Origin: Patescibacteria group bacterium
GTDB lineage: Bacteria; Patescibacteriota; Doudnabacteria; UBA920
NCBI GenBank assembly: GCA_023484515.1
Contig: JAMDAY010000010.1
Span: 5,131-69,130, forward strand
Length of the DNA stretch: 64,000 nt
Direction: 5' to 3'
Part shown: positions 1 to 64,000 of the stretch, piece after piece
Layout of the letters: each line of letters begins with the position of its first letter
Numbering within the stretch: the first letter of the stretch is position 1
Made by a program: the position numbers and the translations under genes
The notes under the pieces: model-generated
What the model was told of the DNA's origin: nothing
What the model saw: only the letters and a program-made list of their open reading frames with translations
Databases searched by the model: none

Positions 1-734
1 ACAAGCTGACGCAAAGGCTGGCTTACGTGCGCAAGCATAACATTATAAAGGGCTTGCGCCCGGACGGAAAATCGCAAGTCACCGTGGAATACAATTCGGA
101 AAAACCCAAGCGCGTCCATACGGTTTTAATTGCGGCGCAGCATAATCCGGAAGCGGACTACCAAAAACTCAAACAGGAAATAGAAAAAGAAGTTATCCGC
201 AAGGTTATTCCCAGGCAGCTTTTGGACAAGCAGACCAGGATATTGGTTAATTCCACAGGCAGGTTTGTGGTTGGCGGGCCGCAAGGGGACACCGGGCTGA
301 CCGGCCGCAAAATAATCGTGGACACTTACGGGGGTATGGGCAGGCACGGTGGCGGCTGCTTTAGCGGGAAAGACCCGTCCAAGGTGGACCGGTCCGGAAG
401 CTATATGGCCCGCTATGTGGCCAAAAACCTGGTGGCAGCGGGCGTTGCCAAGAAGATAGAAGTGCAAATAGCCTATGCCATCGGCGTCCCCGAACCGCTG
501 AGCGTGCGCGTGGACACTTACGGCACGGGCAAAATTAGCGACGACGCGATTGTGGACATAATCAATAAAGTATTTGACTTGCGCCCGGGCATGATCATTA
601 AAAATTTAAACTTGCGCCGCCCCATTTACCGGCAGGTTGCGGCCTACGGGCATTTTGGCAGGAATGATTTAAAACTTCCTTGGGAACGCCTTGATAAGGT
701 AAAGGATATCCGTAAAATAATGAAGAAGAAATAA
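1..734 (+). CDS. metK: S-adenosylmethionine synthetase, C-terminal portion (5' end lies upstream of window)
   Basis: The reading frame is open from position 3. The translation contains [49 protein letters not shown] and AAYGHFGR, which are MetK hallmark blocks. The stop is TAA at 732-734. Confidence 0.95.
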
Positions 735-832
735 CTGCCATGGCCAAAGGCCCTCCGAAGCTTTAGCGTAGGAGGGGAGAATCTGGACAAGGTTAAGGAA
801 ATAAGGAAGTTGGCGAGGATAAAAAAATAGCA

Positions 833-866
833 GTGAAAAATTTGTACAATTGTACAAATTTTTCAC
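833..866. repeat. 34-nt perfect palindrome GTGAAAAATTTGTACAATTGTACAAATTTTTCAC, about 57 nt upstream of the 923 ORF
   Basis: Read directly: the reverse complement equals the sequence itself. A near-identical twin lies at 1605-1638. Confidence 0.6.
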
Positions 867-922
867 TTGTGATAGGCTTAGCTAAAGGGAAAATTTTAAA
901 ATAAATCAAATTTAGGAGGGTT

Positions 923-1597
923 ATGCCATATGGAAACCAAATAACTTTAGGCACTGCCGTGGCGCAATCGCTGCCGGACAAAAGGATTATTAAGCTTTCG
1001 CAAAAGCAGATGCAAACGCTAAAGACTGCCACGGAAGTGACCCTGGCTGTTGTTGCCGCAGCGGGAGTAGTATCTGTTTCGGTGGTGGCTCCGAATTTGT
1101 TTTCGGCTATGGGACATTTTTTACCAAAAGGAAAGAAATACAGCGGATATAGTCATAAACAAAAGGCAAAGAAGGTAGCCGAAACTTTTTATTATTTAAA
1201 ACGGACAGGACTCGTCCGGTTCAGGCAATCGGGCACGGATTGGCTGTTGTCATTGACAGATTTGGGCAGGCGCAGGCTGCCAAAATTGGAGGTGGATTCT
1301 CTGTCGGTCACAAAGCCCAAGAAATGGGACGGATCTTGGTGGGTGGTGGCGGCTGATATTCCGACCAAAGACTGCCGTCAAGGAGCGGATTTATTGCGTA
1401 GGAAGCTAAAGCAGTTAGGTTTCTATCCGCTGCAACGGACGTTGTGGCTATATCCTTTTGACCCCCGCCGCGAGATAGAATTTATCAGCCAGGCTTTCGG
1501 GATTGCCAGATTCGTTACTGTAATGAAAATAGCCGAGCTTGATACGCAGGACCTCGCAGTCTTGAAACCTTATTTTAAAAAGCTGAATTTGCTTTAG
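923..1597 (+). CDS. hypothetical protein, possibly a PaaX-like winged-helix regulator with an N-terminal hydrophobic segment
   Basis: The ORF has an AGGAGG RBS at 913-918. The C-terminal block WWVVAADIP...LGFYPLQRTLWLYPF resembles the PaaX C-terminal domain; this is weak similarity judged by eye. Both sides are flanked by 34-nt perfect palindromes. Confidence 0.4.
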   Translation: MPYGNQITLGTAVAQSLPDKRIIKLSQKQMQTLKTATEVTLAVVAAAGVVSVSVVAPNLFSAMGHFLPKGKKYSGYSHKQKAKKVAETFYYLKRTGLVRFRQSGTDWLLSLTDLGRRRLPKLEVDSLSVTKPKKWDGSWWVVAADIPTKDCRQGADLLRRKLKQLGFYPLQRTLWLYPFDPRREIEFISQAFGIARFVTVMKIAELDTQDLAVLKPYFKKLNLL

Positions 1598-1604
1598 TCT
1601 GTTA

Positions 1605-1638
1605 GTGAAAAAATTGTACAATTGTACAATTTTTTCAC
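1605..1638. repeat. 34-nt perfect palindrome GTGAAAAAATTGTACAATTGTACAATTTTTTCAC (extends to a 40-nt palindrome TTAG...CTAA at 1602-1641)
   Basis: Read directly. It differs from the 833-866 copy at one symmetric position pair, so each copy remains individually perfect. Confidence 0.6.
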
Positions 1639-1661
1639 TAACTTAACTTTTACCGCGATTA

Positions 1662-2159
1662 TTGAGATTGCCGGGGAATGACAGGCTTCAGTTTAGGTTT
1701 AAACCTTTTGAATACTTGGCGGAAATAAGATATAATTCAAGTATGAACGAAACAAGGGAAAAATCGGAACAAATATCGCAGGACTTTAACTTGAGGGAAC
1801 GGGCTTGGAAGCTGGCCCGCGAGCGTTACAATGAGTATTTAATGAAGTGTTTTGACTTTAAAAACAAACACCCAACTTTAAAAGACAAGGTTAGGTATCA
1901 AGATTTTATTGGCAATGTATTGCAATCTTGCGTGGCTGTTCTTGGTAACCACGAAGATCCTGACAGAGATAGAAATGAGGATGATAATGGTAGCTTGCAA
2001 ACGGTAAATCAGCTATTCACCTGGCTTGGCAGGTATTTAGATCTGCTAGAAAAAAATCCTGCGGCCTTAAGACATGAACTGGATAGCAGGCAAGAAGGCG
2101 AACCATTTTTGGGTCGGGAAGACTATTTATTAATGTTGGAAAATTTAAAAGAACAATAG
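1662..2159 (+). CDS. hypothetical protein (real start may be the ATG at 1743, MNETREK...)
   Basis: ORF only; no recognisable motifs. Confidence 0.45.
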   Translation: MRLPGNDRLQFRFKPFEYLAEIRYNSSMNETREKSEQISQDFNLRERAWKLARERYNEYLMKCFDFKNKHPTLKDKVRYQDFIGNVLQSCVAVLGNHEDPDRDRNEDDNGSLQTVNQLFTWLGRYLDLLEKNPAALRHELDSRQEGEPFLGREDYLLMLENLKEQ

Positions 2160-2164
2160 AAAAT

Positions 2165-4063
2165 ATGAACAACAACCTGCCGGGCTTGGCTAAACTTATT
2201 AGGTATTATATTTTGACCTCTACCACCGAAGCGGGGAGCGGGCATCCGACTTCGTCTTTGTCTGCCGTGGAATTGATGGTTAGTTTGATGTTTGGCGGGT
2301 ATTTTAGGTTTGATTTGAATGATCCGCAAAACCCGAACAACGACCGGCTGATATTTTCCAAGGGACACGCGTCCCCGCTGTTTTATGCGCTGTATGCGGC
2401 GGCCGGGCAGGCCGAAAAATCCGTGAGCCGGAACGCCGCGCAATCACGGGTTCGCCGCGCGCTGGACCCCGCAGAACTAATGACCTTGCGCAAATTCGGC
2501 TCGCGCCTGGAAGGGCATCCTACCATGCAGTTCCCGTATACTGAAGTTCCCACCGGATCCTTGGGCCAGGGGTTGTCGGTCGGAGTGGGTATGGCAATAA
2601 ATGCCAAATATCTGGACAAATTACCCTACAAGACTTTTGTCCTGCTTGGCGACAGCGAAATGGCGGAAGGCAGCGTGTGGGAAGCCATGGCCAGCGCGGC
2701 TTTTTATAAATTGGATAATTTAATTGCCATTTTAGACGTTAACCGGTTAGGCCAGAGCAGGGAAACCATGCTGGGGCGTGACGCGGAAACTTACAAGAAG
2801 CGGGCGGAAAGTTTTGGCTGGAATACCATTGTGGTGGACGGGCATAATTTCGGCGACGTTTCCGCGGCTTACGCCTACGCGGCATCGGACAACAGCAGTA
2901 AGCCTTACATGATAATCGCCAAGACCGTAAAAGGCAAAGGCGTTTCGTTTTTGGAAGACAAGGAAGGCTGGCACGGCAAGGCTTTAACAACGGACGATCT
3001 AAAAAAGGCGTTGGAAGAATTGGGGGAAGCGGATCAAGATTTGGCGGGAGAAGTGGCAAGGCCGGAACAAGTAACAAGTAATAAGGAACAAGTAACAAGC
3101 AAGGAACAGCAGATAAAATTTACGAATTACGATAAACCGACGGCCACGCGCAAAGCTTATGGCAACGCTTTGGCAAATATTTTTGAAGCGTATCCCAATA
3201 TAGTGGCCTTGGACGGCGAAACTTCCAATTCCACCTATTCCGAGATTTTCCGCAAAGCGCATCCTGATAAATATTTTGAAATGTTCATTGCCGAGCAGAA
3301 CATGGCCGGGGTGGCCTTGGGCCTTGCGCGGCGCGGCAAAATTCCGTTCGCTTCCACTTTTGCGGCTTTTTGGTCGCGCGCTTACGACCAGATTCGCATG
3401 TCGCAATACGCGCACGCCAACGTCAAGTTTTGCGGGTCGCACGCGGGAGTATCCATAGGCGAAGACGGATCTTCACAAATGGCTTTGGAAGACATTGCCA
3501 TGTTCCGGTCCGTTTTAGGGTCAACAATTTTGTATCCGTCCGATGCCGTGTCTGCGGAAAAACTGGTTGCTGCCGCGGCCGAACATGAAGGCAACGTGTA
3601 TATTCGCACCACGCGCAAGGAAACCGCTATCCTTTACGGCCAAAATGAACAATTTCCCATTGGCGGGTCTAAAGTTTTAAGATCATCTGGAAACGATCAA
3701 ATTACCGTAGTCGGCGCGGGCATTACCTTGCACGAAGCCCTGGCCGCGCACGAGGAGCTGAAGAAAGAAGGTATTAATGTCCGCGTCATTGATTTATACA
3801 GCATTAAGCCGCTGGATGCGGAAACGCTTAAAAAAGCCGCGGCCGAAACCAAGGCAATAATCACGGTAGAGGATCACCATGCCGAAGGCGGTCTGGGCGA
3901 GGCCGTAGCTAGCGCGCTGGCAGGCGAAAAAACGGTTCAAGTAGCTATTTTAGCCGTTTCCAAAGAGCCACACAGCGCCAAGCCGGCCGAGCTGCTGGCG
4001 TATGAAGAAATAAATGCTGAGGCAATAATCAAGAAAGTTAAAGAAATCTTAAATTGCGTTTAA
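2165..4063 (+). CDS. tkt: transketolase, single-chain fusion of the N-terminal (TPP-binding) and C-terminal halves
   Basis: The N-terminal part has GHPTSSLSAVELM, DRLIFSKGHASPLFYA and FGSRLEGHP. The C-terminal part has TRKAYGNALANIF, FIAEQNMAGVA and GSHAGVSIGEDGSSQMALEDIAMFR. The halves are joined by a repeat linker EQVTSNKEQVTSKEQ, encoded by a direct nucleotide repeat at about 3061-3110. Confidence 0.9.
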   Translation: MNNNLPGLAKLIRYYILTSTTEAGSGHPTSSLSAVELMVSLMFGGYFRFDLNDPQNPNNDRLIFSKGHASPLFYALYAAAGQAEKSVSRNAAQSRVRRALDPAELMTLRKFGSRLEGHPTMQFPYTEVPTGSLGQGLSVGVGMAINAKYLDKLPYKTFVLLGDSEMAEGSVWEAMASAAFYKLDNLIAILDVNRLGQSRETMLGRDAETYKKRAESFGWNTIVVDGHNFGDVSAAYAYAASDNSSKPYMIIAKTVKGKGVSFLEDKEGWHGKALTTDDLKKALEELGEADQDLAGEVARPEQVTSNKEQVTSKEQQIKFTNYDKPTATRKAYGNALANIFEAYPNIVALDGETSNSTYSEIFRKAHPDKYFEMFIAEQNMAGVALGLARRGKIPFASTFAAFWSRAYDQIRMSQYAHANVKFCGSHAGVSIGEDGSSQMALEDIAMFRSVLGSTILYPSDAVSAEKLVAAAAEHEGNVYIRTTRKETAILYGQNEQFPIGGSKVLRSSGNDQITVVGAGITLHEALAAHEELKKEGINVRVIDLYSIKPLDAETLKKAAAETKAIITVEDHHAEGGLGEAVASALAGEKTVQVAILAVSKEPHSAKPAELLAYEEINAEAIIKKVKEILNCV

Positions 4064-4072
4064 AATACGCGT

Positions 4073-4756
4073 ATGGGTATTAAACAGCCGGACAGCTTGG
4101 CGGAAAGCTATGAAAAGCAGATTTTTCCTTTTCCGGAAGACCCTAAAAAAATCAAGGCGAGGATCCGCAATTCCGACGGCAGTGAAACAGGAAGGGAAAC
4201 CGAAAGCCAGACTGCCTCGCGGTTTTATCTGCAAAAAATCCTCCATTTGTTGCTTGCCGACAATATTCCCGACGCTTACGGATTTTCCCCCAAAGCCGGC
4301 GACGAAGGCTATCCTGAAATTATTTTGGAAAAAATGGATGTTGACAGCACTCACCGTGAAATGCAGGAGGCCAGAAACAGGCAGTTTGAGCTGGACAGGC
4401 AAAACATTTCCAGGACCGATCCGGCCAGGATGGGGCTTGTAGATTTTATTGCCGCTTTGGAAACGCGGAGAGAGCAGAATCCGCACGTGATAGAACTGAT
4501 GAACAAACTGCGGAACCTTTTCGTGGACAGGAGAGACGTCTGTTCCGGCAGGAATTACGCTTTTTACCGCAAGGGAAGCAGGGTGTGTGTTGTGTTTTTA
4601 GACAACCAGGTTGCCTGGAAATATGAAAACGGGAAGAAAAAGCCCGTGGTAAATTTTACCGCCTTAAAGCAGGCTGCGGAAGCGCTTGGCGAACCGGCCA
4701 GGAGCGAAGCATTGGGATATTACAAGCAATTATTTTCGCTTTACGAGCGGGGATAA
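4073..4756 (+). CDS. hypothetical protein
   Basis: ORF tightly following tkt (10-nt gap); no recognisable motif. Confidence 0.55.
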   Translation: MGIKQPDSLAESYEKQIFPFPEDPKKIKARIRNSDGSETGRETESQTASRFYLQKILHLLLADNIPDAYGFSPKAGDEGYPEIILEKMDVDSTHREMQEARNRQFELDRQNISRTDPARMGLVDFIAALETRREQNPHVIELMNKLRNLFVDRRDVCSGRNYAFYRKGSRVCVVFLDNQVAWKYENGKKKPVVNFTALKQAAEALGEPARSEALGYYKQLFSLYERG

Positions 4757-4786
4757 GAAAAATTTATTGGTAAAGCCGGAAATTTT

Positions 4787-5752
4787 ATGGACCGCAATTT
4801 AGCTTTGGAATTCGTGCGGGTGACTGAGGCCGCGGCGATAGCCGCGGCTAAGTGGGTTGGCAAAGGGGAAGGTAAAAAAGCGGATGGCGCGGCAGTGGAC
4901 GAAATGCGGGACCGGTTTAACCAAATTGATTTTAAAGGCACGGTGGTAATAGGCGAAGGCAGTAAGGACGAAGCGCCGGAATTGTATAACGGGGAAAAGG
5001 TGGGCAGGGGATGGGGCAAGACAGCCGATAAATCGGCTAACTACAATTTTGACTTGGCCATTGATCCTTTGGAATGCACGGACAGCGTGGCATTCGGGCG
5101 GTATAACGCCATGTCCGTTATTGCGGCGGGGGCAAAGGGCAGCTTAATGAACGCGCCGGACACGTATATGGAAAAAATCGCGGTTGGCCCGGCTGCGGCA
5201 AAGGTAATTGATTTGGATGCGCCGGTAAAAACCAATTTGTCCAAGGTTGCCAAAGTTCTGGGCAAGAAGGTTGGCGACGTGACAGTTTGCATTTTGGACC
5301 GCGAGCGGCATTTTAATTTAATCAGCCAGGTGCGCCGGGCCGGCGCGCGGGTCCGCCTTATAACTGACGGCGACGTGGCCGGGGCAGTGGCCGCCTGCCT
5401 GCCCGAAAGCGGTATAGACGTGCTAATGGGCATTGGCGGCAGCACGGAGAGCGTGCTGGCGGCAGTGCCGATAAAAATTTTTGGCGGGCAAATTTTTTGC
5501 CGGTTCAAGCCCAAGGACAAACATCATTTAAATTTGGTCAAAAGGCACGGCCTAAATACCAAGAAAATTTATTCCGCGGAAGACCTGGCCAAGGGCAGCG
5601 TATTAACTTTTACCGCCACCGGCGTCATAGACGGCCCTTTGCTCCGGGGCGTGCGCTTTGCCGACCCCGTTATTGTCACGCATTCCATGGTTGTCCGCGG
5701 CCAAAGCGGCACTGTTCGTTATATTGTTGCACATCATCAAAATATTAATTAA
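4787..5752 (+). CDS. glpX: fructose-1,6-bisphosphatase class II (GlpX family)
   Basis: The N-terminus MDRNLALEFVRVTEAAAIAAAKWVGKGEGKKADGAAVDEMR and the block VVIGEGSKDEAPELYNGEKVG align residue-by-residue with GlpX. Confidence 0.9.
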   Translation: MDRNLALEFVRVTEAAAIAAAKWVGKGEGKKADGAAVDEMRDRFNQIDFKGTVVIGEGSKDEAPELYNGEKVGRGWGKTADKSANYNFDLAIDPLECTDSVAFGRYNAMSVIAAGAKGSLMNAPDTYMEKIAVGPAAAKVIDLDAPVKTNLSKVAKVLGKKVGDVTVCILDRERHFNLISQVRRAGARVRLITDGDVAGAVAACLPESGIDVLMGIGGSTESVLAAVPIKIFGGQIFCRFKPKDKHHLNLVKRHGLNTKKIYSAEDLAKGSVLTFTATGVIDGPLLRGVRFADPVIVTHSMVVRGQSGTVRYIVAHHQNIN

Positions 5753-5760
5753 GCGCACGT

Positions 5761-6096
5761 ATGAGAAAACATTATAGCGGGTTCAACCCTAAATTGGAAA
5801 CGATAGAAAAAATTACAATTCCCGATGAAGATTTAATAGGCTGGTTGCAAAGCCTGAAAGGTTTGGACAGGCAATTTATTGATAAAATGCTAAGTTCAAA
5901 AAACGAGCGATACCGGAAAGAGTTCCTAAGGCGGGCCATGGATTTTTTTAAGTCCAGCGGCGATTTCAGCGAATTTGTAACCAGGAGGGAACAGGAATTA
6001 GGCAAAGCCATTCCAGAATCGGAAATTCCCGAATTATTTGAGGAATTCCGGCATGAAATTGAGGAGGCATTTAAACGGGCGGGATATTTTGGATAA
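5761..6096 (+). CDS. hypothetical small protein
   Basis: ORF only. Confidence 0.4.
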   Translation: MRKHYSGFNPKLETIEKITIPDEDLIGWLQSLKGLDRQFIDKMLSSKNERYRKEFLRRAMDFFKSSGDFSEFVTRREQELGKAIPESEIPELFEEFRHEIEEAFKRAGYFG

Positions 6097-6110
6097 TTAA
6101 CCAATGTTTT

Positions 6111-7133
6111 ATGATAGAACCATCAAAAATTTTAGAACTTAATAAAGTTGCCAAACAAATGGTAGCGGCGGGAAAGGGGATTCTGGCCGCGGACGAAAGC
6201 TTTAATACCATAGAAAAAAGATTTGCCAAAATCAATTTGCCTTCCACGGAAGAAAACCGCCGCGCTTACCGCGAAATGCTGTTTGCCGCGCCTGGAATTG
6301 GGGAGTATATCTCCGGCGTAATTATGTTTGACGAGACTATCCGCCAGCGCGCGACGGACGGCCATACTTTTGTTACAATTTTGGAAAAAGCCGGAGTGCT
6401 GCCTGGCATTAAGGTTGATTTGGGAACCAAGGAAATGGATGACTCGCCGAACGAAAAAGTCACCAAGGGCTTGGAAGGATTGCCTGACCGTTTGGCTCAA
6501 TATGCGCGCTTTGGCGCGAAATTCGCCAAATGGCGGGCCGTAATTGCCATTGACGAGGAATTGCCGACCGAAGCGAATATTGGGCAGAATGCCAGGGATT
6601 TGGCCAATTACGCCCTGGCCTGCCAGGAAGCGGGCTTAGTGCCTATGGTAGAACCGGAGGTGCTGATGGACGGCAGCCATACCCTGGAAAGATGCGAAGA
6701 AGTCAGTCTAAAGGTTTTGGAAGCCGTGTTTGCGGAATTAAAAAATGCGGGCGTGGCCTTTGAAGGCATGATACTTAAGACCAATATGGTGTTACCGGGC
6801 AAAGATTCGGGACAAGCTGCGGTTCCGGAAGAAATTGCCGCTGCTACGTTGGAGGTTTTTAAGAAGGCTTTGCCGAGTACCTTAGCCGGCCAGGCTTTTT
6901 TGTCCGGCGGACAAAGTGAAAAAGAAGCGACAGTTAATTTGAACGCCATAAACAAGCTGGGGCCGCATCCCTGGCCGCTGACGTTTTCCTATGGACGCGC
7001 CTTGCAGGACAGCGCCTTAAAAATTTGGGCCGGCAAGCCGGAAAACGCGCGGGCGGCGCGGGAAATTTTTCTTCATCGCGCCAAAATGAACGGCCTGGCC
7101 GCGGAAGGGAAGTATGGCGCAGAGATGGAGTAA
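6111..7133 (+). CDS. fba: fructose-bisphosphate aldolase, class I
   Basis: GKGILAADESFNTIEKRF...TEENRRAYREML...GVIMFDETIRQ matches the class I (Schiff-base) aldolase N-terminus. Confidence 0.9.
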   Translation: MIEPSKILELNKVAKQMVAAGKGILAADESFNTIEKRFAKINLPSTEENRRAYREMLFAAPGIGEYISGVIMFDETIRQRATDGHTFVTILEKAGVLPGIKVDLGTKEMDDSPNEKVTKGLEGLPDRLAQYARFGAKFAKWRAVIAIDEELPTEANIGQNARDLANYALACQEAGLVPMVEPEVLMDGSHTLERCEEVSLKVLEAVFAELKNAGVAFEGMILKTNMVLPGKDSGQAAVPEEIAAATLEVFKKALPSTLAGQAFLSGGQSEKEATVNLNAINKLGPHPWPLTFSYGRALQDSALKIWAGKPENARAAREIFLHRAKMNGLAAEGKYGAEME

Positions 7134-7287
7134 CGGGCGCCCAAAAGGGCGGCCCCTACAATGAAGTAATGCATTAATTTTTATTTTAGGGGCAGGCTTT
7201 AGCCGCCCGCCCCAAGGTTAGCGGTTAAAAAACCGCAAAAGAAAAAAATATGCTAGAATACAAATAACCTCATTAACATAAACACCA

Positions 7288-8103
7288 ATGCCAACGCCAA
7301 CAAACTTGGAAAAAACCAAACCCCGGACCGCAAAACCAAAAGCTAAAAATTTATTTCCCCATTTGCAAAATCATCTAAAAGATGACACGGTCTGCTTTGT
7401 TTCCAGCGGCCGGGAAATTTGCGTTCCCGCCGCGGAACTGGCCAAACTGTTCAGCGGCCGCACGCGCGAAGTTTCGCCGTGGACCATTTTCCGCATTATG
7501 GCGGAATTTATTAACGGGTTTGAATTTTTAAAGCGCTATAAAAAAGCCGTCAGCATTATGGGCAGCGCCCGTCCTAATTTGCAGAACGGGGTTTACCAGG
7601 AAGCCAGGGAACTGGCCTTTAAGCTGTCCAAGGCGGGTTTTGTGGTTATAACCGGCGGCGGGCCGGGAATAATGGAAGCGGCCAACAAAGGCGCATACGA
7701 AGCCGGCGGCCGCAGCGCGGGCATTAACATCAAGCTGCCGTCGGAACAGCGGACCAACGCTTACGTGAAGGAATCGGAAAGTTTTGACTTCTTTTTCACC
7801 AGGAAAGTAATGCTGGAGTTCGCTTCGCAGCTTTACGTGTTTTTCCCCGGCGGGTTCGGCACTTTGGATGAAATGTTTGAAATGGTCACCTTAATCCAGA
7901 CCAAAAAAATCGCGCCTGTTCCCATTATCTTAGTCAATAAAACTTTTTGGCAGCCGTTGTTGGACTGGATTAAGAATACAATTTACGGACAGAACAAGGC
8001 CATAGACGAAAAAGACATGGAAATTTACCACCTGGTGGACAGCGCCGAGGAAGCGTACGAGGTAATTAAGGAACTGACCAAGAAAAAACACCTATTTAAC
8101 TAA
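7288..8103 (+). CDS. LOG family protein (TIGR00730 Rossmann-fold nucleotide-binding; cytokinin riboside 5'-monophosphate phosphoribohydrolase-like) with a roughly 70-aa N-terminal extension
   Basis: SIMGSARPN...VITGGGPGIMEAANKGAYEAGG...GGFGTLDEMFE are LOG-family motifs. The start codon is uncertain. Confidence 0.8.
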   Translation: MPTPTNLEKTKPRTAKPKAKNLFPHLQNHLKDDTVCFVSSGREICVPAAELAKLFSGRTREVSPWTIFRIMAEFINGFEFLKRYKKAVSIMGSARPNLQNGVYQEARELAFKLSKAGFVVITGGGPGIMEAANKGAYEAGGRSAGINIKLPSEQRTNAYVKESESFDFFFTRKVMLEFASQLYVFFPGGFGTLDEMFEMVTLIQTKKIAPVPIILVNKTFWQPLLDWIKNTIYGQNKAIDEKDMEIYHLVDSAEEAYEVIKELTKKKHLFN

Positions 8104-8189
8104 TGACAAAAATTAAAAAAGTGACAAAAGTGACAAAATTTAATCCTTGGTAATTTTTATTATTTTTGTCATTTTTGATCATTTGATTT

Positions 8190-9059
8190 ATGAGCCCCCA
8201 AGAATTAAAAACTAAAATTTTTCTGGATTCCGGCGACCCGAAAGAGACGCGAGAAGTTTTGGACATGCTGGGTTTTTTGGACGGGCAAACCACCAACCCG
8301 TCCTTGATTGCCAAGAACCCGCAAGTCCAGGCCAGGCTGGCTAAGGGAGAAAAATTCTCCCAGGAAGAAGTTTTAAACTTTTACCGGGCCGTAGTTAAGG
8401 AAGTGTCAGGCCTGATTCCGCAAGGATCCGTATCAATAGAGGTTTATGCCGACGGCAATACTTCGGCTGGACAGATGTTAAACCAAGGCCGGGAATTTTT
8501 TAAATGGATACCGAACGCGCACATTAAATTCCCGACCACTGCGGAAGGGCTGAAAGCCGCGGAAGCGGCGGTAAAAGAAGGAATACGGGTGAACATGACC
8601 TTGGTATTCAGCCAGGAACAGGCAGCAGCGGTTTACGCGGCAACGCGCGGCGCCGGACCGGGCGGCGTATTCGTTTCGCCGTTCATTGGCCGGCTGGATG
8701 ACAGGGGAGAGAACGGCATGGATTTAATTGCCAATATCCGCAAGATGTACCAAAGCGGCGACGGCCACGTGCAGGTTTTGGCAGCCAGCGTAAGATCTTT
8801 AAGCCACTTTACGCAATCCCTGGCGCTTGGCGCGGACATAATTACCGCGCCGCTTAAGGCCATTAAAGAGTGGGCGGAGGCGGGAAAGCCAACTTCTCCC
8901 CAGCCCTCCCTTCAAGAGGGGAGGGAAGGGTTGCGCCCCATACCTTTTCAAGAAATTAATCTAGGCAAACCCTGGCAGGAATATAACATTAAACACGAAC
9001 TGACAGACAAAGGCATAGAAAAATTTGCCGCGGACTGGAACAATTTAATTCAACGGTAA
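8190..9059 (+). CDS. tal: transaldolase (short type) carrying a roughly 35-aa insertion near the C-terminus
   Basis: FLDSGDPKE...TTNPSLIAK...VSPFIGRLDD...HELTDKGIEKFAADWN. The insert EWAEAGKPTSPQPSLQEGREGL... contains the palindrome CCCTCCCTTCAAGAGGGGAGGG at 8904-8925. Confidence 0.9.
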   Translation: MSPQELKTKIFLDSGDPKETREVLDMLGFLDGQTTNPSLIAKNPQVQARLAKGEKFSQEEVLNFYRAVVKEVSGLIPQGSVSIEVYADGNTSAGQMLNQGREFFKWIPNAHIKFPTTAEGLKAAEAAVKEGIRVNMTLVFSQEQAAAVYAATRGAGPGGVFVSPFIGRLDDRGENGMDLIANIRKMYQSGDGHVQVLAASVRSLSHFTQSLALGADIITAPLKAIKEWAEAGKPTSPQPSLQEGREGLRPIPFQEINLGKPWQEYNIKHELTDKGIEKFAADWNNLIQR

Positions 9060-9072
9060 CAGGCGGCAAAAA

Positions 9073-9089
9073 CAAAGGTGCCCTTTGTT
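9073..9089. terminator. putative bidirectional hairpin terminator (CAAAGG-TGC-CCTTTG); T-run follows on the minus strand, TTGGTATTTATT follows on the plus strand
   Basis: Read directly; it lies between the tal stop and the tRNA-Pro 3' end. Confidence 0.4.
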
Positions 9090-9169
9090 GGTATTTATTC
9101 TTTAAGCCGTGCCTGCACTTCCTACTTTGCTGAAGCTTCGTAGGATAAATCGTAGCTTTAGCGAAGAAG

Positions 9170-9243
9170 TGGTCGGGCTGCTGGGAATTGAACCCAGTCT
9201 ACCTGCTCCCAAAGCAGGCGTACTACCGGTATACTACAGCCCG
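9170..9243 (-). tRNA. tRNA-Pro (anticodon TGG), CCA encoded
   Basis: The reverse complement folds manually into a cloverleaf. Acceptor CGGGCTG/CAGCCCG, anticodon stem CCTGC/GCAGG, loop TTTGGGA, T-arm CTGGG-TTCAATT-CCCAG, 74 nt. Confidence 0.9.
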
Positions 9244-9259
9244 TATATAAGTGTATTTT

Positions 9260-9359
9260 AATGAGGGCCGTCCTCTGGGATTATTATTCTTAAGATCGTT
9301 TGGTAATAATCATAGTCTAATAATCTAAAATCTGTTTATCCCAGAGGACGGCTCTCATT
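9260..9359. repeat. MITE-like element copy 1 (diverged): 22-bp terminal inverted repeats AATGAGGGCCGTCCTCTGGGAT / ATCCCAGAGGACGGCTCTCATT around a roughly 56-bp AT-rich core
   Basis: The inverted repeat has one mismatch. The core (CTGGGA..TTCTTAAG..TTTGG..TAATCTAAA..TTATCCCAGAG) is related to the copies at 18086-18179 and 62422-62515. Confidence 0.5.
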
Positions 9360-9404
9360 ACCTTTGAAATTGTTTCCTTCTAATTTTACCATTAAATTTC
9401 CTTT

Positions 9405-9433
9405 TTGACAAAAAACAGCAATTATACTATAAT
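9405..9433 (+). promoter_or_regulatory. consensus sigma70-type promoter: TTGACA, 17-nt spacer, TATAAT
   Basis: The -35 is at 9405-9410 and the -10 at 9428-9433, with a spacer of exactly 17 nt. The next ORF on this strand starts at 10081. Confidence 0.6.
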
Positions 9434-10080
9434 GCTGTTAATATGAAAACTTTTATTTGGGATATTCCCAATAAGGGTATTAAAACAAACCATAACAAAG
9501 AAAGTCAGGAAATGCCCGTAAATTGCTAAAACAGGCTTCAGTAAGCACGAAATTTCGGGAATTTCCTGGCTTTTTGCGTATCTTTTCGCTTAAAAGCCGG
9601 TAAAAGCAGGGAAGGTTGTAACAAGTTTTATAACCTTTCGTCTGCTTTGCACACAACTCTAGAAGCTTGAAACTAAACTGTAGAAATTATAATTCAGCAT
9701 TGGGGATAACCTGATTAATGGATTTAATCTTTAGCAGAAGGTTTTAGGCCTGTGTTGTGTTTTGGCTCTTTTATTGAACTTAATGCTTAGGCCAGCCAAC
9801 TGGGTACAAGCAGCGCTTCGTTTGTGTATTTTAACCTTGTTGGGGAATTTACATAACAGGAAGCAAATTCTTAGTACTGCCCGGTCGATCTTTTGGCGTA
9901 ATAGTCTGGCGTTAAGGTTTCAATAATCATTTCCGCTCCTTGGATGTTTCGGCGATCTCTAGAGCGCCGGAAAGGAAAACTTGGGGAAATGTCCCAGCCT
10001 TGAGTTGGGAAAACTTTAATTAACATTTTCCAAATTGATTGTCTCAATTGAATAATCAATTTTTGGAAAAGGAGTAAAAA

Positions 10081-13000
10081 ATGCAAAATTCTGTAGCAAA
10101 GAAACTCTTTGCTGTAGGTGTTGCGGCTTCCACCGTCCTTTTGGGCTTGGCTCCTTTCGCTGCCAGCGCTGCTGCGCACGCCGAAGGCACCAACGTCAAA
10201 AAGTCTGACGGTACCGTCGGTATGATCATCGGCGGACAGTTCCGCCCCTACACTTCTGCGGGCGCTTTCCTCTCCTACGGCTTCAATTCTTGGGCCGGCG
10301 TAGTGGACGCCAATGCAGACGACTTGGCTTTGCCGACCGGAGCGTTCATTCCTCCGCAAGACGGCAAAATCATCTGCTCTGACCGGGGAACTGACAAAGG
10401 CACCTGCTATTTAATTTCAGGCGCCCAAAAAGCCGGCTTTACCTCTGCGGCCGTTTTCACCGGCCTCGGCTTTAGCTTCTCCAGAGCGCAATATGGCGAT
10501 GTTTCCTGGATGCCCAGCACCAGCAACATTGACAACACCACCGCCTCCCACTTGCCCGGCGTGTTGGTAAACAACAGCGGCACCGTCCAATTGGTCGGTT
10601 CCAACGGATTGCTCGGCATTCCGGACATAGCCACCTTTAACGGTTGGGGCTATTCCTTTGCCGACGTTGTCCCGGCTAATTCCGCTGACAAGGCTATGAC
10701 CCAGACCGGCGTTATGGCTTCTCGCGTAGCCGGCCAACTCTCTCCGACCGCTTTGGCCAATGTGCCCAGCGTAGTTTCCGGTTCCGTCAGCGCCTCCCTG
10801 GCTTCTGACACCCCGGCTGCGGGTTCGTTAGCCGTAAGCTCTACCGCCAGCGTCAACACCGTGGCTACGCTTGCCAAATTCAACTTTTCCGGCAGCGGCA
10901 CCGTTACCCAGTTGCAGGTAAAGAGGATCGGCATTTCTGCCGATACCGATTTGTCAAACGTTTATCTGTTTGACGGTAGTACCCGCTTGACTGACGCGGC
11001 TTCCGTAGGTGCTAACAGCCTGGTAACCTTCAGCAACCCGAACGGCTTGTTTACGGTTTCCGGCAACAAGACCATCTCCGTGGTTGCTGAACTTAAAAAT
11101 AACGCTTCCGCAGGCATTACTGTAGGCGTTCAGTTGACTTCTTTCACTGTGGCCAATGGCACTCCGGCGACAGTTGCCGTTTCCGGCAATTTATTTAGCG
11201 TCACTAACGTCGGCACGGACCTGGCTTATGGCGACTTCGGTTCGGTTACTCCAACCGGCGGCAGCTATGACCCGGCCAAAGATGTGGAAGTGTTCCGCAG
11301 CAACCTGACCGTAAATACGCGCAATATGACTCTTTCCGGTCTTATTTTGCGCCAGATCGGTTCCGCCAACAACTCGGATATTAACAATTTCCGCTTGCGC
11401 ATTGACGGCACCCAGGTTGCCCAGGTCCAAAGCGTGGACAGCAATGGTTATGTTAATTTTTCCTTCGCTCCGGTGACGCTGCAAAGTGGCACCCGCGTAG
11501 TCAGCGTATTGGCTGACGTGGTTGGCGGTTCTTCCAGAACTTTCCAGTTCCAGATCCGCAACAAGGCTGATGTGGTCTTAACCGATTCCAACTATGGTAC
11601 CCAGGTGTCCACCAATGATACCTACCCTGTAGGATCGGCCGCTGCTAATGACATTAATGCCGGCAGCTTGACTATCCAAAAGGCCACCGATTCTCCTTCG
11701 GCTGATGTTACTGCCAATAGCAACGACGTAACTTTGGCCAAATACACCCTGACCGCTTATGGCGAACCCATGAAGGTTGAAACCTTGACTGTTGCCGCTA
11801 CTTCCAGCGACGTGTCCGTTACCTCTTTGCGCAACGGCCGCGTATTGGTTAACGGCGCGCAATACGGTTCCACCGCCACTTTGGCCAGGTGTACCACTTG
11901 TGCAGACAACGATGCCGGCGGTACTGCTTATACTTTGAACTATACGGTCAACCCGGGTACCCCCGTAATCGTGGAAGTTCATGCCGACTTGTATGACAAC
12001 GACGGCGCGAACAACCTGGGCAACGGCGACACAGTGACTGCCTACATTTTGGAAGGCTCTTCCAACGTGCAAAAGACCGTATCTTTGGGCTATGGCAGTT
12101 ACCCGACCAACACTGTAGTGGCCGGTAATTCGCTATCTGTTGTAACTGGCAGCATGACGCTATCTTCCAATAGCAACTATGCCAACCAGAAAATCTCTCT
12201 GCCGCAGACCAGCTATAAGTTAGGTTCTTTTAACTTGGTTGGCAGCAGTTCCGAAGATATCAACATCAGCAGTATTGGTTTGGCCATGGTTGCCTCTACT
12301 ACTTTGACGAGCTTAAATGATGTTCAGATAAAAGTTAATGGCAACATGTTTGGCACCATTAAATCTACAGTCGCTGCGGGAACCGGGCCTAATGAAACCA
12401 TTGGCGCCACTTCCACCTTCTCCGGCAACTACACTTTGCCGAAATTGACGACTGTTCCGGTAGAAGTTTACGGTACAATAAACACCCCGACCTCGGGTTA
12501 TACCAACGACCACTTCCAGGTTCGTTTGTCTGTTGACGGTACCACGGCCAGTTCCGCCACCACGGCCGAGAGCAGTAATAATGGGCAGACCATTAGCATA
12601 GGCTCGGCTTCCATTGTGGCGGCTAAAGACGCGTCTTCTCCGGTTGCTTCGTTAGTAGCAGGCAACCAGACCAAGACCGCCGCAGCCTTTAAGTTTACCA
12701 CCACTGATGATGCGTATACCGTCAAGGAAATTACGTTTACTCCGACCAACGTGACCACTATTACCAGCGTAATCTTAAAGGACGGCAACACTGTTCTTGG
12801 CACCCAGCCGGGCGGCACCGCTACCGTGACTTTCAGCGGCTTGAACATTTCCATTCCGGCCAACTCCTCCAAGGTTTTGACCGTGGACTTGCAGCTTGGC
12901 GCCGTAGGCTATGGCCAAGGCACATCTGGCGACAACGTCCAAATCCAGCTGACCTCCTACAAGAACGTCCCGTCTTCCACGGGTGTGCAGGCCACCAACA

Positions 13001-13587
13001 CGACTGACGTTCCTTCTGGCAACGCCATGTATGTAGTTAAGGCCGTTCCGACCATCACTCCGGTTACTTTGCCGACCGGCTTGTTAGGAGCTTCCGGCCA
13101 AGTCTATACCATCGCCAAGTTCCAGGTTAGCACTGGTGGTACTGGCACTATTGCCTTTACCCACCTGGTGTTTAAGTATAGCACCACGACTGGCGTGGAC
13201 ATTACCACTCCGAAGCTGTATGATGCCAATAGCGTAGAAGTTACCTCCAGCTCCAGCGTAGACAAGGTTAACAGCAGGATTGTTGTTGATCTGGCTGCGG
13301 AAAAGGAAGTTACTGACGGCACCTTCTCCTTGAAGGCTACGCTATCCGATGCTTCCGGTTTCACTACCGGTGACTCGGTTAGCACCTACATGGATGTGGC
13401 AACTAGCTCAGTGACAAAGTCTGCTGACGCGGGAACCGCAACCTCTACAATTGCTAACGCTTTTGTGTGGTCTGATGAGTCCGGCACGGCTGGCACCAGC
13501 GCGACCCACAGCCTGACTTCGGATGACTGGTTTGGCGACTACCTGATCAAGAATCTGCCGACAGACTCGCAGAACTTGGTTAAGTAA
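10081..13587 (+). CDS. large secreted cell-surface (S-layer-like) protein, 1168 aa, Thr/Ser/Gly/Val/Asn-rich
   Basis: AAGGAG RBS lies 8 nt upstream. The N-terminus is a signal peptide, MQNSVAKKLFAVGVAASTVLLGLAPFAASAAAHA. The composition is low-complexity and beta-rich. The gene is GC/C-wobble rich relative to its neighbours, the pattern expected for a highly expressed gene, and is followed by a strong terminator. Confidence 0.85.
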   Translation: MQNSVAKKLFAVGVAASTVLLGLAPFAASAAAHAEGTNVKKSDGTVGMIIGGQFRPYTSAGAFLSYGFNSWAGVVDANADDLALPTGAFIPPQDGKIICSDRGTDKGTCYLISGAQKAGFTSAAVFTGLGFSFSRAQYGDVSWMPSTSNIDNTTASHLPGVLVNNSGTVQLVGSNGLLGIPDIATFNGWGYSFADVVPANSADKAMTQTGVMASRVAGQLSPTALANVPSVVSGSVSASLASDTPAAGSLAVSSTASVNTVATLAKFNFSGSGTVTQLQVKRIGISADTDLSNVYLFDGSTRLTDAASVGANSLVTFSNPNGLFTVSGNKTISVVAELKNNASAGITVGVQLTSFTVANGTPATVAVSGNLFSVTNVGTDLAYGDFGSVTPTGGSYDPAKDVEVFRSNLTVNTRNMTLSGLILRQIGSANNSDINNFRLRIDGTQVAQVQSVDSNGYVNFSFAPVTLQSGTRVVSVLADVVGGSSRTFQFQIRNKADVVLTDSNYGTQVSTNDTYPVGSAAANDINAGSLTIQKATDSPSADVTANSNDVTLAKYTLTAYGEPMKVETLTVAATSSDVSVTSLRNGRVLVNGAQYGSTATLARCTTCADNDAGGTAYTLNYTVNPGTPVIVEVHADLYDNDGANNLGNGDTVTAYILEGSSNVQKTVSLGYGSYPTNTVVAGNSLSVVTGSMTLSSNSNYANQKISLPQTSYKLGSFNLVGSSSEDINISSIGLAMVASTTLTSLNDVQIKVNGNMFGTIKSTVAAGTGPNETIGATSTFSGNYTLPKLTTVPVEVYGTINTPTSGYTNDHFQVRLSVDGTTASSATTAESSNNGQTISIGSASIVAAKDASSPVASLVAGNQTKTAAAFKFTTTDDAYTVKEITFTPTNVTTITSVILKDGNTVLGTQPGGTATVTFSGLNISIPANSSKVLTVDLQLGAVGYGQGTSGDNVQIQLTSYKNVPSSTGVQATNTTDVPSGNAMYVVKAVPTITPVTLPTGLLGASGQVYTIAKFQVSTGGTGTIAFTHLVFKYSTTTGVDITTPKLYDANSVEVTSSSSVDKVNSRIVVDLAAEKEVTDGTFSLKATLSDASGFTTGDSVSTYMDVATSSVTKSADAGTATSTIANAFVWSDESGTAGTSATHSLTSDDWFGDYLIKNLPTDSQNLVK

Positions 13588-13641
13588 ACTTTACCTTTTA
13601 GGTATCGTTTCCTGACTACGAATAAAGTTTAGGACAAAGTT

Positions 13642-13677
13642 CCCCGCCCTTTGCAAGCAAAGGGCGGGGCTTTGTTA
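13642..13677 (+). terminator. rho-independent terminator (CCCCGCCCTTT-GCAAGC-AAAGGGCGGGG followed by CTTTGTT)
   Basis: Read directly, 55 nt after the stop of the large surface-protein gene. Confidence 0.75.
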
Positions 13678-13870
13678 TAAAAATTCCATAAAATTTTTTT
13701 GTTATTGATTCTAAAGAAAAATTTTTGTGTCATTGCGAGTGCATCCGAAGCAATCTGTTGAATCGTAAGATCGCCACGGCGCCAAAGATAAGGCCCTTTG
13801 GCGCCTCGGCACGTCGGTCGCGACCGATACGTGCCTCGAGATGGCATATGAGCAGTTACCGGATATGAAC

Positions 13871-13899
13871 TTGAAAAAGATTAAAATTTTTAGTAATAT
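13871..13899 (+). promoter_or_regulatory. putative promoter TTGAAA-17-TAATAT; the transcript would be leaderless or near-leaderless for the 13906 ORF
   Basis: Read directly; the -10 ends 6 nt before the ATG. Confidence 0.35.
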
Positions 13900-13905
13900 C
13901 ATGAT

Positions 13906-14601
13906 ATGCGTAAAAAAATTATCATAATAATAACCATAATAATCGCCATGGCGGCAGCGGCCGGCGGATACTGGTATTTCCAAAAAAACCGGCACAATAG
14001 CAAGGCGCCGGGCGCGAAATCTTTGGCCGACATCCAAAGGAATTTGACTGTTGAACAGGAAAAAGCGGTAAACGGCCGGATTCAAAAAGCCGAAGATTAC
14101 TTAAAAACCTTAAAACCGGAACAGAAAAATTACAATTACGAACAGGCCAATACTTACGAATACCTTGGCCAGCAATATTACGCGCTGGGACAGATGCAAA
14201 AATCCAAGGACATGTATGAGAAAGCGTTGGCCTTGGAGCCTGACGACGAATCAATGCAGGTTGGACTGGCCACTACTTTAACCGAAGCGGGGGACAAGGC
14301 CGGAGCGAGGCAGTTTTTGGAAAAGGCGCTGCAAAGCAATCCCAAGGATTCCGACTTGTGGCTGCGCTATATAGATTTGCGGCAGACTATGGGCGCCACG
14401 GCGCAGGACCTTGGCGATTTGTACAGCCAGGCTTTGGAAAAAACGAATAATTATATAGATGTTTTAACCAAAGACGCCGCCTTCCAGGAGCAACAGGGGA
14501 ATACTGCCGCGGCTATTTCTTTGTGGCAGCAAGCGTCCAAACAGCAGCCGGACAACCAGGCATATAAGGAAGAAATTGGCAGGCTGCAGAAACTGCAATA
14601 G
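13906..14601 (+). CDS. membrane-anchored TPR-repeat protein
   Basis: N-terminal hydrophobic helix KKIIIIITIIIAMAAAAGGYWYF, followed by tetratricopeptide-like repeats (YEYLGQQYYALGQMQKSKDMYEKALALEPDD...). Confidence 0.75.
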   Translation: MRKKIIIIITIIIAMAAAAGGYWYFQKNRHNSKAPGAKSLADIQRNLTVEQEKAVNGRIQKAEDYLKTLKPEQKNYNYEQANTYEYLGQQYYALGQMQKSKDMYEKALALEPDDESMQVGLATTLTEAGDKAGARQFLEKALQSNPKDSDLWLRYIDLRQTMGATAQDLGDLYSQALEKTNNYIDVLTKDAAFQEQQGNTAAAISLWQQASKQQPDNQAYKEEIGRLQKLQ

Positions 14602-14626
14602 TAGGGAAGGCTTGCCGTCAAAATAA

Positions 14627-14656
14627 TTGACACTGCGGCTAAGCAAGGATTATACT
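14627..14656 (+). promoter_or_regulatory. putative promoter TTGACA-18-TATACT
   Basis: Read directly. The annotated ORF track start at 14627 (TTG) is the -35 itself, so the real start of the downstream ORF is more likely the ATG at 14681. Confidence 0.45.
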
Positions 14657-14680
14657 GGAATAGCCATTAAACTGACTTTT

Positions 14681-14941
14681 ATGACTGAAGTTAATTTGGA
14701 AAATATTACCAAGCTTTTTAGGGAGGAATTAAAGCCGCTAAACAGCCGGCTGGATTCCATAGAACTTACGCTAGAGAAGCATACTAAAATTTTAGATACC
14801 CATACCGCCGCCTTGGACCGACTGCTTAAAGAAAAGAAGGACAGGGAGGAAGAAAAACAGGTAAGCGAGCATCGCTTTGAGCGCCTGGAGAATTGGGCCG
14901 CGCAGGTTGGCGAAAAACTTGGCATAAAATTGGAGCTGTAA
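14681..14941 (+). CDS. hypothetical coiled-coil protein (86 aa)
   Basis: Heptad-like charged sequence LEKHTKILDTHTAALDRLLKEKKDREEEKQ; directly upstream of the MNT/HepT pair. Confidence 0.45.
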   Translation: MTEVNLENITKLFREELKPLNSRLDSIELTLEKHTKILDTHTAALDRLLKEKKDREEEKQVSEHRFERLENWAAQVGEKLGIKLEL

Positions 14942-14953
14942 ATTTTTAATGTT

Positions 14954-15238
14954 ATGGAATTAGAAGAAGTAAAAAGAAGAATTACCCCTATTTTAAACCG
15001 TTATGGCGTCAAGCGGGCGGCTGTTTTTGGCAGTGTCGCCAGGGGAGAGGCGGGCAGGGATAGCGATGTGGATTTGCTTATTGAACTTGACGAGCCGCTC
15101 GGTTTGTTCAAACTGGCCCAGCTAAACTATGTGCTGGAGGACGTTTTGCAGAAAAAAGTTGATTTAGTGAAAACCGAAAATATTAAACCATCTTTTAAGG
15201 ATAATATTTTAAAGGATGCGGTTTACATTTATGGCTAA
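14954..15238 (+). CDS. mntA: nucleotidyltransferase-domain antitoxin (MNT, type VII TA)
   Basis: GSVARGEAGRDSDVDLLIE is the Pol-beta-superfamily NTase motif (GS...D.D). Confidence 0.85.
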   Translation: MELEEVKRRITPILNRYGVKRAAVFGSVARGEAGRDSDVDLLIELDEPLGLFKLAQLNYVLEDVLQKKVDLVKTENIKPSFKDNILKDAVYIYG

Positions 15239-15572
15239 CGCAGAAACCGCCTACTTGCAGGACATTTTAGACAATATTGGAATTTTGGAGAAATTTTTAA
15301 GCGGCGTTGGGAAAGACGCGTTTTTTTCCGATTTGGAAAAACAGTTTGCGGCGGCCCGCGCTTTGGAGATTATCGGGGAAGCTTCCGCAAAACTTTCGGA
15401 AGATTTTCGGACAAAGCATCCGGAAATAGATTGGCGCGGATTAAAGTCTATGAGGAACTTGCTGATTCATGAATATGCATACGTTGATGCGGGAGAAGTC
15501 TGGAAAGCGGGCCAAAATGATGTCCCGGATTTAAAAGCGAAAATAAAAACCATCCTCGCACAAGCATTGTAG
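15231..15572 (+). CDS. hepT: HepT-like (DUF86/HEPN) toxin
   Basis: RNLLIHEYAYVD matches the R-X4-HXY HEPN motif. There is an 8-nt ATGGCTAA overlap with the MNT stop. Confidence 0.85.
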   Translation: MANAETAYLQDILDNIGILEKFLSGVGKDAFFSDLEKQFAAARALEIIGEASAKLSEDFRTKHPEIDWRGLKSMRNLLIHEYAYVDAGEVWKAGQNDVPDLKAKIKTILAQAL

Positions 15573-15578
15573 CATATT

Positions 15579-15637
15579 AAAATTCCGCCGAAATTTTACT
15601 TTTAATCTATCCATGGTAAAATTTCGGCGGAATTTTA
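15579..15637. terminator. strong hairpin: 21-bp perfect inverted repeat AAAATTCCGCCGAAATTTTAC / GTAAAATTTCGGCGGAATTTT with an 17-nt loop
   Basis: Read directly, immediately 3' of hepT. Confidence 0.65.
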
Positions 15638-15676
15638 AATGTTTGCTATAATATATAAAACCATTAACTTTTTACC

Positions 15677-17902
15677 ATGAAAACCAAGCCAGTTCTTTAT
15701 ATTTTCTTTATTTTAATCTGCTTTAGTTTGCTCACTCCGTTTGTCGTGGACAAAAATTACCTTTTTCCCTTTATTTTGCCCCGCGCCCTGTTTTTGCGCA
15801 TAGTCCTGGACATTGCCCTGCCCTTTTATTTATACCTCATATTAGCCAAAAAGGAATACCGCCCAAATTTAAAAAATCCGTTAAACCTTTCAGTTCTGGT
15901 TTTTTTGGGAGTTTACTTTATTACTTCCTTTACCGGCGTAGACGCGTTGCGCAGCGTGTGGGGCAACATTGAACGCATGGGCGGGGCGTGGTATATGATG
16001 CATCTGGTAATGCTGTATTTTTACGTGCTGCTTTTAGCCCAGGCCAGCGGCAGGCTGCTGCTGCGGTTTTTAAAAATTTTCCTGTGGGTGGCCAATGTTA
16101 CCGTATTTTACGGGTTGTGGGTATACTTGGGCCTGCCGGGTTTTTACGCGGACCCTTCGCTGCCTTCCCGCGTGTCTTCCAGTTTCGGCAATCCCATCTT
16201 TTTTGCCAGTTTCCTGGTGCTGCCGCTGTTTCTGTCCGTGTTTTTCGCCATCCAGGAAGAATCCAGGGCCTGGAAGGCAATATACGGGGTAATGGCGTTA
16301 TTGCAACTGTTCGGCATTTACCAGAGCGCCACGCGCGGCGCGTTTGTGGGCCTGGCGGCCGGCATATTTTTGGCGGCCGTGATGTTTTTGTTCAAGGCGG
16401 AATCGCGGCGCCTGCGCAATTGGGGAGTTGCCGCGGTCGGAGGCATAGTCCTGGTAGCCGGCGCGCTGTTCCTGTTCGGCGGCAAGCTGCCGTCCGGTTC
16501 GTTTTTATACCGCATTACCCATTTAAAGGACAGCAATTCCGAAGCCCGCCTGATCCAGTGGAAGACCGCCCTTCAAGGATACAAAGACAAGCCTGTTTTG
16601 GGCGTGGGCCCGGAAAATTACTATATCATCGCCAACAAATATTACAATCCCGAACTGAACAAGTACGATCCTTCCTGGTTTGACAAGCCGCATAACTATC
16701 TTTTGGAAATTTTAGTGACCACCGGCGCGGTAGGATTTGCCGCCTATCTGGCCATGCTGGCGTTTTTTGCCTGGAGCCTGTATAAGGCCTTTAAGGCCGG
16801 GTTGCTTTCGTGGCTGGAAACCTGCGTGCTTTTAGCCGGCATGCTGGCTTACCAGATCCAGAACTTGTTCGTGTTTGATACCATTTCCGCTTCCGTGGCC
16901 TTTTTCATTTATATGGGTTTTGGCGCGTATTTGTGGCATGAGTCGGAATTGGAAAAAAAACCGGCCCACAAAAAAATTATGTCCGGCCTTAGCCCCGCTT
17001 TCGTGAACGCGGCCGCAGGCGTGTCTGCGGTTGCCGTAATTTATGCCATTTACTTGACAAGTATTGTGCCGGGCCGGGTGGCAAAGAACATTAATTACGG
17101 CTACGCTTATTCCGGCATAGACCCGGTAAAGGCGGAACAATATTTTGAAGCCGCGCGCAACCAGCCGTTCGTGTTTGATCCGGGAGAATTGGGAGTGCGC
17201 TATGCGGACTTTGCCGCTAACGTGGCCCAAAACCCGCCGCAGGGGTTGTCCAAGGAAGAGATTGGCAAGATTACCGACCATGCCATAGCTTCTTTGGAGG
17301 ACGCAAATGCGCGCGTGCCCAATTATCCCATCTTTTGGTATAAATTGGCCCAGGCTTACAATACCAAAAGCCTGCTGGACAACGGGCCCGTGGACCCAAG
17401 GGCCGACCAGGCCGCGGCCAGGGCCGTGGAACTGGCACCCAAGCGGCCGGAAACCATAAGCTACCTTATCCAGGTAAAGGCCGCAGAGGGACAGACGGAT
17501 AAAGCAGTGTCATTGTCGGAGCAGTTGGCCCAATTGTACCCGTGGAATTCCGATTACGCCTGGCGCCTGGCAGTGGTGTACGATTTTGCCAAGCAGGACG
17601 AAAAAGCGGTTGCAACTGCGCAACAGGCGCTGGCCGCAGGCTACCAAATAAAGCAAACCAGTGACATCCAGTGGCTGGTAAAATATTATTCCGATAATAA
17701 AAATTATGCCGCTGCAATCGCATTATACCAGGCAGGGTTAAAAAATGACCCGACCAATGTCCAGCTTTTGAGCGGTTTGGCCCTGGCTTATGCCGACTCG
17801 GGCGACAAACAAAAGGCCATAGAGACCGCCAGGCAAATTGTTGTAATCCAGCCGGCGGCCAAGGACGACGTGGACAAATTCATCCAGGGCTTAAGCCAGT
17901 AA
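15677..17902 (+). CDS. Wzy_C (O-antigen ligase / PglL-WsaB-like oligosaccharyltransferase family) polytopic membrane protein with a C-terminal TPR domain
   Basis: Multiple TM helices. IYQSATRGAFVGLAAG and ARLIQWKTALQGYKDKPVLGVGPENY match Wzy_C signatures. The C-terminal roughly 250 aa carry TPR-like repeats. Confidence 0.8.
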   Translation: MKTKPVLYIFFILICFSLLTPFVVDKNYLFPFILPRALFLRIVLDIALPFYLYLILAKKEYRPNLKNPLNLSVLVFLGVYFITSFTGVDALRSVWGNIERMGGAWYMMHLVMLYFYVLLLAQASGRLLLRFLKIFLWVANVTVFYGLWVYLGLPGFYADPSLPSRVSSSFGNPIFFASFLVLPLFLSVFFAIQEESRAWKAIYGVMALLQLFGIYQSATRGAFVGLAAGIFLAAVMFLFKAESRRLRNWGVAAVGGIVLVAGALFLFGGKLPSGSFLYRITHLKDSNSEARLIQWKTALQGYKDKPVLGVGPENYYIIANKYYNPELNKYDPSWFDKPHNYLLEILVTTGAVGFAAYLAMLAFFAWSLYKAFKAGLLSWLETCVLLAGMLAYQIQNLFVFDTISASVAFFIYMGFGAYLWHESELEKKPAHKKIMSGLSPAFVNAAAGVSAVAVIYAIYLTSIVPGRVAKNINYGYAYSGIDPVKAEQYFEAARNQPFVFDPGELGVRYADFAANVAQNPPQGLSKEEIGKITDHAIASLEDANARVPNYPIFWYKLAQAYNTKSLLDNGPVDPRADQAAARAVELAPKRPETISYLIQVKAAEGQTDKAVSLSEQLAQLYPWNSDYAWRLAVVYDFAKQDEKAVATAQQALAAGYQIKQTSDIQWLVKYYSDNKNYAAAIALYQAGLKNDPTNVQLLSGLALAYADSGDKQKAIETARQIVVIQPAAKDDVDKFIQGLSQ

Positions 17903-18085
17903 AGGCGCTTTTTGCGGAATTTGGCAGATTGAGTTGAATAATTTTTCTCACCAGCCAGACGTAATCCGTTTAACTTATGCCGCAAAATCAGTAGCGTAGG
18001 GGAATTGTATCGGACGCCTGTCCAGGAATTGCAGGCTCTGGCAGCGAAGACGGCCTTTAGGGGACAAACAGGCTTTAGAGGCAGT

Positions 18086-18179
18086 GATGACGCACATCTG
18101 GGACAATCTTCCTTAAGTTTGGCTGATGATGATTATTATCCGGTAATCTAAAGACCGCTTATCCCAGATGTGCGTCATC
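18086..18179. repeat. MITE-like element copy 2: 18-bp terminal inverted repeats GATGACGCACATCTGGGA / TCCCAGATGTGCGTCATC flanking a 58-bp core
   Basis: Read directly. It is about 90% identical, in reverse complement, to 62422-62515. It lies between convergent gene ends. Confidence 0.7.
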
Positions 18180-18225
18180 TCCCAAAAAATAGAAAGATTG
18201 GGAATTTGCTAATTTTTTTATTTTT

Positions 18226-19347
18226 CTATTTTTGAATCTTTAAATTGTATTTTAAGGCCGCGCAATAAACGTTTTCCGTTTCCTTAAGCATTTGCTCTTC
18301 CGTAAACAGCCTGCTCTGCTGCGACGATTTTTGCGACAAAGTTTCCGCTGCATTACGGTCCCGTATTACAGTAACCATGGCCCGGGCCAGAGCCCGGGGG
18401 TCTTGGGGCGGCACTAATATTGCGGCGCTGCCCAGGGCTTCCCGGTTGCCGCCGACATTTGCCGCAATTATTGGCAGGCCGGCCTGCATGGCTTCCAGCA
18501 GGGCATAGGGAAAGCCTTCCTTGCGCGAGGGAAGCACAAAAATATCCAGTGCCTTTAAATAGAGCCGCGCGTCCGGCACTTGCCCCAGCAGCCGGAAAGA
18601 GCTTTCCAATTTTAAATTTAAGATTTTAGATTTAAGATTTTGATATTCCGGGCCGCTGCCGAAAATTACGAATACCACTTTGTCCAAAATTTCCCGCGGC
18701 AAAGTTGCCGCGGCTTCCACCAAAATGTCCTGCCCTTTGGTTTTGTAAAAGTTGGAAGTGTTGCCCAATGTTATCACGTGCTGCGGCAGCCCCAGCCGGC
18801 TGCGGGCTTCGTCCCTGGTTAAAAACGGCAGGGGAGGGATGCCGTTATGGACCGTGCGAATTTTTTCTGGAGCAATCAGTCTTTTTTGCAGCGCGGAATT
18901 TTTATCGGAGTCGGAAACCGCAATAATATAGCTGCGGAACAAAGAGGCGAATTTTTCTAGCCAAAGGTAGAAAAACTTGGAAACAGGGGAGAGCGGCTCG
19001 CTGTAGCGGAAGCCGTGGGCGGTAAAAATAATTTTGGCTTTAACGAACGGCTTAACCAGGCTGCCCAAAAACCCCGCTTTGGTGGAATTTAAATGCACTA
19101 TGTCGGGTTTTAGGGAATTGGCCAGCCTGGCAATTTCCAAAATTGCCAGCAAGTCATGCCAGGGGCTAATGTTGCGCTTTAAGTGCCTAAGCCCGTAAGC
19201 CGGAATGCCAGCCTGCCTGGCTTTAACAAACAGCCCTTGTTCTTCCGTTCCGGCGGCAATGGCGCCTTTAAAATGCCTGGCCAAAGCCAGCACGTAATTC
19301 TGCGCGCCGCCCCCGTCGGCTTGGGTGATAATATACAGTATCTTCAT
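18226..19347 (-). CDS. glycosyltransferase family 4 (GT1-fold)
   Basis: EGFPYALLEAMQAGLPIIAANVGG is the GT4 C-terminal motif. The ORF is 373 aa. Confidence 0.85.
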   Translation of the reverse strand: MKILYIITQADGGGAQNYVLALARHFKGAIAAGTEEQGLFVKARQAGIPAYGLRHLKRNISPWHDLLAILEIARLANSLKPDIVHLNSTKAGFLGSLVKPFVKAKIIFTAHGFRYSEPLSPVSKFFYLWLEKFASLFRSYIIAVSDSDKNSALQKRLIAPEKIRTVHNGIPPLPFLTRDEARSRLGLPQHVITLGNTSNFYKTKGQDILVEAAATLPREILDKVVFVIFGSGPEYQNLKSKILNLKLESSFRLLGQVPDARLYLKALDIFVLPSRKEGFPYALLEAMQAGLPIIAANVGGNREALGSAAILVPPQDPRALARAMVTVIRDRNAAETLSQKSSQQSRLFTEEQMLKETENVYCAALKYNLKIQK

Positions 19348-19565
19348 ATGCTAATATTTAAAAAATTGGCGAATTCCTTATTTGAACCCCGCTCGAAACC
19401 TTCCGCTATATTTAATAATATGGAAAATGCCGCTCTTTTTAATTGATCTAATAGCGAGTAATCTTTTTGCAGTTTTGGACTGCTTTCTATTAATTTATAT
19501 ATTCTATTTGTTAAAATTCTGGATTCTTGCCATACCGGCACGTCCTCGAATTGGTTATAGTGCAT
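19344..19565 (-). CDS. four-helix-bundle protein (23S rRNA intervening-sequence-type, TIGR02436-like), apparently C-terminally truncated (73 aa)
   Basis: FEDVPVWQESRILTNRIYKL...LLDQLKRAAFSILLNIAEGFERGSNKEFANFL matches helices 1-2 of the family. Its stop overlaps the GT4 start (ATGA). Confidence 0.5.
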   Translation of the reverse strand: MHYNQFEDVPVWQESRILTNRIYKLIESSPKLQKDYSLLDQLKRAAFSILLNIAEGFERGSNKEFANFLNISI

Positions 19566-19670
19566 AAGTGGATTTTAATTTTTCAATTTTTAATCTTTCA
19601 ATCTTTCAATAATATCATTGTATATTAAAACCAATTGCTTTGAAAGTGAAACTATGGTAAAGTTGAATAT

Positions 19671-20693
19671 ATGAAAAACACGCCCAAAGTCGCGCTAATC
19701 ACCGGCATTACCGGGCAGGACGGGTCATACTTGGCGGAATTGCTGCTGTCCAAGGGATACGAAGTCCACGGGATAATGCGGCGCGCCAGCACTTTTAATA
19801 CCGAGAGGATAGAGCAAATTTACCAGGATCCGCACGAGTCGCATAAGAGGCTGTTTTTGCACTACGGGGATTTGGCGGACGCCTCCAATTTAAACCATCT
19901 GCTTAAAAAAGTTAAGCCTGACGAAATTTACAATTTGGGCGCGCAGAGCCACGTGCGCGTCAGCTTTGACATTCCCGAATACACGGCCAATGTGACGGCT
20001 TTGGGCACGCTGCGCCTGCTGGACGCCATCCGCGAAAACGAAATTCAAACCAGGTTTTACCAGGCCGGGTCTTCGGAAATGTTCGGCGACGTTTTGGAAA
20101 CGCCGCAAAGCGAAAGCACGCCGTTTAACCCGGCTTCGCCCTATGGCGCGGCCAAGGTATTTGCCCACCACATTTGCAAGAATTACCGCGCTGCCTACAA
20201 TATGTTTATTTGCAACGGCATATTGTTCAATCACGAATCGGAGAGGCGCGGCAAGACTTTTGTGACGCGGAAAATTACCACCGGCATTGCCGAAATTTTA
20301 GCCGGCCGGCAGGACAAAATCTATTTGGGAAATTTGGACGCCAAGCGCGACTGGGGCTATGCGCCGGAATACGTGCAGGCTATGTGGCTGATGCTGCAGC
20401 AGGACAAGCCGGACGACTACGTGATTGCCACGGGCGAAACCCACAGCATTAGGGAATTTTTGGAAGAGGCTTTCGGCTTGCTGGGCATTAAGGATTGGGA
20501 AAAATACATTGGCATAGACCCCAAATACTACCGGCCGCAGGAAGTTAATTTGCTTTTGGGCAATGCCGGCAAAGCCAAAAAAATCTTGGGCTGGGAGCCG
20601 AAAGTGAAGTTTAAGGACCTGGTGCGCATAATGCTGGAAGCGGATGTTAAGGAAGCAGGGATGCAGTTGAAAGATTTAAAGATTGAAAATTAA
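19671..20693 (+). CDS. gmd: GDP-mannose 4,6-dehydratase
   Basis: [19 protein letters not shown]...GDLAD...[14 protein letters not shown]...[13 protein letters not shown] matches GMD throughout. Confidence 0.95.
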
Positions 20694-21692
<999 letters not shown>

Positions 21693-21694
21693 GC

Positions 21695-22483
21695 ATGAAG
21701 CTGGTCAGCCTGAACACGTTTGGCGCTACCCAAGGCGAAATATTTTTCAACTATATTAAGCAGCATCGGGACAATACCGACATTTTTTGTTTGCAGGAAG
21801 TGTTTTCCGCCAGCGGCAACGCTCCGAAAATTTACGGCGGATTCCATTTGTTTGAGCTGCAGGAGTTGCGCGGGTTATTGCCTGGTTTTAAAGATTTTTA
21901 CGAAGCCAAAAGTTTTGGTTATGCGGATGCTACTGACCAAAAAATTGATGTGCCGGTCAGTTTCGGCATGTCAATATTCGTGAGGGAAAACTTTAAAACG
22001 GAAGATTACGGAGCCTGTGTTTTAGGGGACGGGGTGGCTGCGGGCGGCCCGCTGTTGGAAGGTTTGGTCAAGTCCCAAACAGCGGTCTTGGAAGCTGGCG
22101 GGCAAAAACTGCGCATAATAAACATACACGGCCTGTCGCGTCCCGGCGACAAGCTGGATACCCCGGCAAGGCTGGAGCAGTCCAGGAAAATTCTGGAAAT
22201 TTTAACCGGCCAAGCCGCGCCAACCATACTCTGCGGCGACTTTAATTTAATGCCGGAAACCGAGAGCATAAGAATGCTGGAAGGCAAAATGCGGAACCTG
22301 GTCAAAGAATTCAATATTGCCAACACCCGGAACGAGATAAGCTGGCAGCAGTATCATAACAGGCAATATTTTGCGGATTACGTTTTCGTATCCCCAGGCA
22401 TTAAAGTCCAAAACTTCCGGGTCCCGTATAATTTGGCGTCCGACCACTTGCCGATGATATTAGAATTTGAATTGAAAATTTAA
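21695..22483 (+). CDS. endonuclease/exonuclease/phosphatase (EEP) family protein
   Basis: DIFCLQEV near the N-terminus and SDHLPMILEFEL at the C-terminus, both EEP-fold hallmarks. Confidence 0.7.
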   Translation: MKLVSLNTFGATQGEIFFNYIKQHRDNTDIFCLQEVFSASGNAPKIYGGFHLFELQELRGLLPGFKDFYEAKSFGYADATDQKIDVPVSFGMSIFVRENFKTEDYGACVLGDGVAAGGPLLEGLVKSQTAVLEAGGQKLRIINIHGLSRPGDKLDTPARLEQSRKILEILTGQAAPTILCGDFNLMPETESIRMLEGKMRNLVKEFNIANTRNEISWQQYHNRQYFADYVFVSPGIKVQNFRVPYNLASDHLPMILEFELKI

Positions 22484-22504
22484 GATGAGCAATTTTTAAT
22501 TAAA

Positions 22505-23587
22505 ATGCTTCGTATTTTATTCTGTGGTTTTAAATACGAATACGGCCGGCCGGAGCTGGGCTTGTCCGCTATTGAATACCGGGCTTTTTACAAGACGTTG
22601 GAAGCCATGGAAGGGGTGGAGGCGGAGTTTTTTGCAATTGACGAGCTTATGCGCCAGGCGGGGCGGGACGAAATGAACCGGCAATTAATCCGGAAGGTTC
22701 AAGAGGAAAAACCGGACCTGCTGTTTTGTTTCTTGTTTACCGAGGAGCTGAAAAAGGAAACCATAGCTTACATTACGCGCAAGACTGGGACTAAAACTTT
22801 TAACTGGTTTGCGGACGACCACTGGCGCCTGCCGGTCTTTTCCCGCTTTTGGGCGCCGCTGTTTACCATGGCCGGGACAACGGATTCGCAAGCTTTGGCT
22901 AAATATGAATCTTACGGCATCACTAACGTCATAAAGACCCAGTGGGCGGCGAATACGGCGTTATGCAAGCCGGTAGATGATTTAAAGATTGAAAGATTGA
23001 AAGATTCAAAGATTGAGGATTGCGAAATTGCCTTTGTGGGAAAAAAATACGGGAACAGGGGAAGTTATATCGCGTATCTTAAAAGCCATAACCTTCCGGC
23101 AGAGGGGTATGGCAAAGGTTGGGAAACGGGCGTGGTAAGTTTCCGGGAGATGCTGGAAATATTTTCCCAAAGTAAGATAAATTTGAATTTTACGGAAAGC
23201 TACTTAAGTTGGCCAAAAGAGATTGTAAAATTGTTTATAAAGGAAGAACTGGGCAAATACAGTCTTAATTTCCAATTTCCAATTTCCAATCTCCAATCCT
23301 TGGCTGGGAAAAGACGCAGGCAAATTAAGGCGCGGATTTTTGAAGTGCCGGCTTGCGGCGGGTTCCTGCTGACCGGTGATGCGGACAATTTGCGCGACTA
23401 CTATGAAGACGGCAAGGAAATTGTCCTTTTTAAGGACAAAAATGATTTAGTGGAAAAATGCCGTTATTATCTTGAGCACGAAGGCGAGCGCCAAGCCATT
23501 GCCCTTGCGGGTTATCAGCGGACTATAAAGGACCACACTTACGAGCAGAGGTTTAGAGAAATATTTAAGGTAATGGAACTAGTGTAA
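22505..23587 (+). CDS. CgeB-family glycosyltransferase (DUF3880 plus GT1-like C-terminal domain)
   Basis: The C-terminal block IFEVPACGGFLLTGD...YYLEHEGERQAIALAGYQRTIKDHTYEQR is typical of CgeB-like proteins. A paralog lies at 43181-44338. Confidence 0.65.
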   Translation: MLRILFCGFKYEYGRPELGLSAIEYRAFYKTLEAMEGVEAEFFAIDELMRQAGRDEMNRQLIRKVQEEKPDLLFCFLFTEELKKETIAYITRKTGTKTFNWFADDHWRLPVFSRFWAPLFTMAGTTDSQALAKYESYGITNVIKTQWAANTALCKPVDDLKIERLKDSKIEDCEIAFVGKKYGNRGSYIAYLKSHNLPAEGYGKGWETGVVSFREMLEIFSQSKINLNFTESYLSWPKEIVKLFIKEELGKYSLNFQFPISNLQSLAGKRRRQIKARIFEVPACGGFLLTGDADNLRDYYEDGKEIVLFKDKNDLVEKCRYYLEHEGERQAIALAGYQRTIKDHTYEQRFREIFKVMELV

Positions 23588-23767
23588 AACTAAAGTAAAT
23601 ATTTAAGTAAATATTTGCTTTTGATTGGCGTAAAGGAAGCAGGCCGCCTGATTCTTATTAGCTGATGTTTTAAGGTTTTAGCCGTTAATTTATCCACAAT
23701 TGACCTATCTTGACACCCAATGACCTGTTATGATACTGTAAAAGCAGTTAAAATAAACTTTCTTTCC

Positions 23768-24013
23768 ATGGCAGAAATCAAGCCAAATGAAGTATATACT
23801 ACCGAAGAAACGCAGGAGTTGCTGAAAGTCAGCAATAGCACTATTAAACGCATGTTGAAAAACGGTTTGCTCCGGGCCAACAAAGTCGGCAAGCAGTATC
23901 GCATAATGGGGCATGAAATTTTAAGGCTGGTCAGCCCGGAAGTGGAGCAAAAAGCCGTGGAAAAGTACCAGCAAATTAAAACCAAAGTCAGGGAAGGGAC
24001 AAAAAACTGGTAA
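23768..24013 (+). CDS. excisionase-family helix-turn-helix DNA-binding protein
   Basis: YTTEETQELLKVSNSTIKRMLKNGLLRANKVGKQYRI matches the excisionase/MerR-type HTH (TIGR01764-like). The ORF track starts earlier, at 23720. Confidence 0.55.
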   Translation: MAEIKPNEVYTTEETQELLKVSNSTIKRMLKNGLLRANKVGKQYRIMGHEILRLVSPEVEQKAVEKYQQIKTKVREGTKNW

Positions 24014-24107
24014 CCCTACTAAAGTACCAAAATGTACCAAAATACGAAATCTGCTACAAATTTGGGTTAATTTAGTACTTTAGTATTATTTAGTATTTTA
24101 GTAGGGG
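24014..24107. repeat. solo inverted-repeat pair of the TACTAAAG motif family (termini CCCTACTAAA ... TTTAGTAGGGG), with about 26 nt between the arms
   Basis: Read directly. It has the same termini as the repeats flanking the GxxExxY gene at 24929-25390. Confidence 0.55.
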
Positions 24108-24108
24108 T

Positions 24109-24927
24109 ATGGAAATTATAATTCGACCAAAAAGCAAATGGTGGCATTTGGACCTGGGAGAGCTTTGGACTTTCCGCGATTTATTTTATTTTTTAACCTG
24201 GCGGGACGTTAAGGTCAAATACAAGCAGACCATTGTGGGGGTGCTGTGGGCCGTGTTCCAGCCGTTTGTGACCATGGTGGTGTTTTCGGTTTTTTTCGGC
24301 AGGCTGGCTAAAATGCCTTCGGAGGGGGTGCCTTACCCGATTTTTGTTTACACCGGCCTTATTTTTTGGACTTTGTTTTCCGCGGGACTGACCGACACCA
24401 GCGGCTCATTCGTTTCTAATTCCCAGATTGTGACCAAAGTATACTTTCCCCGCGTTATTTTGCCCACGGCCACGGTGCTGACAAACATGGTGGACTTTGC
24501 CATTGCGGCAATCATTCTGGTGGGGTTGATGTTTTATTACCACTACACCCCCACGCTTTTGGGGATTGTGCTAATTCCGGTCCTAATTTTAATGACCATT
24601 TTAAGCACGCTGGGCGTGGGTTTGCTGTTCGGGTCTTTGAACGTAAAATACCGCGACGTCAGGTTTATTTTGCCGTTTTTTATCCAGTTGCTGATTTTCA
24701 TCACGCCGGTCATTTACCCCGTTACCATTGTTTCGGAAAAATACCGCTGGATTTTGGGCCTTAACCCCATGTCCGGGGTAATAGACGTTGCGCGGGCAGG
24801 GCTTTTGGGAATTAAGTCCATAGACTGGGGGCTGCTGCTTGTTTCCATAATAAGCATGACAGTGTATTGCGTTGTCGGATACCTTTACTTCAAGGTGGTG
24901 GAGCGGTATTTCGCAGACGTTATTTAA
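24109..24927 (+). CDS. wzm: ABC-2 type polysaccharide exporter permease (Wzm/TagG-like)
   Basis: WRDVKVKYKQTIVGVLWAVFQPF and six predicted TM segments, the ABC-2 permease signature. Confidence 0.85.
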   Translation: MEIIIRPKSKWWHLDLGELWTFRDLFYFLTWRDVKVKYKQTIVGVLWAVFQPFVTMVVFSVFFGRLAKMPSEGVPYPIFVYTGLIFWTLFSAGLTDTSGSFVSNSQIVTKVYFPRVILPTATVLTNMVDFAIAAIILVGLMFYYHYTPTLLGIVLIPVLILMTILSTLGVGLLFGSLNVKYRDVRFILPFFIQLLIFITPVIYPVTIVSEKYRWILGLNPMSGVIDVARAGLLGIKSIDWGLLLVSIISMTVYCVVGYLYFKVVERYFADVI

Positions 24928-24928
24928 T

Positions 24929-25390
24929 CCCTACTAAATTACTAAAGTGTACCAAAATACTAAAACTAAAAACATTCGGGAAGATTTGGTTGAAAAGGAC
25001 CTTTGTTATAAAATAGTTGGCGTATTAATGGAAGTATATAAACAACTTGGAAGCGGCCATCGCGAACAATATTACCAGCGAGCAATTGCAGCAGAACTTA
25101 CGCGTCAAAAGTACTCATTTAAACAGTTTGTTAGAACAACCTTAAATTATAAAGATGCCCCAATAGGCGTTTATATCTTAGATTTCCTAATAGAAGGCCG
25201 TGTGGTTCTGGAGATAAAGAAGGATAACTATTTTTCCAGACAACACATTGACCAAGTTAATGGATATTTAAAGACTTTAGATCTTCGGCTGGGTATTTTA
25301 GCAAATTTCACCAAAGAAGGGGTAAAATTTAAAAGAATCGTCAATCTGTATTAATTTAGTACTTTAGTATTTTTTAGTAATTTAGTAAGG
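24929..25390. mobile_element. putative inverted-repeat-flanked cassette carrying a GxxExxY gene
   Basis: Left repeat CCCTACTAAATTACTAAAGTGTACCAAAATACTAAAA (24929-), right repeat ...TTAGTACTTTAGTATTTTTTAGTAATTTAGTAAGG (-25390). Termini are CCCTACTAAA / TTTAGTAAGG. The cassette splits the wzm-wzt pair. Confidence 0.4.
24947..25354 (+). CDS. GxxExxY protein (PD-(D/E)XK-superfamily, TIGR04256-like)
   Basis: KIVGVLMEVYKQLGSGHREQYYQRAIAAEL...DFLIEGRVVLEIK matches the family. The start is uncertain; the first annotated codon lies inside the flanking repeat. Confidence 0.8.
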   Translation: MYQNTKTKNIREDLVEKDLCYKIVGVLMEVYKQLGSGHREQYYQRAIAAELTRQKYSFKQFVRTTLNYKDAPIGVYILDFLIEGRVVLEIKKDNYFSRQHIDQVNGYLKTLDLRLGILANFTKEGVKFKRIVNLY

Positions 25391-25393
25391 AAG

Positions 25394-26665
25394 ATGGCTA
25401 TTATAGAGGTCACCAATTTAGGGAAAAAATACAATATTGGCGAACGCCAGAATTATTTGGCGTTGCGGGATACTTTGACGTATATTATCAAGTCGCCTTT
25501 AAAATGGTTTGGCGGAAAAGTTAAAAGTTTGCAGAGCCGCCCTGACAATGAATTTTGGGCGCTTCGGGACGTAAATTTTACCGTAAAAAAAGGCGAGGTT
25601 TTGGGCATTATTGGCCGCAACGGAGCGGGCAAGTCCACATTGCTGAAAATCCTTTCGCAAATTACCCCGCCCACAACGGGGGAAATTCGCCTGGGCGGCC
25701 GGGTGGGTAGCCTTTTGGAAGTGGGAACGGGTTTCCACCCGGAACTTACCGGCCGCGAGAATATTTTTCTTAACGGCGCAATTTTGGGAATGAGGAAAAA
25801 GGAAATAGAAAAGAAGTTTGACGAGATTGTGGAATTTTCCGGGGTGGAAAAATTCATTGACACGCCGGTCAAGCGCTATTCTTCCGGAATGTATGTGCGC
25901 CTGGCGTTTTCCGTTGCCGCGCACTTGGAACCGGACATTTTGATAATTGACGAAGTCCTGGCCGTGGGCGACTCGGAATTCCAAAAGAAATGCCTGGGCA
26001 AAATGGAAGAAGTTACCAAAAAAGAAGGCCGCACCGTGCTGTTCGTAAGCCATAACCTGGCCGCGGTAAAAAAATTGTGCGACCGCTGCGTTGTACTGAA
26101 TAATGGCAGCAAGGTTTTTGAAGGGGGAACGGAAAAAGCGCTTTTGGCATACGATAATTTGCAAAGCAGCAGGGAACTGAAAATGAATAAAGGCGAATAT
26201 AATAATAACCGCAGGGGCTCGGGGACTTTAAGTTTTACTGAAATTGAAATGTTTGACACAAACGACAAAAAGAGGAATATGTTCAACATAGGCGAAACCG
26301 TAAGGTTTAAAATGTCTTATGCGGTCCTTAACGAAATGGAAGGGCTTTATGTGCTTATTTCCCTGTATAAGGACAGGCTTAACGGTGTGTTAACAACCGT
26401 AAAACATGAGTTGCGGAACAATGTTATAAAAAAAGGCGAAAATGGTTCTGCCATAGTGGATGTTGAACTGTCCCATATTTGCCCGGGCGAATACAGTCTG
26501 CATTTTTGGCTAGGCGATAAAATGGCGCTGCATCAAGGCACCCCGCTTAATTACGACGTAGTGGACAACGTAGTGGGACCCTTGGTAATTAAGGCATCCA
26601 GCGAAGAAGAAAAGGAGATGGCCGGCTATTTTACTTTGCCATCAAATATGAATATACTTAAATAA
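25394..26665 (+). CDS. wzt: ABC polysaccharide exporter ATP-binding protein (Wzt/TagH-like) with a C-terminal glycan-binding domain
   Basis: Walker A GRNGAGKST, signature YSSGMYVRLAF, Walker B ILIIDEVLAVGD. The extra roughly 170-aa C-terminal domain is markedly lower in GC than the NBD. Confidence 0.9.
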   Translation: MAIIEVTNLGKKYNIGERQNYLALRDTLTYIIKSPLKWFGGKVKSLQSRPDNEFWALRDVNFTVKKGEVLGIIGRNGAGKSTLLKILSQITPPTTGEIRLGGRVGSLLEVGTGFHPELTGRENIFLNGAILGMRKKEIEKKFDEIVEFSGVEKFIDTPVKRYSSGMYVRLAFSVAAHLEPDILIIDEVLAVGDSEFQKKCLGKMEEVTKKEGRTVLFVSHNLAAVKKLCDRCVVLNNGSKVFEGGTEKALLAYDNLQSSRELKMNKGEYNNNRRGSGTLSFTEIEMFDTNDKKRNMFNIGETVRFKMSYAVLNEMEGLYVLISLYKDRLNGVLTTVKHELRNNVIKKGENGSAIVDVELSHICPGEYSLHFWLGDKMALHQGTPLNYDVVDNVVGPLVIKASSEEEKEMAGYFTLPSNMNILK

Positions 26666-26796
26666 CAGGTTGTAATAGGGGTTTAATTGTTAATTTTTAT
26701 CCATTTTTTAGTTTTAAGTCCTTAAATTTAATGTTTCCCTTTTTTATTTTACTGGGAATCGTCAGTTTAAGGTTTCAAGTATTAACAAAAATTAAT

Positions 26797-27423
26797 ATGA
26801 ATTATTTACAAAAAGTAGAAAGAGCGAAGCGCCTTATAAGGGAATCAATAAAAAAATATCCAAAGATTGTTTTAGGATCTTCTTTCGGCAAGGATTCAAT
26901 GGTTACCTTGCACCTCACTTTGTCGGTAAAACCTGATATTCCGGTGTTTTCCATACTCGCGGATACGGAATTTCCGGAGACTTACAATTTTGCCGAAGAA
27001 ATGGCTAAAAGGTACAGCCTTGCTTATACCCCTTATGTATTTGAGCAGGCGAAAGGGGAAAAATGCTGCGGCAAACCCAAAGTTGAAAAAACAAAGGAAG
27101 CCTTGAAAGACTATGACGCTTGGATATCCGGAGTAAGGAAGACAGAAGGGATAACCAGGGCGAATTTTAATCCGGTAGAGACAAAAAACGGATTGACAAA
27201 AATAAACCCAATTCTTGAGTTTACGGAATTGGACATATGGAGGTATCTTGCCCTGAATGAGATCCCAGTGAACCCGAAATATAAGGAAGGCTATCGGAGC
27301 CTGGGTTGCAGCCTGTGCTCTTTTCCCGAAGAGAATGAATGTGAAACGGAGCGTGCCGGCAGGTGGAAAGGAACTCCGGATGCCTGCGGCGAGTGCGGAA
27401 TACACACGCAGCCTTTAAGATAG
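26797..27423 (+). CDS. cysH: adenylyl-/phosphoadenylyl-sulfate reductase (CysH family, Fe-S cluster type)
   Basis: It aligns along the whole length with Bacillus-type CysH: SSFGKDSMV, ETYNFAEE, KCCGKPKV (CC motif), SLGCSLCSF (CxxC) and C-terminal ECGIH. The ORF track begins earlier, at 26731. Confidence 0.8.
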   Translation: MNYLQKVERAKRLIRESIKKYPKIVLGSSFGKDSMVTLHLTLSVKPDIPVFSILADTEFPETYNFAEEMAKRYSLAYTPYVFEQAKGEKCCGKPKVEKTKEALKDYDAWISGVRKTEGITRANFNPVETKNGLTKINPILEFTELDIWRYLALNEIPVNPKYKEGYRSLGCSLCSFPEENECETERAGRWKGTPDACGECGIHTQPLR

Positions 27424-27516
27424 GCTTAAAGGCATTAAATTAATTGTACAAATTGTTTTAGAGACCGCCATTAGCAAAGCCAATCGGGCAGAAATGTTAT
27501 CTAAAAAATCAGCGTT

Positions 27517-28578
27517 ATGATAAACAATACTAAAGTCAGGGAAATTCTAGAGGGAAAGACCGTTTTAATAACCGGGGGAACCGGTTACCTCGGCCAGGCT
27601 TTGACTGCGGAAATTCTGAAATATGATCCTAAAAGCGTAAGAATTTTCAGCAGAGACGAGGTTAAGCACCATAAGTTTCAGGAAAAATTTGCATATAATA
27701 GCAAAATAAGAAATTTTATCGGCGATATCCGTGACTACCAAAGGCTCCTTAAAGCCGTAAGGCAGGCGGATGTGGTTATCCATGCGGCTGCGCTGAAGAG
27801 GCTGGACCTTTTGGAGTATAATGTGGACGAAGCCGTCAAGACCAATATTTTGGGAACGCTGAATGTAGTCAACGCTTGCCTTGCGAATAATGTTGAGAAG
27901 GCGATATTGGTTTCGACCGACAAGGCCTGCTCGCCGGTAAATACTTACGGGGCGTGCAAATTCGTAAGCGAAAGGATATTCAGCGAAAGTAATTTCAGCA
28001 AAGGCGACATAAGGACGGTTTTTACGACGGTGAGGTATGGAAATGTTTTGGAAAGTACGGGGTCAGTCATACCTTTTTTTAGCGAGAAGATAAAAAATGG
28101 CGAAGAAATCCCGTTGACCGACCCAAGGATGACCCGTTTTATAATAAGTCCACAGCAGGCGGTGGGCTTGATATTTGATGCAATGCTCTATGGAATAGGC
28201 GGGGAAGTTTTTGTTCCAAAGCTGCCGTCTTTCAGGATTATTGACCTTATTGAAATCCTTAAGGAAAAATTGGGGAAAAACAACGGAACAAAAACAATCG
28301 GCTTGCGGCCGGGAGAGAAAATCCACGAACTTATGATAAATTATGCGGAAATCCCCAGGACTTATGATTTTAGGGATCTTTATGTCATAAGTTCGTGTAT
28401 TGAAAAATACCAGCATGGCAGCGAAGCGGAATATGTAAAACACGGCAAACTGCTTAATGAATCGGAAATGAAAGAATACAGTTCGGAAGATATGGTGGTG
28501 TCAAAAAATGAGGCGACAGAAATATTCAAACGGTTTAATCTTTTAAGAGATGATCCCATACGGCAAACAATTTATTGA
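27517..28578 (+). CDS. pseB: UDP-N-acetylglucosamine 4,6-dehydratase (inverting), PseB/FlaA1/CapD family
   Basis: LITGGTGYLGQAL...IFSRDE.KHH...IGDIRD...VIHAAALKRLDLLEYN...KTNILGT. Confidence 0.85.
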   Translation: MINNTKVREILEGKTVLITGGTGYLGQALTAEILKYDPKSVRIFSRDEVKHHKFQEKFAYNSKIRNFIGDIRDYQRLLKAVRQADVVIHAAALKRLDLLEYNVDEAVKTNILGTLNVVNACLANNVEKAILVSTDKACSPVNTYGACKFVSERIFSESNFSKGDIRTVFTTVRYGNVLESTGSVIPFFSEKIKNGEEIPLTDPRMTRFIISPQQAVGLIFDAMLYGIGGEVFVPKLPSFRIIDLIEILKEKLGKNNGTKTIGLRPGEKIHELMINYAEIPRTYDFRDLYVISSCIEKYQHGSEAEYVKHGKLLNESEMKEYSSEDMVVSKNEATEIFKRFNLLRDDPIRQTIY

Positions 28579-29686
28579 CGAGGCTGATTCCGAAGCGGTA
28601 ATCCAGGCGCTCAAATCCGATTGGTTGACTACTGGACCCAAGGTGGCCGAATTTGAGCAAAATTTTGCGTCCTATGTCGGCGCGAAATACGCAGTAGCGG
28701 TTTCCTCGGGAACGGCGGCCTTGCATTTGGCGTGCTTGGCAGGCGGCTTGGCAAAAGGCGATGAGCTAATAACCAGTCCCATGACGTTTGCCGCTTCCGC
28801 CAATTGTGCGTTTTATTGCGGAGCGAAACCGGTATTCGCGGACATACATAAAGAAAACGGCCTTATAGACGAAAATTTGATTGAGGAAAAAATCAATTCC
28901 AAAACAAGAATAATTATTCCCGTTCATTATGCCGGCCTTCCATGCAATTTGGAAAAAATAAAGGAAATTGCCGATAAGCACAACTTAACTGTAGTTGAAG
29001 ACGCCTGCCACGCACTGGGGGCGGAATATAAAAATACCAAGATCGGCGACTGCGCCTATTCCGACATGGCTGTTTTCAGCTTTCATCCCGTTAAGCACAT
29101 TACCACCGGCGAAGGGGGAATGGTCACGACGAACTCCGAACGGCTATATGAAAAGCTTCTTGCTTTAAGGAGTCATGGAATTACCAAGGATCGGAACAAG
29201 CTGCTGAATAAGGAAGAAGGGCCGTGGTTTTACGAAATGCAGGAACTGGGTTTTAATTATAGGATTACCGACATCCAATGCGCACTGGGAATAAGCCAGT
29301 TGGCCAAAGTCGATGAATTTATTGAAAAAAGAAGGGAGATTGCCAGAAAGTATGATGAAGCGTTTTCGGGGATAAATAAGATAGAAATTATAAAAGAAAT
29401 GGCAAACAGGAAGAACGCTTACCATCTTTATGTAATTAAATTGAAAGATAACGAAGATCGGCTAAAGCTGTTTAATCACCTGAAAAAGAACGGAATTTCC
29501 TGCCAAGTCCACTACATTCCCGTCCATTGGCATCCTTATTACCAAAATCTTGGGTATAAAAAGCAGCAATGCCCGAATGCAGGGCTATTTTACCAAAGGA
29601 TAATAAGTTTGCCAATTTATCCGGGGCTAAAAAATGAGGAACAGGAGAAGATTATAAGCTCTATCAAAAATTTTTATGCCGGATAA
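28550..29686 (+). CDS. pseC: DegT/DnrJ/EryC1/StrS aminotransferase, PseC-like (UDP-4-amino-4,6-dideoxy sugar transaminase)
   Basis: MIPYGKQFIDEADSEAVIQALKSDWLTTGPKVAEFE...SSGTAALHLA, with a PLP-lysine region SFHPVKHITTGEGG. Confidence 0.8.
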   Translation: MIPYGKQFIDEADSEAVIQALKSDWLTTGPKVAEFEQNFASYVGAKYAVAVSSGTAALHLACLAGGLAKGDELITSPMTFAASANCAFYCGAKPVFADIHKENGLIDENLIEEKINSKTRIIIPVHYAGLPCNLEKIKEIADKHNLTVVEDACHALGAEYKNTKIGDCAYSDMAVFSFHPVKHITTGEGGMVTTNSERLYEKLLALRSHGITKDRNKLLNKEEGPWFYEMQELGFNYRITDIQCALGISQLAKVDEFIEKRREIARKYDEAFSGINKIEIIKEMANRKNAYHLYVIKLKDNEDRLKLFNHLKKNGISCQVHYIPVHWHPYYQNLGYKKQQCPNAGLFYQRIISLPIYPGLKNEEQEKIISSIKNFYAG

Positions 29687-30422
29687 AAAAATCGGAATTA
29701 TATTACAAGCCCGCATGGGTTCAACCCGCCTACCCGGCAAAGTAATGATGAAGATACAGGACAAGACAGTTATCAGCTTGATTGTGGAAAGGCTGAGGCG
29801 GGTAAAAAATGCGGATGAGATTATCCTGGCAACAAGCATTGACCCAAGAAACGAAGGAGTGGTCGAGGAGGCCAGGCGATTGGGAATTGGTTATTTTAGG
29901 GGAAGCGAAGAAAATGTATTGGATAGGCTTTATCAGGCCTCTAAAAAATTCAGCTTAGACGCGGTGGTGAGGATAACAGGAGACTGCCCCTTAATTGATC
30001 CGGAAGTTGTTGGAAAAGGAATAGATTTATTTATAGGAAGCAAAGTTGACATAGTAAGCAATACGATTAAAAGGACCTTTCCCCATGGTTTGGATTTTGA
30101 AGTTTTCACGAAAGATTCGTTGGAAAAAGCTTGGCTGAGTGAAAAAGATAGGTTGGGCGATGGCTTTTTGGCTTCGTTTGTTAACCCTACCGCCTACATT
30201 AAAGAGTCGGGCGAGTTCAAGCATTTAGATATTCTAAACGGAACTGATTTATCTAAAATTAGGATAACTCTGGATTATCTCGAAGATTTGAAACTAATTG
30301 AAAAAATATACCAGGAACTTTATCCAGTAAATCCTTGTTTTGGATTGAAAGAGGTGTTGGAGTTACTCGATAAAAAACCTCAATTATTAATGATAAATAA
30401 AAAATATGTCGAACCAAATTAA
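29676..30422 (+). CDS. CMP-nonulosonate cytidylyltransferase-like (SpsF/PseF/NeuA family)
   Basis: IGIILQARMGSTRLPGKVMMKI...EIILATSIDPRNEGV...RITGDCPLIDPE. Confidence 0.7.
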   Translation: MPDKKIGIILQARMGSTRLPGKVMMKIQDKTVISLIVERLRRVKNADEIILATSIDPRNEGVVEEARRLGIGYFRGSEENVLDRLYQASKKFSLDAVVRITGDCPLIDPEVVGKGIDLFIGSKVDIVSNTIKRTFPHGLDFEVFTKDSLEKAWLSEKDRLGDGFLASFVNPTAYIKESGEFKHLDILNGTDLSKIRITLDYLEDLKLIEKIYQELYPVNPCFGLKEVLELLDKKPQLLMINKKYVEPN

Positions 30423-31467
30423 GGATATTAAAATTGCCGGCAAAACGGTTGGATTGAATCGTCCTATTTTCATCAGCGCCGAAGTGGGAACAACATGCAA
30501 CGGCGATTTAAGAACTGCCAAAAAATTGGTAGACGCCGCAAAAGAAGCGGGAATGGACGCGGTCAAATTCCAGATTTTAAATCCGGAAGACAAGTTTAGC
30601 GATAAAAAAAATGTGACGTTTTCCTATAAGCGGCATGACGGGAAAGTCATTACGGAGAATTTATACGGGATGCTGAAGCAATATGTAATGCCGAGGGAAA
30701 ATTGGAAGGATCTAAAAAAATATGCTGACAAGGCCGGTATTATTATGTTTGCAACGCCTGACTACTTGGAGGGGGTTGATTTGATGGAGGAATTGGGTAT
30801 GCCTGCGTATAAGATTGCGACTTGGGACGTGACGTTTTGGCCGATGCTCGAAAAAATAGCCAAGTTAAAAAAGCCGACTGTTATAGATTTGGGAGCTTCT
30901 GATAAAGAGGAAGTTGCCCAAATATTGAAGGTATTCGAAAAATATAAGAATGACAAGCTCATATTGCTCCACTGCTTCCATACGCAAAAATTTGAGGAAA
31001 TGAACTTGAGAACTGTTGAATATTTAAGGCAAGCTTTCGGTTATTTGAGCGGATTTTCGGCCCCGGGGACGGATAGCGAGCTTGATTATTTATCATTACC
31101 CTATGGCCCGGTATATGTCGAAAAGAGATTGACATTAAACAGAAAAGACCCCCATCATCATCATGCGCAGGCATTGGAACCGGAAGAAATGAAAGAGTAC
31201 GTTGCAATAATCCATAATTTGGAGAAAGCCAGGGGGTGGTTTGATCTTAAGCCCACGGAGAGCGATTTAAAAATGAGGAGCGTTCATTTCAGGGGCCTGG
31301 TTGCCAGAGTTCCCATAAAAAAAGGACAGAAACTGACTTCCAAAAACGTTGCCTGCCGGCGCCCATATTACCGGGGTATAGACGCTAAATATTATCATTT
31401 AGTACTTAATCGCACAAGCAAAGTTGATTTAAAAGAGAATGATCCTATAAATTGGGATGCCATATAA
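30406..31467 (+). CDS. NeuB-family nonulosonic acid synthase (PseI/NeuB/SpsE-like) with a C-terminal SAF domain, paralog 1
   Basis: PIFISAEVGTTCNGDLRTAKKLVDAAKEAGMDAVKFQ and a C-terminal antifreeze-like (SAF) segment. Confidence 0.8.
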   Translation: MSNQIKDIKIAGKTVGLNRPIFISAEVGTTCNGDLRTAKKLVDAAKEAGMDAVKFQILNPEDKFSDKKNVTFSYKRHDGKVITENLYGMLKQYVMPRENWKDLKKYADKAGIIMFATPDYLEGVDLMEELGMPAYKIATWDVTFWPMLEKIAKLKKPTVIDLGASDKEEVAQILKVFEKYKNDKLILLHCFHTQKFEEMNLRTVEYLRQAFGYLSGFSAPGTDSELDYLSLPYGPVYVEKRLTLNRKDPHHHHAQALEPEEMKEYVAIIHNLEKARGWFDLKPTESDLKMRSVHFRGLVARVPIKKGQKLTSKNVACRRPYYRGIDAKYYHLVLNRTSKVDLKENDPINWDAI

Positions 31468-31469
31468 AC

Positions 31470-32543
31470 ATGCAGCCGATCACTGTACAAACTTCCAAAG
31501 GAAGGAAGAAAATAGGAGAAAAGCACTCTGTTTTTATTATTGCAGAAATGTCAGGTAATCACAATCAGAATATTAATAAGGCTTATAAGATTATTGACGC
31601 GGCGGCAAAAGCCGGCGCGGACGCTATAAAGCTCCAAACCTATACAGCCGACACGATCACTCTAAATAGCGATAAGGAATATTTTCAAGTCAGGGTTAAC
31701 GATGCTTGGAAAGGGCAGACTTTATATAGTTTGTACAAAAAGGCTTACACGCCATGGGAGTGGCAACCAAAGCTGAAAAAGTACGCGGAACGGAAAGGTT
31801 TGGTATTTTTTTCCACACCCTTTGATGTCACAGCGGTTGATTTTTTGGAAAAGTTACGGGTGCCATTATATAAAGTTGCGTCTTTTGAGGTAGTGGATAT
31901 ACCTTTATTGGAGCGAATCGGACAGACAAAGAAGCCGGTTATAATTTCGAGGGGAATGTCTTCGCTTTCGGAGTTAAAGCTGGCGATAAAAACTCTCATT
32001 AGCAAAGGCTGCCCTCAAGTGGCGGTTTTACACTGCGTGAGCTCTTATCCGGCCAAACCGGAACAAATGAATCTGGCGACTATTCCCGACATTAAAAAGA
32101 AAATGGGGGTAATACCCGGACTATCAGACCATACTTTGGGGCAAGCGGTGTCAGTTGCGTCGGTCGCTTTGGGGGCATGCATAATTGAAAAACATATTAC
32201 CTTATCGCGGGCGGATGGGGGGCCTGATGCGGATTTTTCCCTGGAACCCAGGGAGTTTGCAAAATTGGTCGCTTCAATCAGAGAGGTTGAGCAATCGATA
32301 GGGCAACCGTTTTACGGGGTAGAAAGCAAGGAGGCGGAAAATGTCGCGTTTCGGAAATCCCTATTCGTAGTCGCTGATATTAAAAAAGGCGAGAAATTTA
32401 GCGAAAAGAACGTTCGTTCCATCAGGCCCGGGTACGGGCTGGAACCGAAATATTACCATAATATTCTTGGTCGGACAGCCGCTTTAGACATTGACAAGGG
32501 AGAACCCTTGCGTTGGCCTATGGTACGAAAAAGGGCGAGATAA
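31470..32543 (+). CDS. NeuB-family nonulosonic acid synthase, paralog 2 (PseI-like)
   Basis: FIIAEMSGNHNQNINKAYKIIDAAAKAGADAIKLQTY...SDHTLG and a C-terminal SAF domain. Confidence 0.8.
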   Translation: MQPITVQTSKGRKKIGEKHSVFIIAEMSGNHNQNINKAYKIIDAAAKAGADAIKLQTYTADTITLNSDKEYFQVRVNDAWKGQTLYSLYKKAYTPWEWQPKLKKYAERKGLVFFSTPFDVTAVDFLEKLRVPLYKVASFEVVDIPLLERIGQTKKPVIISRGMSSLSELKLAIKTLISKGCPQVAVLHCVSSYPAKPEQMNLATIPDIKKKMGVIPGLSDHTLGQAVSVASVALGACIIEKHITLSRADGGPDADFSLEPREFAKLVASIREVEQSIGQPFYGVESKEAENVAFRKSLFVVADIKKGEKFSEKNVRSIRPGYGLEPKYYHNILGRTAALDIDKGEPLRWPMVRKRAR

Positions 32544-32574
32544 AAGTAATTAATCACATGACCGTTTTTCATTC

Positions 32575-33423
32575 ATGGTGCCGAAATTCACGCAGAGTTG
32601 CGGCATGGTTGGACGGAAAAGTGGAGAATATAATATGGACAAAAAAAAGGTAAAAAAATTTTGGGATGAACAAGCGACAGTTTTCGGCGAATCCCAGCTG
32701 GCAACCGCGCCGGATACTTATTACCGTGGCTTGGAAATAGAACAAATTGCCGCATATTTGCAAGAAGGAAAGAGTATTTTAGATGTCGGATGCGGAAACG
32801 GGTACTCAACATTTATATTTGCCAAAAAGTTTCCCAAATCAAATTTTGTCGGGTTGGACTATTCTCAAAACATGATCAACTTCGCCCGTTCCGCCCAAAA
32901 AAGACAGGTAAAGCTAAAGAACAGGCTGGATTTCCATGTCGGCGATGTTTTAAGTTTAAGCGAACATGAGGAGATTTTGAATAAAAAATTCGATCTCATC
33001 ATTTCGGAAAGATGCTTGATTAATCTTTATAATTGGGATGAGCAAAAAAAGGCTATTTTAGAAATGAAAAAAATGCTCAAACCGGGAGGGCGGATAATTC
33101 TGTGTGAAAATACGCAAGAAGGGCTCAAAAGATTGAATCGCTTAAGGAAGCCGCTTGGCTTGCCGGAGATTAAGATACGCTGGCATAATTATTATATGCC
33201 CGAAGAGAAGTTTTTAGAATTTGCCAAAAAGCAGTTCCGAATTCTTGATATTAATAACATCGGCAGTTTATATTACATCATTTCCCGAGTGGTTTATGCC
33301 AAATTAAGCGCTATGGAAAATAAAGATCCGGATTATCAAAATCCCATCAACATGATTGCCGCAAAGCTGCCTTTATTGGGAAATTTTTCGCCTAACTTTA
33401 TTTTTGTCCTGCAGAAAAAGTAA
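32575..33423 (+). CDS. class I SAM-dependent methyltransferase
   Basis: ILDVGCGNGYSTFIFAKKF (motif I). The likely start is the ATG at 32635. Confidence 0.75.
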   Translation: MVPKFTQSCGMVGRKSGEYNMDKKKVKKFWDEQATVFGESQLATAPDTYYRGLEIEQIAAYLQEGKSILDVGCGNGYSTFIFAKKFPKSNFVGLDYSQNMINFARSAQKRQVKLKNRLDFHVGDVLSLSEHEEILNKKFDLIISERCLINLYNWDEQKKAILEMKKMLKPGGRIILCENTQEGLKRLNRLRKPLGLPEIKIRWHNYYMPEEKFLEFAKKQFRILDINNIGSLYYIISRVVYAKLSAMENKDPDYQNPINMIAAKLPLLGNFSPNFIFVLQKK

Positions 33424-33464
33424 CCTCTATCCAAAGTTGCCCGTAAGGCGTTTTGAATTTCTAA

Positions 33465-34754
33465 TTGCCAACAATCATTAAGTATAATAGTATGGAATAT
33501 TGTAAAAGGTGTTGTTATCCTGCAAATACCAAACCCATGATCTTGCTTGATGAGCAAGGTATTTGCAGCGGCTGCCGGTTTATGGAGCAGAGACCGAAAG
33601 TAGATTATGCCAAAAGAGAGGAAATTTTGCAAAAAATGGTAGAAGAATATAAAGCCAAAGCTAAGGCAAATGGCAGCCCTTATGATTGCATTATACCGGT
33701 GAGCGGAGGGAAGGATAGCCATTACCAGACATACTTTATTAAGAAAGTATGTGGCATGAATCCTCTTTTGGTTACATATAATCACGCGCTCAATACGGCA
33801 ACCGGGATAAGAAACCTTAATAATCTTGTGGAAAAGTTAGGTTGCGACCTGGTCAGGTTTACTTCAAACCCGGAATCCGTACGACGGATTTCCCGTTATA
33901 TGTTGAAAAAAGTGGGTGATGTTACCTGGCACTATCATGCCGGCATTAAGACGTTTCCGATCCAGATTGCCGTGAAATACAGAATTCCCCTGATCGTCTG
34001 GGGAGAGTTGGGTTTTGCCGATATGATGGGGATGTACCGTCATGAGGATATGCTGGAATTCTCCAAAAAAATCAGGCAGGAGCACGACATGCGGGGTTTT
34101 GAACCTGATGATATTTTGAACGATCCGGACAACCGCGAGATCACCCGCCAAGATCTTTCCCCGTTTTATTATCCGTCTGAGGAAGAAATGGAGGAGGTTG
34201 GGGTCAGGGGTATTTATTTGAGTAATTTTTTCGAGTGGAATTCAAAGAAACAGACCGAACGGATGATAAAAGAGTATGATTTTGAAACGGCAGAAAAAAA
34301 AGAAAGGACTTTCAACCTTTATGACAAGAATGATGACGCGGCAAATGAGGTCCACGATTATCTGAAATATTTAAAATTCGGATATGGCCGGGCGACGGAC
34401 GATGCGAGCTATGAAATCCGCATGGGGAGAATGACCAGGGAAGAAGGGGTGGAAATGGTGGCCAAGTATGACAGCGTAAAGCCGTCTTCGTTGAAAACTT
34501 ACCTGGAATTTATGGATATGACTGAGGAAGAATTTTTTCAAGCCGTAGAACCGATGCGAGACCCGAAGATTTGGGAAAAAACCGGCAGCGGAGAATGGGT
34601 TGTAAAAGATTCTATCATGAATCATAAATTGGAGCCTGGAGTGGATGAGGCCCGGCTTCCCCAGCAGAAGGATAGAACCGGTTTTATAAAAAACTCCCAT
34701 GCGGAATCATTTGTTCGCAGAAATAGCGGGGAAAGCGGATATATAGTTTTGTAA
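33465..34754 (+). CDS. N-acetyl sugar amidotransferase (PP-loop ATPase; WbuX/PseA-like)
   Basis: MEYCKRCCYPANTKP...CSGC zinc ribbon, followed by a PP-loop IIPVSGGKDSHYQTYF. Confidence 0.85.
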   Translation: MPTIIKYNSMEYCKRCCYPANTKPMILLDEQGICSGCRFMEQRPKVDYAKREEILQKMVEEYKAKAKANGSPYDCIIPVSGGKDSHYQTYFIKKVCGMNPLLVTYNHALNTATGIRNLNNLVEKLGCDLVRFTSNPESVRRISRYMLKKVGDVTWHYHAGIKTFPIQIAVKYRIPLIVWGELGFADMMGMYRHEDMLEFSKKIRQEHDMRGFEPDDILNDPDNREITRQDLSPFYYPSEEEMEEVGVRGIYLSNFFEWNSKKQTERMIKEYDFETAEKKERTFNLYDKNDDAANEVHDYLKYLKFGYGRATDDASYEIRMGRMTREEGVEMVAKYDSVKPSSLKTYLEFMDMTEEEFFQAVEPMRDPKIWEKTGSGEWVVKDSIMNHKLEPGVDEARLPQQKDRTGFIKNSHAESFVRRNSGESGYIVL

Positions 34755-34760
34755 AAAACC

Positions 34761-35399
34761 ATGATTGCAATTATTGATTACAAAATGGGGAATTTGCGCT
34801 CTATTGCCAACGCGTTCGGATTGCTCGGGGCCGAGACAGTAATTGCCCAAACGCCTGAAATTTTATCTAAAGCGGAAGCAATTGTTATTCCGGGAGTTGG
34901 GGCGTTCCGGGACGGGATGAAGAATCTTCAAGAGCTTGGATTTACAAACGCCTTGCAGGAAGAAGTGGCGGAAAACAAGAAACCGTTCCTGGGCGTTTGC
35001 CTGGGGTTGCAGCTTATAGCTAAAAGGAGTTTTGAAAACGGTGAATACGAAGGCTTAGATTGGATAGATTTTGACGTCAAAAAAATAACTCCCCAAAGCG
35101 GGAATTTCCGGATCCCGCATATGGGATGGAACGAACTTGAAATTAAAGGCGAGGGGGGTGTATTGTTGCAGGGCATTCCGAAACCGGCGGTGGTATATTT
35201 CGTTCATAGTTATTTTCTTCAGCCTAACAGTAAAGCGTCTGAAAAGTTGGTTACTTCCACTTGCTTCCATGGCGAAACCATCACGGCGAGCGTTGAACAG
35301 GAAAATATTTTCGGGTGCCAGTTCCATCCTGAAAAAAGCCAGAATACCGGTTTGGCCGTATTAAGGAATTTTATTGAATTTGCAAAAAAACATGCTTAA
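34761..35399 (+). CDS. hisH: glutamine amidotransferase, HisH-like (WbuY-type)
   Basis: IAIIDYKMGNLRS...PFLGVCLGLQL (catalytic Cys)...FHPEKS. Confidence 0.85.
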   Translation: MIAIIDYKMGNLRSIANAFGLLGAETVIAQTPEILSKAEAIVIPGVGAFRDGMKNLQELGFTNALQEEVAENKKPFLGVCLGLQLIAKRSFENGEYEGLDWIDFDVKKITPQSGNFRIPHMGWNELEIKGEGGVLLQGIPKPAVVYFVHSYFLQPNSKASEKLVTSTCFHGETITASVEQENIFGCQFHPEKSQNTGLAVLRNFIEFAKKHA

Positions 35400-36195
35400 G
35401 AATAGATTAATTGCCTGCTTGCTGTGGAGGGACGGCCTGATAGTGCAATCGGTAAATTTTAACCATACGAATTTTGTCGGTGACGCGCTGACGGCTGTTG
35501 ATTTTTTTAATACCTGGGCCATTGATGAAATAGTCATTTTGGACGTCAGCCGGAATGCCGAAAAGCGGGACTTGTTTTTTCGCATCATAGACGAACTCTC
35601 CGCCCGGAGCTTTGTTCCTTTGACCGTCGGCGGAAAAATTAGGACAATTGAAGACATTAGGAAGCTGCTGCAAATAGGGGCTGACAAGGTTTGCGTTAAT
35701 TCGGAAGCCTTTAAGAATTCGCAGTTCGTTATGCAAGCAGCGGAAATGTTCGGGAGCCAATGCATTGTGGTTTCAATTGATGTTAAAAAAATTAATGATC
35801 AATACAGGGTGTTTATAAATAATGGCCAAACCGATACCGGAACAGACCCGGTGGGATGGGCAAAACAAGCTGAAGCATTAGGGGCTGGAGAGATATTTTT
35901 GACTTCTATTGACCGGGACGGTTCGCGGGAAGGATACGACCTGGAGTTGATTGCTAAAGTTTCTGGAAACGTCCGTATACCTGTAATTGCTTCCGGCGGA
36001 GTGGGAGACTGGCAACATTTTATTGACGGAATTGCCAAAGGGAAAGCCGATGCGGTGTCTGCAGCCAACATTTTCCATTATTCGGAGCAAAGCACCAAGA
36101 AGGCTAAAAATTTTATGAGGGCGAGCGGCCTGAATATTAGAGAACCCGAATTTTATTTTATTAATACGCCGCGAAAGCCAAAGTATCGGATATAG
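35392..36195 (+). CDS. hisF: imidazole-glycerol-phosphate synthase cyclase-subunit-like, HisF-like (WbuZ-type)
   Basis: RLIACLLWRDGLIVQSVNF...DEIVILDVS...PLTVGGKIR. Confidence 0.85.
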   Translation: MLKNRLIACLLWRDGLIVQSVNFNHTNFVGDALTAVDFFNTWAIDEIVILDVSRNAEKRDLFFRIIDELSARSFVPLTVGGKIRTIEDIRKLLQIGADKVCVNSEAFKNSQFVMQAAEMFGSQCIVVSIDVKKINDQYRVFINNGQTDTGTDPVGWAKQAEALGAGEIFLTSIDRDGSREGYDLELIAKVSGNVRIPVIASGGVGDWQHFIDGIAKGKADAVSAANIFHYSEQSTKKAKNFMRASGLNIREPEFYFINTPRKPKYRI

Positions 36196-36201
36196 GCAGC
36201 T

Positions 36202-36951
36202 ATGATTAAATACGGTTTAAAATTATGGAGCAATAACTACGGCTATTTTGCGCAAGCCGTGTCTTTGTTCGCGGAAAAGGAGTTTGATTTTATTGAATTA
36301 TCACACAATGCCCGCATGGAGCTGGATTTAGGCAAGCTGGGATTGCTCAAAAATTTGCCTGTGACAATCCATAACACCAACGATCTTGGCTTTCACGAGT
36401 TTGAGATTGGCGTGCAGCAGCTTGAAATATGGGCAAAGACGAAGCAATTGGCCGATTACTTTAACAGTCCTTATATAATTGTTCATCCGGGAAGGGCAAA
36501 AGATTTTGATTCATTTATCCGTAATTTACAATATATTGACGACAGCAGAATCCTAATTGAAAATATGGCCGGTTTGGATTTGGACAAAAAATTAACATTC
36601 GGTTTTAACCTGTCAGAATTAAAATTGGTGAACAAAACGAAAAAAATTTGTTTTGATTTGGAGAAGGCTATCAAATCGGCGTGCTACCAGGAAATGGATT
36701 ACAAGGAATTTATATGCAGATGTATTAGCGAATTAAAGCCGTTTTACTTTCATATTTCGGGAGGGGATATGAACAGTGTTTTGGACGAGCATTTAAACTT
36801 ACAGGAAGCAAATTTCGATTTGAAATGGATAAAAAGAGAGCTTGAAAAAATTTCCGAAAGGCAAGACATTTTTTTGGTTTTTGAAACGCCTAAAAACAGC
36901 AATTTGGAGAATGACGTTGCCAATATGCGTTTTTTCAGGGAAGGAAAATAA
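36202..36951 (+). CDS. hypothetical protein, possibly a TIM-barrel sugar-phosphate isomerase/epimerase-like protein
   Basis: Weak resemblance only (FIELSHN...IIVHPGR...ILIENMAG). Confidence 0.35.
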   Translation: MIKYGLKLWSNNYGYFAQAVSLFAEKEFDFIELSHNARMELDLGKLGLLKNLPVTIHNTNDLGFHEFEIGVQQLEIWAKTKQLADYFNSPYIIVHPGRAKDFDSFIRNLQYIDDSRILIENMAGLDLDKKLTFGFNLSELKLVNKTKKICFDLEKAIKSACYQEMDYKEFICRCISELKPFYFHISGGDMNSVLDEHLNLQEANFDLKWIKRELEKISERQDIFLVFETPKNSNLENDVANMRFFREGK

Positions 36952-36954
36952 AAT

Positions 36955-38940
36955 ATGAGTAATGTTAACAATCCGGACAGGCCTGTTGTCCTTTTTATCC
37001 CCGAAGCCGGCATATACCCTTATTTGCGGGGATTGGCCGTATTGGGCGATGCCATACAAAAACGCGGTGGCAGGGTTTTGGTGACGCGCGATTCCGGGCA
37101 GATGATACGCACTCCCATGGCCGCAGGCTTACGCGGGCCGGTATATCCTAGCGAGGGGCAAAAAACGGCCGTTGCCAGAAGCATTGACAGGCGTTTGGCA
37201 GATGTCCGGCAGAAATACAATTTTTCCATAATTGAACTTTCGGAACTTGTGAGTGCAAATCTTATGTCCGAGATTGAAAAGCTAATCCAAGTGCCGGATG
37301 AAAATTTGGAGGGGCTGGTTTACCAGGGGTGCCAGGTTGGGAAAATCGCTTTGCATGATTTTATCTTAGAAACCAAAACTTTTCCCGTAGTTTCTAAACT
37401 TTCAGCGGCGCATAAGGAATTATATAAGGCGTATATAAAAAATACAGCTTTGGCTGTTTCCATTTCGGACGAGATTTGCAAAATTTACCACCCATCTTTA
37501 TTTATTACTTTTAACGAATATTCCCAATGCCAGGCTGTGCGTTATAGCGCGGAAAAAAATTTCGTTTTACGGCTTGGACTGACATATCCGGTGCATTTCG
37601 GGACTGATACGTCAAAATTTTGTATTGGCAAGTCAGTGCTTATTTACCCTTCTTTTTCCTATTTCCAAAAATGGGAAGCGGTTAAAGACATGCCAATACC
37701 GCCGCAATATGTAAAGGAATGCTGGGAAGACGTTGTTTTTCGCGCTTTTACTTCGGGATCGCATATATTTTCCAACAAAAAGACCGGAGATCCAGTTACT
37801 ATTTTCAATAGACTAAAACTAAATCCACAGAAGAAAACCATTGTTGCCTACACGAGCAGCAGCGATGAACGCCAAGGAATGGATGTTGTCATAAAAATAT
37901 GGAAGGATGAAGGCCGGATAATTGACGCTTTTTCGGATCAGATAGAATGGCTGTCCTGGCTGCGAGACCAAGCTTCCCGGCGGAACGACATACAAATTGT
38001 AGTTCGCGTTCATCCGCGCGAAGGCTCAAGGCAGTTTGGGTTTGAATCGCAGCACCTTAAGGATCTCAAGGCCAAATTCTTAAAAAATTCCCCAAATTTC
38101 ACCATGGTTTGGCCGGATGACCCCATATCCAGTTATGATCTGATGGAACTGGCGGACGTTTGCCTTATTTCCTGGTCAACCATAGGGCAGGAGGCAGCCA
38201 GGCTGGGAATGCCAGTGCTAGCGTATGCGGGCAACATGAATTATCCTGACGACGATTTTATCCAAGTCGCCACAAGCCCGGAGGAATACGAAAAGAAATT
38301 AAACGCCATGCTGGAGATGGATTACACCTGGCGCCATTTGGTTAAAGCGGTAAGATTTTACCATTGGCGCACTTTTATTCCTTCCCTGGATTTGGGAGAA
38401 ACGGTCCCGCGGGGTTTTGAGGACGAGTCAATTTGGCCCGAAGCCCCAGCTTCCAAAATCGGAATAATTAACGAAATTTTATCCGGAAAAAAAGATATTA
38501 TTTCCTATAATGCAGAACAATGGAAAGCGTCCTTAACCGAAAAATCCGCCGCCTTGGAATCCGAAGCCATGCGGCAGGGGACTCGCTTGTTCCTGGACAA
38601 GATTTTTTATCCGCCAGTATCGTTGGAACAAAAATTCGGCGTCTTTTTCCGGCTTTACCGCAAAGGACTAAAGGCTTTAAGCCTGGTGTTTGGAAGAAAA
38701 TTTTATTTAAAACTTTTCAGACAAAGCTGGGAACGGCCGTTTAAGGATTATTGCCTGGAATTTTCTCCGGATACTGCAAATTTGCAGGTTTTGCGCGACA
38801 AAACCAGAAAAGACAAGAATTTGCGGATAATTGCGGCCGACGGCCCGTATGCCATTTTAATCCATAAAGGCAAGCTGCTCCGCCGGATGTCTCCGATGAT
38901 TGTCAGGCTGGCAAGGTTATACGTTTCCAGTCTGCAATAG
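36955..38940 (+). CDS. hypothetical 661-aa protein with a KpsC/KpsS-like (Capsule_synth) segment; putative CMP-ulosonic-acid transferase
   Basis: IVVRVHPRE...CLISWSTIGQEAARLGMPVLAYAGN resembles the conserved core of KpsC/KpsS beta-Kdo transferases. Judged by eye only. Confidence 0.35.
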   Translation: MSNVNNPDRPVVLFIPEAGIYPYLRGLAVLGDAIQKRGGRVLVTRDSGQMIRTPMAAGLRGPVYPSEGQKTAVARSIDRRLADVRQKYNFSIIELSELVSANLMSEIEKLIQVPDENLEGLVYQGCQVGKIALHDFILETKTFPVVSKLSAAHKELYKAYIKNTALAVSISDEICKIYHPSLFITFNEYSQCQAVRYSAEKNFVLRLGLTYPVHFGTDTSKFCIGKSVLIYPSFSYFQKWEAVKDMPIPPQYVKECWEDVVFRAFTSGSHIFSNKKTGDPVTIFNRLKLNPQKKTIVAYTSSSDERQGMDVVIKIWKDEGRIIDAFSDQIEWLSWLRDQASRRNDIQIVVRVHPREGSRQFGFESQHLKDLKAKFLKNSPNFTMVWPDDPISSYDLMELADVCLISWSTIGQEAARLGMPVLAYAGNMNYPDDDFIQVATSPEEYEKKLNAMLEMDYTWRHLVKAVRFYHWRTFIPSLDLGETVPRGFEDESIWPEAPASKIGIINEILSGKKDIISYNAEQWKASLTEKSAALESEAMRQGTRLFLDKIFYPPVSLEQKFGVFFRLYRKGLKALSLVFGRKFYLKLFRQSWERPFKDYCLEFSPDTANLQVLRDKTRKDKNLRIIAADGPYAILIHKGKLLRRMSPMIVRLARLYVSSLQ

Positions 38941-38951
38941 GAAGTGATCTT

Positions 38952-39653
38952 ATGGTAAATTTGTTAAAAAAAATAATACAATCGGCAGAGGTAAGGTATG
39001 CGGAAAAGATAGCATTGCAGGAAGACGCCCCTGTCCTTGCATTGCTGGGAAAGCAGTATCAAAATATGCAGGTTTTTTCATTGTTAGAAGCTGGTTCAGG
39101 CAGGGGCAGGTTTGCCGACCTTCTAAAAAAGGAATTTCCCAACATGCGCCTGACATGCTTGGAAATAAACGAGGATCTGGCAAGGCAAACCATGGAGCGG
39201 GGCATAGAAACCGCGACAGGGGATATCCTGGAGGCCAATTTGCCTCTTGCGAGTTTTGACGTAATCCATGCTTCCCATATTATTGAACATTTTAGCTATC
39301 CGGCCATTGCCCGCTTATTGGATAAACTGGCTTCGCTTTTAAAGCCCGGAGGGTTCTTAATAATCAGGAGCCCTCTCTGGCATCCGGGTTTTTATGGAGA
39401 TATTGACCACGTCAGGCCTTATCCGCCCGGGACAATATTGCACTATTTTAACGAAACCCAGCAACAGCATAAAGGGCAGGCAAACATTGTTGAAATATCA
39501 AGGTGGTATCGCCGCCATGCTTGGCAGATGCAGAATACGGAAAAATCTCAGTTTGGCAAAGTTTTAAATGGTTTGTTTAAGGGGTTATGGTTGCTATTCC
39601 GTTTTCCCCGCTCTTCCCCCAACGGGTATGTGAGCGTATTTCAAAAAAATTAG
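38952..39653 (+). CDS. class I SAM-dependent methyltransferase
   Basis: LLEAGSGRGRFADLL and DVIHASHIIEHF. Confidence 0.75.
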   Translation: MVNLLKKIIQSAEVRYAEKIALQEDAPVLALLGKQYQNMQVFSLLEAGSGRGRFADLLKKEFPNMRLTCLEINEDLARQTMERGIETATGDILEANLPLASFDVIHASHIIEHFSYPAIARLLDKLASLLKPGGFLIIRSPLWHPGFYGDIDHVRPYPPGTILHYFNETQQQHKGQANIVEISRWYRRHAWQMQNTEKSQFGKVLNGLFKGLWLLFRFPRSSPNGYVSVFQKN

Positions 39654-39668
39654 CGAAACGGAGTCATA

Positions 39669-40691
39669 ATGGCTGGACAAATAATTAAAATATTTTCCGA
39701 AAAGATATTTCTTGCGTCCGTGCAGAAACACGAAATAATAATGTATCCTTTTTGGGGGGACAATGGCGAAGATTTGCGAGAACCCACGACCGGGCGGTTT
39801 GAAGAATATGTCAATCGGACTAAAGAAATATTTAAGTTGGTTAGCCTTAAGGAATGCGATTTTGCCGTGTTACCGGGCCAGTGGAATGCGCAAAGCAGCG
39901 AGGCGCGGGATTTTCTTTTCCAAGCGGAACAGGCCGGCAAACCGACAGTGGTATTTTTTAATTCCGACTCAACGGAGGACATTCCGGTAAAAAACGGTTT
40001 TATTTTTAGGACTTCGTTTTACCAAAGTTCCAAAAAATCCAACGAATATGCCATGCCGGGGTGGAGCGAGGATTTTGTGGAAAGATATTATGGCAACCAA
40101 CTACCCCTTCGGCAAAAATCGGAGAAACCGGTTGTCAGTTATTGCGGTTACGGCAGGAACTGGAAGTATTACCTGAAAGAAATTTTGGGACGGCCCATTC
40201 ATCCGGGCGAAAGAATCCGCGGGCAGGCAATGGCTCTTTTGCGGAAGTGCGCGAAGGTTGAAACCAATTTTAAGCTGCGCCGCGGGTACTGGGCTGACGC
40301 TTTTATTTACAATAATCCCGCGCATATGATGCAGGTCAGGAAAGAATTTGTGGAAAATTTGGCTGCGGGAGACTATGCTTTGTGCGCGCGCGGGGGCGGC
40401 AATTTTTCTTACCGCTTATACGAAGCCTTAAGCCTGGGCCGCATTCCCGTATTTATAAACACGGACTGCGTTTTGCCATATGAGCAATTTATAGACTGGA
40501 AGAAGATTTGCGTGTGGGTGGAAGAATCCGAAATTGGTAAAATCGGGGAAAAAATTATTGCTTACCATAACCGGTTGTCGCCCGAAGATTTCGCCAAACG
40601 CCAGCAGGAGATCCGCAAAATCTGGGAGGAATGGATTTCCCCTTATGGTTTTTTTAAGAATTTGCACAAAATTATATTGCAGAAAAAATAA
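39669..40691 (+). CDS. hypothetical protein, possibly an exostosin-like (GT47) glycosyltransferase
   Basis: ALCARGGGNFSYRLYEALSLGRIPVFIN resembles the GT47 C-terminal motif. Confidence 0.4.
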   Translation: MAGQIIKIFSEKIFLASVQKHEIIMYPFWGDNGEDLREPTTGRFEEYVNRTKEIFKLVSLKECDFAVLPGQWNAQSSEARDFLFQAEQAGKPTVVFFNSDSTEDIPVKNGFIFRTSFYQSSKKSNEYAMPGWSEDFVERYYGNQLPLRQKSEKPVVSYCGYGRNWKYYLKEILGRPIHPGERIRGQAMALLRKCAKVETNFKLRRGYWADAFIYNNPAHMMQVRKEFVENLAAGDYALCARGGGNFSYRLYEALSLGRIPVFINTDCVLPYEQFIDWKKICVWVEESEIGKIGEKIIAYHNRLSPEDFAKRQQEIRKIWEEWISPYGFFKNLHKIILQKK

Positions 40692-40701
40692 CCAGTTTTA
40701 T

Positions 40702-41490
40702 ATGTCCCTACCAGCATCCATAAAAAAAATTATCAAGCCTGCCGTAATGCGCCTAAAGCCTGTTTTGGAATCTATCTTTCAGCTTGAATCGAAAATTTCA
40801 CGGTTTTGGGCTGGCAGCGCCCACAAAAGGTTGATGTTTGTCCAATGGGCGCTGCCTCCGCAGCCTGAGTGTTTTGACCATCACATTGACCTTTACTATT
40901 ACTGGCTGGCCAGCCGCAATCCTTTGTGGGTGGAGCGGGGAGTGTTCGGCAGCCTGGCCCTGAAAGGAGGGGACGTACTGGAGCTTGCCTGCGGCGACGG
41001 GTTTAATGCAAGAAATTTTTACAGCCTCCGTTCCAAAGAAGTCATTGCCTGCGACTTTGACCCGAAAGCGATAAAAACCGCCCGGAAGAAAAATTCCGCC
41101 CCTAATGTCAAATTCCTGCTGGCTGACATCCGTAAAGATATGCCCCGGGGAAAATTTGAAAATATAGTCTGGGATGCGGCCATTGAACACTTTACCCCTG
41201 GAGAAATAAATAAACTAATGGCCGAAATTAAAAACCGCCTTGTTGCCGGCGGGATCCTTAGCGGTTATACCATTGTTGAGCGCAAAGAAGGAAAATCCCT
41301 TTCCCACCATGAATACGAGTTTAAGGACAAACAGGATTTGTTAAGGTTTTTAACTCCTTACTTTAAGCACGTTACGGTATTTGAAACAATTTATCCTTCC
41401 AGGCACAATCTCTATTTTTGGGCTTCCGACGGAACCCTGCCTTTTAGGGATGGCTGGAGCTTTATGGCAACAGAACATATAAATGGATAA
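40702..41490 (+). CDS. class I SAM-dependent methyltransferase
   Basis: VLELACGDGFNARNF and NIVWDAAIEHF. The ORF track starts at 40534, overlapping the previous gene; the ATG at 40702 is more likely. Confidence 0.7.
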   Translation: MSLPASIKKIIKPAVMRLKPVLESIFQLESKISRFWAGSAHKRLMFVQWALPPQPECFDHHIDLYYYWLASRNPLWVERGVFGSLALKGGDVLELACGDGFNARNFYSLRSKEVIACDFDPKAIKTARKKNSAPNVKFLLADIRKDMPRGKFENIVWDAAIEHFTPGEINKLMAEIKNRLVAGGILSGYTIVERKEGKSLSHHEYEFKDKQDLLRFLTPYFKHVTVFETIYPSRHNLYFWASDGTLPFRDGWSFMATEHING

Positions 41491-42250
41491 TACTGCAAAC
41501 CAACAATTGGCAATAGTGGTATCTTCCTGCGACGCTTACAGCGACGTCTGGCCGGCGTTTTTTACCTTGTTTTTCCGCTACTGGCCGGACTGCCCGTATC
41601 AGGTTTATCTAATAGGCAATAAACAGTCCTGGCCGGACACAAGAATAAAGACCATATTGATTAATCCTGACCGCCGCTGGTCAGACAACTTAAGGGCCGC
41701 TTTGGATCAGGTAAGGGAAAAATATATATTATACATGCAGGAAGATTATTTGCTGCAAGCCAAAGTTGATGCCAATAAGATCAGTCAATTGTTTAACTTT
41801 GTAATTCAGGAAAAGGCAGCGTGTTTGCGTTTGCAGCCCACGCCCGGGCCGGACCTGCCGTATCAAAATAATCCGGAAATTGGGGAAATTAGCAAAACAG
41901 AGGATTACCGCGTATCCCTGCAAGCGGCCATTTGGGATAAGCAGGCCATGCTGTCTTTGCTGGCGGACGGGGAAGACGGCTGGCAGATGGAATTTGAAGG
42001 CACTAAAAGATCAAGGCAGGTGCCAATGAAGTTTTTAAGCGTTAAGAGAGATGTGCCGCGGCCTTTGCCTTATTTTTGCACGGCCGTGCTAAAGGGAAAA
42101 TGGATGAGGCAGGCGGTGGAGTTTTGCCGGAAAGAAAATATTGCAATTGATACGGGCAAAAGGCCGGTTCGGTCGTTTGCGGACGACTTCAAGGACAAAG
42201 CCAAAGGTTTGGCCGTAAAAATTTATTTTGCCTTAAAGCCAAAGAAATGA
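41483..42250 (+). CDS. hypothetical protein (possible glycosyltransferase-like)
   Basis: ORF in operon context; no firm motif. Confidence 0.45.
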   Translation: MDNTANQQLAIVVSSCDAYSDVWPAFFTLFFRYWPDCPYQVYLIGNKQSWPDTRIKTILINPDRRWSDNLRAALDQVREKYILYMQEDYLLQAKVDANKISQLFNFVIQEKAACLRLQPTPGPDLPYQNNPEIGEISKTEDYRVSLQAAIWDKQAMLSLLADGEDGWQMEFEGTKRSRQVPMKFLSVKRDVPRPLPYFCTAVLKGKWMRQAVEFCRKENIAIDTGKRPVRSFADDFKDKAKGLAVKIYFALKPKK

Positions 42251-43179
42251 ATTACCAATTCTGCACGCTATTTGATAAAAATTATTTATACAATGGCCTG
42301 GCTTTGCATGCTTCCTTGCTTCGGCATTGCAGCAATTTTACCCTTTGGATTTTATGTTTGGACGAGACTGCTTACCGGATTTTGTCAAAACTGGATCTAA
42401 AAAAGGCCAAGTTAGTCAGCCTGGCGGAATTTGAAAATGAAGATCTTTTGCGGGTAAAACAAAACCGCACGGCAGGGGAATACGCCTGGACTTGCGCCGC
42501 CAATTTCTGCAAATACGTCTTAGAAAAATATCAACCGGACAGCATTACTTATTTGGACAGCGACGTATATTTTTTTAGCGGCCCGGACGAAATTTTTAAA
42601 GAAATAGGTTCTGCCGATATTGCCATAATTGAACACCGTTACAGCAAAGAATATAGCCATTTGGAAAAGCAGAGCGGCACGTTCTGCGTGGAGTGGGTAA
42701 CTTTTAAAAATTCGGAAGAAGGAGCAAAGGCGGTAAACTGGTGGAGCAAGAAGGTGCTGGAGTGGTGCTATGCCAGATACGAAGACGGCAAATTCGGCGA
42801 CCAGTTATATTTAAACGACTGGCCGCGGCGTTTTCAGGGGGTGCATATTATTGAGCATAAAGGCGCCGGCCTGGCTCCTTGGAATTTGAGAAATTATGCT
42901 TTGCAAATCCAAGGCAGCCAAATTTTAACAGGAGGCCAAAATTTAATTTTTTATCATTTTCATACTTTCCATCCCATAAGCTATAATTTATACGTCCGCG
43001 CCATTGGTTACGGGTTACCCAGGCAGGCAGCCCGGTTAATTTACCGCCCATATATAATAGCTATAAAACAGTCCATAGACGCGGTAAAAAATACAGACAG
43101 GAATTTTAATTTTGGCTTCCGGAAATTCAATATTAAAGAATTTTTTGGGGAAAAGATAAAAACTTTTTTAAATCACTGA
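42247..43179 (+). CDS. hypothetical protein (possible nucleotide-diphospho-sugar transferase fold)
   Basis: ITYLDSDVYFF resembles a DxD-containing region. Confidence 0.45.
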   Translation: MNYQFCTLFDKNYLYNGLALHASLLRHCSNFTLWILCLDETAYRILSKLDLKKAKLVSLAEFENEDLLRVKQNRTAGEYAWTCAANFCKYVLEKYQPDSITYLDSDVYFFSGPDEIFKEIGSADIAIIEHRYSKEYSHLEKQSGTFCVEWVTFKNSEEGAKAVNWWSKKVLEWCYARYEDGKFGDQLYLNDWPRRFQGVHIIEHKGAGLAPWNLRNYALQIQGSQILTGGQNLIFYHFHTFHPISYNLYVRAIGYGLPRQAARLIYRPYIIAIKQSIDAVKNTDRNFNFGFRKFNIKEFFGEKIKTFLNH

Positions 43180-43180
43180 A

Positions 43181-44338
43181 ATGTCCACTGGAAAAATTTT
43201 AATTTTAGACAGCTATTACGGAGCAGTGCTTAAGGATTTTTACCGGAAACATCCGGAAGTTTTGAGCTTGCCTTTTAAGGAACTGCGTGAAAAACTTATG
43301 GAATTAAAATTCGGCACTTCGGATTTCTATTCCAAGAACCTTAACAAACTCGGCTGGGACGCCCAGGAATTCGTGGTCAACGATCCCGTTTCCCAGGGGG
43401 CGTGGCTTAAGGAGTATGGCTTAAAGGAAAATCTTTTTCCCCGGCTAGTCTCCGTCTTGTCGCGAGTGCCGAAAGCGGGAGTGGTTTTTCAGCGGCTGGA
43501 TAATATTCTTAACTGGGGCTCTTTATACCAAATTGTCAAAAAACAGATTGACATGCTGCGGCCTGACGTGGTATACATACAGAATATTTCTGCTTTCAGT
43601 CCCTTGTTTTTACAAACCATTAAGCCTAAGATAAAATTGTTGGCCGGACAAATTGCGTATGCCAAGCCGCCGGCCAAATATTTCCGTCCATACGATTTAA
43701 TCCTGACTTCTTTGCCTAATTACGTCAAGGATTTTCGGGACCAAGGCTTAAGCGCGGAGTATTTGAAGCTGGGTTTTGAGGGCGGCTTGGTCAAAGAATT
43801 GCAGAAAAATCCTTCGTTGTCGCACAATGCAGTGCATATCGGGGGATACGGCAAAATTCACAATGAAAGGAATGAAGTTTTGGAAGCGGTGGCAAAGGAC
43901 AAGGGCATAGACATTAAGTTTTGGGGTTACGGAACATCCAATTTGCCGGAAAGCAGTTTGATTAAGAAAAATTACCAAGGACAAGCGTGGGGGCTGGATC
44001 GTCTGCGGATTTTTTATAACAGCAAAATCACCCTGACCAAGCACATAACCGCAGTGGCTGGCGGTTATGCCAATAATATGACGCTTTATGAGGCTACGGG
44101 CAGCGGCATTTTTTTGATTACCGACTGGAAGCAAAACTTGCCGGAACTTTTTACGCCGGGAGAGGAAGTGGAGACCTATAGATCCGTTCCGGAATTGATT
44201 GACAAACTCAAATACTATCTAAGCCACGACAAGGAAAGGGAAAAAATTGCCCAAGCCGGGCAAGCCAGAACTTTAAGGGAACATACTTATGAAAAAAGAA
44301 TGGAAGAATTAACGCAAATTATTAATAAATACTTATGA
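43181..44338 (+). CDS. CgeB-family glycosyltransferase (paralog of 22505-23587)
   Basis: GSGIFLITD...YYLSHDKEREKIAQAGQARTLREHTYEKR. Confidence 0.65.
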   Translation: MSTGKILILDSYYGAVLKDFYRKHPEVLSLPFKELREKLMELKFGTSDFYSKNLNKLGWDAQEFVVNDPVSQGAWLKEYGLKENLFPRLVSVLSRVPKAGVVFQRLDNILNWGSLYQIVKKQIDMLRPDVVYIQNISAFSPLFLQTIKPKIKLLAGQIAYAKPPAKYFRPYDLILTSLPNYVKDFRDQGLSAEYLKLGFEGGLVKELQKNPSLSHNAVHIGGYGKIHNERNEVLEAVAKDKGIDIKFWGYGTSNLPESSLIKKNYQGQAWGLDRLRIFYNSKITLTKHITAVAGGYANNMTLYEATGSGIFLITDWKQNLPELFTPGEEVETYRSVPELIDKLKYYLSHDKEREKIAQAGQARTLREHTYEKRMEELTQIINKYL

Positions 44339-45096
44339 AACCTATGGGCAAAAGAACAAACAAGCAGGGGGAGAAGGCGGGAATTTTGGGTTACGGAGAA
44401 GTGGGCAAGGCAATCGCGCGTTTTTACAGGCAGCCATACATAAAAGATTTGGAATTTGACCGTTTCCCGGAAAAGCTGGATGTTTTGAATGTTTGTACTC
44501 CGCCAAGCAAGCAGTTTATTAAATTCGTATCGGAGTTGATCATAAAACATAAGCCAGAGCTTGTAATAATCCATTCCACCGTGCCGGCCGGCACGACAAA
44601 GCAGCTTTATAAGAAATTTAAAAACGTGGTCCATTCCCCGATCCGCGGCGTTCATCCATTCTTGTTTGAAGGGGTAAAAACTTTTGTAAAATATGTGGGG
44701 GCAGACAACCAGGACTTGGGCGAGCGGGCGGCAAAGCATCTTAAGCGGATAGGCATTAAGAAAGTAAAAATTTTTACCCCGTCTGAAACCACGGAACTGG
44801 GAAAACTTTTGGATACGACCTATTATGGTTTGTGCATTGCTTTCCATTCTTATGCGGAAAAAATTTGCAAAAAAACGGGAACGGATTTTGAAAAAGTGAT
44901 GAAAGATTTTAACGAAAGTTATAACCGGGGATATCTTAGGCTTGGCAAAAGCAATGTGGTGCGGCCGGTCCTGTTTGCGCCGAAAGACGGCCATATAGGC
45001 GGGCATTGCATAATGCCGAACGCGGAAATTTTAAAAGAGCAGTTTGGCGGCGATTTAATTCTAGACAGCTTGTTGAGGCATAAAAATAACAAATAA
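44335..45096 (+). CDS. short NAD-binding UDP-glucose/GDP-mannose-dehydrogenase-like protein lacking the C-terminal UDP-binding domain
   Basis: GILGYGEVGKAIA Rossmann motif and IGGHC near the C-terminus. Paralogous architecture to 48199-49044. Confidence 0.4.
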   Translation: MKPMGKRTNKQGEKAGILGYGEVGKAIARFYRQPYIKDLEFDRFPEKLDVLNVCTPPSKQFIKFVSELIIKHKPELVIIHSTVPAGTTKQLYKKFKNVVHSPIRGVHPFLFEGVKTFVKYVGADNQDLGERAAKHLKRIGIKKVKIFTPSETTELGKLLDTTYYGLCIAFHSYAEKICKKTGTDFEKVMKDFNESYNRGYLRLGKSNVVRPVLFAPKDGHIGGHCIMPNAEILKEQFGGDLILDSLLRHKNNK

Positions 45097-45098
45097 AA

Positions 45099-45839
45099 TT
45101 GATGCGGAAAAACTTAAGGCATAAATTATTCCAGTGGCGCGCGCGGCATAGTTTCCGGCCTTCGTGGTATTCGGTTTTGGTAAACCCTTATTTTATTGCG
45201 CGCTGGTATTTGTACCGCAGCATAAGCAAGTTCGCGGGAACCGTTTCCAATAAAAAAATTTTAGATATCGGCTGCGGCATCAAGCCTTATCAGCCTTTGT
45301 TTAAAGACTGCGAATACTTGGGCATTGAAGTCGGCAACGACCGCCAAATTTCCCCGTTTGCCGACAAAATTTACGACGGCGAACATGTGCCTTACCAAGA
45401 CGCTAGCTTTGACGCTGTTTTATGCACCCAGGTCTTGGAGCACGCCAATCATCCAGACCAGCTCGTCAAAGAAATCCGCCGCGTCCTCAAGCCGGGCGGC
45501 CTGGCTTACATTACCATGCCGTTCGTCTGGAACGAGCACGAAAAGCCGTATGACTTCCGCCGCTTTACCAGTTTTGAGCATAACCGTCTGCTAAATAGCC
45601 AAAACCTGGACATCCGGTCAATTTCTCCCACCTGCGGAGTGTTCGGCGTGTGCGGCCAGCTTATATCCGCTTATATTGTGGAAACTTTCGGCACCCGGTA
45701 TAATATAGTGTATCAGCTTGTAACGCTTTTGCTGTGCGCGCCAATGCAAATTATTTTTTTAGCGTTGGACGGAATTTTTAAGAACAATTGGATAACTTTA
45801 GACTACGTAATTATTGCGGAAAAAAATGCCCAAGAATAA
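45099..45839 (+). CDS. class I SAM-dependent methyltransferase
   Basis: ILDIGCGIKPY and LKPGGLAYITMP. Confidence 0.75.
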   Translation: MMRKNLRHKLFQWRARHSFRPSWYSVLVNPYFIARWYLYRSISKFAGTVSNKKILDIGCGIKPYQPLFKDCEYLGIEVGNDRQISPFADKIYDGEHVPYQDASFDAVLCTQVLEHANHPDQLVKEIRRVLKPGGLAYITMPFVWNEHEKPYDFRRFTSFEHNRLLNSQNLDIRSISPTCGVFGVCGQLISAYIVETFGTRYNIVYQLVTLLLCAPMQIIFLALDGIFKNNWITLDYVIIAEKNAQE

Positions 45840-46260
45840 TTTAAAAATTAAAGTAAAAAATTCCGGCCTGGTGAAAATGCAGTTTTTTAACGACTTTCCG
45901 GACGGCAACCTGGTAATCGGCGAGGCCAACAAGAATGTGCCGTTTGCCATTAAGCGGGTATACTTTATTAACAACCTGCTCAACAAGAAATCGGTGCGCG
46001 GCAAGCATGCGCACAAAAAGCTGGAGCAGGTAATTTTTTGCGTGAACGGGAAATTTACCTTAAGTTTGGACGACGGGAAAAACCGGCAAAAAATTACGCT
46101 GGACAGCCCGTATTTCGGCGTCCGGCTTGGCCCGCGTCTGTGGCACACTATGAGCAGCTTTTCTTCCGACTGCGTAATTTTGGTACTGGCCGACAATTAT
46201 TATAAGGAAAGCGACTACATTAGGGATTACGGCAAATTTTTAAAATACGTTAGGCAATAA
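45814..46260 (+). CDS. FdtA/QdtA/WxcM-like dTDP-sugar 3,4-ketoisomerase (cupin)
   Basis: NVPFAIKRVYFI...GKHAHKKLEQVIFCVNG. The start is probably the ATG at 45826. Confidence 0.75.
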   Translation: MRKKMPKNNLKIKVKNSGLVKMQFFNDFPDGNLVIGEANKNVPFAIKRVYFINNLLNKKSVRGKHAHKKLEQVIFCVNGKFTLSLDDGKNRQKITLDSPYFGVRLGPRLWHTMSSFSSDCVILVLADNYYKESDYIRDYGKFLKYVRQ

Positions 46261-46263
46261 ACC

Positions 46264-47361
46264 ATGGTCCCATTTTTAGATTTAACCAGGGAGTGGAATT
46301 TTTTTGAAGCTGAATTCCTGCGGGCCTTTGAAAATTTCGGGCGCGGCGGGCATTATGTTTTGGGCCCGCTGGCGGAAAAATTTGAACAGGATTTTGCCGC
46401 CTTTACAGGTTACAAATACGCGGTTGGTGTTTCTTCGGGCCTGGCCGCTTTGGAAGCGGCGCTTAAAGCTTATGGCATTGGCGCGGGCGACGAAGTCATC
46501 ACAGTCCCCAATAGCGCAGTGGCCACGGCTTTGGCCGTTACCAATATCGGAGCCAAGCCTGTGTTTTGCGACGTGGGCGAAGATTTCTTAATTGACCCCG
46601 GGGAAATAGAAAAATATATCACAGACAAGACCAAGGCGATTTTGCCGGTCCACCTTTTTGGCAAGGTCTGCGATATGGCAAGTATCAACAAAATTGCGAA
46701 ACAACATAACCTGGCTGTCATTGAAGACTCCTGCCAGGCCCATGGCGCGGAATTCAAGGGAGAGGGCGCAACTAACACCAAGGCCTTCAGCTTCTATCCG
46801 ACCAAAAATCTCGGCGCTTTGGGCGAGGCGGGGGTGGTGGTGACCAACGACGAAAAGGTAAAAAATTTTACCGCTTCTTTCCGCGATTACGGCCAGAAAG
46901 GCCGGTATAACCACGTGATTTTGGGGAACAACTACCGGATAGACGCATTGCAGTGCGCATTTATGGAAATTAAGTTGCGGCATTTGCGGGAGTTTACCGG
47001 GAAGCGGAGGGGAATTGCGAAAAAATATATCCGCGCGCTGGCAAAAATTGCCGGCCTGGCCATTTTGCCGTTTGACGAAACCGCTTGCTATCATTTGTTC
47101 GTGGTGCGGGTGCTTAACGGCCGGCGCAACGAATTAAAATTGTTTTTGGAACACAAAGGCATAACCGCCTTGGTGCACTATCCGGCTTTAATTTACCGGC
47201 AGCCTTGCTATTGCGGCGTTTACCCCCATACCAGCCTGGCCAAGGCCGAAGCCTTGCAGGAAGAAATTTTGTCCTTGCCCTGCTACCCGTTTTTAACCGA
47301 AGCCGAACAGGACGAAGTAATAAATAACCTCCAAACTTTTTTTAATGGACCAGTTGCCTAA
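46264..47361 (+). CDS. DegT/DnrJ/EryC1/StrS sugar aminotransferase (FdtB/QdtB-like)
   Basis: VPFLDLTREW...VGVSSGLAALEAAL...SFYPTKNLGALGEAG. Confidence 0.85.
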   Translation: MVPFLDLTREWNFFEAEFLRAFENFGRGGHYVLGPLAEKFEQDFAAFTGYKYAVGVSSGLAALEAALKAYGIGAGDEVITVPNSAVATALAVTNIGAKPVFCDVGEDFLIDPGEIEKYITDKTKAILPVHLFGKVCDMASINKIAKQHNLAVIEDSCQAHGAEFKGEGATNTKAFSFYPTKNLGALGEAGVVVTNDEKVKNFTASFRDYGQKGRYNHVILGNNYRIDALQCAFMEIKLRHLREFTGKRRGIAKKYIRALAKIAGLAILPFDETACYHLFVVRVLNGRRNELKLFLEHKGITALVHYPALIYRQPCYCGVYPHTSLAKAEALQEEILSLPCYPFLTEAEQDEVINNLQTFFNGPVA

Positions 47362-48166
47362 AATTACGGTGGTGACCGCCAGCTTTAATTCGCAAGATTA
47401 CATTCGGCGGGCCATAGACAGCGTGCAGAGCCAGGCTTACCCCAACGTAGAGCATATAATAATGGACGGCGGGTCAACGGACGGCACTTTGGAAATTTTA
47501 AAGTCGTATGGCAATAAGATCAAGTGGTTTTCCGGGCCGGACCGGGGCATTTACGATGCGCTAAACAAAGGCTTTAAACAGGCGGCGGGCAGCGTTTTTA
47601 CCTGGCTTGACAGCGACAATTTTTATCTTTCGGAAAATGTCCTGTCAGCCGTTGCCCGGGCCTTTTCGCAGGACTCAAATTTAGATCTCGTGGTCACGAA
47701 CGGGAAAGTGGTTTATCCTGACCTTGATTTGGAGGAAAAAGTCAGGCCCAAAATTCCCGGTTATTTGGAATTGCTAAACCGCGGCAACCGGTTTATGCCG
47801 GAATGCATGTTTTATAAAAAGGAGCTTTATTTCCGCTCCGGCGGCTTAAACTTAAACTTGCGCCTGCTTTCCGATTACGAACTTTGGTTAAAGTTCTTCA
47901 GGCTCCGCCCTAAGGTCCAAAAGTTGGAAATGGAAAGCGCCGCCTATGTTGTGAGGCCGGACGCGCTGCTCCGCAAATCTCCGGTTCGGGCATGGCGGGA
48001 AACCTTTATAATTGGTAAAATGTATAAGCGGAGTCCGGCAGTAAGGCTTAAATTCAGGTTTGCTTTCCTTTGGGCCTTAGCCAGGTTTTATTTGGGAAGA
48101 GCGGTTAAAAAAAATTCGGTTTTAACGGGCATTTATAAAAGATACCGCAACTGGCGGCATAATTAA
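47345..48166 (+). CDS. glycosyltransferase family 2
   Basis: ITVVTASFNSQDYIRRAIDSVQSQAY...IIMDGGSTDGT. Confidence 0.8.
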   Translation: MDQLPKITVVTASFNSQDYIRRAIDSVQSQAYPNVEHIIMDGGSTDGTLEILKSYGNKIKWFSGPDRGIYDALNKGFKQAAGSVFTWLDSDNFYLSENVLSAVARAFSQDSNLDLVVTNGKVVYPDLDLEEKVRPKIPGYLELLNRGNRFMPECMFYKKELYFRSGGLNLNLRLLSDYELWLKFFRLRPKVQKLEMESAAYVVRPDALLRKSPVRAWRETFIIGKMYKRSPAVRLKFRFAFLWALARFYLGRAVKKNSVLTGIYKRYRNWRHN

Positions 48167-48198
48167 CTTTATTTACAGACGGAAAGGATGCAAAAAAC

Positions 48199-49044
48199 AT
48201 GGAAACTAAAAAAATAGGAATTATGGGTTTGGGTTTTGTGGGAGGGGCGTTAATGCGATACTTCAAAACCCGGCCGGTATCGCTTTTTTTGTATGATAAA
48301 TATAAAAAGATAGGGTCTGTGGAAGAGGTAAATAAGGCTGATATAGTTTTTATTTGCGTGCCCACCCCTTTTTTAGATGGAAAAGGTTTTGACTTGTCAG
48401 CGGTGAAAGACGCCATTGGCGAACTGCAGGGCGCGAAAATTGTGGTTATCAAGTCCACCATTCTCCCGGGCACCACTGAAAATTTGCAAAAAACTTTCCC
48501 AAGGCACAAATTTTTATTCAATCCCGAATTTTTGCGCGAGGTTTCGCCTTATGAAGACCTTATACGGCCCGACCGGCAGATTTTAGGGAGCACCAAAGAA
48601 AGCCAGGCTGCGGCAAAGGAAGTTATGGGACTTTTGCCCAAAGCCCCGTTTGAAAAAATTATGCCCGCCACCGAAGCGGAAACGGTCAAATACATGGCAA
48701 ACTCCTTTTTGGCGCTAAAAGTGGTTTTTGCGAACGAGTTTTACGATATCTGCAAAGAAATAGGAATTGATTACGCGCTGGTCAAAGAGGCCGTAGTCAA
48801 AGACCCGCGCATTGGGGATTCGCATTTTGACGTAGGCCACGGCGGCTACCGCGGTTACGGCGGCTCCTGCTTCCCTAAAGACGTAAATGCAATTTTGCAA
48901 CTGGCCGAAGACAAAAAGGTCAGGGTGTCCTTGCTGAATGCCATGAGGAAGGCCAACAAGGAGCTGTTGGAAGAAAGCGGGCTTAACGAGGACTTTTTCC
49001 TGCAGGAATTGCATAAGAAAAAAAAGGAGGAGCAAAGGGCATGA
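48199..49044 (+). CDS. UDP-glucose/GDP-mannose dehydrogenase-family protein, short form (NAD-binding and central domains only)
   Basis: IGIMGLGFVGG Rossmann motif and the catalytic-Cys motif GGSCFPKD. The protein ends about 100 aa before the usual UDP-binding domain. Confidence 0.6.
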   Translation: METKKIGIMGLGFVGGALMRYFKTRPVSLFLYDKYKKIGSVEEVNKADIVFICVPTPFLDGKGFDLSAVKDAIGELQGAKIVVIKSTILPGTTENLQKTFPRHKFLFNPEFLREVSPYEDLIRPDRQILGSTKESQAAAKEVMGLLPKAPFEKIMPATEAETVKYMANSFLALKVVFANEFYDICKEIGIDYALVKEAVVKDPRIGDSHFDVGHGGYRGYGGSCFPKDVNAILQLAEDKKVRVSLLNAMRKANKELLEESGLNEDFFLQELHKKKKEEQRA

Positions 49045-49973
49045 AGAAAAAGAATATCCTCGTAGCCGGCGGGGCGGGATTTGTAGGTTCAAACCTCTGC
49101 GAATTTTTAGTGGAAAAAGGGCATAGGGTGGTCTGCCTGGACAATCTGTCCACCGGAAGAATGCAAAACATAAAAAATCTGCGCCTGAAGAAAAATTTTG
49201 AATTCATGCGCCATGATATTACAAAACCCCGCAACTTTCCGGCAGACGAAATTTACCATTTGGCTTCCCCGGCTTCGCCCGTGCATTACCAAAAAGATCC
49301 CGTTGGCACGTGGAAAGCCAATACATTGGGGACTTTAAACCTTTTAGAACTGGCCCGGAAACAAAAAACCAAATTTTTATTTGCCTCAACTTCGGAAGTT
49401 TACGGCGACCCAAAGGTGCATCCCCAGGGCGAAAAATACCGGGGCAACGTGAATCCCGTCGGTATCCGCAGCTGCTACGACGAAAGCAAGCGCGCGGGGG
49501 AGTCGCTATGCGCCGACTATTACAGGCTGTATAAATTTCCCGTAAAAATTGTCCGCATTTTCAATACTTACGGCCCCAATATGGAAATAAACGACGGCCG
49601 CGTGGTTTCAAATTTTATAGTGCAGGCGCTAAAAAATGAGCCTATTACCGTATACGGGCAAGGCCGGCAAACCCGGAGCTTCCAGTATATTGACGACTTA
49701 ATCCAGGGCCTGGTAAAAATGATGGAAGGCAGCTTTTTAGGGCCGGTCAATTTGGGCAATCCAGGAGAATTTACAATTTTACATCTGGCAAAGCTGGCAA
49801 CACAACTGACAGGCTCCAAATCCCGGATAATTTACCAGCCTTTGCCCGCAGACGACCCGAAACGCAGAAGGCCTGATATTTCGCTTGCGGAAAAAAAATT
49901 AAACTGGCGTCCGAAAGTGGAGCTTAAGGCGGGGCTTTTAAGGACAATTGAATATTTCCAAAGTATCCTATGA
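49041..49973 (+). CDS. uxs: UDP-glucuronate decarboxylase (UDP-xylose synthase)
   Basis: ILVAGGAGFVGSNL...IYHLASPASPVHYQKDPV...FASTSEVYGDP...YDESKRAGE. Confidence 0.9.
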   Translation: MKKKNILVAGGAGFVGSNLCEFLVEKGHRVVCLDNLSTGRMQNIKNLRLKKNFEFMRHDITKPRNFPADEIYHLASPASPVHYQKDPVGTWKANTLGTLNLLELARKQKTKFLFASTSEVYGDPKVHPQGEKYRGNVNPVGIRSCYDESKRAGESLCADYYRLYKFPVKIVRIFNTYGPNMEINDGRVVSNFIVQALKNEPITVYGQGRQTRSFQYIDDLIQGLVKMMEGSFLGPVNLGNPGEFTILHLAKLATQLTGSKSRIIYQPLPADDPKRRRPDISLAEKKLNWRPKVELKAGLLRTIEYFQSIL

Positions 49974-50881
49974 GCGAGCCGTTATCCATTTATACTGAAA
50001 ATTTATTTTTAAGCAACAAAATAAAAAGCAAGGTTAAAAAACTTGCCGGCCTTTATTTGCGGGGGCCGCAGGCCGTGGAGCAAAACCTGTTTTCCGGTTT
50101 AAAGGAGCTTGGGGCAAGCTTTGAAGTAAACCGGCCTTTAAAGGAAGGTATTGATACGGCGTTTGTTTTAAGCGGCGTTAAAACTTTGCAATGGGCAATA
50201 AATAAACAAAACCTAGGGCTGGTCAGGCGCATTGTTGCAGGCCCTAATATTGCGGTTTCGCCTAACAGCAGTGGCGGCATACTCAAAGACCAAGCCGTGG
50301 ACCAAATAGTCGTCCCCAGCGAATGGGTAAGGGAATTTTACATTAAGGAAGCCCCAACAATAAGTTCCAAGATTAAGGTTTGGGCTGCCGGAGTTGCCTT
50401 GCCGGATTTAAAACCAGAGCCGAAAATTTTTGACTTTCTCATTTACAACAAAATAGGCAAAAACCCCTTGGCAGAAAATATTTGCCAATATGTGAACGGT
50501 AAAGGTTACTCCAGCAATGTGCTGACTTACGGCAAGTTCGCGCGGCAAAATTATTTCCAAATGCTGCAACAGGCCAGGTATGCCATATACCTTTCCGATT
50601 CCGAAAGCCAGGGTTTGGCCTTATTTGAAGCTTGGGCTTTTAATGTGCCGGTTTTTGCGTGGGACAAAGGCTATTTTGAATACGCGGGCAAAAGGTTCCC
50701 CGCCAAAGTCGGAGTCCCGTATCTGAGCGAAAAAACAGGGATAGCCTTTAAGGATTTTCCGGAGTTTGAAAAAAAATTGGATAGTTTTTTAAAGGCGGAA
50801 TTTGCCCCGAGGGAGTGGATAAAAAGTAACGCCGGATTGAAAATGGCGGCGGAAAAATTTTTAAACTTGCAGGATGCTTAA
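49970..50881 (+). CDS. hypothetical protein (possible glycosyltransferase)
   Basis: ORF in operon context. Confidence 0.45.
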   Translation: MSEPLSIYTENLFLSNKIKSKVKKLAGLYLRGPQAVEQNLFSGLKELGASFEVNRPLKEGIDTAFVLSGVKTLQWAINKQNLGLVRRIVAGPNIAVSPNSSGGILKDQAVDQIVVPSEWVREFYIKEAPTISSKIKVWAAGVALPDLKPEPKIFDFLIYNKIGKNPLAENICQYVNGKGYSSNVLTYGKFARQNYFQMLQQARYAIYLSDSESQGLALFEAWAFNVPVFAWDKGYFEYAGKRFPAKVGVPYLSEKTGIAFKDFPEFEKKLDSFLKAEFAPREWIKSNAGLKMAAEKFLNLQDA

Positions 50882-51620
50882 GAAAATCTTAAAAAAAATT
50901 TTAAGGAAAACCGGAAAGCTCGTAAGCGGGATATTTTGGTATCCCCGCGACCTTTTCCAATATCTGCGGCTGGGCCGCAAATGCGGCGCCTTGCAAAACC
51001 AAAATTTTAAAATTTTTCCCCAGGTTTTTGACAAAGGTCCGGGCTCGCATACTTTTGACAAGCATTACGTGTACATGGACAGGTGGGCGTTTAAGCACCT
51101 TTTGGAAAGCCGCCCGCCCGAACACGTGGACATAGGCTCGTCAATCAGGTTTTTGTCCATGGCTAGCACGATAACCAAAGTAAAGTTTTTGGACATCCGC
51201 CCTTTAAGGCTGGATTTTGAAAATTTTGAATGCGTGGAGGGCAGCCTCTTGGATCTTCCGTTCGCGGACAATTCCGTCAGTTCCGTATCTTGCCTGCATG
51301 TTGCCGAGCATGTGGGCTTGGGCAGGTACGGCGACCCGCTGGATCCGCAAGGAAGCGAGAAAGCGTGCCAAGAACTAAAGCGCGTGCTTTCAGCCGGGGG
51401 TGCGCTTTACTTTGCCGTGCCTGTGGGGCGGCAAGCCATTTATTTCAATGCGCATCGCGTGTTTGACCCGCATGCCGTGCTAAACTATTTTTCCGGTTTA
51501 AAGCTTGAAGAGTTTTCCGCAGTCAATGACAGCGGGCATTTTGTAAAAAACGCGGATATGCGGGATTTTTCCCAGGCGAAATATTCCTGCGGCCTGTTTA
51601 AGTTCACTAAGAACCCCTAA
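50874..51620 (+). CDS. SAM-dependent methyltransferase-like protein (DUF268-type)
   Basis: LDLPFADNSVSSVSCLHVAEHVGLGRYGD...LKRVLSAGGALYFAVP. Confidence 0.55.
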   Translation: MLKKILKKILRKTGKLVSGIFWYPRDLFQYLRLGRKCGALQNQNFKIFPQVFDKGPGSHTFDKHYVYMDRWAFKHLLESRPPEHVDIGSSIRFLSMASTITKVKFLDIRPLRLDFENFECVEGSLLDLPFADNSVSSVSCLHVAEHVGLGRYGDPLDPQGSEKACQELKRVLSAGGALYFAVPVGRQAIYFNAHRVFDPHAVLNYFSGLKLEEFSAVNDSGHFVKNADMRDFSQAKYSCGLFKFTKNP

Positions 51621-51625
51621 CATTT

Positions 51626-52159
51626 ATGAAGATAACAAAAACCCGAATACCCGAAGTTTTGCTTATAGAAACGCCCAAGTTTAAGGACGAGCGGGGGTAT
51701 TTTATGGAAATTTCTAAGGATTCGGACGCGAAGGATTTGGGCGTCCGTTTTGTGCAGGATAATTTATCCTGTTCCAAACAAGGGGTTTTAAGGGGCCTAC
51801 ATTATCAATTGCCGCCTTTTGCCCAGGGCAAGCTGGTGAGGGTGTTAAAGGGCGCGGTCTGGGACGTGGCCGTTGACATTAGGAAGTCTTCGCCAACTTT
51901 CGGCAAGTGGGCGGGGGCGGAACTGAGCGAGGAGAACAACCTGGCTCTCTACTTGCCCGAAGGGTTTGCGCACGGCTTTGTAGTCTTGTCCAAGGAAGCC
52001 TTGGTATTGTACAAGGCGACAAACGAATACCATCCCGAAAGCGAAAGGGGAATAAGGTGGAACGACCCCGCATTGTCCATAAACTGGCCTGTTAAAAATA
52101 TTTTTACATCCGACAAAGACAGCGCCCTTCCCTTATTAAAGGACGCGCAAGCCGTTTAA
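51626..52159 (+). CDS. rfbC: dTDP-4-dehydrorhamnose 3,5-epimerase
   Basis: FKDERGYFMEI...RGLHYQ...GKLVRVLKGAVWDVAVDIR...YLPEGFAHGF. Confidence 0.9.
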   Translation: MKITKTRIPEVLLIETPKFKDERGYFMEISKDSDAKDLGVRFVQDNLSCSKQGVLRGLHYQLPPFAQGKLVRVLKGAVWDVAVDIRKSSPTFGKWAGAELSEENNLALYLPEGFAHGFVVLSKEALVLYKATNEYHPESERGIRWNDPALSINWPVKNIFTSDKDSALPLLKDAQAV

Positions 52160-52175
52160 AGTAAATATTTATTTT

Positions 52176-52338
52176 GAGGTGGTCTAAAAACTCCATTTGG
52201 GCTGCAATTGCAAAATTTCGGCCATTTGGGCCAAAAAATTTCTCCGCTTAGCCTACGGCTAAACATCAAAATTTATTTGCCCCAACTGCCTCGAAATTTT
52301 GCAATTTCGCCTACAAAGCGAGTTTTTAGACCACCTCC
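52176..52338. repeat. 163-nt imperfect palindrome with perfect 18-bp outer arms GAGGTGGTCTAAAAACTC / GAGTTTTTAGACCACCTC and nested inner inverted repeats (GCAATTGCAAAATTTCG...)
   Basis: Read directly; it occupies the whole rfbC-GT2 intergenic space. Confidence 0.65.
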
Positions 52339-52358
52339 TTAATATTTAAGTAAATTTT

Positions 52359-53099
52359 ATGCCTTTAGTTTCCGTAAATATCCTGACTAAAAATCGCGCT
52401 GGGCTGCTAAGGCGCGCGTTGCTGTCCGTGGCAGCGCAAAGTTTTAAGGATTTTGAGGTAGTGGTCGTCAACGACGGGTCGTCCGATGAAACTCAAGAGG
52501 TAATTGAAAGATTGAAAATTGAAAATTTAAAGATTATAACGCATCAGGAATCAAAAGGGATTACAGCCGGCAGGCAGGAAGCTTTGCAGGCGAGCGCGGG
52601 GAAATATATAGCTGTTCTGGATGATGACGACGAATGGATAGATGCGGATAAATTGAAAAAACAGGTGGGATATTTAAATGAGCACCGCGATTGCGTACTA
52701 TTAGGCGGTGGAATCCAAATTTCCAATATCCAATTTCCAATATCCAAAACAAGGCCGGAGACGGATGGGGAAATAAGGCGGGCGATGCTGTTAAAAAATC
52801 CGTTTTTTACTTCCACGGTAATGTTCCGGCGGGAAGCGGCCTTAAAGGCGGGCGGGTTTGTAAAAGACAGCGACGATCTTGCCGAAGACTACGACTTATG
52901 GCTAAGGCTGGGCCTGCTTGGGGGAATGCATAATTTCCAGGAGCCATTTGTGCGCTATAGCCGGTCAAGCTATAATAAAGGCAGGTTTCGCGCATTTTTA
53001 GCCAAGCAATTGCGGTTAATTTCGCGGCATAAGCGGAATTATCCCAAATATTTTTTGGCAAAGCTAATTTTAAAAGCAAGGCTGGTTTTGGGAGCGTAG
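52359..53099 (+). CDS. glycosyltransferase family 2
   Basis: VSVNILTKNRAGLLRRALLSVAAQSF...VVVNDGSSDET...VLDDDDEW. Confidence 0.8.
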   Translation: MPLVSVNILTKNRAGLLRRALLSVAAQSFKDFEVVVVNDGSSDETQEVIERLKIENLKIITHQESKGITAGRQEALQASAGKYIAVLDDDDEWIDADKLKKQVGYLNEHRDCVLLGGGIQISNIQFPISKTRPETDGEIRRAMLLKNPFFTSTVMFRREAALKAGGFVKDSDDLAEDYDLWLRLGLLGGMHNFQEPFVRYSRSSYNKGRFRAFLAKQLRLISRHKRNYPKYFLAKLILKARLVLGA

Positions 53100-53172
53100 G
53101 CGTAGGGCAGCTCATGACTGGGACGGATTGAAGATTAAAAATTGAAGATTGAAGATTTAAAAAAGCAATATT

Positions 53173-54477
53173 ATGCTTAACAACAAATTAGTAAATTTTT
53201 GGCTGCTTACGGTCCCGGACCTGGCATTGTTTTATGCGGGGTTATGGATGGCCATTCTGCTGCGCTACGGCGGGGGGTTAAAAGGCGTGGACGCGACCGC
53301 GCATTTTAAGGCCTTTACCGTGCTGTTCGCTTTTTGGCTGGTGGTATTCTTTATCCACGGGCTTTTGGACATCCGTTCCCTAAAGCGCTATACCGGCATA
53401 GTCTTCGGCTTGCTTTCCGCAACCGTAACCAACCTGGTCATTGCCATTGTTTATTTTTATTTCCAGCCGGACCTGATTTTAACGCCCAGGCGCTTTTTAC
53501 TTTTGGATTTAACCATAACTTTCGTCTTAATCCTGGCCTGGCATCTGCTGTTAAAATTCAACCTGAAGCGCCTGGCCACGGAAGACGTATATTTGTTTTC
53601 CTTTAACAACGAATTGGCAGAATTGGAACGGGAAATTAAAAAGCATGGCTACCTGGGTTTTAAGGTGCTGGGGCATTTATGCGAACAGGATTTAAGGCAG
53701 CCGGCGCTGGCAATAAACAGCGCCATTATATTGCCGGACAATTTGCAGGCCAAGCCGGAAGTGCTTGCCAAATTTTACGAATGGCGGAAGTCCGGGGTGG
53801 ATTTTTTTAACCATCGCGAATTTTACGAAAACCTGCTGCGGCGCGTGTATATTTCCGACTTAAGCGAGCTGTGGTTCTTGGAAAACATCAGTTATAAGGA
53901 AAAGCGCTTTTACAACCTGCTCAAGCGGGCCATAGATTTAATTTTCGGCGTTTTAGGGCTGGCTGCGTTTTTGTTAAGCTGGCCGTTTTGCTCCCTGCTG
54001 ATTAAGCTGACTTCCCCGGGCCCGGTTTTGTTCATCCAGGAGCGGGTAGGCAGGGGGGGTAAAATTTTCAAGGTTTACAAATACCGCACCATGAGCGGCG
54101 GCCCGACCAATACCTGGACTTCGGTCAACGACCCGCGCATCACCAAAGTGGGCAAATTTTTGCGCAAGAGCCGCATAGACGAATGGCCGCAGTTCTTAAA
54201 CCTGCTGGCCGGCAACTTAAGCCTGGTCGGCCCGCGGCCGGAACAACCGCACATTGTGGAAGAATTAAAAAGGCAAATCCCGTTTTACGACGAGCGGCAT
54301 TTGGTCAAACCCGGCCTGACCGGCTGGGCGCAGCTAAACGTTTATGCCGGTTCCCTGGAAGAGACCAAAGCCAAACTGCAATACGACCTGTATTACATTA
54401 AGCACCGCAGCCTGGCTTTTGACCTGGAGATTATTTTGAAGACTTTGTATTACATCTTTACCTGGCAGGGGAGGTAA
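53173..54477 (+). CDS. undecaprenyl-phosphate sugar phosphotransferase (WbaP/WsaP-like initiating enzyme)
   Basis: N-terminal TM region. C-terminal KRAIDLIFG...SPGPVLFIQERVGRGGKIFKVYKYRTM...PQFLNLLAGNLSLVGPRP is the bacterial sugar-transferase domain. Confidence 0.9.
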   Translation: MLNNKLVNFWLLTVPDLALFYAGLWMAILLRYGGGLKGVDATAHFKAFTVLFAFWLVVFFIHGLLDIRSLKRYTGIVFGLLSATVTNLVIAIVYFYFQPDLILTPRRFLLLDLTITFVLILAWHLLLKFNLKRLATEDVYLFSFNNELAELEREIKKHGYLGFKVLGHLCEQDLRQPALAINSAIILPDNLQAKPEVLAKFYEWRKSGVDFFNHREFYENLLRRVYISDLSELWFLENISYKEKRFYNLLKRAIDLIFGVLGLAAFLLSWPFCSLLIKLTSPGPVLFIQERVGRGGKIFKVYKYRTMSGGPTNTWTSVNDPRITKVGKFLRKSRIDEWPQFLNLLAGNLSLVGPRPEQPHIVEELKRQIPFYDERHLVKPGLTGWAQLNVYAGSLEETKAKLQYDLYYIKHRSLAFDLEIILKTLYYIFTWQGR

Positions 54478-54596
54478 AATTTAAAGATTTAAAAATAGAA
54501 AAATAGAAAGATTGAAAGATTAAACGGCTCAAATAATTTTGCCAGTTGGCGGATGGCGGGTTGGGCTGTTTTTTATTTTACTCAATAAAAATTTTA

Positions 54597-54605
54597 TGTT
54601 ATAAT
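54597..54605 (+). promoter_or_regulatory. putative extended -10 promoter TGTTATAAT upstream of pilB
   Basis: Read directly; it is about 125 nt upstream of the pilB start. Confidence 0.35.
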
Positions 54606-54730
54606 TTAATGGCGAATTTAACCAAGGCAAGAAACAAAATCCCTAACAACCGCAGATTTCAACAATAAAAATCCGGATTATTTTTCCGTAGTTACCTGCA
54701 ACACCTTTATATCTGCGGTTCTGTAGCCTT

Positions 54731-56485
54731 ATGGACAAATTACAGCTTAATCAAGCTTTAAAGCAAAAACGGCTTGCCAACGAATCAAGGCTTTCCCTGC
54801 TGGAAAAGGATTTGCTGCAGCTAAAATCCCCTCCGCCCTGGGAAGATTTTCTGGTGGAAAAAAAAGTGGTGACCGAAGACCAATTGCTCGGAATTAAGAG
54901 CGATATCTTGGGCGTGCCGGCGGTGGATTTGCGCAACCAGCAAATTTCCCAGGAAATTTTAAACTTAGTGCCCGAACCTATTGCCCACCGGCACCAGGTA
55001 ATCAGCTTCGCCAGAACCAACGACTCCTTAAGCCTGGCCATGGTTGACCCTTCGGACCTGCAGACCAAGGAATTTATTCAAAAGAAAACCGGCCTGAACA
55101 TTAAAGTGTTCCTGATTGGCAAGGCCAGCCTGGATTTCGGCCTGTCCAAATACCACTCTTCCCTGGAAAAGGAAATGAGGCACCTGTTTACGCCTTCGTC
55201 CCAGCCGCTGTCCGCGGCTGCGGAAGGCGAGAGCGCGGAGGATGACGGCCTAAAAAAAATGGCCGAGGAAATTCCGGTTATCCGCGTGGTGGATACCTTG
55301 CTGGAATACGCCATTTTTGAAAAAGCTTCGGACATCCACATAGAGCCGCAGGAAAATTCCGTCATAGTCCGCTACCGCATTGACGGCGTGCTGCACGACG
55401 TCATGACCTTGCCAAAAGTGATCCAGGCGGCCATAGTCGCCCGCATAAAGGTTTTGTCCAATTTAAAGATAGACGAGCACCGCCTGCCCCAGGACGGCAG
55501 GTTCAAGGTGGAAAAGGACGGCTATAAGTATTCTTTGCGCGTGTCCACTATTCCCATTTTTGACGGCGAAAAAGCGGTTATCCGCCTGCTGGACGAATCG
55601 GCCAAGGCCGCTTCCCTGGAAGATTTGGGTTTTGAAAAATCCAGCCTGGAAATTATAACCCGCAACATAAAAAAACCCCACGGCATGCTGCTGGTTACCG
55701 GGCCTACGGGCAGCGGAAAATCCACCACGCTTTACACGGTTTTGTCCATGCTGAACACCAAGAGCGTGAACATTTCCACCATAGAAGACCCGGTGGAATA
55801 CCGCATTGCCGGAGCCAACCAGATGCAGGTTAATCCCAAAATCGGCCTGACTTTTGCCATGGGCTTGCGCGCGTTGCTGAGGCAGGACCCCAACATTATC
55901 ATGATCGGCGAAATCCGCGACAAGGAAACCGCCGAGGAAGCCGTGCATGCGGCCATGACCGGCCATATTGTATTTTCAACTTTGCATACCAACAGCGCTT
56001 CCGCGGCCTTGCCCCGCCTGTTGGACATTGGCGTAGAGCCTTACCTGATCGCCTCCACCGTTAACGCCGTGCTGGCCCAGCGTTTGGTCCGGGTTGTCTG
56101 CAAGGACTGCATTAAGGAAATTAAATTGGACGGGGCGACCATAGAAAGCCTGTCCAAGCAATTCCACATGGAGAAACTGCTGCCGGCATTAATCCGCGCC
56201 GGCGCGGCGCCTGCCAAGGCGAAGAACCTTGAGGATTTGAAATTTTACAAGGGAGCGGGGTGCGACAAGTGCGGTCATACGGGTTACAAAGGCCGGATGG
56301 GTCTGCATGAAATTTTGGAAGTCAGCCCCCAAATTGCGGAAATGATCATGGCTCACAAGAGCGCGCAGGAAATCCAGGACCAGGCGGAAAAAGAAGGGAT
56401 GGTCTTAATGTGGGAAGACGGCTTTATAAAGGCCGGCAAGGGCGTTACCACCATAGATGAAATACTAAGGGTCTCAAAAGAGTAA
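54731..56485 (+). CDS. pilB: type IV pilus assembly ATPase PilB (GspE family)
   Basis: Walker A LLVTGPTGSGKSTT, Asp box, His box GHIVFSTLHTN, and a C-terminal tetra-Cys motif CDKCGHTGYKGR. Confidence 0.9.
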   Translation: MDKLQLNQALKQKRLANESRLSLLEKDLLQLKSPPPWEDFLVEKKVVTEDQLLGIKSDILGVPAVDLRNQQISQEILNLVPEPIAHRHQVISFARTNDSLSLAMVDPSDLQTKEFIQKKTGLNIKVFLIGKASLDFGLSKYHSSLEKEMRHLFTPSSQPLSAAAEGESAEDDGLKKMAEEIPVIRVVDTLLEYAIFEKASDIHIEPQENSVIVRYRIDGVLHDVMTLPKVIQAAIVARIKVLSNLKIDEHRLPQDGRFKVEKDGYKYSLRVSTIPIFDGEKAVIRLLDESAKAASLEDLGFEKSSLEIITRNIKKPHGMLLVTGPTGSGKSTTLYTVLSMLNTKSVNISTIEDPVEYRIAGANQMQVNPKIGLTFAMGLRALLRQDPNIIMIGEIRDKETAEEAVHAAMTGHIVFSTLHTNSASAALPRLLDIGVEPYLIASTVNAVLAQRLVRVVCKDCIKEIKLDGATIESLSKQFHMEKLLPALIRAGAAPAKAKNLEDLKFYKGAGCDKCGHTGYKGRMGLHEILEVSPQIAEMIMAHKSAQEIQDQAEKEGMVLMWEDGFIKAGKGVTTIDEILRVSKE

Positions 56486-56517
56486 AGGTTATAAAAATTA
56501 CAAATATCAAATATCAA

Positions 56518-57726
56518 ATGGATTTTTCTTACAGCGCCATAACCAAAAACGGGCAGAGGGAGTCGGGAACTATTCAGGCCGCTTCGGCTGCCGCAGCCGG
56601 CCACTTGCTTAAGGAGCAAGGGCTTTTGCCTACGCGCGTGGAAGAATCCCGCAAAAGTTCTGTCGTAAGTTTTTTCAAAAACGTTTCCACCATTTCATTG
56701 GATGAAAAAATCAATTTCGTGGAAAACTTGAGCGTAATGCTTAAGGCCGGCATATCCATTAGCCGCGGATTGCAAATTTTAGTCAAGCAAACCAAGAATG
56801 CGCGCTACAAGGGGATACTGGCGGATATTGCAAACCAGGTGGAATCGGGTAAAAGCCTGGGCGAGGCCATGGCCAAATACCCGGCCGTGTTTTCCAATAT
56901 TTTCGTCAGCATGGTCAAGGTCGGCGAACTTTCCGGCAATTTGGACAAAAGCCTGGAATACTTGAGCGTCCAGTTGCAGCGGGACGCTGATTTGCGTTCC
57001 AAGACCAAAGGGGCCATGATCTACCCTTCGGTCATTGTGGCGGCAATTATTATTGTAGGGGTATTAATGTCAATTTTCGTGCTGCCCAGCCTCATTTCCG
57101 TGTTTAAGGACTTTTCTGCAAACCTGCCGCTGTCCACCAGAATTGTCATTAGTGCCGTGGATTTTATGAGCAATAACGCCTTTTTGGTTATTGGGGGGCT
57201 GCTTGCCTTGGTCGGAGCGGCTGTTGCCGCGCTGCGGACGCCTGGAGGCAAGCGGGCTTTTGACATTTTCCTGCTGCATTTTATGGTAATTAATAGTATA
57301 ATAAAAAAGATAAATTTGGCGCGCTTCGCCAGAATTTTAAGTTCGCTGCTCAAAAGCGGCGTTCCCATAGTCCAAAGCCTGGAAGTGGCCGGCAATTCCC
57401 TGGGTAACATTCCTTACCGCGAGCTGGTGGCGGAAACGGCCGTATCGGTCAAGCTGGGAAAGCCTTTGACCGAGGCGCTAAATAAGCGTCCGGACTTGTT
57501 TCCCATACTGGTGGTGCAGATGATCCAGGTGGGGGAGGAAAGCGGGACCATGGAGAACATTTTGGAGCAACTTGCCGGACATTACGAAGAAGAGGTGGAC
57601 GACGTCCTGAAAAATTTGTCTTCCGTAATTGAGCCGCTTTTGCTGTTATTTATCGGCGGCGTAGTCGGCTTGCTGGCAGTGGCGCTAATCAGCCCCATTT
57701 ACAGCATTAGCCAGACAATTTCGTAA
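56518..57726 (+). CDS. pilC: type IV pilus platform protein PilC (GspF family)
   Basis: Two GspF repeats and three TM segments. The C-terminus EPLLLLFIGGVVGLLAVALISPIY is typical. Confidence 0.9.
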   Translation: MDFSYSAITKNGQRESGTIQAASAAAAGHLLKEQGLLPTRVEESRKSSVVSFFKNVSTISLDEKINFVENLSVMLKAGISISRGLQILVKQTKNARYKGILADIANQVESGKSLGEAMAKYPAVFSNIFVSMVKVGELSGNLDKSLEYLSVQLQRDADLRSKTKGAMIYPSVIVAAIIIVGVLMSIFVLPSLISVFKDFSANLPLSTRIVISAVDFMSNNAFLVIGGLLALVGAAVAALRTPGGKRAFDIFLLHFMVINSIIKKINLARFARILSSLLKSGVPIVQSLEVAGNSLGNIPYRELVAETAVSVKLGKPLTEALNKRPDLFPILVVQMIQVGEESGTMENILEQLAGHYEEEVDDVLKNLSSVIEPLLLLFIGGVVGLLAVALISPIYSISQTIS

Positions 57727-57812
57727 AATTTCAAATTTCAAATAACAAATTACAAATAAGATCCAAATTTTAAAATCCTAATGCAATCTGAAGAAAGCTT
57801 GAGTATAGGGTA

Positions 57813-58883
57813 TTGAAATTTAAACTCATGTTCAACTTATTCCTAAAACCCCAAAAAGCGTTTGGCCTGGACATTAGCGGCAGCTCGCTGAAAGTGATGC
57901 AGTTGGAAAATAAAAAATCGGAAGTGTCGGTAGACGGCTACACGGACACCCCTTTGCCCAAGGGGTTAATGACTAACGATGTCATTTTGGACGGCAAGAC
58001 TTTCGGTTACCTGGTCAGGCAAAGCCTGCAGAAGCCGCTTTTCGGGAAAATAGACAGGCATTACGTGGTGGCCAGCCTGCCGGAGTCCAAGTCTTTCGTG
58101 CGCGTCATCCAGATCCCGAAAATGAGCGACGGCGAGGCGGAAAATGCCATTCCAGTGGAGGCGGAAAGCTTTATCCCGCTGCCCATTGACCAGGTTTATC
58201 TGGATTGGCAAAAATTGGGGGAGACGGAAGGCAAAATGAACATTTTAATTATTGCCTCGCCCAAGGAATTCGTGGACAAATACCTGGAAATTTTGGACCA
58301 GGCCGGTTTGAAACCCATAGCCCTGGAGGTGGAGTCGCAAAGCTGCCGGCGCGCCCTGCTGGAGCCGGCAAGCAAGGAAACATTGCTGATGATTGACTTA
58401 GACGCTTACCGGACCAGCATGGCAATGGTGGAGGAAGGGAATTTGCAGTTTACTTCCACGGTGCCCATTGCCGGCGACTCTTTTACGGAAAGCATTGCCA
58501 AGTCTTTGGGGGTTTCTTCGGCCAAAGCCGAAGAGATAAAAAAGAAAGTCGGAATAGCCAATACCGTCCAGTATCCCAATATTAAAACCGCGTTATTGCC
58601 CACCCTGAACAATTTAAGCGCGGAAATAAAAAGCATATTAAAATTCCATGGCGAGCACTCGGGCCGCAAAGTGGACAAAATTTTATTGTCCGGCGGCAGC
58701 GCCAAACTGAAAAATTTGGCGGAGTTTTTAGCCCCGCAGCTTAACGATTTTTCCGGCATCCCCGTGGAAACGGGCAATCCCTGGCTGAATTTGAAAACCT
58801 TGCGCTCAAAGCCTTTGGAAGCCTATGACAGCCTGGGATACGTAACCGCCATCGGGCTGGCAATTAGGGGGATGGACGCATGA
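57813..58883 (+). CDS. pilM: type IV pilus assembly protein PilM (actin-like ATPase fold)
   Basis: FGLDISGSSLKVMQLE and the overall length and position match PilM. Confidence 0.8.
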   Translation: MKFKLMFNLFLKPQKAFGLDISGSSLKVMQLENKKSEVSVDGYTDTPLPKGLMTNDVILDGKTFGYLVRQSLQKPLFGKIDRHYVVASLPESKSFVRVIQIPKMSDGEAENAIPVEAESFIPLPIDQVYLDWQKLGETEGKMNILIIASPKEFVDKYLEILDQAGLKPIALEVESQSCRRALLEPASKETLLMIDLDAYRTSMAMVEEGNLQFTSTVPIAGDSFTESIAKSLGVSSAKAEEIKKKVGIANTVQYPNIKTALLPTLNNLSAEIKSILKFHGEHSGRKVDKILLSGGSAKLKNLAEFLAPQLNDFSGIPVETGNPWLNLKTLRSKPLEAYDSLGYVTAIGLAIRGMDA

Positions 58884-59437
58884 ACAAAACCATCAATTTG
58901 CTGCCGAAGTCCAGGCAGCAGGAATTAAAATACGAGTTGGTCCTGCACGGCCTGGTTATGGCCATATATTTGTCCATTGCCAGTTTTGCCCTGGTATTTT
59001 TGGTGCAAGGCGCAGCCAGGCTTTACCTGTTGCAGCAGGACAAGGTGGTGCAGGCGGAAATTGAACAGTTAAAGAAAGAAGAGAACAAAGGCGCTTACGC
59101 GGGGGTCAAGGCGCAAATCCAAACCCTCAACAATGTCATCACCGACTACAAAAATTTGGCGGAAAATTCCCCCAAATGGTCCCAAGTGCTTAAGGCGTTC
59201 GCGCCCCTGCCGCCGCCCGGGATCAAAATAAACACCATGGTCATAAACGTGTCCAAGAAAACCATAACCATTACCGGCACCAGCCTCACCCGCGAACTGG
59301 TCATTAGGCTTTATGACATTATCAGGCAGCACGACGGGGAATTTTACAATATAGATTATCCGCTGGAAAACGTGGTCAAGCCGGCCAATATTACCTTCCA
59401 TTTTACTTTTAATATCAGGGACAGCTTAATTAAATAA
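58880..59437 (+). CDS. pilN: PilN-like bitopic pilus assembly protein
   Basis: NLLPKSRQQE then a single TM; translationally coupled to pilM (ATGA overlap). Confidence 0.65.
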   Translation: MNKTINLLPKSRQQELKYELVLHGLVMAIYLSIASFALVFLVQGAARLYLLQQDKVVQAEIEQLKKEENKGAYAGVKAQIQTLNNVITDYKNLAENSPKWSQVLKAFAPLPPPGIKINTMVINVSKKTITITGTSLTRELVIRLYDIIRQHDGEFYNIDYPLENVVKPANITFHFTFNIRDSLIK

Positions 59438-59442
59438 TTCCC

Positions 59443-59997
59443 ATGGGGACGATTTCCACAAAAAATAAAATTTTCATAGCCTTGGCCGTCTGGCTGATAG
59501 CCTGCGCCAGCATGTTCGGGTATTTTTTCAATATTTTAAGCCATTCCAACGGCATCCTCCTGAGTGATATTAAAAGCAAGAACAAGGAAAAAGAAGTGCT
59601 GGCAAACGAACAAGACAGTTATTTGACGGCAAAGAAAGACGTGGAAACTTTGAGGGGAAAGGCAGTCCAGCCTGAAGATTTTTTCAGCAAAGATGTCGCC
59701 CTGGTTGAGGAAATTAGGACTTTGGAAAATTTGGGCGAGCGGCTGGGGGTAAAGTTTTCCCTGTCAGGCATTAGCGGCACGGTGGGGAGCGCCCCCAAGG
59801 CGCCCACGGTTTCCAGCATTGCCTCCGTCCCTTACAGCCTTAGCATAAGCGGGGACTTTACCTCGGCTACGGCATTTATTGAATCACTGGAGCATTTAAG
59901 CTTTGTCACTTATCCCCGGGACCTTTCCGTGACTTCCGGGGGGTCCGGCACGGTTAACGTTTCCTTAACCGCAAATTTTTATTTGCAGAAACCTTAA
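59443..59997 (+). CDS. pilO: PilO-like bitopic pilus assembly protein
   Basis: N-terminal TM and a coiled-coil segment; called from position in the operon. Confidence 0.55.
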   Translation: MGTISTKNKIFIALAVWLIACASMFGYFFNILSHSNGILLSDIKSKNKEKEVLANEQDSYLTAKKDVETLRGKAVQPEDFFSKDVALVEEIRTLENLGERLGVKFSLSGISGTVGSAPKAPTVSSIASVPYSLSISGDFTSATAFIESLEHLSFVTYPRDLSVTSGGSGTVNVSLTANFYLQKP

Positions 59998-60002
59998 GGC
60001 TT

Positions 60003-60320
60003 ATGGAACTTTTGGAAAAATTAAAAAGTTTGCGGGTTAGGCCGTCGGGTATGACCCAAAATTACGCCGGTTTTTTGCTGGGCGCGCTGCTGCTGGTTTT
60101 ACTGGCGGCGGAAGGGATGGTAATAAAGCGCAGCATTGTTGACATAATGTCCATTGGCCAGATAGAAGGGCAAGTTAACAGGATCCAGGTGGTCAGGGTA
60201 AATTTTGACGGTTACAATTACGACCTGCAGAGGATCAAGGGCTCGGAAACCTACAGCCCGTCCCTAAAACCTTTACCTGACCCCTTTAACGCGGCGGCGG
60301 ACGTTACGGGCGGGGAATAG
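60003..60320 (+). CDS. hypothetical small membrane protein (possibly PilP-like)
   Basis: Single TM LLGALLLVLLAA; last gene before the terminator. Confidence 0.45.
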   Translation: MELLEKLKSLRVRPSGMTQNYAGFLLGALLLVLLAAEGMVIKRSIVDIMSIGQIEGQVNRIQVVRVNFDGYNYDLQRIKGSETYSPSLKPLPDPFNAAADVTGGE

Positions 60321-60345
60321 CTTTTCCGCCAGCATGAGCGCTTAT

Positions 60346-60384
60346 GGGCGCCTTCCCGTTGCGGGAAGGCGCTTGCCTTTTTGC
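60346..60384 (+). terminator. rho-independent terminator (GGGCGCCTTCCCG-TTG-CGGGAAGGCGC followed by TTGCCTTTTTG)
   Basis: Read directly, at the end of the pil operon. Confidence 0.65.
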
Positions 60385-60570
60385 CTCCCATTGGGGTCTG
60401 CTCGGAATTCTTAAATTTCGCCTTAAAAGCGCATTCGGCAACAGACCCATTGGAAAAATTCAGGCCGGTTGGATATAATATAGGTAGTTTTACATCCAGC
60501 TTAATCGGATATAGCCCTGCCGCCGGCCCCGGACCGCAGGGCTGCGGGGATTCTTCCCGCCACATTTTTT

Positions 60571-60647
60571 GACCTCGTAGCTCATTTGGATAGAGCGCTT
60601 GGCTTCGAACCAAGAGGCAGCAGGTTCAAATCCTGCCGAGGTCACCA
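60571..60647 (+). tRNA. tRNA-Arg (anticodon TCG), CCA encoded
   Basis: Manual cloverleaf: acceptor GACCTCG/CGAGGTC, D-arm GCTC-ATTTGGATA-GAGC, anticodon stem CTTGG/CCAAG with loop CTTCGAA, T-arm GCAGG-TTCAAAT-CCTGC. 77 nt. Confidence 0.9.
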
Positions 60648-60739
60648 AATGCGGCGGGGTGAAGCCTTGCCGGGCGCACTGCGAATCGCTTCCCGTCTTC
60701 ATCGGGCCGGATATGTGCCGCGGCAATAATTTCTAAAAT

Positions 60740-61186
60740 TTGGCTAATATGGTTTATATTATTATCCCGTTCCTCGTTTGCCTCTTGACTCATTTGGTCA
60801 AATTTTTAATCAGGCTTTATCGTGGCTGCGGCTTTTCCAAGCAAAGTTTTGCCTGGTCGTTCTTTTGGGCTGGCGGCCCGCCGAGCGTGCATTTGGCAAC
60901 CTTAAGCTCCATCGCCTATTTGTTTTATCTAAAGCTGGGGGTGGGCCCCTTATTCGCCCTAACGATCATTTTGGCCGCGTTTGTTATTTATGGGTTTGTG
61001 GAAGACAGAAAGCGCCAGTTGCTTTTTGAAGGATATTTAAAAAAAAGCCAAGATCCGGCAATCCGGGCAATAGCCAGGGACGGAAAGCTGCTGGATTTTA
61101 GCGGCCACAGCATTGTTGATGTATTATTAGGCGCGGCTTTTGGTTTAGTATTTACGATTTTAATGACGCAGGTTATGCGGCTGTAA
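60740..61186 (+). CDS. divergent PAP2-family membrane protein (DUF212-like)
   Basis: GGPPSVHLATLSSIAY and DFSGHSIVDVLLGAAFG match the divergent-PAP2 His-containing motifs. Confidence 0.65.
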   Translation: MANMVYIIIPFLVCLLTHLVKFLIRLYRGCGFSKQSFAWSFFWAGGPPSVHLATLSSIAYLFYLKLGVGPLFALTIILAAFVIYGFVEDRKRQLLFEGYLKKSQDPAIRAIARDGKLLDFSGHSIVDVLLGAAFGLVFTILMTQVMRL

Positions 61187-61257
61187 TTCAACAGGAAATT
61201 TAGTTGTAAATACACAAAAGAGAAAAAGGCACCAGACAAGCTGATACCTTTTTCCCT

Positions 61258-61333
61258 TGGTGGGTCGGGTGGGGATCGAACCCACGACCGTTTGCTTAAG
61301 AGGCAACTGCTCTACCAACTGAGCTACCGACCC
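61258..61333 (-). tRNA. tRNA-Lys (anticodon CTT), CCA encoded
   Basis: The reverse complement GGGTCGGTAGCTCAGTTGGTAGAGCAGTTGCCTCTTAAGCAAACGGTCGTGGGTTCGATCCCCACCCGACCCACCA gives a clean cloverleaf. The anticodon loop is CTCTTAA. Confidence 0.9.
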
Positions 61334-61396
61334 GTTTATTCAAATTTTTTCATTACATCTGATATTTTACAATAAATTGAAAATTTTATCAAGCGC

Positions 61397-62374
61397 ATGA
61401 TTTCAATTTTTCTCGGGCCTGACGATTTTACCAAGAAGGAATATATAAAATCCCTGGCTGAAAAGCAGGGGGCGGTTTTGGAGGTTTTTAGGGACGCGGA
61501 AAACGCGCCCAGGGCGGACAAGCTGGCAGAGCGGGATTTGTTCGCCAAAAAAAAGATCCTGGTGCTGGAAAATTTGCTGTCCAAATACGCGGCGGACGAA
61601 AAAATGGCGGAAAAGCTGGCTGGCTGCCCGAATGACATTATTTTCTTGGAAGAAAAATTGGACAAGCGCAGCAGCGCCAACAAAAAAATTCTCGCAAATA
61701 AATTTGTCACAACTAAAGAATTTGCCTTGCCCCACGGCAAGAATCTGGACAAATGGATAATGGAAAAGGTTAAATTTTACCAAGGTAAAATTAATCCCAA
61801 GGCTGCGGACCTGCTGGCGCGAAAACTTGGCCGCGACGAGGCGCTGGAAACCAAATTTGGCGGCAAGGTGGCGGACGTTAAAGAAGTTTACAACCTCTGG
61901 CAGGCGGACAATGAGGTTAAAAAATTACTGGCTTTAAGCGGAGGTGGGGAAATTTTGGAAAATGATATAGAAGAATTGGTGGTGGAAAACGGGGAAGTGG
62001 ATGTATTTAAGATTATCAACGCCTTGGCTGACAACAAAAAAAACTTGGCTTTGGGCCTGGTGCAGGATTTTTTGGATTCGGGCAGCGGCGACGAAAAGGC
62101 CAAAATTATCCAGCTTAACGCCCTCATTTCCGAACAGTTCCGCAACATTTTGGCAGTGCAAGATTTATTGTCCAGGAAAGTCATGGACGAAGAGATTCTA
62201 AGCCGGACTTCCTGGAAAAGCGGCAGGCTTTATGTTATGAAAAAGAACGCGGTTAAGTTTAGCCAGGTTAAGGCAAAAGAGCTGCTTGCGAAATTGGAAC
62301 ATCTGGACGAAGAGTTAAAAACCTCGGCCACGCCGCCGCGGGTGCTGCTGGACCTGATACTGGCACAGATGTGA
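61397..62374 (+). CDS. holA: DNA polymerase III subunit delta
   Basis: N-terminal IFLGPDDFTKKEYIKSL. The C-terminal region LNALISEQFRNILAVQDL...VKFSQVKAKELLAKLEHLDEELKT parallels the Bacillus HolA C-terminal domain. Confidence 0.7.
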   Translation: MISIFLGPDDFTKKEYIKSLAEKQGAVLEVFRDAENAPRADKLAERDLFAKKKILVLENLLSKYAADEKMAEKLAGCPNDIIFLEEKLDKRSSANKKILANKFVTTKEFALPHGKNLDKWIMEKVKFYQGKINPKAADLLARKLGRDEALETKFGGKVADVKEVYNLWQADNEVKKLLALSGGGEILENDIEELVVENGEVDVFKIINALADNKKNLALGLVQDFLDSGSGDEKAKIIQLNALISEQFRNILAVQDLLSRKVMDEEILSRTSWKSGRLYVMKKNAVKFSQVKAKELLAKLEHLDEELKTSATPPRVLLDLILAQM

Positions 62375-62421
62375 TTGACGTTATAAAACATGAAGGGTGC
62401 TTTCCGGGAATATATGACAGT

Positions 62422-62515
62422 GATGACGCACATCTGGGATAAGCGGTCTTTAGATTGCCGGATAAGAATTATCATCAACCAAACTTAAGGAAAATTGTTC
62501 CAGATGTGCGTTATC
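62422..62515. repeat. MITE-like element copy 3 (inverted relative to copy 2)
   Basis: Terminal repeats GATGACGCACATCTGGGA / TTCCAGATGTGCGTTATC. The core is about 90% identical to the reverse complement of 18086-18179. It lies between the convergent holA and typA ends. Confidence 0.7.
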
Positions 62516-62580
62516 TCCCAAGGGAAACTTTAAGTCCCTATCCAATAAAAAACCAGCCATTGGCTGGTTTTTACTTAAAA

Positions 62581-64000
62581 TTATGCGTTGGTTTTTTCCC
62601 CGCGCCGGATTTTTTTGCGCTCAATGGAGGAAAGAATTTTCTTGCGGATGCGTACGGACAAAGGGGTAACTTCCACCAGTTCGTCGGGGCCAATGTATTC
62701 CAGAGCAAGATCCAAACCCATTTCCCGGGGAGGGGTTAAAATAAGGGCTTCGTCAGCGCCTTTTGAGCGCATGTTGGAAAGCTTTTTGGTTTTGCAGACA
62801 TTTATTTCCAAATCGGTATCCAAGGCGTTTTTACCAACCACCATGCCCTCGTACACTTCCACAGCCGGGCCGATAAATAAGGCGCCCCGTTCCTGGGCGT
62901 TGTTAAGCCCGTAAGCGTTGGAAACGCCGCTTTCCGCGGAAATTAAGGAGCCATGCTCGTTGCCCCGCAAGTCTATATCGTGCACCGGCTTATAAGAATT
63001 GAAGATATTATTTATAATTACCGTGCCCCTGGTGCGGGTTAAGAGCAGGTTTTTCAGGCCAATCAGCCCGCGGGTGGGGATTAAATATTCCGCATGGATT
63101 TCCCCGGAGGCGTCGGAATCCATGTGCAATAATTGCCCGCCCCGTTTTCCCAATTCCTCGATAATTACTCCCTGGTGTTCGCTGGGGACGTCAATGGTTA
63201 CGTCTTCGTAAGGCTCAAGTTTTTTTCCGTTTTCCTCGTGGTAGATTACCTCAGGCTGGCTCACTTGCAGTTCAAACCCTTCGCGCCTCATCGTTTCAAC
63301 TAAAACCGCCAAATGCAGTTCGCCGCGTCCGGAAACCAAAAACGAATCACTGCCTTGTTCCAGGCCTTCCACTTTCAAGGCCACGTTGGTTTCCAGTTCC
63401 TTAATAAGGCGGTCACGCAAATTGCGGGAAGTGACGAATTTTCCTTCGCGCCCGGCAAACGGGGAAGTGTTGACGCCAAAAGTCATCTTAATGGTCGGCG
63501 GCTCAATTTCCACGGGCGGCAAAGTTTGGGGATTTTGCGGATCGGTTAAAACGTCGCCAATATGGATGTCGTCAAAGCCGCCGATTGCTACGATATCACC
63601 AGCCACGGCTTCCGGCACATCAACTTGCTTTAAACCTTCGTACATCTGTAAAGAGGTAACGCGGGAAACGGTTCCTGTAGGGGAGGGTCTTGACCCTCCC
63701 TTATCAACGGGCGACTCAAGAGCCGTCCCTGCATTAGCCTTAATTAGCATGGCGTTTTGCGCCTGGCTGATTTTTCCGGCCTGGATTTTGCCAATTCCCA
63801 ACCGGCCTTTGTAATTGTCGTAAGCCAAAGCCAAAACCTGTAAGGCAAAAGGGTCGTCCGGCTGCACTTCGGGAGCGGGAATGTGTTGGATAATGGCTTC
63901 AAACAGGGGAGAGACGTCGGGGGATTTAAGATTTAAGATTGAAGATTTAAGATTTTCCAAATCATCATCAGCCAAACCGCGCACACCGCTGGCGTAAATA
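62581..64000 (-). CDS. typA: translational GTPase TypA/BipA, C-terminal two-thirds (5' end beyond window)
   Basis: Collinear with BipA from PLFEAIIQHIPAP through VNTSPFAGREGKFVTSRNLRDRL and SGRGELHLAVLVETMRREGFEL to the C-terminal ELVEVTP. The frame is open to the window edge. It contains two in-frame inserts, described in findings. Confidence 0.9.
   Translation of the reverse strand, partial: IYASGVRGLADDDLENLKSSILNLKSPDVSPLFEAIIQHIPAPEVQPDDPFALQVLALAYDNYKGRLGIGKIQAGKISQAQNAMLIKANAGTALESPVDKGGSRPSPTGTVSRVTSLQMYEGLKQVDVPEAVAGDIVAIGGFDDIHIGDVLTDPQNPQTLPPVEIEPPTIKMTFGVNTSPFAGREGKFVTSRNLRDRLIKELETNVALKVEGLEQGSDSFLVSGRGELHLAVLVETMRREGFELQVSQPEVIYHEENGKKLEPYEDVTIDVPSEHQGVIIEELGKRGGQLLHMDSDASGEIHAEYLIPTRGLIGLKNLLLTRTRGTVIINNIFNSYKPVHDIDLRGNEHGSLISAESGVSNAYGLNNAQERGALFIGPAVEVYEGMVVGKNALDTDLEINVCKTKKLSNMRSKGADEALILTPPREMGLDLALEYIGPDELVEVTPLSVRIRKKILSSIERKKIRRGEKTNA

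Follow-up and report, generated by a model that had tools for sequence, protein, structure and literature searches.

Perfect palindromes bracketing a PaaX-like gene in a Patescibacteria genome are probable binding sites of its product

Introduction

Why should one small gene be enclosed by two long and perfect DNA palindromes? The question is raised by a locus in a Patescibacteria group bacterium (GTDB Patescibacteriota; Doudnabacteria; UBA920; assembly GCA_023484515.1), within a window of 64,000 nt, by which we mean the whole stretch of DNA analysed (contig JAMDAY010000010.1, forward strand 5,131 to 69,130). An earlier sequence-only reading of the window had noticed the palindromes and the open reading frame (ORF) between them, and had proposed either an autoregulatory operator pair or a small mobile cassette lodged between metK and tkt. 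Recognisable transcription factors are very scarce in the Patescibacteria (candidate phyla radiation), and we know of no experimental study of their regulation. Our literature searches retrieved no paper on PaaX together with Cas2-like, Cas2 or Patescibacteria, and none on perfect palindromes in the candidate phyla radiation.

Results

The ORF (923-1597, + strand) encodes a 224-aa PaaX_M-family protein identical to the NCBI MAG Patescibacteria protein M1383_01800, and a Shine-Dalgarno sequence read directly from the DNA (AGGAGGG, 912-918, + strand) ends 4 nt 5' of its ATG. The surrounding genes are metK, a 138-aa ORF (1743-2159), tkt and glpX, with no paa genes nearby. The upstream palindrome, P1 (832-867, dyad between 849 and 850), consists of AGTGAAAAATTTGTACAA and TTGTACAAATTTTTCACT on the two sides of the dyad, is 100% self-complementary over 36 nt with no spacer, and ends 55 nt before the ATG. 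Its half comprises an inner box TTGT (850-853 and mirror), an AT spacer and an outer box ending in TTTTCACT (860-867 and mirror). The downstream palindrome, P2 (1601-1642, dyad between 1621 and 1622), consists of GTTAGTGAAAAAATTGTACAA and TTGTACAATTTTTTCACTAAC, is 100% self-complementary over 42 nt and starts 3 nt after the stop codon, ~770 bp from P1. Both palindromes are real and slightly longer than first described. Across the 34-nt core they differ solely at position 9 from the dyad, where the two arms carry complementary changes, so that each remains perfect, as had been claimed; given two independent substitutions, we estimate the chance that the second is the mirror-complement of the first at ~1% (1/33 x 1/3).

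The 16-mer core TTGTACAATTGTACAA occurs within the 64 kb at P1 and P2 only, even with up to 3 mismatches allowed, and the spaced motif GTGAAAA-N14-24-TTTTCAC has 2 matches against 0.02 expected, a count reached in 0/100 shuffles. The search for further palindromes that the sequence-only reading had suggested thus yielded none beyond P1 and P2 in the window, and the exact palindrome found no match across a metagenome collection. A genome-wide motif or terminator can be ruled out, given two sites per 64 kb and family stems that are GC-poor and lack a T-tract. The ORF likewise has no second copy in the window by tblastn and profile search, and within these 64 kb the protein would be predicted to regulate itself and possibly the next ORF, and nothing else.

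The protein is predicted to have a winged helix and, C-terminal to it, the Cas2-like domain by which PaaX dimerises, and its top Foldseek matches are PaaX-family structures (E. coli PaaX 8a39, Rv0674 3kfw, and 3l09). Its only Pfam match is PF20803 PaaX_M (E 2e-13, 50.6 bits against a cut-off of 24, aa 133-208), which corresponds to the PaaX central Cas2-like domain (codons 133-208; 1319-1546, + strand; pLDDT above 90). For this C-terminal domain Foldseek retrieved the Cas2 structures 3exc, 5zyf, 5xvn and 6jhz, while a search of its sequence against the PDB was uninformative. The winged-helix region (codons ~75-126; 1145-1300, + strand) aligns with the winged helices of E. coli PaaX and AspA and is composed of a helix (78-94), a beta-hairpin wing (98-111) and a second helix (113-126) at pLDDT 66-79; its Foldseek matches were to MarR, ArsR, AspA and TubR. 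PF07848, the PaaX N-terminal winged helix, gave no Pfam match; in a PDB profile search, however, aa 85-203 aligned with PaaX 57-171, with aa 85-128 falling on the recognition helix and the wing of PaaX. The "winged-helix/PaaX-C-like look" of the first description agrees, for the winged helix, with the profile and Foldseek matches, but the domain that follows is PaaX_M: PaaX_C (PF08223) had no match at E ≤ 1, and the protein stops 16 residues past the Cas2-like domain. The NCBIfam equivalog TIGR02277 scored 23.1 bits, far below its cut-off of 264.55, and the weak NCBIfam and PHROG matches at aa 75-118 include, for PHROG, a family without an assigned function.

Two features of the protein count against a plain repressor. 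The first is a hydrophobic, transmembrane-like helix at codons 39-57 (VTLAVVAAAGVVSVSVVAP; 1037-1093, + strand), with a Kyte-Doolittle 19-aa mean of 2.22. Means of at least 1.6 occur in 45/54 family members, with the peak at median residue 35, and P57 is invariant; AlphaFold confidence is low over these codons. The charges flanking the helix leave its topology unsettled, and we regard it as a candidate anchor of membrane type. Repressors do not usually carry such a helix ahead of their DNA-binding domain. The second feature is in the Cas2-like domain, where W135 and D145 (motif AADIPT) are invariant, D145 over 40 sequences. D145 closes strand beta-1 of this fold and is putatively equivalent to the Cas2 catalytic Asp, which could mean catalysis beyond dimerisation. 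An invariant Asp ending the first strand of a ferredoxin-like C-terminal domain is shared with Cas2 and VapD-like nucleases; in contrast to these, the domain follows a hydrophobic helix and a winged helix in one polypeptide here, and any nuclease activity would be putative. Neither cas1 nor any other cas gene appeared among the locus ORFs, the Pfam results or the PADLOC results, and P1 and P2 flank a gene rather than forming a CRISPR array.

The family to which the protein belongs is large, with 824 clusters (50% identity, E ≤ 1e-30) and about 3,100 at E ≤ 1e-10. In the searches run, homologues came from Patescibacteria genomes only, often with 2-5 or more members per genome, and PF20803 was present in 97/97 of them. 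Matched dyad sites were found both upstream and downstream of the gene in 66 of 74 complete homologous loci (89%), a site counting as matched when at least 19/24 agree and it lies no more than 200 nt ahead of the gene or 130 nt past it; the cross-locus control reached at most 18/24. Dyad scores, out of 20, had a median of 16-17, whereas the control had a median of 10 and never exceeded 14. Paralogues of one genome (44-48% identical) have different sites, and it follows that site and protein go together. The two palindromes could in principle be the sites of some other factor, or by-products of palindrome-generating mutation, functionally unlinked to the flanked gene, and quasi-palindrome template switching can indeed perfect inverted repeats without selection. 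However, the co-occurrence of sites and gene family in those 66 loci, the differences between paralogues and a background of only 0.16 comparable palindromes per kb in the far flanks make such a separation barely credible. P1 and P2 are, on these comparisons, very probably the predicted binding sites of the flanked protein.

The surroundings of the gene vary. Among 80 loci the neighbour genes were neither conserved nor clustered, so that no partner gene emerged, and the downstream neighbour was convergent in 29 of 72 loci (40%). The relative orientation of the paired sites was mixed, direct at some loci and inverted at others, and a few loci carry extra sites upstream of other genes (4 sites in L029 and 3 in L032). 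One Doudnabacteria metagenome contains three sites in a row, with a fourth on another contig from the same sample. Such extra sites speak for an operator function. Four genomes share one cassette position beside the same conserved upstream gene, which we take from its sequence to be rsmI-like; the protein has diverged there to 37-66% identity, which implies long vertical residence. An origin in phage or defence systems was ruled out, as no relatives were found on viral contigs, PADLOC gave no match and the single PHROG match was weak. The layout as a whole points to a large unstudied family of predicted self-regulating repressors that carry their own predicted binding sites.

Counted from the dyad, half-sites across the family have a conserved inner box at positions 1-4, then a spacer rich in AT, and at 11-18 an outer box that is specific to the locus. 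Within a locus, agreement among the four half-sites is 0.94-0.98 for positions 13-16 and 0.95-0.98 for positions 2-4, against 0.81-0.89 for positions 5-10, whereas between loci the outer box is variable and the inner box conserved, around a centre of CA-WW-TG plus flanks whose 4 central nt are usually self-complementary. As symmetry is weakest in the spacer, two protein contact zones fit better than a uniformly paired hairpin stem. The outer boxes have the geometry of the reported E. coli PaaX operator, TGATTC-N27-GAATCA, whose hexamers stand 27 bp apart and, as computed from its sequence, fall 14-19 bp from the dyad (PMC9493321). In partial Mantel tests, inner-box similarity tracked the Cas2-like domain (r 0.44, p 0.001) and outer-box similarity tracked the winged-helix region weakly (r 0.09, p 0.02). 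Selection on two-fold symmetry, which had been proposed from P1 and P2, seems to be part of the picture, but variants symmetric within one site (39) were no commoner than asymmetries common to both sites (41 + 20). These 39 single-site variants suggest that, besides recognition by the protein, either a need for base pairing or templated (quasi-palindrome) mutation is at work, and perfect symmetry over 36-42 nt, spacer and centre included, is more than a PaaX-type operator needs.

The position of P1 relative to the gene is informative as well. A putative promoter of the flanked gene (850-878, + strand) combines a -35-like TTGTAC (850-855), which is the right inner half of P1, with a 17-nt spacer and an extended -10 (TGaTAGGCT, 870-878). 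The -10 hexamer of the window (TAGGCT) is weak and was not flagged by a generic promoter scan; it starts 23 nt from the P1 dyad, which is the modal offset of the family (10 matches at 23) and equals a 17-nt spacer from the TTG core. Hexamers resembling a -10 lie 20-25 nt from the dyad, with 27-28 matches at upstream sites in 65-66 loci against 6 at downstream sites (2/37 with co-directional and 4/23 with convergent neighbours). The family as a whole conserves this promoter-like arrangement overlapping the upstream site, which makes autoregulation plausible, and the suggestion of an autoregulatory operator pair gains from this overlap and from the placement of the gene between its predicted cognate sites. 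The PaaX of E. coli is itself autorepressed, through steric hindrance at its promoter (PMC9493321).

The companion claim, that P1 lies in the promoter of the flanked gene and P2 in that of the next, is plausible for P1 but not supported for P2. With no -10 after P2 at the promoter spacing and the convergent neighbours noted above, P2 appears tied to the stop codon of the flanked gene, and a role as next-gene operator with the geometry of P1 is not supported on the same two grounds. In the window, a promoter scan placed the promoter-like site for ORF 1743-2159 and tkt (TTGAAT-17-TATAAT, 1708-1736, + strand) 66 nt 3' of P2, without overlap. The near-obligatory position of downstream sites at the stop codon, even beside convergent genes, counts against a simple operator logic.

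Could the palindromes instead act in the transcript, as 5'/3' stabilising hairpins or intrinsic (bidirectional) terminators that insulate the gene? Their predicted RNA hairpins are long and stable (-19.8 and -24.7 kcal/mol, z -6.3 and -9.0), P2 directly follows the stop codon, and a loose terminator scan flagged both palindromes, P2 in the + and P1 in the - direction. However, most of P1 would go untranscribed because it appears to contain the -35. At least 5 T in the 8 nt outward of downstream sites occurred in 29% of cases, against 15-25% in each of the remaining three directions. The stems have a GC content of just 30%, and ordinary GC-rich terminators lie further downstream at several loci. 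On the sense strand G:T mismatches were not enriched over A:C ones (14 vs 10), symmetry is lowest in mid-stem, and the self-complementary central 4 nt fall where the loop would be. A known RNA family was ruled out, since Rfam returned only sub-threshold matches resembling eukaryotic miRNAs. We consider an RNA-level function very improbable.

A comparison of metK-tkt synteny, as the sequence-only reading had advised, showed the module to be absent from the three loci with the closest tkt orthologues (72-75% identical; L085, L086/L087 and L088/L089), where metK and tkt are adjacent and 53-183 nt apart. The gap there contains an ordinary terminator and promoter, with no such gene and no palindrome. 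Because metK adjoins tkt in these relatives, segment 735-2164 (+ strand) is an insertion by comparison. Inside it lie P1, the ORF, P2 and the 138-aa ORF, of which no homologue was present in any homologous locus retrieved. As the relatives are distant, a gain rather than a loss, and the precise limits of the segment, should be taken as inferences.

The synteny fits the proposed mobile cassette, in which a selfish unit of ~810 bp would have the palindromes as ends or recombination sites and a protein acting at the dyad as nuclease or recombinase. In its favour, the closest homologues (57-66% identical) occupy unrelated contexts, neighbours are not conserved, several diverged copies reside in one genome, D145 is invariant, and the ORF fills the space between the repeats with its promoter in P1, much like a minimal insertion sequence. 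Many IS elements have a promoter in the left end and the stop codon at the right end. The hallmarks of mobility are, however, missing in what we searched. No DDE, HUH, serine or tyrosine recombinase domain was matched, PF20803 being the sole match, and no target-site duplication was evident (longest shared outer-flank word 5.13 on average vs 4.93 in the control, sd 1.12; 4 nt in the window). There are no near-identical copies, with one copy in the window, the exact protein on one contig and the next best protein 69% identical. Loci tend towards contig ends (13 within 500 nt vs 6.8 expected), but the trend is not significant (KS p 0.11). The mixed orientation of the sites, the long vertical residence in four genomes, the extra sites upstream of unrelated genes and the lack of relatives on viral contigs also speak against it, and we hold such a cassette to be unlikely.

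Anchoring of DNA is another function that the conserved hydrophobic helix might serve: a membrane-anchored protein bound to its flanking sites could hold the locus at the membrane, or the unit could be a centromere-like or domain-boundary element. The sites bracket the gene whatever the orientation of its neighbours, the paralogues of one genome with their distinct sites would offer several orthogonal anchor points, and the winged helix resembles those of the centromere-binding AspA and TubR. This resemblance is weak (E about 0.1) and generic among winged helices, however, and Pfam and the neighbour comparison revealed no partner ATPase or partition genes near the locus. The unsettled topology of the helix tells against the idea too, and the precise overlap of P1 with promoter elements argues for regulation; we rate such tethering as quite improbable.

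A further proposal, which we find doubtful, is that the unit is more than a repressor with operators, namely an autonomous module whose membrane-anchored winged-helix/Cas2-like dimer would act on the dyad centres of its flanking palindromes. In a catalytic version, the Asp on the two-fold axis would nick or resolve palindromes, by which the cassette could be excised, copied or homogenised; in an architectural version, the dimer would pin its own locus to the membrane.

Discussion

Our preferred explanation, to which we assign a probability of roughly 0.6, is that P1 and P2 are the cognate sites of a minimal PaaX-like autorepressor encoded between them. From its N-terminus, this repressor would comprise a hydrophobic anchor, a winged helix and a Cas2-like domain for dimerisation, without an effector-binding C-terminal domain. 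One dimer would occupy each ~40-bp dyad, with the winged helices reading the locus-specific outer boxes at a distance of 11-18 bp to the left and right, much as reported for the operator of E. coli PaaX, and the Cas2-like dimer lying over the conserved centre. The right inner box of P1 would double as the -35, followed 17 nt on by the -10; since P1 overlaps the gene's own promoter, occupancy would silence the gene and thus amount to autorepression. The least certain step is the role of P2, which may be a secondary operator, slightly more perfect and free of a promoter, that could cooperate with P1 by looping over the ~770 bp or act as a roadblock, and in some genomes may also serve the next gene. 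The gene and its sites would together form an accessory module, gained by this lineage between metK and tkt.

PaaX is a phenylacetyl-CoA-responsive repressor. The PaaX proteins of E. coli and Pseudomonas (PDB 8a39, 3l09; TIGR02277; PF07848 + PF20803 + PF08223) share with the predicted fold of our protein the succession of a winged helix and a Cas2-like domain. They also resemble it in their long dyad operator, with recognition hexamers ~14-19 bp off centre where the outer boxes lie at 11-18 here, and in autorepression by promoter occlusion, to which the overlap of P1 with a promoter-like arrangement would correspond (PMC9493321). In contrast to PaaX, the family protein is shorter (224 aa vs ~316), lacks the C-terminal effector domain, has the extra N-terminal hydrophobic helix, misses the NCBIfam equivalog cut-off and has no paa genes nearby. 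Its operator is palindromic in the interior as well, with a conserved centre, a second site follows the stop codon, and the family was seen only in Patescibacteria genomes.

Beyond PaaX, the arrangement recalls several known systems. In phage lambda, OL and OR bracket the cI region as triple operators 2.4 kb apart, and CI regulates itself by looping in the lysis-lysogeny switch. Here too a repressor gene would lie between its own operators, one of them overlapping a promoter, and cooperation with the second site is plausible, although the fold is unrelated and looping is in our case conjectural. REP-associated tyrosine transposase (RAYT) genes are flanked by cognate palindromic REP sequences. 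The likeness extends to a single-copy, vertically inherited gene between cognate palindromes and to paralogues with different palindromes, but the family protein has no HUH/Y1 transposase domain, and its palindromes are not dispersed, numbering 2 in our 64 kb and no more than a handful elsewhere. Insertion sequences share the compact repeat-ORF-repeat organisation, the promoter in the left repeat and presence or absence among close relatives; they differ from our module, which has mixed repeat orientation and neither a known transposase fold, a target-site duplication nor identical copies. Unlike intrinsic terminators, the sites have stems of 30% GC across the family, and T-tracts are no commoner outward than inward.

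If the autonomous-module reading were true, the unit would be a Patescibacteria-specific selfish or chromosome-organising element without a described counterpart, and a catalytic or mobile module would be a new class of element. For the preferred autorepressor, the predicted DNA target of each family member could be read from the genome, since two copies of the ~40-bp site accompany each gene. Dozens of natural protein/site pairs with orthogonal specificities would thereby become a data set for decoding PaaX-type recognition, for which there is at present no operator-complex structure (PMC9493321), and could help to build orthogonal repressors.

Paired palindromes bracket the PaaX_M gene in the window and across its family

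The sequence-only reading had placed the ORF at 923-1597, which encodes a 224-aa PaaX_M-family protein, between two perfect palindromes that differ at a symmetric pair of positions, and both points were confirmed, the palindromes themselves by direct reading and an inverted-repeat scan. The upstream P1 (832-867; 36 nt, AGTGAAAAATTTGTACAA and TTGTACAAATTTTTCACT meeting at the dyad, i.e., the centre) and the downstream P2 (1601-1642; 42 nt, GTTAGTGAAAAAATTGTACAA and TTGTACAATTTTTTCACTAAC) are loop-less and flank the ORF closely, with 55 nt from the end of P1 to the ATG and 3 nt from the stop codon to the start of P2. Over a 34-nt core they differ solely at position 9 from the dyad, in both arms and in complementary fashion. 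P1 and P2 are the sole matches in the 64 kb to their 16-nt core with up to three mismatches permitted, and also to GTGAAAA-N14-24-TTTTCAC (0.02 expected, with no shuffle giving two).

Long loop-less palindromes recurrently flank the homologue in 80 genome loci, their sequence varying among loci and being near-identical inside one locus. All 80 retrieved loci come from Patescibacteria MAGs, several of which hold 2-5 copies. Pairing was assessed without assuming symmetry, by comparing the 200 nt ahead of each gene with the 130 nt behind it for their best-matching 24 nt, and a matched pair (at least 19/24) was found in 66 of the 74 complete loci, against a maximum of 18/24 in cross-locus controls. 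Dyad symmetry of the matched sites has a median of 16-17 of 20 positions (control median 10, maximum 14). Site geometry is constant: the upstream dyad precedes the start codon by 40 nt (median) and the downstream dyad follows the stop by 27 nt (median). Far from the gene, the flanks contain just 0.16 comparable palindromes per kb, many of them ordinary GC-rich terminators, and the closest metagenome homologues (57-66% identical) have the same palindrome pairs in imperfect form. We found no literature on the PaaX_M family of Patescibacteria or on a gene-between-palindromes layout.

Half-sites consist of two boxes with PaaX-like spacing

The four half-sites per locus were read from the dyad outward at 54 loci. 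They comprise an inner box conserved across loci (positions 1-4, W-T/G-G-C/T; within-locus agreement 0.89-0.98), an AT-rich, least constrained spacer (positions 5-10; within-locus agreement 0.81-0.89, arm-to-arm symmetry 0.71-0.81) and an outer box that varies among loci (positions 11-18; within-locus agreement 0.87-0.98, and 0.94-0.98 at 13-16). The outer box shares the geometry of the E. coli PaaX operator, reported as TGATTC-N27-GAATCA (PMC9493321), whose hexamers lie 14-19 bp from the dyad. Position 9, where P1 and P2 differ, belongs to the weakly constrained spacer. When a variant was present in exactly two half-sites out of four, it was symmetric within one site in 39 cases, on the same side of both sites in 41 and crosswise in 20, which means that concerted change is common and not specifically intra-palindromic.

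The dip in the middle of the half-site would be predicted by two protein contact zones and not by a uniformly paired hairpin stem. That the palindromes work at the RNA level, as hairpins or terminators, is very improbable: P1 and P2 both fold well as RNA and are marked by a loose terminator scan, but the family stems have 30% GC, T-tracts are no commoner outward than inward, no sense-strand G:U excess was found, the would-be loop is usually self-complementary in the half-site reading of the 54 loci, a -35 element apparently lies inside P1, and Rfam returned sub-threshold miRNA look-alikes only. With two core matches in 64 kb and such stems, they are not a common genome-wide terminator motif, the possibility that the sequence-only reading had set against its own proposal.

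Other inverted repeats occur in the window. A perfect 23-nt repeat with a 16-nt spacer (15577-15638; TTAAAATTCCGCCGAAATTTTAC ... GTAAAATTTCGGCGGAATTTTAA) starts 5 nt past the stop of the ORF 15216-15572 and precedes the ORF 15677-17902, and may represent a terminator or a further operator. Long AT-rich imperfect repeats, 80-94% complementary with arms 18-25 nt apart and unrelated in sequence to P1 and P2, are found at 24017-24085 (in the gap between ORFs 23720-24013 and 24109-24927), 8102-8173 and 20667-20731.

Partial Mantel tests showed that inner-box similarity follows the Cas2-like domain of the protein (r 0.44, p 0.001) and outer-box similarity, weakly, its winged-helix region (r 0.09, p 0.02), which agrees with a division of labour. 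In four genomes the cassette adjoins one conserved upstream gene, probably rsmI-like by sequence; here the inner box is conserved and the outer boxes, with 2-6 of 8 positions in common, have diverged. Identity is 37-66% for the PaaX_M protein and 56-76% for that upstream gene. Between paralogues of a single MAG, which are 44-48% identical, the outer boxes bear no relation to each other.

The upstream site overlaps a putative promoter and the downstream site follows the gene

Upstream sites have a cluster of hexamers resembling a -10 element (TAnnnT) at 20-25 nt from their dyad (27-28 matches in 65-66 loci), with a mode at offset 23; taking the TTG in the right inner box as the start of the -35, the spacer would be 17 nt. 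The corresponding putative promoter in the window, TTGTAC (850-855) and TGaTAGGCT (870-878) with 17-nt spacing, was missed by a generic promoter scan. At downstream sites there were two such matches in 37 loci with co-directional neighbours and four in 23 with convergent ones. Downstream neighbours are convergent in 29 of 72 loci, and an ordinary terminator lies beyond the downstream site in several, which ties P2 to the 3' end of the flanked gene and not to the next promoter. Its earlier placement in the promoter region of the next gene was thus not upheld, the promoter-like site of that gene in the generic scan (1708-1736) being 66 nt past P2. Palindromes of at least 16/20 are slightly more numerous downstream (46 loci) than upstream (40), as expected if the upstream site alone must accommodate promoter elements.

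The minus strand of the upstream sites likewise shows an excess of -10-like hexamers at 20-31 nt from the dyad (41 in 65 loci, compared with 13 on the plus strand of downstream sites), a hint of a divergent promoter or of mirror-image organisation.

The encoded protein resembles PaaX

Pfam identified one domain in the 224-aa protein, PF20803 (the PaaX central Cas2-like domain; aa 133-208, E 2e-13), and no PaaX_C, and the NCBIfam PaaX equivalog matched partially and weakly (23 bits vs. a cut-off of 265). In a profile of 40 homologues, aa 85-203 aligned with E. coli PaaX residues 57-171 (recognition helix, wing and Cas2-like domain), and AspA aligned weakly to the winged helix. The AlphaFold model (mean pLDDT 74.5; C-terminal domain above 90, winged helix 66-79, first 60 residues low) has PaaX-family structures as its best PDB matches (PaaX 8a39, Rv0674 3kfw and 3l09), its C-terminal domain resembling Cas2 and its winged helix MarR, ArsR, AspA and TubR. 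The proposed "PaaX-C-like" winged helix is therefore probably a winged helix and is not PaaX_C. Residues 39-57 are strongly hydrophobic, a property shared across the family (Kyte-Doolittle at least 1.6 in 45 of 54 members), and W135 and D145 are invariant, the latter belonging to the motif AADIPT, where the first strand of the Cas2-like fold ends. An identical protein, annotated as hypothetical, is present in an NCBI Patescibacteria MAG, and at 50% identity the family comprises 824 clusters (E ≤ 1e-30) or 3,107 (E ≤ 1e-10).

The best-supported reading, to which we assign a probability of about 0.6, is a minimal PaaX-type autorepressor travelling with its own operators. The protein would bind P1/P2-type sites and act as a repressor, P2 might co-operate with P1 via looping or as a roadblock, and the hydrophobic helix may serve as a membrane anchor. 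Four features are not accounted for by the operator reading: the near-obligatory presence of a stop-codon site, the symmetry of the window sites beyond what protein contact needs, the invariant Asp and the membrane-type helix. They leave some scope for a less ordinary role, whether as a selfish or catalytic cassette or as a tether of the locus to the membrane, which we consider unlikely.

Extra sites beyond the pair

Most loci have exactly two sites and some have more. One locus (L029) has four, which also enclose two other genes, one of them encoding a PEP-utiliser domain; another (L032) has three, one preceding an operon that encodes a secreted lipase-like protein. A 20-nt half-site taken from a Rifle Doudnabacteria genome recurs at three successive places on that organism's 355-kb contig: before the PaaX_M gene, between it and a 251-aa gene, and between the latter and a metallopeptidase-like gene. 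The same sample has a 66-kb contig with a fourth copy, which lies upstream of an 81-aa ORF. The additional sites suggest small local regulons.

The four copies of the L029 palindrome lie among several large ORFs of no known family (460-2894 and 6310-7746), the ORF 6310-7746 being itself bracketed by sites and ending in a PEP-utilising mobile domain. The contig of the fourth Doudnabacteria copy (L094) carries two LAGLIDADG-like ORFs (5074-5652 and 6478-6975; ILGFVDGEGCF, IAGFLDGDGC) adjoining a stretch with short spurious ORFs only, probably an rRNA operon with introns.

The cassette is an indel between metK and tkt

The synteny comparison proposed earlier covered the three transketolase orthologues nearest to that of the window (identity 72-75%), on five contigs of different samples; all lack the cassette, and in all of them metK is followed directly by tkt. 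Their spacer of 53-183 nt has an ordinary terminator and a TATAAT, without palindrome, PaaX_M gene or 138-aa ORF, so the stretch 735-2164 is an insertion relative to them or was lost in all three. The suggested mobile cassette fits this absence and the unrelated genomic contexts in which the closest homologues of the protein lie, and lacks the hallmarks of transposition: no recombinase domain was found in the protein (Pfam), no target-site duplication around the cassette, and no second or near-identical copy in the window, the protein search or the metagenome collection. The tendency of loci to lie near contig ends is non-significant, and the relative orientation of the two sites is mixed.

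Three ORFs within the metK-tkt-glpX operon (1743-2159, 138 aa; 4073-4756, 227 aa; 5761-6096, 111 aa) have no family matches and are absent at matching positions in the closest relatives, one of which (L088) has tkt followed directly by glpX. A homologue of the 111-aa ORF, with 35% identity, lies close to the PaaX_M locus in a Doudnabacteria genome (L091/L003). The 138-aa ORF begins with ATGAAC a few bases past a TATAAT box (1726-1748), the arrangement seen at the tkt start of L088 (TATAATGATTTTATGAAC), and tkt in the window (2160-2175) likewise begins with ATGAAC; the 138-aa ORF may have inserted at the former tkt start, capturing its promoter. L088, which is without the cassette, carries a DDE transposase (PF13701/PF01609; 93-1403) ~1.2 kb upstream of metK.

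Follow-up and report, generated by a model that had tools for sequence, protein, structure and literature searches.

The window analysed here, a 64,000-nt stretch of a Patescibacteria contig, contains four housekeeping genes of interest. The transketolase gene, tkt (2165–4063, + strand), was identified by its Pfam domains and by a match to human TKT (6rjb, E = 4e-188), and glpX (4787–5752, + strand), which encodes a class II fructose-1,6-bisphosphatase, by Pfam PF03320 (E = 8e-122). The tal gene (8190–9059, + strand; Pfam PF00923) encodes a short, FSA/TalC-like transaldolase with a subfamily-specific C-terminal segment, and its product is 100% identical to protein P0001. On the − strand, typA (bipA) occupies 62581–64000; these are the C-terminal 472 codons, and the N-terminus lies past the end of the window. 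At the protein level, typA matches P0121 (633 aa, 'translational GTPase TypA') with 100% identity and the BipA structure 8ewh with E = 5e-192. A first-pass annotation had noted palindromes within tal and typA. Both were found, CCCTCCCTTCAAGAGGGGAGGG at 8904–8925 inside tal and GGGAGGGTCTTGACCCTCCC at 63681–63700 inside typA, and they are not random: shuffled sequences would give 0.00–0.01 occurrences of each pattern, and the window has one.

The extra segment that had been noted in typA is an in-frame insert in domain II, with a net length of 51 nt, or 17 codons (63676–63726, − strand), and the peptide TALESPVDKGGSRPSPT. The stretch from GIGK[IVL] to [ST]xLxMY has 42 aa in the window TypA, whereas it has 25–26 aa in 99 other homologs matched by this pattern, all of which lack the insert, so that it is unique among 100 homologs. 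In the AF2 model, the insert residues 252–268 have pLDDT <50 and lie between strands 243–247 and 270–274. On the + strand, antisense to typA, the insert reads GTAG followed by GGGAGGGTCTTGACCCTCCC; the + strand is read there as GTAGGGGAGGGTCTTGACCCTCCC. This is an intact GTAG-tagged REP, GTAG-GGGAGGG-TCTTGA-CCCTCCC (63677–63700, + strand), with the tag at 63677–63680, directly before the hairpin. The stem of 7–9 bp and the loop of 2–6 nt are within the ranges of 5–13 bp and 2–20 nt given for REPs in sections of PMC3733652. A spacer of 8 nt (63701–63708; GTTGATAA on the coding strand) separates this copy from an inverted partner, GCAG-GGACGGC-TCTTGA-GTCGCCC (63709–63732, − strand). The partner retains the TCTTGA loop and is identical to the intact copy at 17 of 24 positions and to the variants GTAGGGGCGGGTCTTGACCCGCCC and GTAGGGGCGAGTCTTGACTCGCCC at 19 of 24. 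Because its match to the family variants is only 17–19 of 24, we consider it to be decayed. The two copies thus form a doublet of 24 + 8 + 24 nt with the tags facing outward, the inverted pair characteristic of a REPIN, and the same layout is found in TypA of locus L206 and in glpX of L001. Across the REP family, the TCTTGA loop is constant and the stems covary.

The exact typA 20-mer, used as the query, was found in at least 120 metagenome contigs. The next four bases, which are outside the query, are CTAC in 124 of the 137 matches listed (91%), as they are in the window. In L136 and L149, this REP borders Y1_Tnp/RayT genes, and inverted pairs of it are located around PF01797 Y1_Tnp genes, homologs of which are named RayT by JGI. 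On the basis of these sequence matches, we assign the typA element as a canonical GTAG-tagged REP of the RayT-associated kind, present as a doublet. In about 74 kb of this genome, the REP is represented by the one intact and the one decayed copy in typA; no further copy of either palindrome was found there, and no RayT gene either, in the window or in L084. In other metagenomic contigs, the sequence is present in many copies.

Scanning for GTAG-tagged hairpins brought up an additional element in glpX, which was outside the first-pass finding. It is a single REP-like hairpin, GTAG-TT-AGCCGAT-TT-ATCGGCT (5023–5044, − strand), and it is the source of 8 extra glpX codons. The region at 5012–5047 encodes WGKTADKSANYN, and the site has 14 aa in the window, compared with 6–7 aa in seven relatives. 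With a stem of 7 bp and a loop of 2 nt, this hairpin also falls within the published REP ranges. The same glpX REP is found in L024, and L001 has a GTAG...CTAC doublet at this site.

The transaldolase had been described as carrying an insertion of about 35 aa. This segment, which has 40 aa in the window (8874–8993, + strand), cannot be called an insertion specific to this genome. Classical short transaldolases, such as that of B. subtilis (3R8R), are the only ones beside which it is additional, and it is standard, with 39 aa, in the subfamily. The 39-aa segment is present in 69 of 90 close homologs and is also found in Nitrospirota and Thermodesulfobacteriota. The palindrome is located only within a variable loop of about 13 aa in the segment, of which residues 238–245 (QPSLQEGR) have pLDDT <50 in the AF2 model. 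That orthologs commonly contain the extra segments, the outcome that the first-pass annotation named as refuting, is true of the 39-aa Tal segment, but not of its palindromic core, the typA insert, or the tkt insert.

The tal palindrome is contained in a G/C-rich, triplex-motif-like repeat at 8891–8932 (− strand). Read on the − strand, the repeat consists of a C stem, CCCTCCCC(T), the loop TCTTGA, a G stem, AGGGAGGG, then CTG, and a second G run, GGGAGAAG. It fits a relaxed triplex-motif (TM) layout, CTTCCCTCCCC tcttga AGGGAGGG ctg GGGAGAAG. The strict TM_ECO pattern, CCCTCNCCC N3-6 GGGNGAGGG N3 GGGNGAGGG, has no match in the window; it is found in L209, in the same tal loop, in L019, inside tkt, and in Nitrospirota loci. 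The window repeat is 86% identical over 43 nt to a fuller tal element in L001, and by comparison with it has a net 15-nt deletion (40 vs 45 aa), with loss of the second hairpin and the 3′ outer arm. By this architecture, we classify the tal element as a G/C-rich repeat of the triplex-motif type (TM_ECO-like) that has decayed. Homologous hairpins are present in the same tal loop of L001, L004, L036, L053, L065, and L028; their stems are all perfect, and their sequences and reading frames differ. Fuller copies of the tal-type element are found in this loop in relatives and elsewhere in pgi, tkt, and typA. In the pgi insert of L028, 31 nt are identical to the L001 tal element, in the opposite orientation, and pgi of L080 has a copy with a compensated second hairpin.

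The Tal segment with the element has 40 aa in the window and 39 aa in P0020 and P0027. Element-bearing tal loops are often of native length, which is not predicted by simple insertion and counts against the interpretation that we favour below. The perfect stems at the tal site in seven diverged species also count against it, as they could have selection for the hairpin as their cause. So do the absence of a RayT gene and of further palindrome copies from the 74 kb of this genome, the mismatch of the window tal element to the strict TM_ECO consensus, and the want of a significant fold or of similarity to any element in the tkt insert described next.

The GC-rich segment of tkt, AEKSVSRNAAQSRVRRA (2411–2461, + strand), had been noted as lacking an obvious palindrome. 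It is a real insert of 17 codons, since this stretch of Tkt has 34 aa in the window, while its length is 16–18 aa among 62 cluster representatives and 17 aa across 43 genomes. The insert shows no significant fold (z = −1.8), has no detectable similarity to any element, and is unclassified. The insertion site is recurrent: in L004, it has a clear twin-hairpin repeat, and in L019, another GC-rich insert. The window, L004, and L019 inserts have the common boundary (K/R)RA(L/I)(E/D)P. The tkt insert is probably an old element, now too decayed to classify.

Are the tal and typA elements, and perhaps the tkt insert, copies of one family? The first-pass annotation had given both palindromes the form CCCTCCC-TCAAGA-GGGAGGG and likened them to Rickettsia palindromic elements (RPEs). 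The two are indeed alike in their 7-nt arms and in the TCAAGA/TCTTGA centre. However, whichever strand is read, the C arm precedes the G arm in tal, while the G arm precedes the C arm in typA, so the palindromes do not have the same form and are not inverted copies of one another. Furthermore, the typA element has a GTAG tag and the tal element has none, the typA and tal inserts have no BLAST similarity beyond the arms, and relatives of the tal element have a third pyrimidine run and TCATGA or TTATGA centres. Since the centres of these relatives differ from TCAAGA, its common occurrence in tal and typA appears to be coincidental. A single RPE-like family is therefore very unlikely.

The resemblance to RPEs holds for the in-frame location of small palindromic repeats in conserved housekeeping genes, at tolerated loops of host proteins that are apparently functional. 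It does not extend to a single family, to the size of RPEs, or to their CGTC tag. RPE-1 is 100–150 bp in length, while the elements here are 22–56 nt, are GTAG-tagged or of the triplex-motif type, and are from a different phylum. RPE-4 and RPE-6 are described as CGTC-tagged in sections of PMC3733652, and no CGTC tetranucleotide adjoins the window hairpins.

We consider it likely that selfish short palindromic repeats, usually intergenic, are located in-frame in typA, glpX, tal, and probably tkt. These would be remnants that differ in age and belong to two types of small, non-autonomous palindromic repeat, whose usual home is intergenic and whose landing sites here would be permissive surface loops of housekeeping enzymes. 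The typA element would be a GTAG-tagged REP doublet, with one copy intact and its inverted partner decayed, and the glpX element one small, single GTAG REP. In tal, a decayed G/C-rich 'intrastrand triplex motif' repeat, with a C-rich/G-rich hairpin and a third homopyrimidine/homopurine run, would occupy the variable loop of the subfamily-specific segment. In tkt, the GC-rich insert would be old and would lie at a hot spot at which recognisable copies are found in relatives. We propose that the repeats persist because the reading frame is kept, without a stop codon. By analogy with the established biology of REPs and RAYTs, the REP would be transferred as a single-stranded DNA hairpin by the RayT (HUH/Y1) transposase, which would recognise the hairpin and the GTAG tag. 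The comparisons made here establish what the elements are, their in-frame placement, their absence from most orthologs, and their spread across further genes and genomes.

Most likely, the added peptides are passengers, forming disordered loops without a function of their own. It had been asked whether the inserts are surface loops, and the two that were modelled with AF2, those of typA and tal, are low-pLDDT loops flanked by well-modelled elements. Related elements are translated in differing frames across genes, so what recurs is the nucleotide element and not the peptide. In L004, about 58 nt of the same twin-hairpin repeat are found in both tkt and glpX, with the peptides TPTTPSRQGGTPLLEKEGRLQ and SNHPGPSGHPSLKRRGELQ. 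Events of this type are not new, as intragenic REPs and RPEs have already been described in other bacteria.

The hairpins might instead have formed in place, through quasi-palindrome mutagenesis (slippage or template switching during replication) in loops that tolerate it, with no mobile element. Similar, native-like motifs, GCAGGGACGG and ACAGGAACCG, lie at the two ends of the typA insert, the arms of which are akin to native GGGACGG; several hairpin-bearing tal loops have the native length, and 7-nt tandem repeats in the same tal loop of other relatives point to slippage there. However, the 24-nt typA sequence, including GTAG, is identical to the REP flanking RayT genes in unrelated contigs, the 31 nt of the tal-type element recur in the pgi of another genome, and the tal loop of L209 has the strict TM_ECO consensus. 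Thus, a purely local origin is unlikely.

Perfect tal-site stems in seven species with about 25–30% protein divergence, in which paired positions change together, would also be expected if the hairpins were kept for a role in mRNA or DNA (pausing, stability, processing) or for a benefit of the loop to the protein, as would the stem covariation within the REP family. However, covariation is also expected from independent insertions of differing family variants. Many unrelated genes carry the same elements, in either orientation and in differing frames; the window tal and left typA copies are decaying; none of the relatives examined has the typA insert; and the peptides are predicted to be disordered. 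We therefore regard a functional element as improbable. GC-rich hairpins can trouble assemblers, and there are split genes at element sites in long-read assemblies of some relatives. Nothing specific favours an assembly or binning artefact here, which we can practically dismiss, since every insert is in frame, identical TypA is obtained from an NCBI MAG and from two separate Logan assemblies of different runs, and the Tal protein is recorded in both NCBI and Logan, in two contigs.

The typA and glpX elements resemble GTAG REPs and REPINs in having a GTAG tag adjoining a GC-rich hairpin (as GTAG-TT-hairpin in glpX), in the outward-tag doublet layout, and in that a REP identical to the typA copy flanks RayT genes elsewhere. 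They differ in being inside genes and not extragenic, like the intragenic exceptions described in sections of PMC3733652 (Di Nocera et al. 2013), where REPs inside known genes are mostly dimers encoding 20–30 aa. The host is also different, as the phyla named in those sections do not include Patescibacteria, and the present elements extend the host range of RayT-type REPs. Furthermore, no RayT or second copy was seen in the 74 kb here, and the typA partner is decayed.

The TM_ECO class overlaps the BoxC repeats of E. coli. The tal element shares the layout of this G/C-rich intrastrand triplex motif class (Holder et al. 2015, PMC4666352), in which a stem rich in C is followed by a short loop, a complementary stem rich in G, a gap of about 3 nt, and a second G-rich run. 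Unlike the E. coli TM_ECO repeats, reported to be always intergenic, the elements here are in-frame inside genes, so repeats of this type can survive there. The window copy does not fit the strict consensus, and the copies in relatives are longer by one more small hairpin (GGCC-GAA-GGCC) and by an outer arm that is complementary.

The sampled loci cover 550 kb from Patescibacteria, with 50 pyrimidine/purine hairpins, of which 31 are intragenic; for Nitrospirota and Thermodesulfobacteriota (787 kb), the figure is 2 of 17. The hairpins are found repeatedly in a small number of loops of Tal, Tkt, GlpX, Pgi, Fba, and TypA, in several reading frames, and sometimes replace the native loop at unchanged length. 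Only tentatively, and with considerable doubt, do we suggest that REP and triplex-motif repeats have become fixed mostly inside housekeeping genes, and not between them, in the Doudnabacteria-related clade of Patescibacteria that includes this genome. If this is correct, it would imply targeted or replacement-type insertion, or a use for the hairpins, beyond chance survival, and the elements would systematically diversify the protein loops of ultra-small bacteria. Such a clade-wide bias to intragenic hot spots would map, in nature, which loops of central enzymes are permissive, and would allow selfish DNA to be studied in genomes that have hardly any space between genes. The low-complexity PSP...GEG/GRG peptides created by the inserts, explained as REP or triplex-motif DNA, would have no meaning at the protein level. 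The inserts lengthen and locally scramble the conserved marker proteins TypA, Tal, Tkt, and GlpX in Patescibacteria.

The window derives from a Patescibacteria MAG; NCBI lists proteins of 'Patescibacteria group bacterium' that match its Tal and TypA with 100% identity. The palindromes in the two genes read CCCTCCCTTCAAGAGGGGAGGG at 8904–8925 in tal and GGGAGGGTCTTGACCCTCCC at 63681–63700 in typA (insert-spanning peptide sequences: ESPVDKGGSRPSPT and, for tal, PQPSLQEGR). Each pattern occurs once in the window, against about zero expected from shuffles. The first-pass annotation had described one palindromic element in tal, typA, and possibly tkt, resembling Rickettsia palindromic elements (RPEs). 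This feature is real, yet its description is correct only in part. On both strands, the C-rich arm comes first in tal and the G-rich arm first in typA; thus, the palindromes are not two orientations of one sequence and do not have the shared form ascribed to them. When the typA, tal, and tkt inserts were compared by BLAST with 1.3 Mb of related loci, only the tal insert had relatives, and no further palindrome copies were found in about 74 kb of this genome.

The typA palindrome belongs to a REP, a GTAG-tagged palindromic repeat. Between GIGK[IVL] and [ST]xLxMY, TypA has 42 aa in the window vs 25–26 aa in 99 other pattern-matched homologs. The difference is a lineage-specific insert of 17 aa. 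Comparison with the BipA structure 8ewh finds the same 17 residues extra in domain II; AlphaFold models them (residues 252–268) with a pLDDT below 50, between two well-modelled beta strands. The intact REP copy is GTAG-GGGAGGG-TCTTGA-CCCTCCC (63677–63700, + strand), and the other half of the insert is GCAG-GGACGGC-TCTTGA-GTCGCCC (63709–63732, coding strand of typA), which matches the REP family variants at 19 of 24 positions. The two halves face each other across an 8-nt spacer. This match and arrangement indicate that the typA insert is a REP doublet, that is, two inverted REPs, with one copy decayed.

A metagenome scan with the 20-nt typA palindrome alone, excluding the tag, gave at least 137 matches in at least 120 contigs, and CTAC, the window's tag, stood directly after the palindrome in 124 of 137 among the matches listed. 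At least 17 contigs carry two or more copies, usually inverted. In two metagenome loci (L136 and L149), an inverted REP pair flanks an ORF of 147–150 aa matching PF01797 (Y1_Tnp), the homologs of which are named 'REP element-mobilizing transposase RayT' by JGI. Across the family, the TCTTGA loop is constant while the stems covary (GGGAGGG, GGAGGGG, GGGCGGG, GGAGCGG, and GGGCGAG). The TypA gene of locus L206 contains, at a different site, a fully intact in-frame doublet, GTAG-GGGCGGATATCATCCGCCC...GGGAAGATAATATCTTCCC-CTAC. At one TypA site, after PEVIYH (columns 490–550 of alignment A2), 9 of 25 aligned Patescibacteria TypAs have inserts of 20–40 aa, most of which begin with a Y following the conserved YH/YR, and whose cores vary; those checked (L207 and L208) are triplex-motif-type repeats.

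A scan for GTAG-tagged hairpins adds a single REP to the first reading: GTAG-TT-AGCCGAT-TT-ATCGGCT in glpX, at 5023–5044 on the − strand. The site has 14 aa in the window vs 6–7 aa in seven relatives. Among related loci, L024 has the same REP there, L001 has a GTAG...CTAC doublet, and L004 and L065 have a different repeat. A GTAG hairpin at 10251, in a gene for a 1168-aa secreted protein, was rejected as an insert because the orthologs align with it as native sequence.

The tal palindrome has a different setting. The window Tal has about 40 residues more than B. subtilis Tal (3R8R). The extra segment is exactly 39 aa in 69 of 90 close homologs (40 aa in the window), which makes it a subfamily trait, and the same 39-aa segment is found in Nitrospirota and Thermodesulfobacteriota loci at 64–66% identity. 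The subfamily with this C-terminal segment extends over Patescibacteria, Nitrospirota, Thermodesulfovibrionales, and Thermodesulfobacteriota (L009–L083, 64–66% identity), a spread that hints at horizontal transfer of tal. The palindrome is confined to a variable loop of about 13 aa in the segment; in a Tal model with mean pLDDT of 84.8, residues 238–245 (QPSLQEGR) are the sole internal stretch below 50. A fuller element is present in the tal loop of L001, with an outer stem CAACCTCTCCCCG / CGGGAGGGGTTG around CCCTCCCCTCATGAGGGGAGGG and GGCC-GAA-GGCC, and a fold energy of −43 kcal/mol (z = −4.6). Over 43 nt, the window element shares 86% identity with this one; a net deletion of 15 nt (40 vs 45 aa) has removed its second hairpin and its outer arm on the 3′ side. 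Hairpins occur at the same place in L004, L036, L053, L065, and L028, with stems that are all perfect (one of different length is misaligned by one base in the MAFFT alignment A3) and with differing sequences and reading frames (PSP, LS, or PP). Furthermore, the SIS-type pgi of L028 has an in-frame insert that shares 31 identical nt with the L001 element, in opposite orientation, and the pgi of L080 has a copy with a compensated small hairpin, GCCC-TTC-GGGC.

The tal element resembles TM_ECO, a G/C-rich intrastrand triplex motif with the consensus CCCTCNCCC N3-6 GGGNGAGGG N3 GGGNGAGGG, in its layout of pyrimidine run, C stem, loop, and G stem (PMC4666352), but the window copy, which fits this layout, fails the strict consensus. 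L019 has two copies of the strict motif, one of them within tkt, and L209 has it in the same tal loop. Nitrospirota loci carry it as well, at positions whose hairpins were all scored as not intragenic. Where a Tal loop carries a triplex motif, the segment often has its native length of 39–40 aa (proteins P0020 and P0027, the latter at L209:3170–3247, and window 8874–8993), a length more suggestive of replacement than of simple insertion. Other Doudnabacteria have 7-nt tandem repeats making up this loop (L006:10670–10786, L007:10655–10765, L008:10287–10403, L010:7370–7486, and L024:7552–7668), with units that vary by species (CCAAATT, TTTCCAA, GTGACAA, CAGAATT, and CAAACAG) in a segment constant at 37–39 aa.

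The 17-aa insert in tkt (2411–2461) is absent from human TKT, 62 cluster representatives, and 43 genomes. The tkt genes of L004 and L019 have inserts at the window's site, and the boundary (K/R)RA(L/I)(E/D)P is common to all three; a single opening of the site, followed by remodelling, is probable. A twin-hairpin repeat is clear in the L004 insert (CTCCAACCACCCC-hairpin-A-CCCCTCCTTGAAAAGGAGGGG-AGACTGCAG), and L004 glpX has a second copy in another reading frame. For the window insert, folding is not significant (z = −1.8) and BLAST against the 1.3 Mb of related loci matched it to no element; we infer its origin as an element.

These inserts are best explained as selfish palindromic repeats whose survival is limited to frame-keeping hits in tolerant loops. 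REPs are mobilised by RayT acting on single-stranded hairpins, and the window REPs would have moved in this way; tblastn with three Y1/RayT proteins found no RayT in the window or its 9.4-kb extension (L084). A function of the inserts at the protein or regulatory level would be the alternative, but two facts argue against it: unrelated genes carry the elements, in either orientation and in more than one frame, and those of the window itself are decaying. A purely local origin of the hairpins is argued against by the 24-nt identity of the typA REP with a RayT-flanking REP. In four related genomes, the gene immediately downstream of tal encodes a 215-aa Y1_Tnp (RayT-like) protein and has a CTGGAAGAGGGGACACCTCTTCCAG hairpin on either side (L001:11040–11687, L007:10891–11568, L065:10881–11741, and L079:11191–11859); at this place the window has a tRNA and lacks the gene. 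This transposase was rejected as the mobiliser since its flanking hairpins are unrelated to the intragenic elements.

As selfish repeats, the elements are of a kind already known. PMC3733652 catalogues GTAG and CGTC REPs within genes, often as dimers that encode 20–30 aa, and assigns RPE-4 and RPE-6 to the CGTC type. A literature search for Patescibacteria with MITE or REP found no paper linking such repeats to Patescibacteria. In E. coli, TM_ECO is reported to be exclusively intergenic. A rough tally, made without proper gene calls, places 31 of 50 pyrimidine/purine hairpins deep within long ORFs in 550 kb of Patescibacteria sequence around tal, vs 2 of 17 in 787 kb from other phyla.

The window has 14 GC-rich hairpins with stems of ≥7 bp, vs 1.3 in shuffles; this excess was rejected as a sign of inserts, the majority lying in conserved codons or being terminators, as were 41 GC-rich patches, mostly ordinary coding sequence. 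A relaxed scan found no additional pyrimidine/purine hairpin within any window gene, and Rfam returned only tRNAs for the window and four related loci. In the relative MFD03726.bin.1.241, fba and zwf are each called as two pieces (L004:7309–8476 and L207:6693–8177), with hairpin repeats at the fba break (L004 7601–7664); the split calls could reflect true frameshifts or long-read homopolymer errors. Genes with 23S_rRNA_IVP/bAvd domains lie among the relatives' sugar-phosphate genes (L001:6249–6605, L003:6843–7253, and L003:9376–9738). The gap preceding the ORF at 15677 holds a perfect 23-nt inverted repeat whose two halves are 16 nt apart (TTAAAATTCCGCCGAAATTTTAC...GTAAAATTTCGGCGGAATTTTAA, 15577–15638). 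Finally, upstream of tkt, the intergenic gaps that precede the ORFs at 923 and 1662 each contain a perfect AT-rich palindrome, AGTGAAAAATTTGTACAA|TTGTACAAATTTTTCACT at 832–867 and a related one of 42 nt at 1601–1642; the two look like paired operator sites.

What the first reader, a model, noticed from the sequence alone, without database searches (positions are those of the whole stretch)
9260..62515. Three-copy MITE-like repeat family (94-100 bp, 18-22 bp terminal inverted repeats)
Elements at 9260-9359, 18086-18179 and 62422-62515 share termini of the form (A/G)ATGA(C/G)GC..CTGGGA ... TCCCAG..GC(G/T)CAT(C/T) and a related AT-rich core (..TTCCTTAAGTTTGG..TAATCTAAAGACCGCTTATCCCAGA). Copies 2 and 3 are about 90% identical and in opposite orientation, and each sits exactly between convergent gene ends. 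Copy 1 is more diverged and sits next to tRNA-Pro. Each copy can fold into a roughly 45-bp hairpin. This looks like a miniature inverted-repeat transposable element, or a family of long bidirectional terminator hairpins spreading by recombination. It is not a CRISPR repeat, since there are no regular spacers.
Basis: seen in the sequence. Interest (0 to 1): 0.65.

Follow-up and report, generated by a model that had tools for sequence, protein, structure and literature searches.

The report
Palindromic repeat family in CPR bacterium
Three copies of a roughly 100-base non-coding DNA palindrome lie between genes of an uncultured Patescibacteria (CPR) genome; they look like a small selfish repeat family (MITE/REPIN-like) that varies between otherwise identical strains, not a new RNA gene or a terminator.

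Summary
Three related 94-102 nt palindromic elements lie at 9259-9360, 18086-18179 and 62422-62515. Each has an 18-23 bp outer stem and a 72-nt core of identical length (TCTGGGA...TCCCAGA).

Copies 2 and 3 are 92.6% identical with inverted interiors. Copy 1 is 64% identical, and its six stem differences are all compensated.

The host is a Doudnabacteria-like Patescibacteria MAG. Rfam, GTDB genomes, JGI metagenomes, IMG/VR and a six-frame peptide search found no other member.

Short-read contigs of the same organism from two other SRA runs end inside the elements. That implies more copies elsewhere in the genome. In one run, the left half of copy 2 is replaced by the other half-type, while 2,469 nt of flank are identical.

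There are no target-site duplications and no U-tract after the hairpin. No transposase, invertase or Nop-domain gene occurs in about 74 kb. Copy 3 sits beside a canonical terminator, and copy 1 lies upstream of tRNA-Pro, not at a convergent junction.

Best reading: a DNA-level, hairpin-dependent dispersed repeat closest in architecture to REPINs, and a recombination hot spot. It is a new member of a known kind, of modest interest.

The parts
9259..9360 (.). Copy 1 (diverged subfamily). Its 23-bp outer stem is TAATGAGGGCCGTCCTCTGGGAT / ATCCCAGAGGACGGCTCTCATTA, with one G.T.
   Evidence: (I3). Logan contig L023 starts at window 9331, so its first 31-mer ends at 9361. That is what is expected if another copy shares the sequence up to 9360, the outer end of the stem.
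9274..9345 (.). 72-nt conserved core of copy 1 (TCTGGGA...TCCCAGA)
   Evidence: It matches the copy 2 core at 50/72 positions without gaps.
18086..18179 (.). Copy 2. Perfect 18-bp outer stem GATGACGCACATCTGGGA / TCCCAGATGTGCGTCATC. It lies in the 323-nt spacer between convergent genes 15677-17902(+) and 18226-19347(-).
   Evidence: (I1).
18082..18185 (+). Copy 2 with the flanks it shares with copy 3 (CAGT on the left, TCCCAA on the right)
   Evidence: (D6). The 4 + 6 flanking bases match copy 3 only when both are read on the + strand, whereas the interiors match only in opposite orientation.
18097..18168 (.). 72-nt conserved core of copy 2
62422..62515 (.). Copy 3. Its interior is inverted relative to copy 2. 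The 18-bp stem carries two C>T changes in the right arm. It lies between the holA stop (62374) and a canonical terminator.
   Evidence: Logan contigs from two other runs carry the same orientation as far as they reach (element positions 1-80).
62418..62521 (+). Copy 3 with the shared flanks CAGT / TCCCAA
   Evidence: (D6).
62433..62504 (.). 72-nt core of copy 3 (one base changed in the TCTGGGA box)
   Evidence: 66/72 identical to the copy 2 core.
9170..9243 (-). tRNA-Pro(UGG). Its 5' end is 16 nt from copy 1.
9383..9411 (-). Promoter-like site (TTGTCA-17-TAAAAT with TG) just upstream of copy 1 on the tRNA strand. If used, copy 1 is transcribed in the pre-tRNA leader.
   Evidence: consensus match only; the transcription is inferred.
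62548..62573 (.). Canonical bidirectional intrinsic terminator AAAAAACCAGCCATTGGCTGGTTTTT between copy 3 and the end of typA
   Evidence: Read directly. It also appears as a hairpin hit. The pattern scan did not list it.

Best explanation
These are members of a small, genome-specific family of non-coding palindromic repeats. They are selfish or near-neutral DNA of the MITE/REPIN type, living in the intergenic spaces of a Patescibacteria genome.

**Anatomy.** Each unit is a quasi-palindrome with three parts:
- a perfect outer stem of 18-23 bp, whose tips (ATGA) and base (TCTGGGA/TCCCAGA) are conserved while the middle varies;
- a 72-nt core of fixed length;
- two related but distinguishable halves, here called A (..GGGACAATCTTCCTTAAG..) and B (..GGGATAAGCGGTCTTTAGATT..).

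**Shown:**
- the family recurs in the window;
- the stem is kept paired through sequence change;
- no family member was found in any public collection scanned;
- it is a hot spot of structural change between otherwise identical strains.

**Inferred:**
- Spread and maintenance act on DNA, through a hairpin or cruciform. Possible routes are an ssDNA hairpin recognised by an enzyme encoded elsewhere in the genome, and/or arm-to-arm and copy-to-copy templated repair and gene conversion.
- This would keep the stems perfect without any RNA function. It would also allow halves or whole interiors to be swapped or flipped, because the two arms are the same sequence.
- When transcribed, the element simply adds a very stable RNA hairpin. 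That would happen in the holA 3' UTR for copy 3, in one or both 3' UTRs for copy 2, and probably in the pre-tRNA-Pro leader for copy 1. The hairpin may incidentally slow 3' exonucleases or attract RNase III.
For: 1. **Recurrence and similarity:**
2. **Stem conservation:** 18-23 bp stems with six compensated pairs between subfamilies. Folding is equally strong as RNA on both strands and as DNA.
3. **No consistent RNA strand.** The single G.T in copy 1 favours one orientation and the two in copy 3 favour the other. This argues against selection on one transcript.
4. **Different transcriptional contexts.** Two copies lie in 3' regions and one lies upstream of a tRNA.
5. **Lineage restriction.** The core pattern gave only chance or coding matches in 185,579 species genomes, in JGI metagenomes and in IMG/VR. 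A six-frame peptide search gave nothing. Rfam gave nothing above threshold. Relatives with 56-58% HolA identity lack it.
6. **Contig ends fall inside the elements.** The Logan contigs checked base by base (L016, L027, L004) are 100% identical to the window. Four contig ends lie 28, 28, 30 and 37 nt inside an element, two lie at position 80, and one lies 6 nt in, just before a G/T difference. Several of these positions cannot be explained by the three known copies, so further copies are implied. Other contig ends fall in other repeats.
7. **Strain variation confined to the element.** At copy 2, sample SRR10267473 has the B-type half joined to the left flank where the window has the A-type half. 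12 of 31 positions differ, after 2,469 identical flank bases.
8. **Shared flanks with inverted interiors** in copies 2 and 3.
9. **Match to REPINs.** REPINs are described as inverted conserved ends, a spacer of conserved length, a hairpin, frequent compensatory changes, an asymmetric excised intermediate, and no coding capacity (PMC3116915).
Against: - Only three copies are directly observed. The extra copies are inferred from where de Bruijn-graph contigs stop. That inference assumes k about 31 for Logan, which is my recollection and was not verified (one search failed).
- No target-site duplication, no empty site and no cognate enzyme were seen in about 74 kb.
- The pattern 'variable stem, conserved loop blocks, fixed core length' is also what a functional structured RNA would show.
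- The mini-palindrome inside each arm that would make the arms REP-like has only a 4-bp stem (GATGacgcaCATC; GAGGgccgtCCTC).
- The variant allele carries three bases (T7, A32, G36) that differ from the window's right half. For T7, the same sample's own right arm reads G at position 7. So simple arm-to-arm copying does not fully explain it.
Confidence: 0.6

Rival explanations
1. The hairpin is primarily a functional RNA element. It would be a cis-acting structure in transcripts, such as a 3'-end stabiliser, an RNase III processing site or a U-tract-independent terminator. It would have been copied to several places because it is useful there.
For: Stems covary while loop blocks (CTTAAG, AATCTAAA, TTATCCCAGA) and the 72-nt core length are conserved. 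All three copies probably lie inside transcribed regions. At the copy 2 junction no other terminator-like site was found. Enterobacterial ERIC and neisserial Correia repeats are known to act on mRNA stability when transcribed (my own knowledge).
Against: - No U-run follows any copy.
- Copy 3 is followed by a canonical terminator, so it is not needed there.
- Copy 1 is upstream of a tRNA, not at a 3' end.
- The wobble pairs favour opposite strands in copies 1 and 3.
- Half-type and orientation vary between loci and between strains.
- The core pattern was not found outside this lineage.
Confidence: 0.2
2. The elements are sites of a programmed DNA rearrangement. They would be targets of a site-specific recombinase or invertase that flips or exchanges the interior between the two identical arms, acting as a small switch.
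For: Copies 2 and 3 have the same flanks and arms but inverted interiors. At copy 2, strains differ in which half-type adjoins the left flank while 2.47 kb of flank is identical. Both alleles appear to coexist in SRR10252151, because the contig stops just before the first differing base.
Against: - No recombinase gene lies in about 74 kb.
- A 58-bp segment is very short for invertase synapsis (my own knowledge).
- The variant allele looks symmetrised (B on both sides), not flipped. The right-flank contigs run through position 19 as B-type in both samples.
- The variant carries extra substitutions.
- No convincing promoter or ORF lies inside to be switched.
Confidence: 0.07
3. The elements encode guide-type RNAs, such as TIGR stem-loop units or bridge-RNA-like molecules. 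In those, a variable palindromic stem holds loops that carry recognition sequences.
For: TIGR-Tas systems occur in CPR bacteria. Their stem-loop arrays have variable but always palindromic stems around loops with short conserved motifs (PMC12045711). The elements here have a variable stem and a pseudo-symmetric loop.
Against: The elements are solitary and dispersed, not in tandem arrays. No Nop-domain (Tas) or IS110-type gene is in the window. The loops are largely conserved between copies and do not carry 8-12 nt variable spacers between fixed motifs. The GUGAUGA at the left edge of copies 2 and 3 is fully Watson-Crick paired, so it cannot form a K-turn.
Confidence: 0.03

Closest known systems
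REPINs (REP doublets forming hairpins) mobilised by RAYT transposases, described in Pseudomonas, E. coli and Nostoc (PMC3116915)
   Same: About 100 nt, non-coding and extragenic. Two conserved ends in inverted orientation surround a spacer of conserved length. The whole unit folds into a long hairpin, compensatory changes keep the hairpin, there is no target-site duplication, and the true ends are asymmetric. Here the core span is 72 nt; the GI REPIN span is 71 bp (probably coincidence).
   Different: The arms carry only a 4-bp mini-palindrome, not a REP-sized one. No GTAG-type conserved tetranucleotide was recognised. No RAYT was found in the sequence available. The directly seen copy number is three, not tens to hundreds. 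The host phylum is Patescibacteria; my literature searches turned up no REPIN or RAYT report for this phylum.
Bacterial MITEs such as Correia/NEMIS (Neisseria), ERIC/IRU (Enterobacteria), RUP (Streptococcus) and Nezha (cyanobacteria); comparison from my own knowledge
   Same: Size, terminal inverted repeats, intergenic location in either orientation, co-transcription with neighbouring genes, and folding into RNA hairpins. Correia elements also come as mosaics of two end types (alpha/beta), which recalls the A and B halves here.
   Different: No TA or other target-site duplication. The tips and base of the inverted repeat are conserved but its middle is not. No related full-length IS was seen.
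Small inversions of hairpin loops, and quasi-palindrome template-switch mutation (chloroplast spacers, E. coli quasi-palindromes); from my own knowledge
   Same: A segment held between perfect inverted repeats is found flipped, or one arm is rewritten to match the other. No dedicated enzyme is needed.
   Different: These are mutational processes, not a family. They would explain the variation seen here, not the origin or spread of the element. The variant allele is not an exact copy of the other arm.

Membership tests
Classical MITE | Terminal inverted repeats | tested here: met
   18-23 bp arms.
Classical MITE | Direct target-site duplication flanking each copy | tested here: not met
   The flanks are tattt|..|ccttt for copy 1 and gcagt|..|tccca for copies 2 and 3. 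There is no direct repeat.
Classical MITE | Small, non-coding, multi-copy | tested here: met
   The elements are 94-102 nt. The longest internal ORF is 21 codons, has no plausible ribosome-binding site, and shows 3 non-synonymous vs 1 synonymous difference between copies 2 and 3 (read by eye). There are three copies in 64 kb, and more are implied by contig ends.
Classical MITE | A parent insertion sequence with the same ends, or a transposase, in the genome | not testable with these tools
   None was found in the window or in about 10 kb beyond it. The rest of the MAG could not be reached.
REPIN / REP | Two conserved ends in inverted orientation, a spacer of conserved length, and a hairpin fold with compensatory changes | tested here: met
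   Criteria are from PMC3116915.
REPIN / REP | Each end contains a REP palindrome able to fold on its own ('clover' form) | tested here: inconclusive
   The arms read GA(T/G)G-N5-C(A/C)TC with the variable pair compensated, but the stem is only 4 bp (read).
REPIN / REP | A single-copy RAYT (Y1 HUH transposase, PF01797) flanked by the repeats | not testable with these tools
   Absent from the window and from L025. The whole genome was not available.
REPIN / REP | Strong over-representation (tens to hundreds of copies) | tested here: inconclusive
   3 copies per 74 kb were seen directly. At least 3-4 more are inferred from contig ends.
Intrinsic (rho-independent) terminator | G+C-rich stem-loop followed directly by a U-run | tested here: not met
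   No T-run follows any copy on either strand. A true terminator lies 33 nt beyond copy 3.
TIGR stem-loop array (Tas-associated) | Tandem units next to a Nop-domain Tas gene, with variable 8-12 nt spacers between box motifs | tested here: not met
   The units are solitary, no Nop-domain gene is present, and the loops are conserved. Criteria are from PMC12045711.
Any Rfam family | Score at or above the family's gathering threshold | tested here: not met
   Only three tRNAs pass. Sub-threshold hits are generic long hairpins, for example MIR774 at 34 bits vs 80 and WsnRNA46 at 34 vs 65.
Inverton (invertase-driven switch) | Inverted repeats around a promoter-bearing segment, with both orientations in one population and an invertase gene | tested here: not met
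   No invertase in the sequence available. No convincing internal promoter. The variant allele looks symmetrised, not flipped.

The most novel reading that the evidence does not exclude
The 72-nt core held by a variable clamp stem could be a functional module, acting as RNA or as hairpin DNA, whose two halves are actively exchanged or flipped. That would make it a previously undescribed small switch or recognition element of CPR bacteria, serviced by an enzyme encoded elsewhere in the genome. It would then not be passive selfish DNA.
Probability: 0.07. Interest if true: 0.7.

Novelty: new member of a known kind. Interest (0 to 1): 0.35.

Why it matters
CPR/Patescibacteria genomes are small and generally thought to be poor in mobile DNA. 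A multi-copy palindromic repeat family there would be a useful marker of strain dynamics and of recombination in organisms that cannot be cultured, especially since it differs between strains with otherwise identical flanks. Such repeats also fragment short-read assemblies at predictable places, as seen here. If a cognate enzyme such as a RAYT-like HUH transposase were found, REPIN-type systems would extend to a new phylum. None of this changes a major picture, so the finding is of local interest.

Tried and rejected
- **Known RNA family.** Rfam at gathering thresholds over the whole window found only tRNAs. Permissive thresholds around copy 1 gave only generic hairpin matches below threshold.
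- **More copies in public data.**
  - The conserved 19-base pattern in GTDB species genomes gave 3 hits. One was read (Nostoc low-complexity DNA) and none matches model R1.
  - The same pattern in JGI metagenomes gave 4 hits, all without a hairpin and apparently coding.
  - A looser pattern and the 18-nt arm in IMG/VR gave chance hits that do not match model R1.
- **Six-frame peptide trick.** I searched for spurious ORFs called over other copies in 5.8 billion proteins and found nothing.
- **Covariance model R1.** Searched over the window with filters off, it found no diverged copy.
- **Orthologous empty sites.** The nearest HolA homologues are only 56-60% identical and not syntenic, and they carry no element. 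One strong model hit in L020 is an assembly artefact: an inverted duplication around a run of N.
- **Empty target CAGTTCCCAA in the window.** Not enriched.
- **Small ORF inside the element** (MTHIWDKRSLDY...). Rejected: no ribosome-binding site at a workable distance, and mostly non-synonymous differences.
- **Box C/D or K-turn reading of GUGAUGA.** Rejected: the motif is fully paired and no CUGA partner exists.
- **attC site.** Rejected by eye: no GTTRRRY / RYYYAAC boxes.
- **Retron msr/msd.** Rejected: no reverse transcriptase nearby.
- **Extending the window.** Protein look-ups yielded only about 10 kb beyond typA, with no further copy. One look-up failed because the start codon was wrong.

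Full report
**What is there.** The three elements are at the stated coordinates.
- Copy 1 is best bounded at 9259-9360, with a 23-bp stem TAATGAGGGCCGTCCTCTGGGAT / ATCCCAGAGGACGGCTCTCATTA that contains one G.T.
- Copy 2 is at 18086-18179, with a perfect 18-bp stem GATGACGCACATCTGGGA / TCCCAGATGTGCGTCATC.
- Copy 3 is at 62422-62515. It has the same stem with two C>T changes in one arm.

The shared block AATCTAAANNCNGNTTATCCCAGA occurs three times, even allowing three mismatches, against zero expected. Copy 2(+) and copy 3(-) are 87/94 identical, but only 67/94 when both are read on the + strand. Copy 1 is 64% identical to copy 2.

The stretch from TCTGGGA to TCCCAGA is exactly 72 nt in copies 1 and 2. 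These cores match at 50/72 positions without gaps. The outer parts of the stems differ in length (15 vs 11 bp) and sequence. All six differing pairs remain complementary.

Every copy folds far better than shuffled controls, as RNA on either strand and as single-stranded DNA. A covariance model of the three copies finds nothing else in the window.

**Host and surroundings.** HolA and TypA of the window are identical to proteins of an NCBI MAG labelled 'Patescibacteria group bacterium' (locus tags M1383_, contig of 79,258 bp). The next-best HolA hits are only 60% identical or less, and several of the named hits are labelled Candidatus Doudnabacteria. The window carries:
- pentose-phosphate and glycolytic genes;
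- a large cell-surface protein;
- a long polysaccharide-synthesis cluster;
- type IV pilus genes;
- an MNT/HepT pair;
- holA and typA (and the precomputed Pfam hits).

It has no transposase, integrase, invertase, HUH enzyme or Nop-domain protein.

**Position of each copy.**
- Copy 2 lies in a 323-nt spacer between convergent genes, with no other terminator-like site.
- Copy 3 lies 47 nt after the holA stop. It is followed by a textbook bidirectional terminator, AAAAAACCAGCCATTGGCTGGTTTTT at 62548-62573, which also serves typA.
- Copy 1 is not at a convergent junction. It lies 16 nt upstream of the 5' end of tRNA-Pro on the minus strand. It sits between that gene and promoter-like sites, including a 12/12 consensus promoter at 9405-9433 that faces the other way.
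- No copy is followed by a U-run on either strand.

**Is it a known RNA, or found elsewhere?** Rfam gives only the three tRNAs at curated thresholds. Around copy 1 it gives only sub-threshold matches to generic long hairpins. The conserved core pattern found nothing real in any of these:
- one genome of each of 185,579 species;
- JGI metagenomes, where all four hits lack a hairpin and read as coding sequence;
- IMG/VR.

A search of 5.8 billion predicted proteins with the six-frame translation of the element found nothing. Two relatives with 56-58% HolA identity carry no such element and are not syntenic. One apparent hit is an assembly artefact around a run of N. So the family is confined, as far as public data show, to this organism or its close kin.

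**Evidence from other samples.** Protein look-ups recovered Logan contigs of the same organism from SRA runs SRR10252151, SRR10267473 and SRR10278331. Three of these contigs (L016, L027, L004) were compared with the window base by base and are identical. The 2,469 nt of flank in L023 and L024 are also identical. The contig ends are informative:

| Contig (run) | Where it starts or ends |
|---|---|
| L016 (SRR10252151), L017 (SRR10267473) | both enter copy 2 from the right and stop 28 nt inside it |
| L023 (SRR10252151) | starts 30 nt inside the right end of copy 1, so its first 31-mer ends one base past the stem; ends 6 nt into copy 2 |
| L025 (SRR10267473), L026 (SRR10252151) | both enter copy 3 from the typA side and stop at element position 80 |
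| L018, L027, and the far end of the L016 contig (SRR10252151) | ends fall in other repeats: the 36-bp palindrome at 1604-1639, a 162-nt palindrome at 52176-52337, and an 8-bp tandem motif near 54500 |

For a de Bruijn-graph assembly with k about 31, such ends mark places where a k-mer is shared with another locus. The k value is my recollection of Logan and was not verified. Positions 28 (copy 2), 80 (copy 3) and the copy 1 end cannot be produced by the three known copies alone. So additional copies are implied: at least one of the copy 1 type and two of the copy 2/3 type. This is inference, not observation.

**Strain-level change.** Contig L024 (SRR10267473) runs from the left flank of copy 2 into the element and reads GATGACTCACATCTGGGATAAGCGGTCTTTAAATTGC. 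This is the half-type that the window has on the other side of the element (B). The window's left half reads GATGACGCACATCTGGGACAATCTTCCTTAAGTTTGG (A).
- The 2,469 bases to the left are identical in the window, L024 and L023. Divergence starts exactly at element position 7, and 12 of the next 31 positions differ.
- L023 stops just before that first differing base, which suggests that both alleles coexist in SRR10252151.
- In both samples the right-flank contigs run through position 19 as B-type without a branch.
- The simplest reading is therefore a variant allele with B on both sides (a more perfect palindrome) and not a clean flip. A perfect B/B palindrome would be very stable as a hairpin.
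- The variant carries three bases that differ from the window's right half. So ectopic conversion from another copy, or replacement by another family member, is as likely as arm-to-arm copying.

Copies 2 and 3 share four bases of left flank (CAGT) and six of right flank (TCCCAA) on the + strand, yet their interiors are inverted. This fits three possibilities: a 104-nt unit whose interior can be turned or rewritten, orientation-blind insertion into a preferred site, or a core nested in a host palindrome. Three copies cannot separate these.

**Interpretation.** The features point to a DNA-level palindromic repeat family and not to an RNA gene:
- The wobble pairs favour opposite strands in copies 1 and 3.
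- The contexts differ (two 3' regions, one tRNA leader).
- Orientation and half-type vary between loci and strains.
- The core pattern was not found outside the lineage.

The architecture is what was described for REPINs (PMC3116915): conserved inverted ends, a spacer of fixed length, a long hairpin, compensated changes, no target duplication, and asymmetric true ends. Each arm even contains a small compensated palindrome (GATGacgcaCATC / GAGGgccgtCCTC) that recalls the REPIN 'clover' form, although four base pairs is weak evidence. What is missing is the enzyme: no RAYT or any other candidate lies in the 74 kb I could read. Membership in the REPIN class therefore cannot be claimed, only close resemblance.

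The strict MITE definition fails on target-site duplication. The terminator idea fails on the U-tract, on the neighbouring true terminator, and on copy 1. TIGR-type stem-loop units, which do occur in CPR bacteria (PMC12045711), were considered. They were rejected because these units are solitary, have conserved loops, and lack a Tas gene.

**Verdict.** This is a real, lineage-specific family of about 100-nt palindromic repeats. It most likely consists of selfish or neutral hairpin DNA that recombines readily, with incidental effects on the transcripts that contain it. It is a new member of a known kind. I found no published description of such repeats in CPR bacteria in the literature searches run here. 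The strain-level half replacement is a neat observation. The finding does not open a major question. Interest is 0.35.

Noticed in passing
window 52176-52337: A second, unrelated long palindromic element of 162 nt lies between two same-strand genes. It has 24-nt outer arms (92% complementary) and further inner complementarity. Logan contigs of the same organism stop about 30-36 nt inside each of its ends, so it is probably another multi-copy repeat family in this genome.
   Followed up: partly
window 832-867 and 1604-1639: Two copies of a perfect 36-bp palindrome, AGTGAAAAA(T/A)TTGTACAATTGTACAA(A/T)TTTTTCACT. One lies upstream of a PaaX-like regulator gene (923-1597) and the other upstream of the next ORF. 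It looks like an operator for a dimeric regulator. A Logan contig starts inside the second copy.
   Followed up: no
window 9405-9433 and 9440-10080: A 12/12 consensus sigma-70 promoter (TTGACA-17-TATAAT) is followed by about 640 nt without a convincing ORF, before the gene of a 1168-aa surface-type protein with no Pfam match. This is either a long leader or an unannotated RNA. Rfam found nothing.
   Followed up: partly
window 18204-18245, 19569-19618, 20662-20753, 22976-23026, 54475-54533: Short tandem runs of an 8-bp motif (AAAGATTG / CAATCTTT and variants) recur in intergenic spacers of the polysaccharide cluster. One Logan contig ends inside such a run. The function is unknown; they may be regulator binding arrays.
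   Followed up: no
window 24011-24109, 24929-24967, 25343-25390: Parts of one intergenic spacer (CCCTACTAAAGTACCAAAATGTACC... and ...TTAGTACTTTAGTAT...) are duplicated on either side of a small PDDEXK_3 gene (24947-25354) inside an ABC-transporter operon. The small gene looks as if it was inserted with duplication of the spacer. Another PDDEXK_3 gene lies beyond the window (L025), and a 23S_rRNA_IVP-type gene sits upstream of the GT4 gene.
   Followed up: no
window 60548-60577 and 60637-60666: tRNA-Arg (60571-60647) is bracketed by 30-nt inverted repeats (80% complementary) that overlap its ends. This may be a processing stem.
   Followed up: no
window 14954-15572 and 15577-15638: An MNT/HepT (nucleotidyltransferase / HEPN RNase) toxin-antitoxin pair is followed directly by a perfect 23-bp-stem hairpin, TTAAAATTCCGCCGAAATTTTAC...GTAAAATTTCGGCGGAATTTTAA.
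   Followed up: no
L020 1340-1537: A JGI contig of a relative carries a perfect 84-nt inverted duplication around a run of N. It is an assembly or scaffolding artefact that scores well with any hairpin model.
   Followed up: yes
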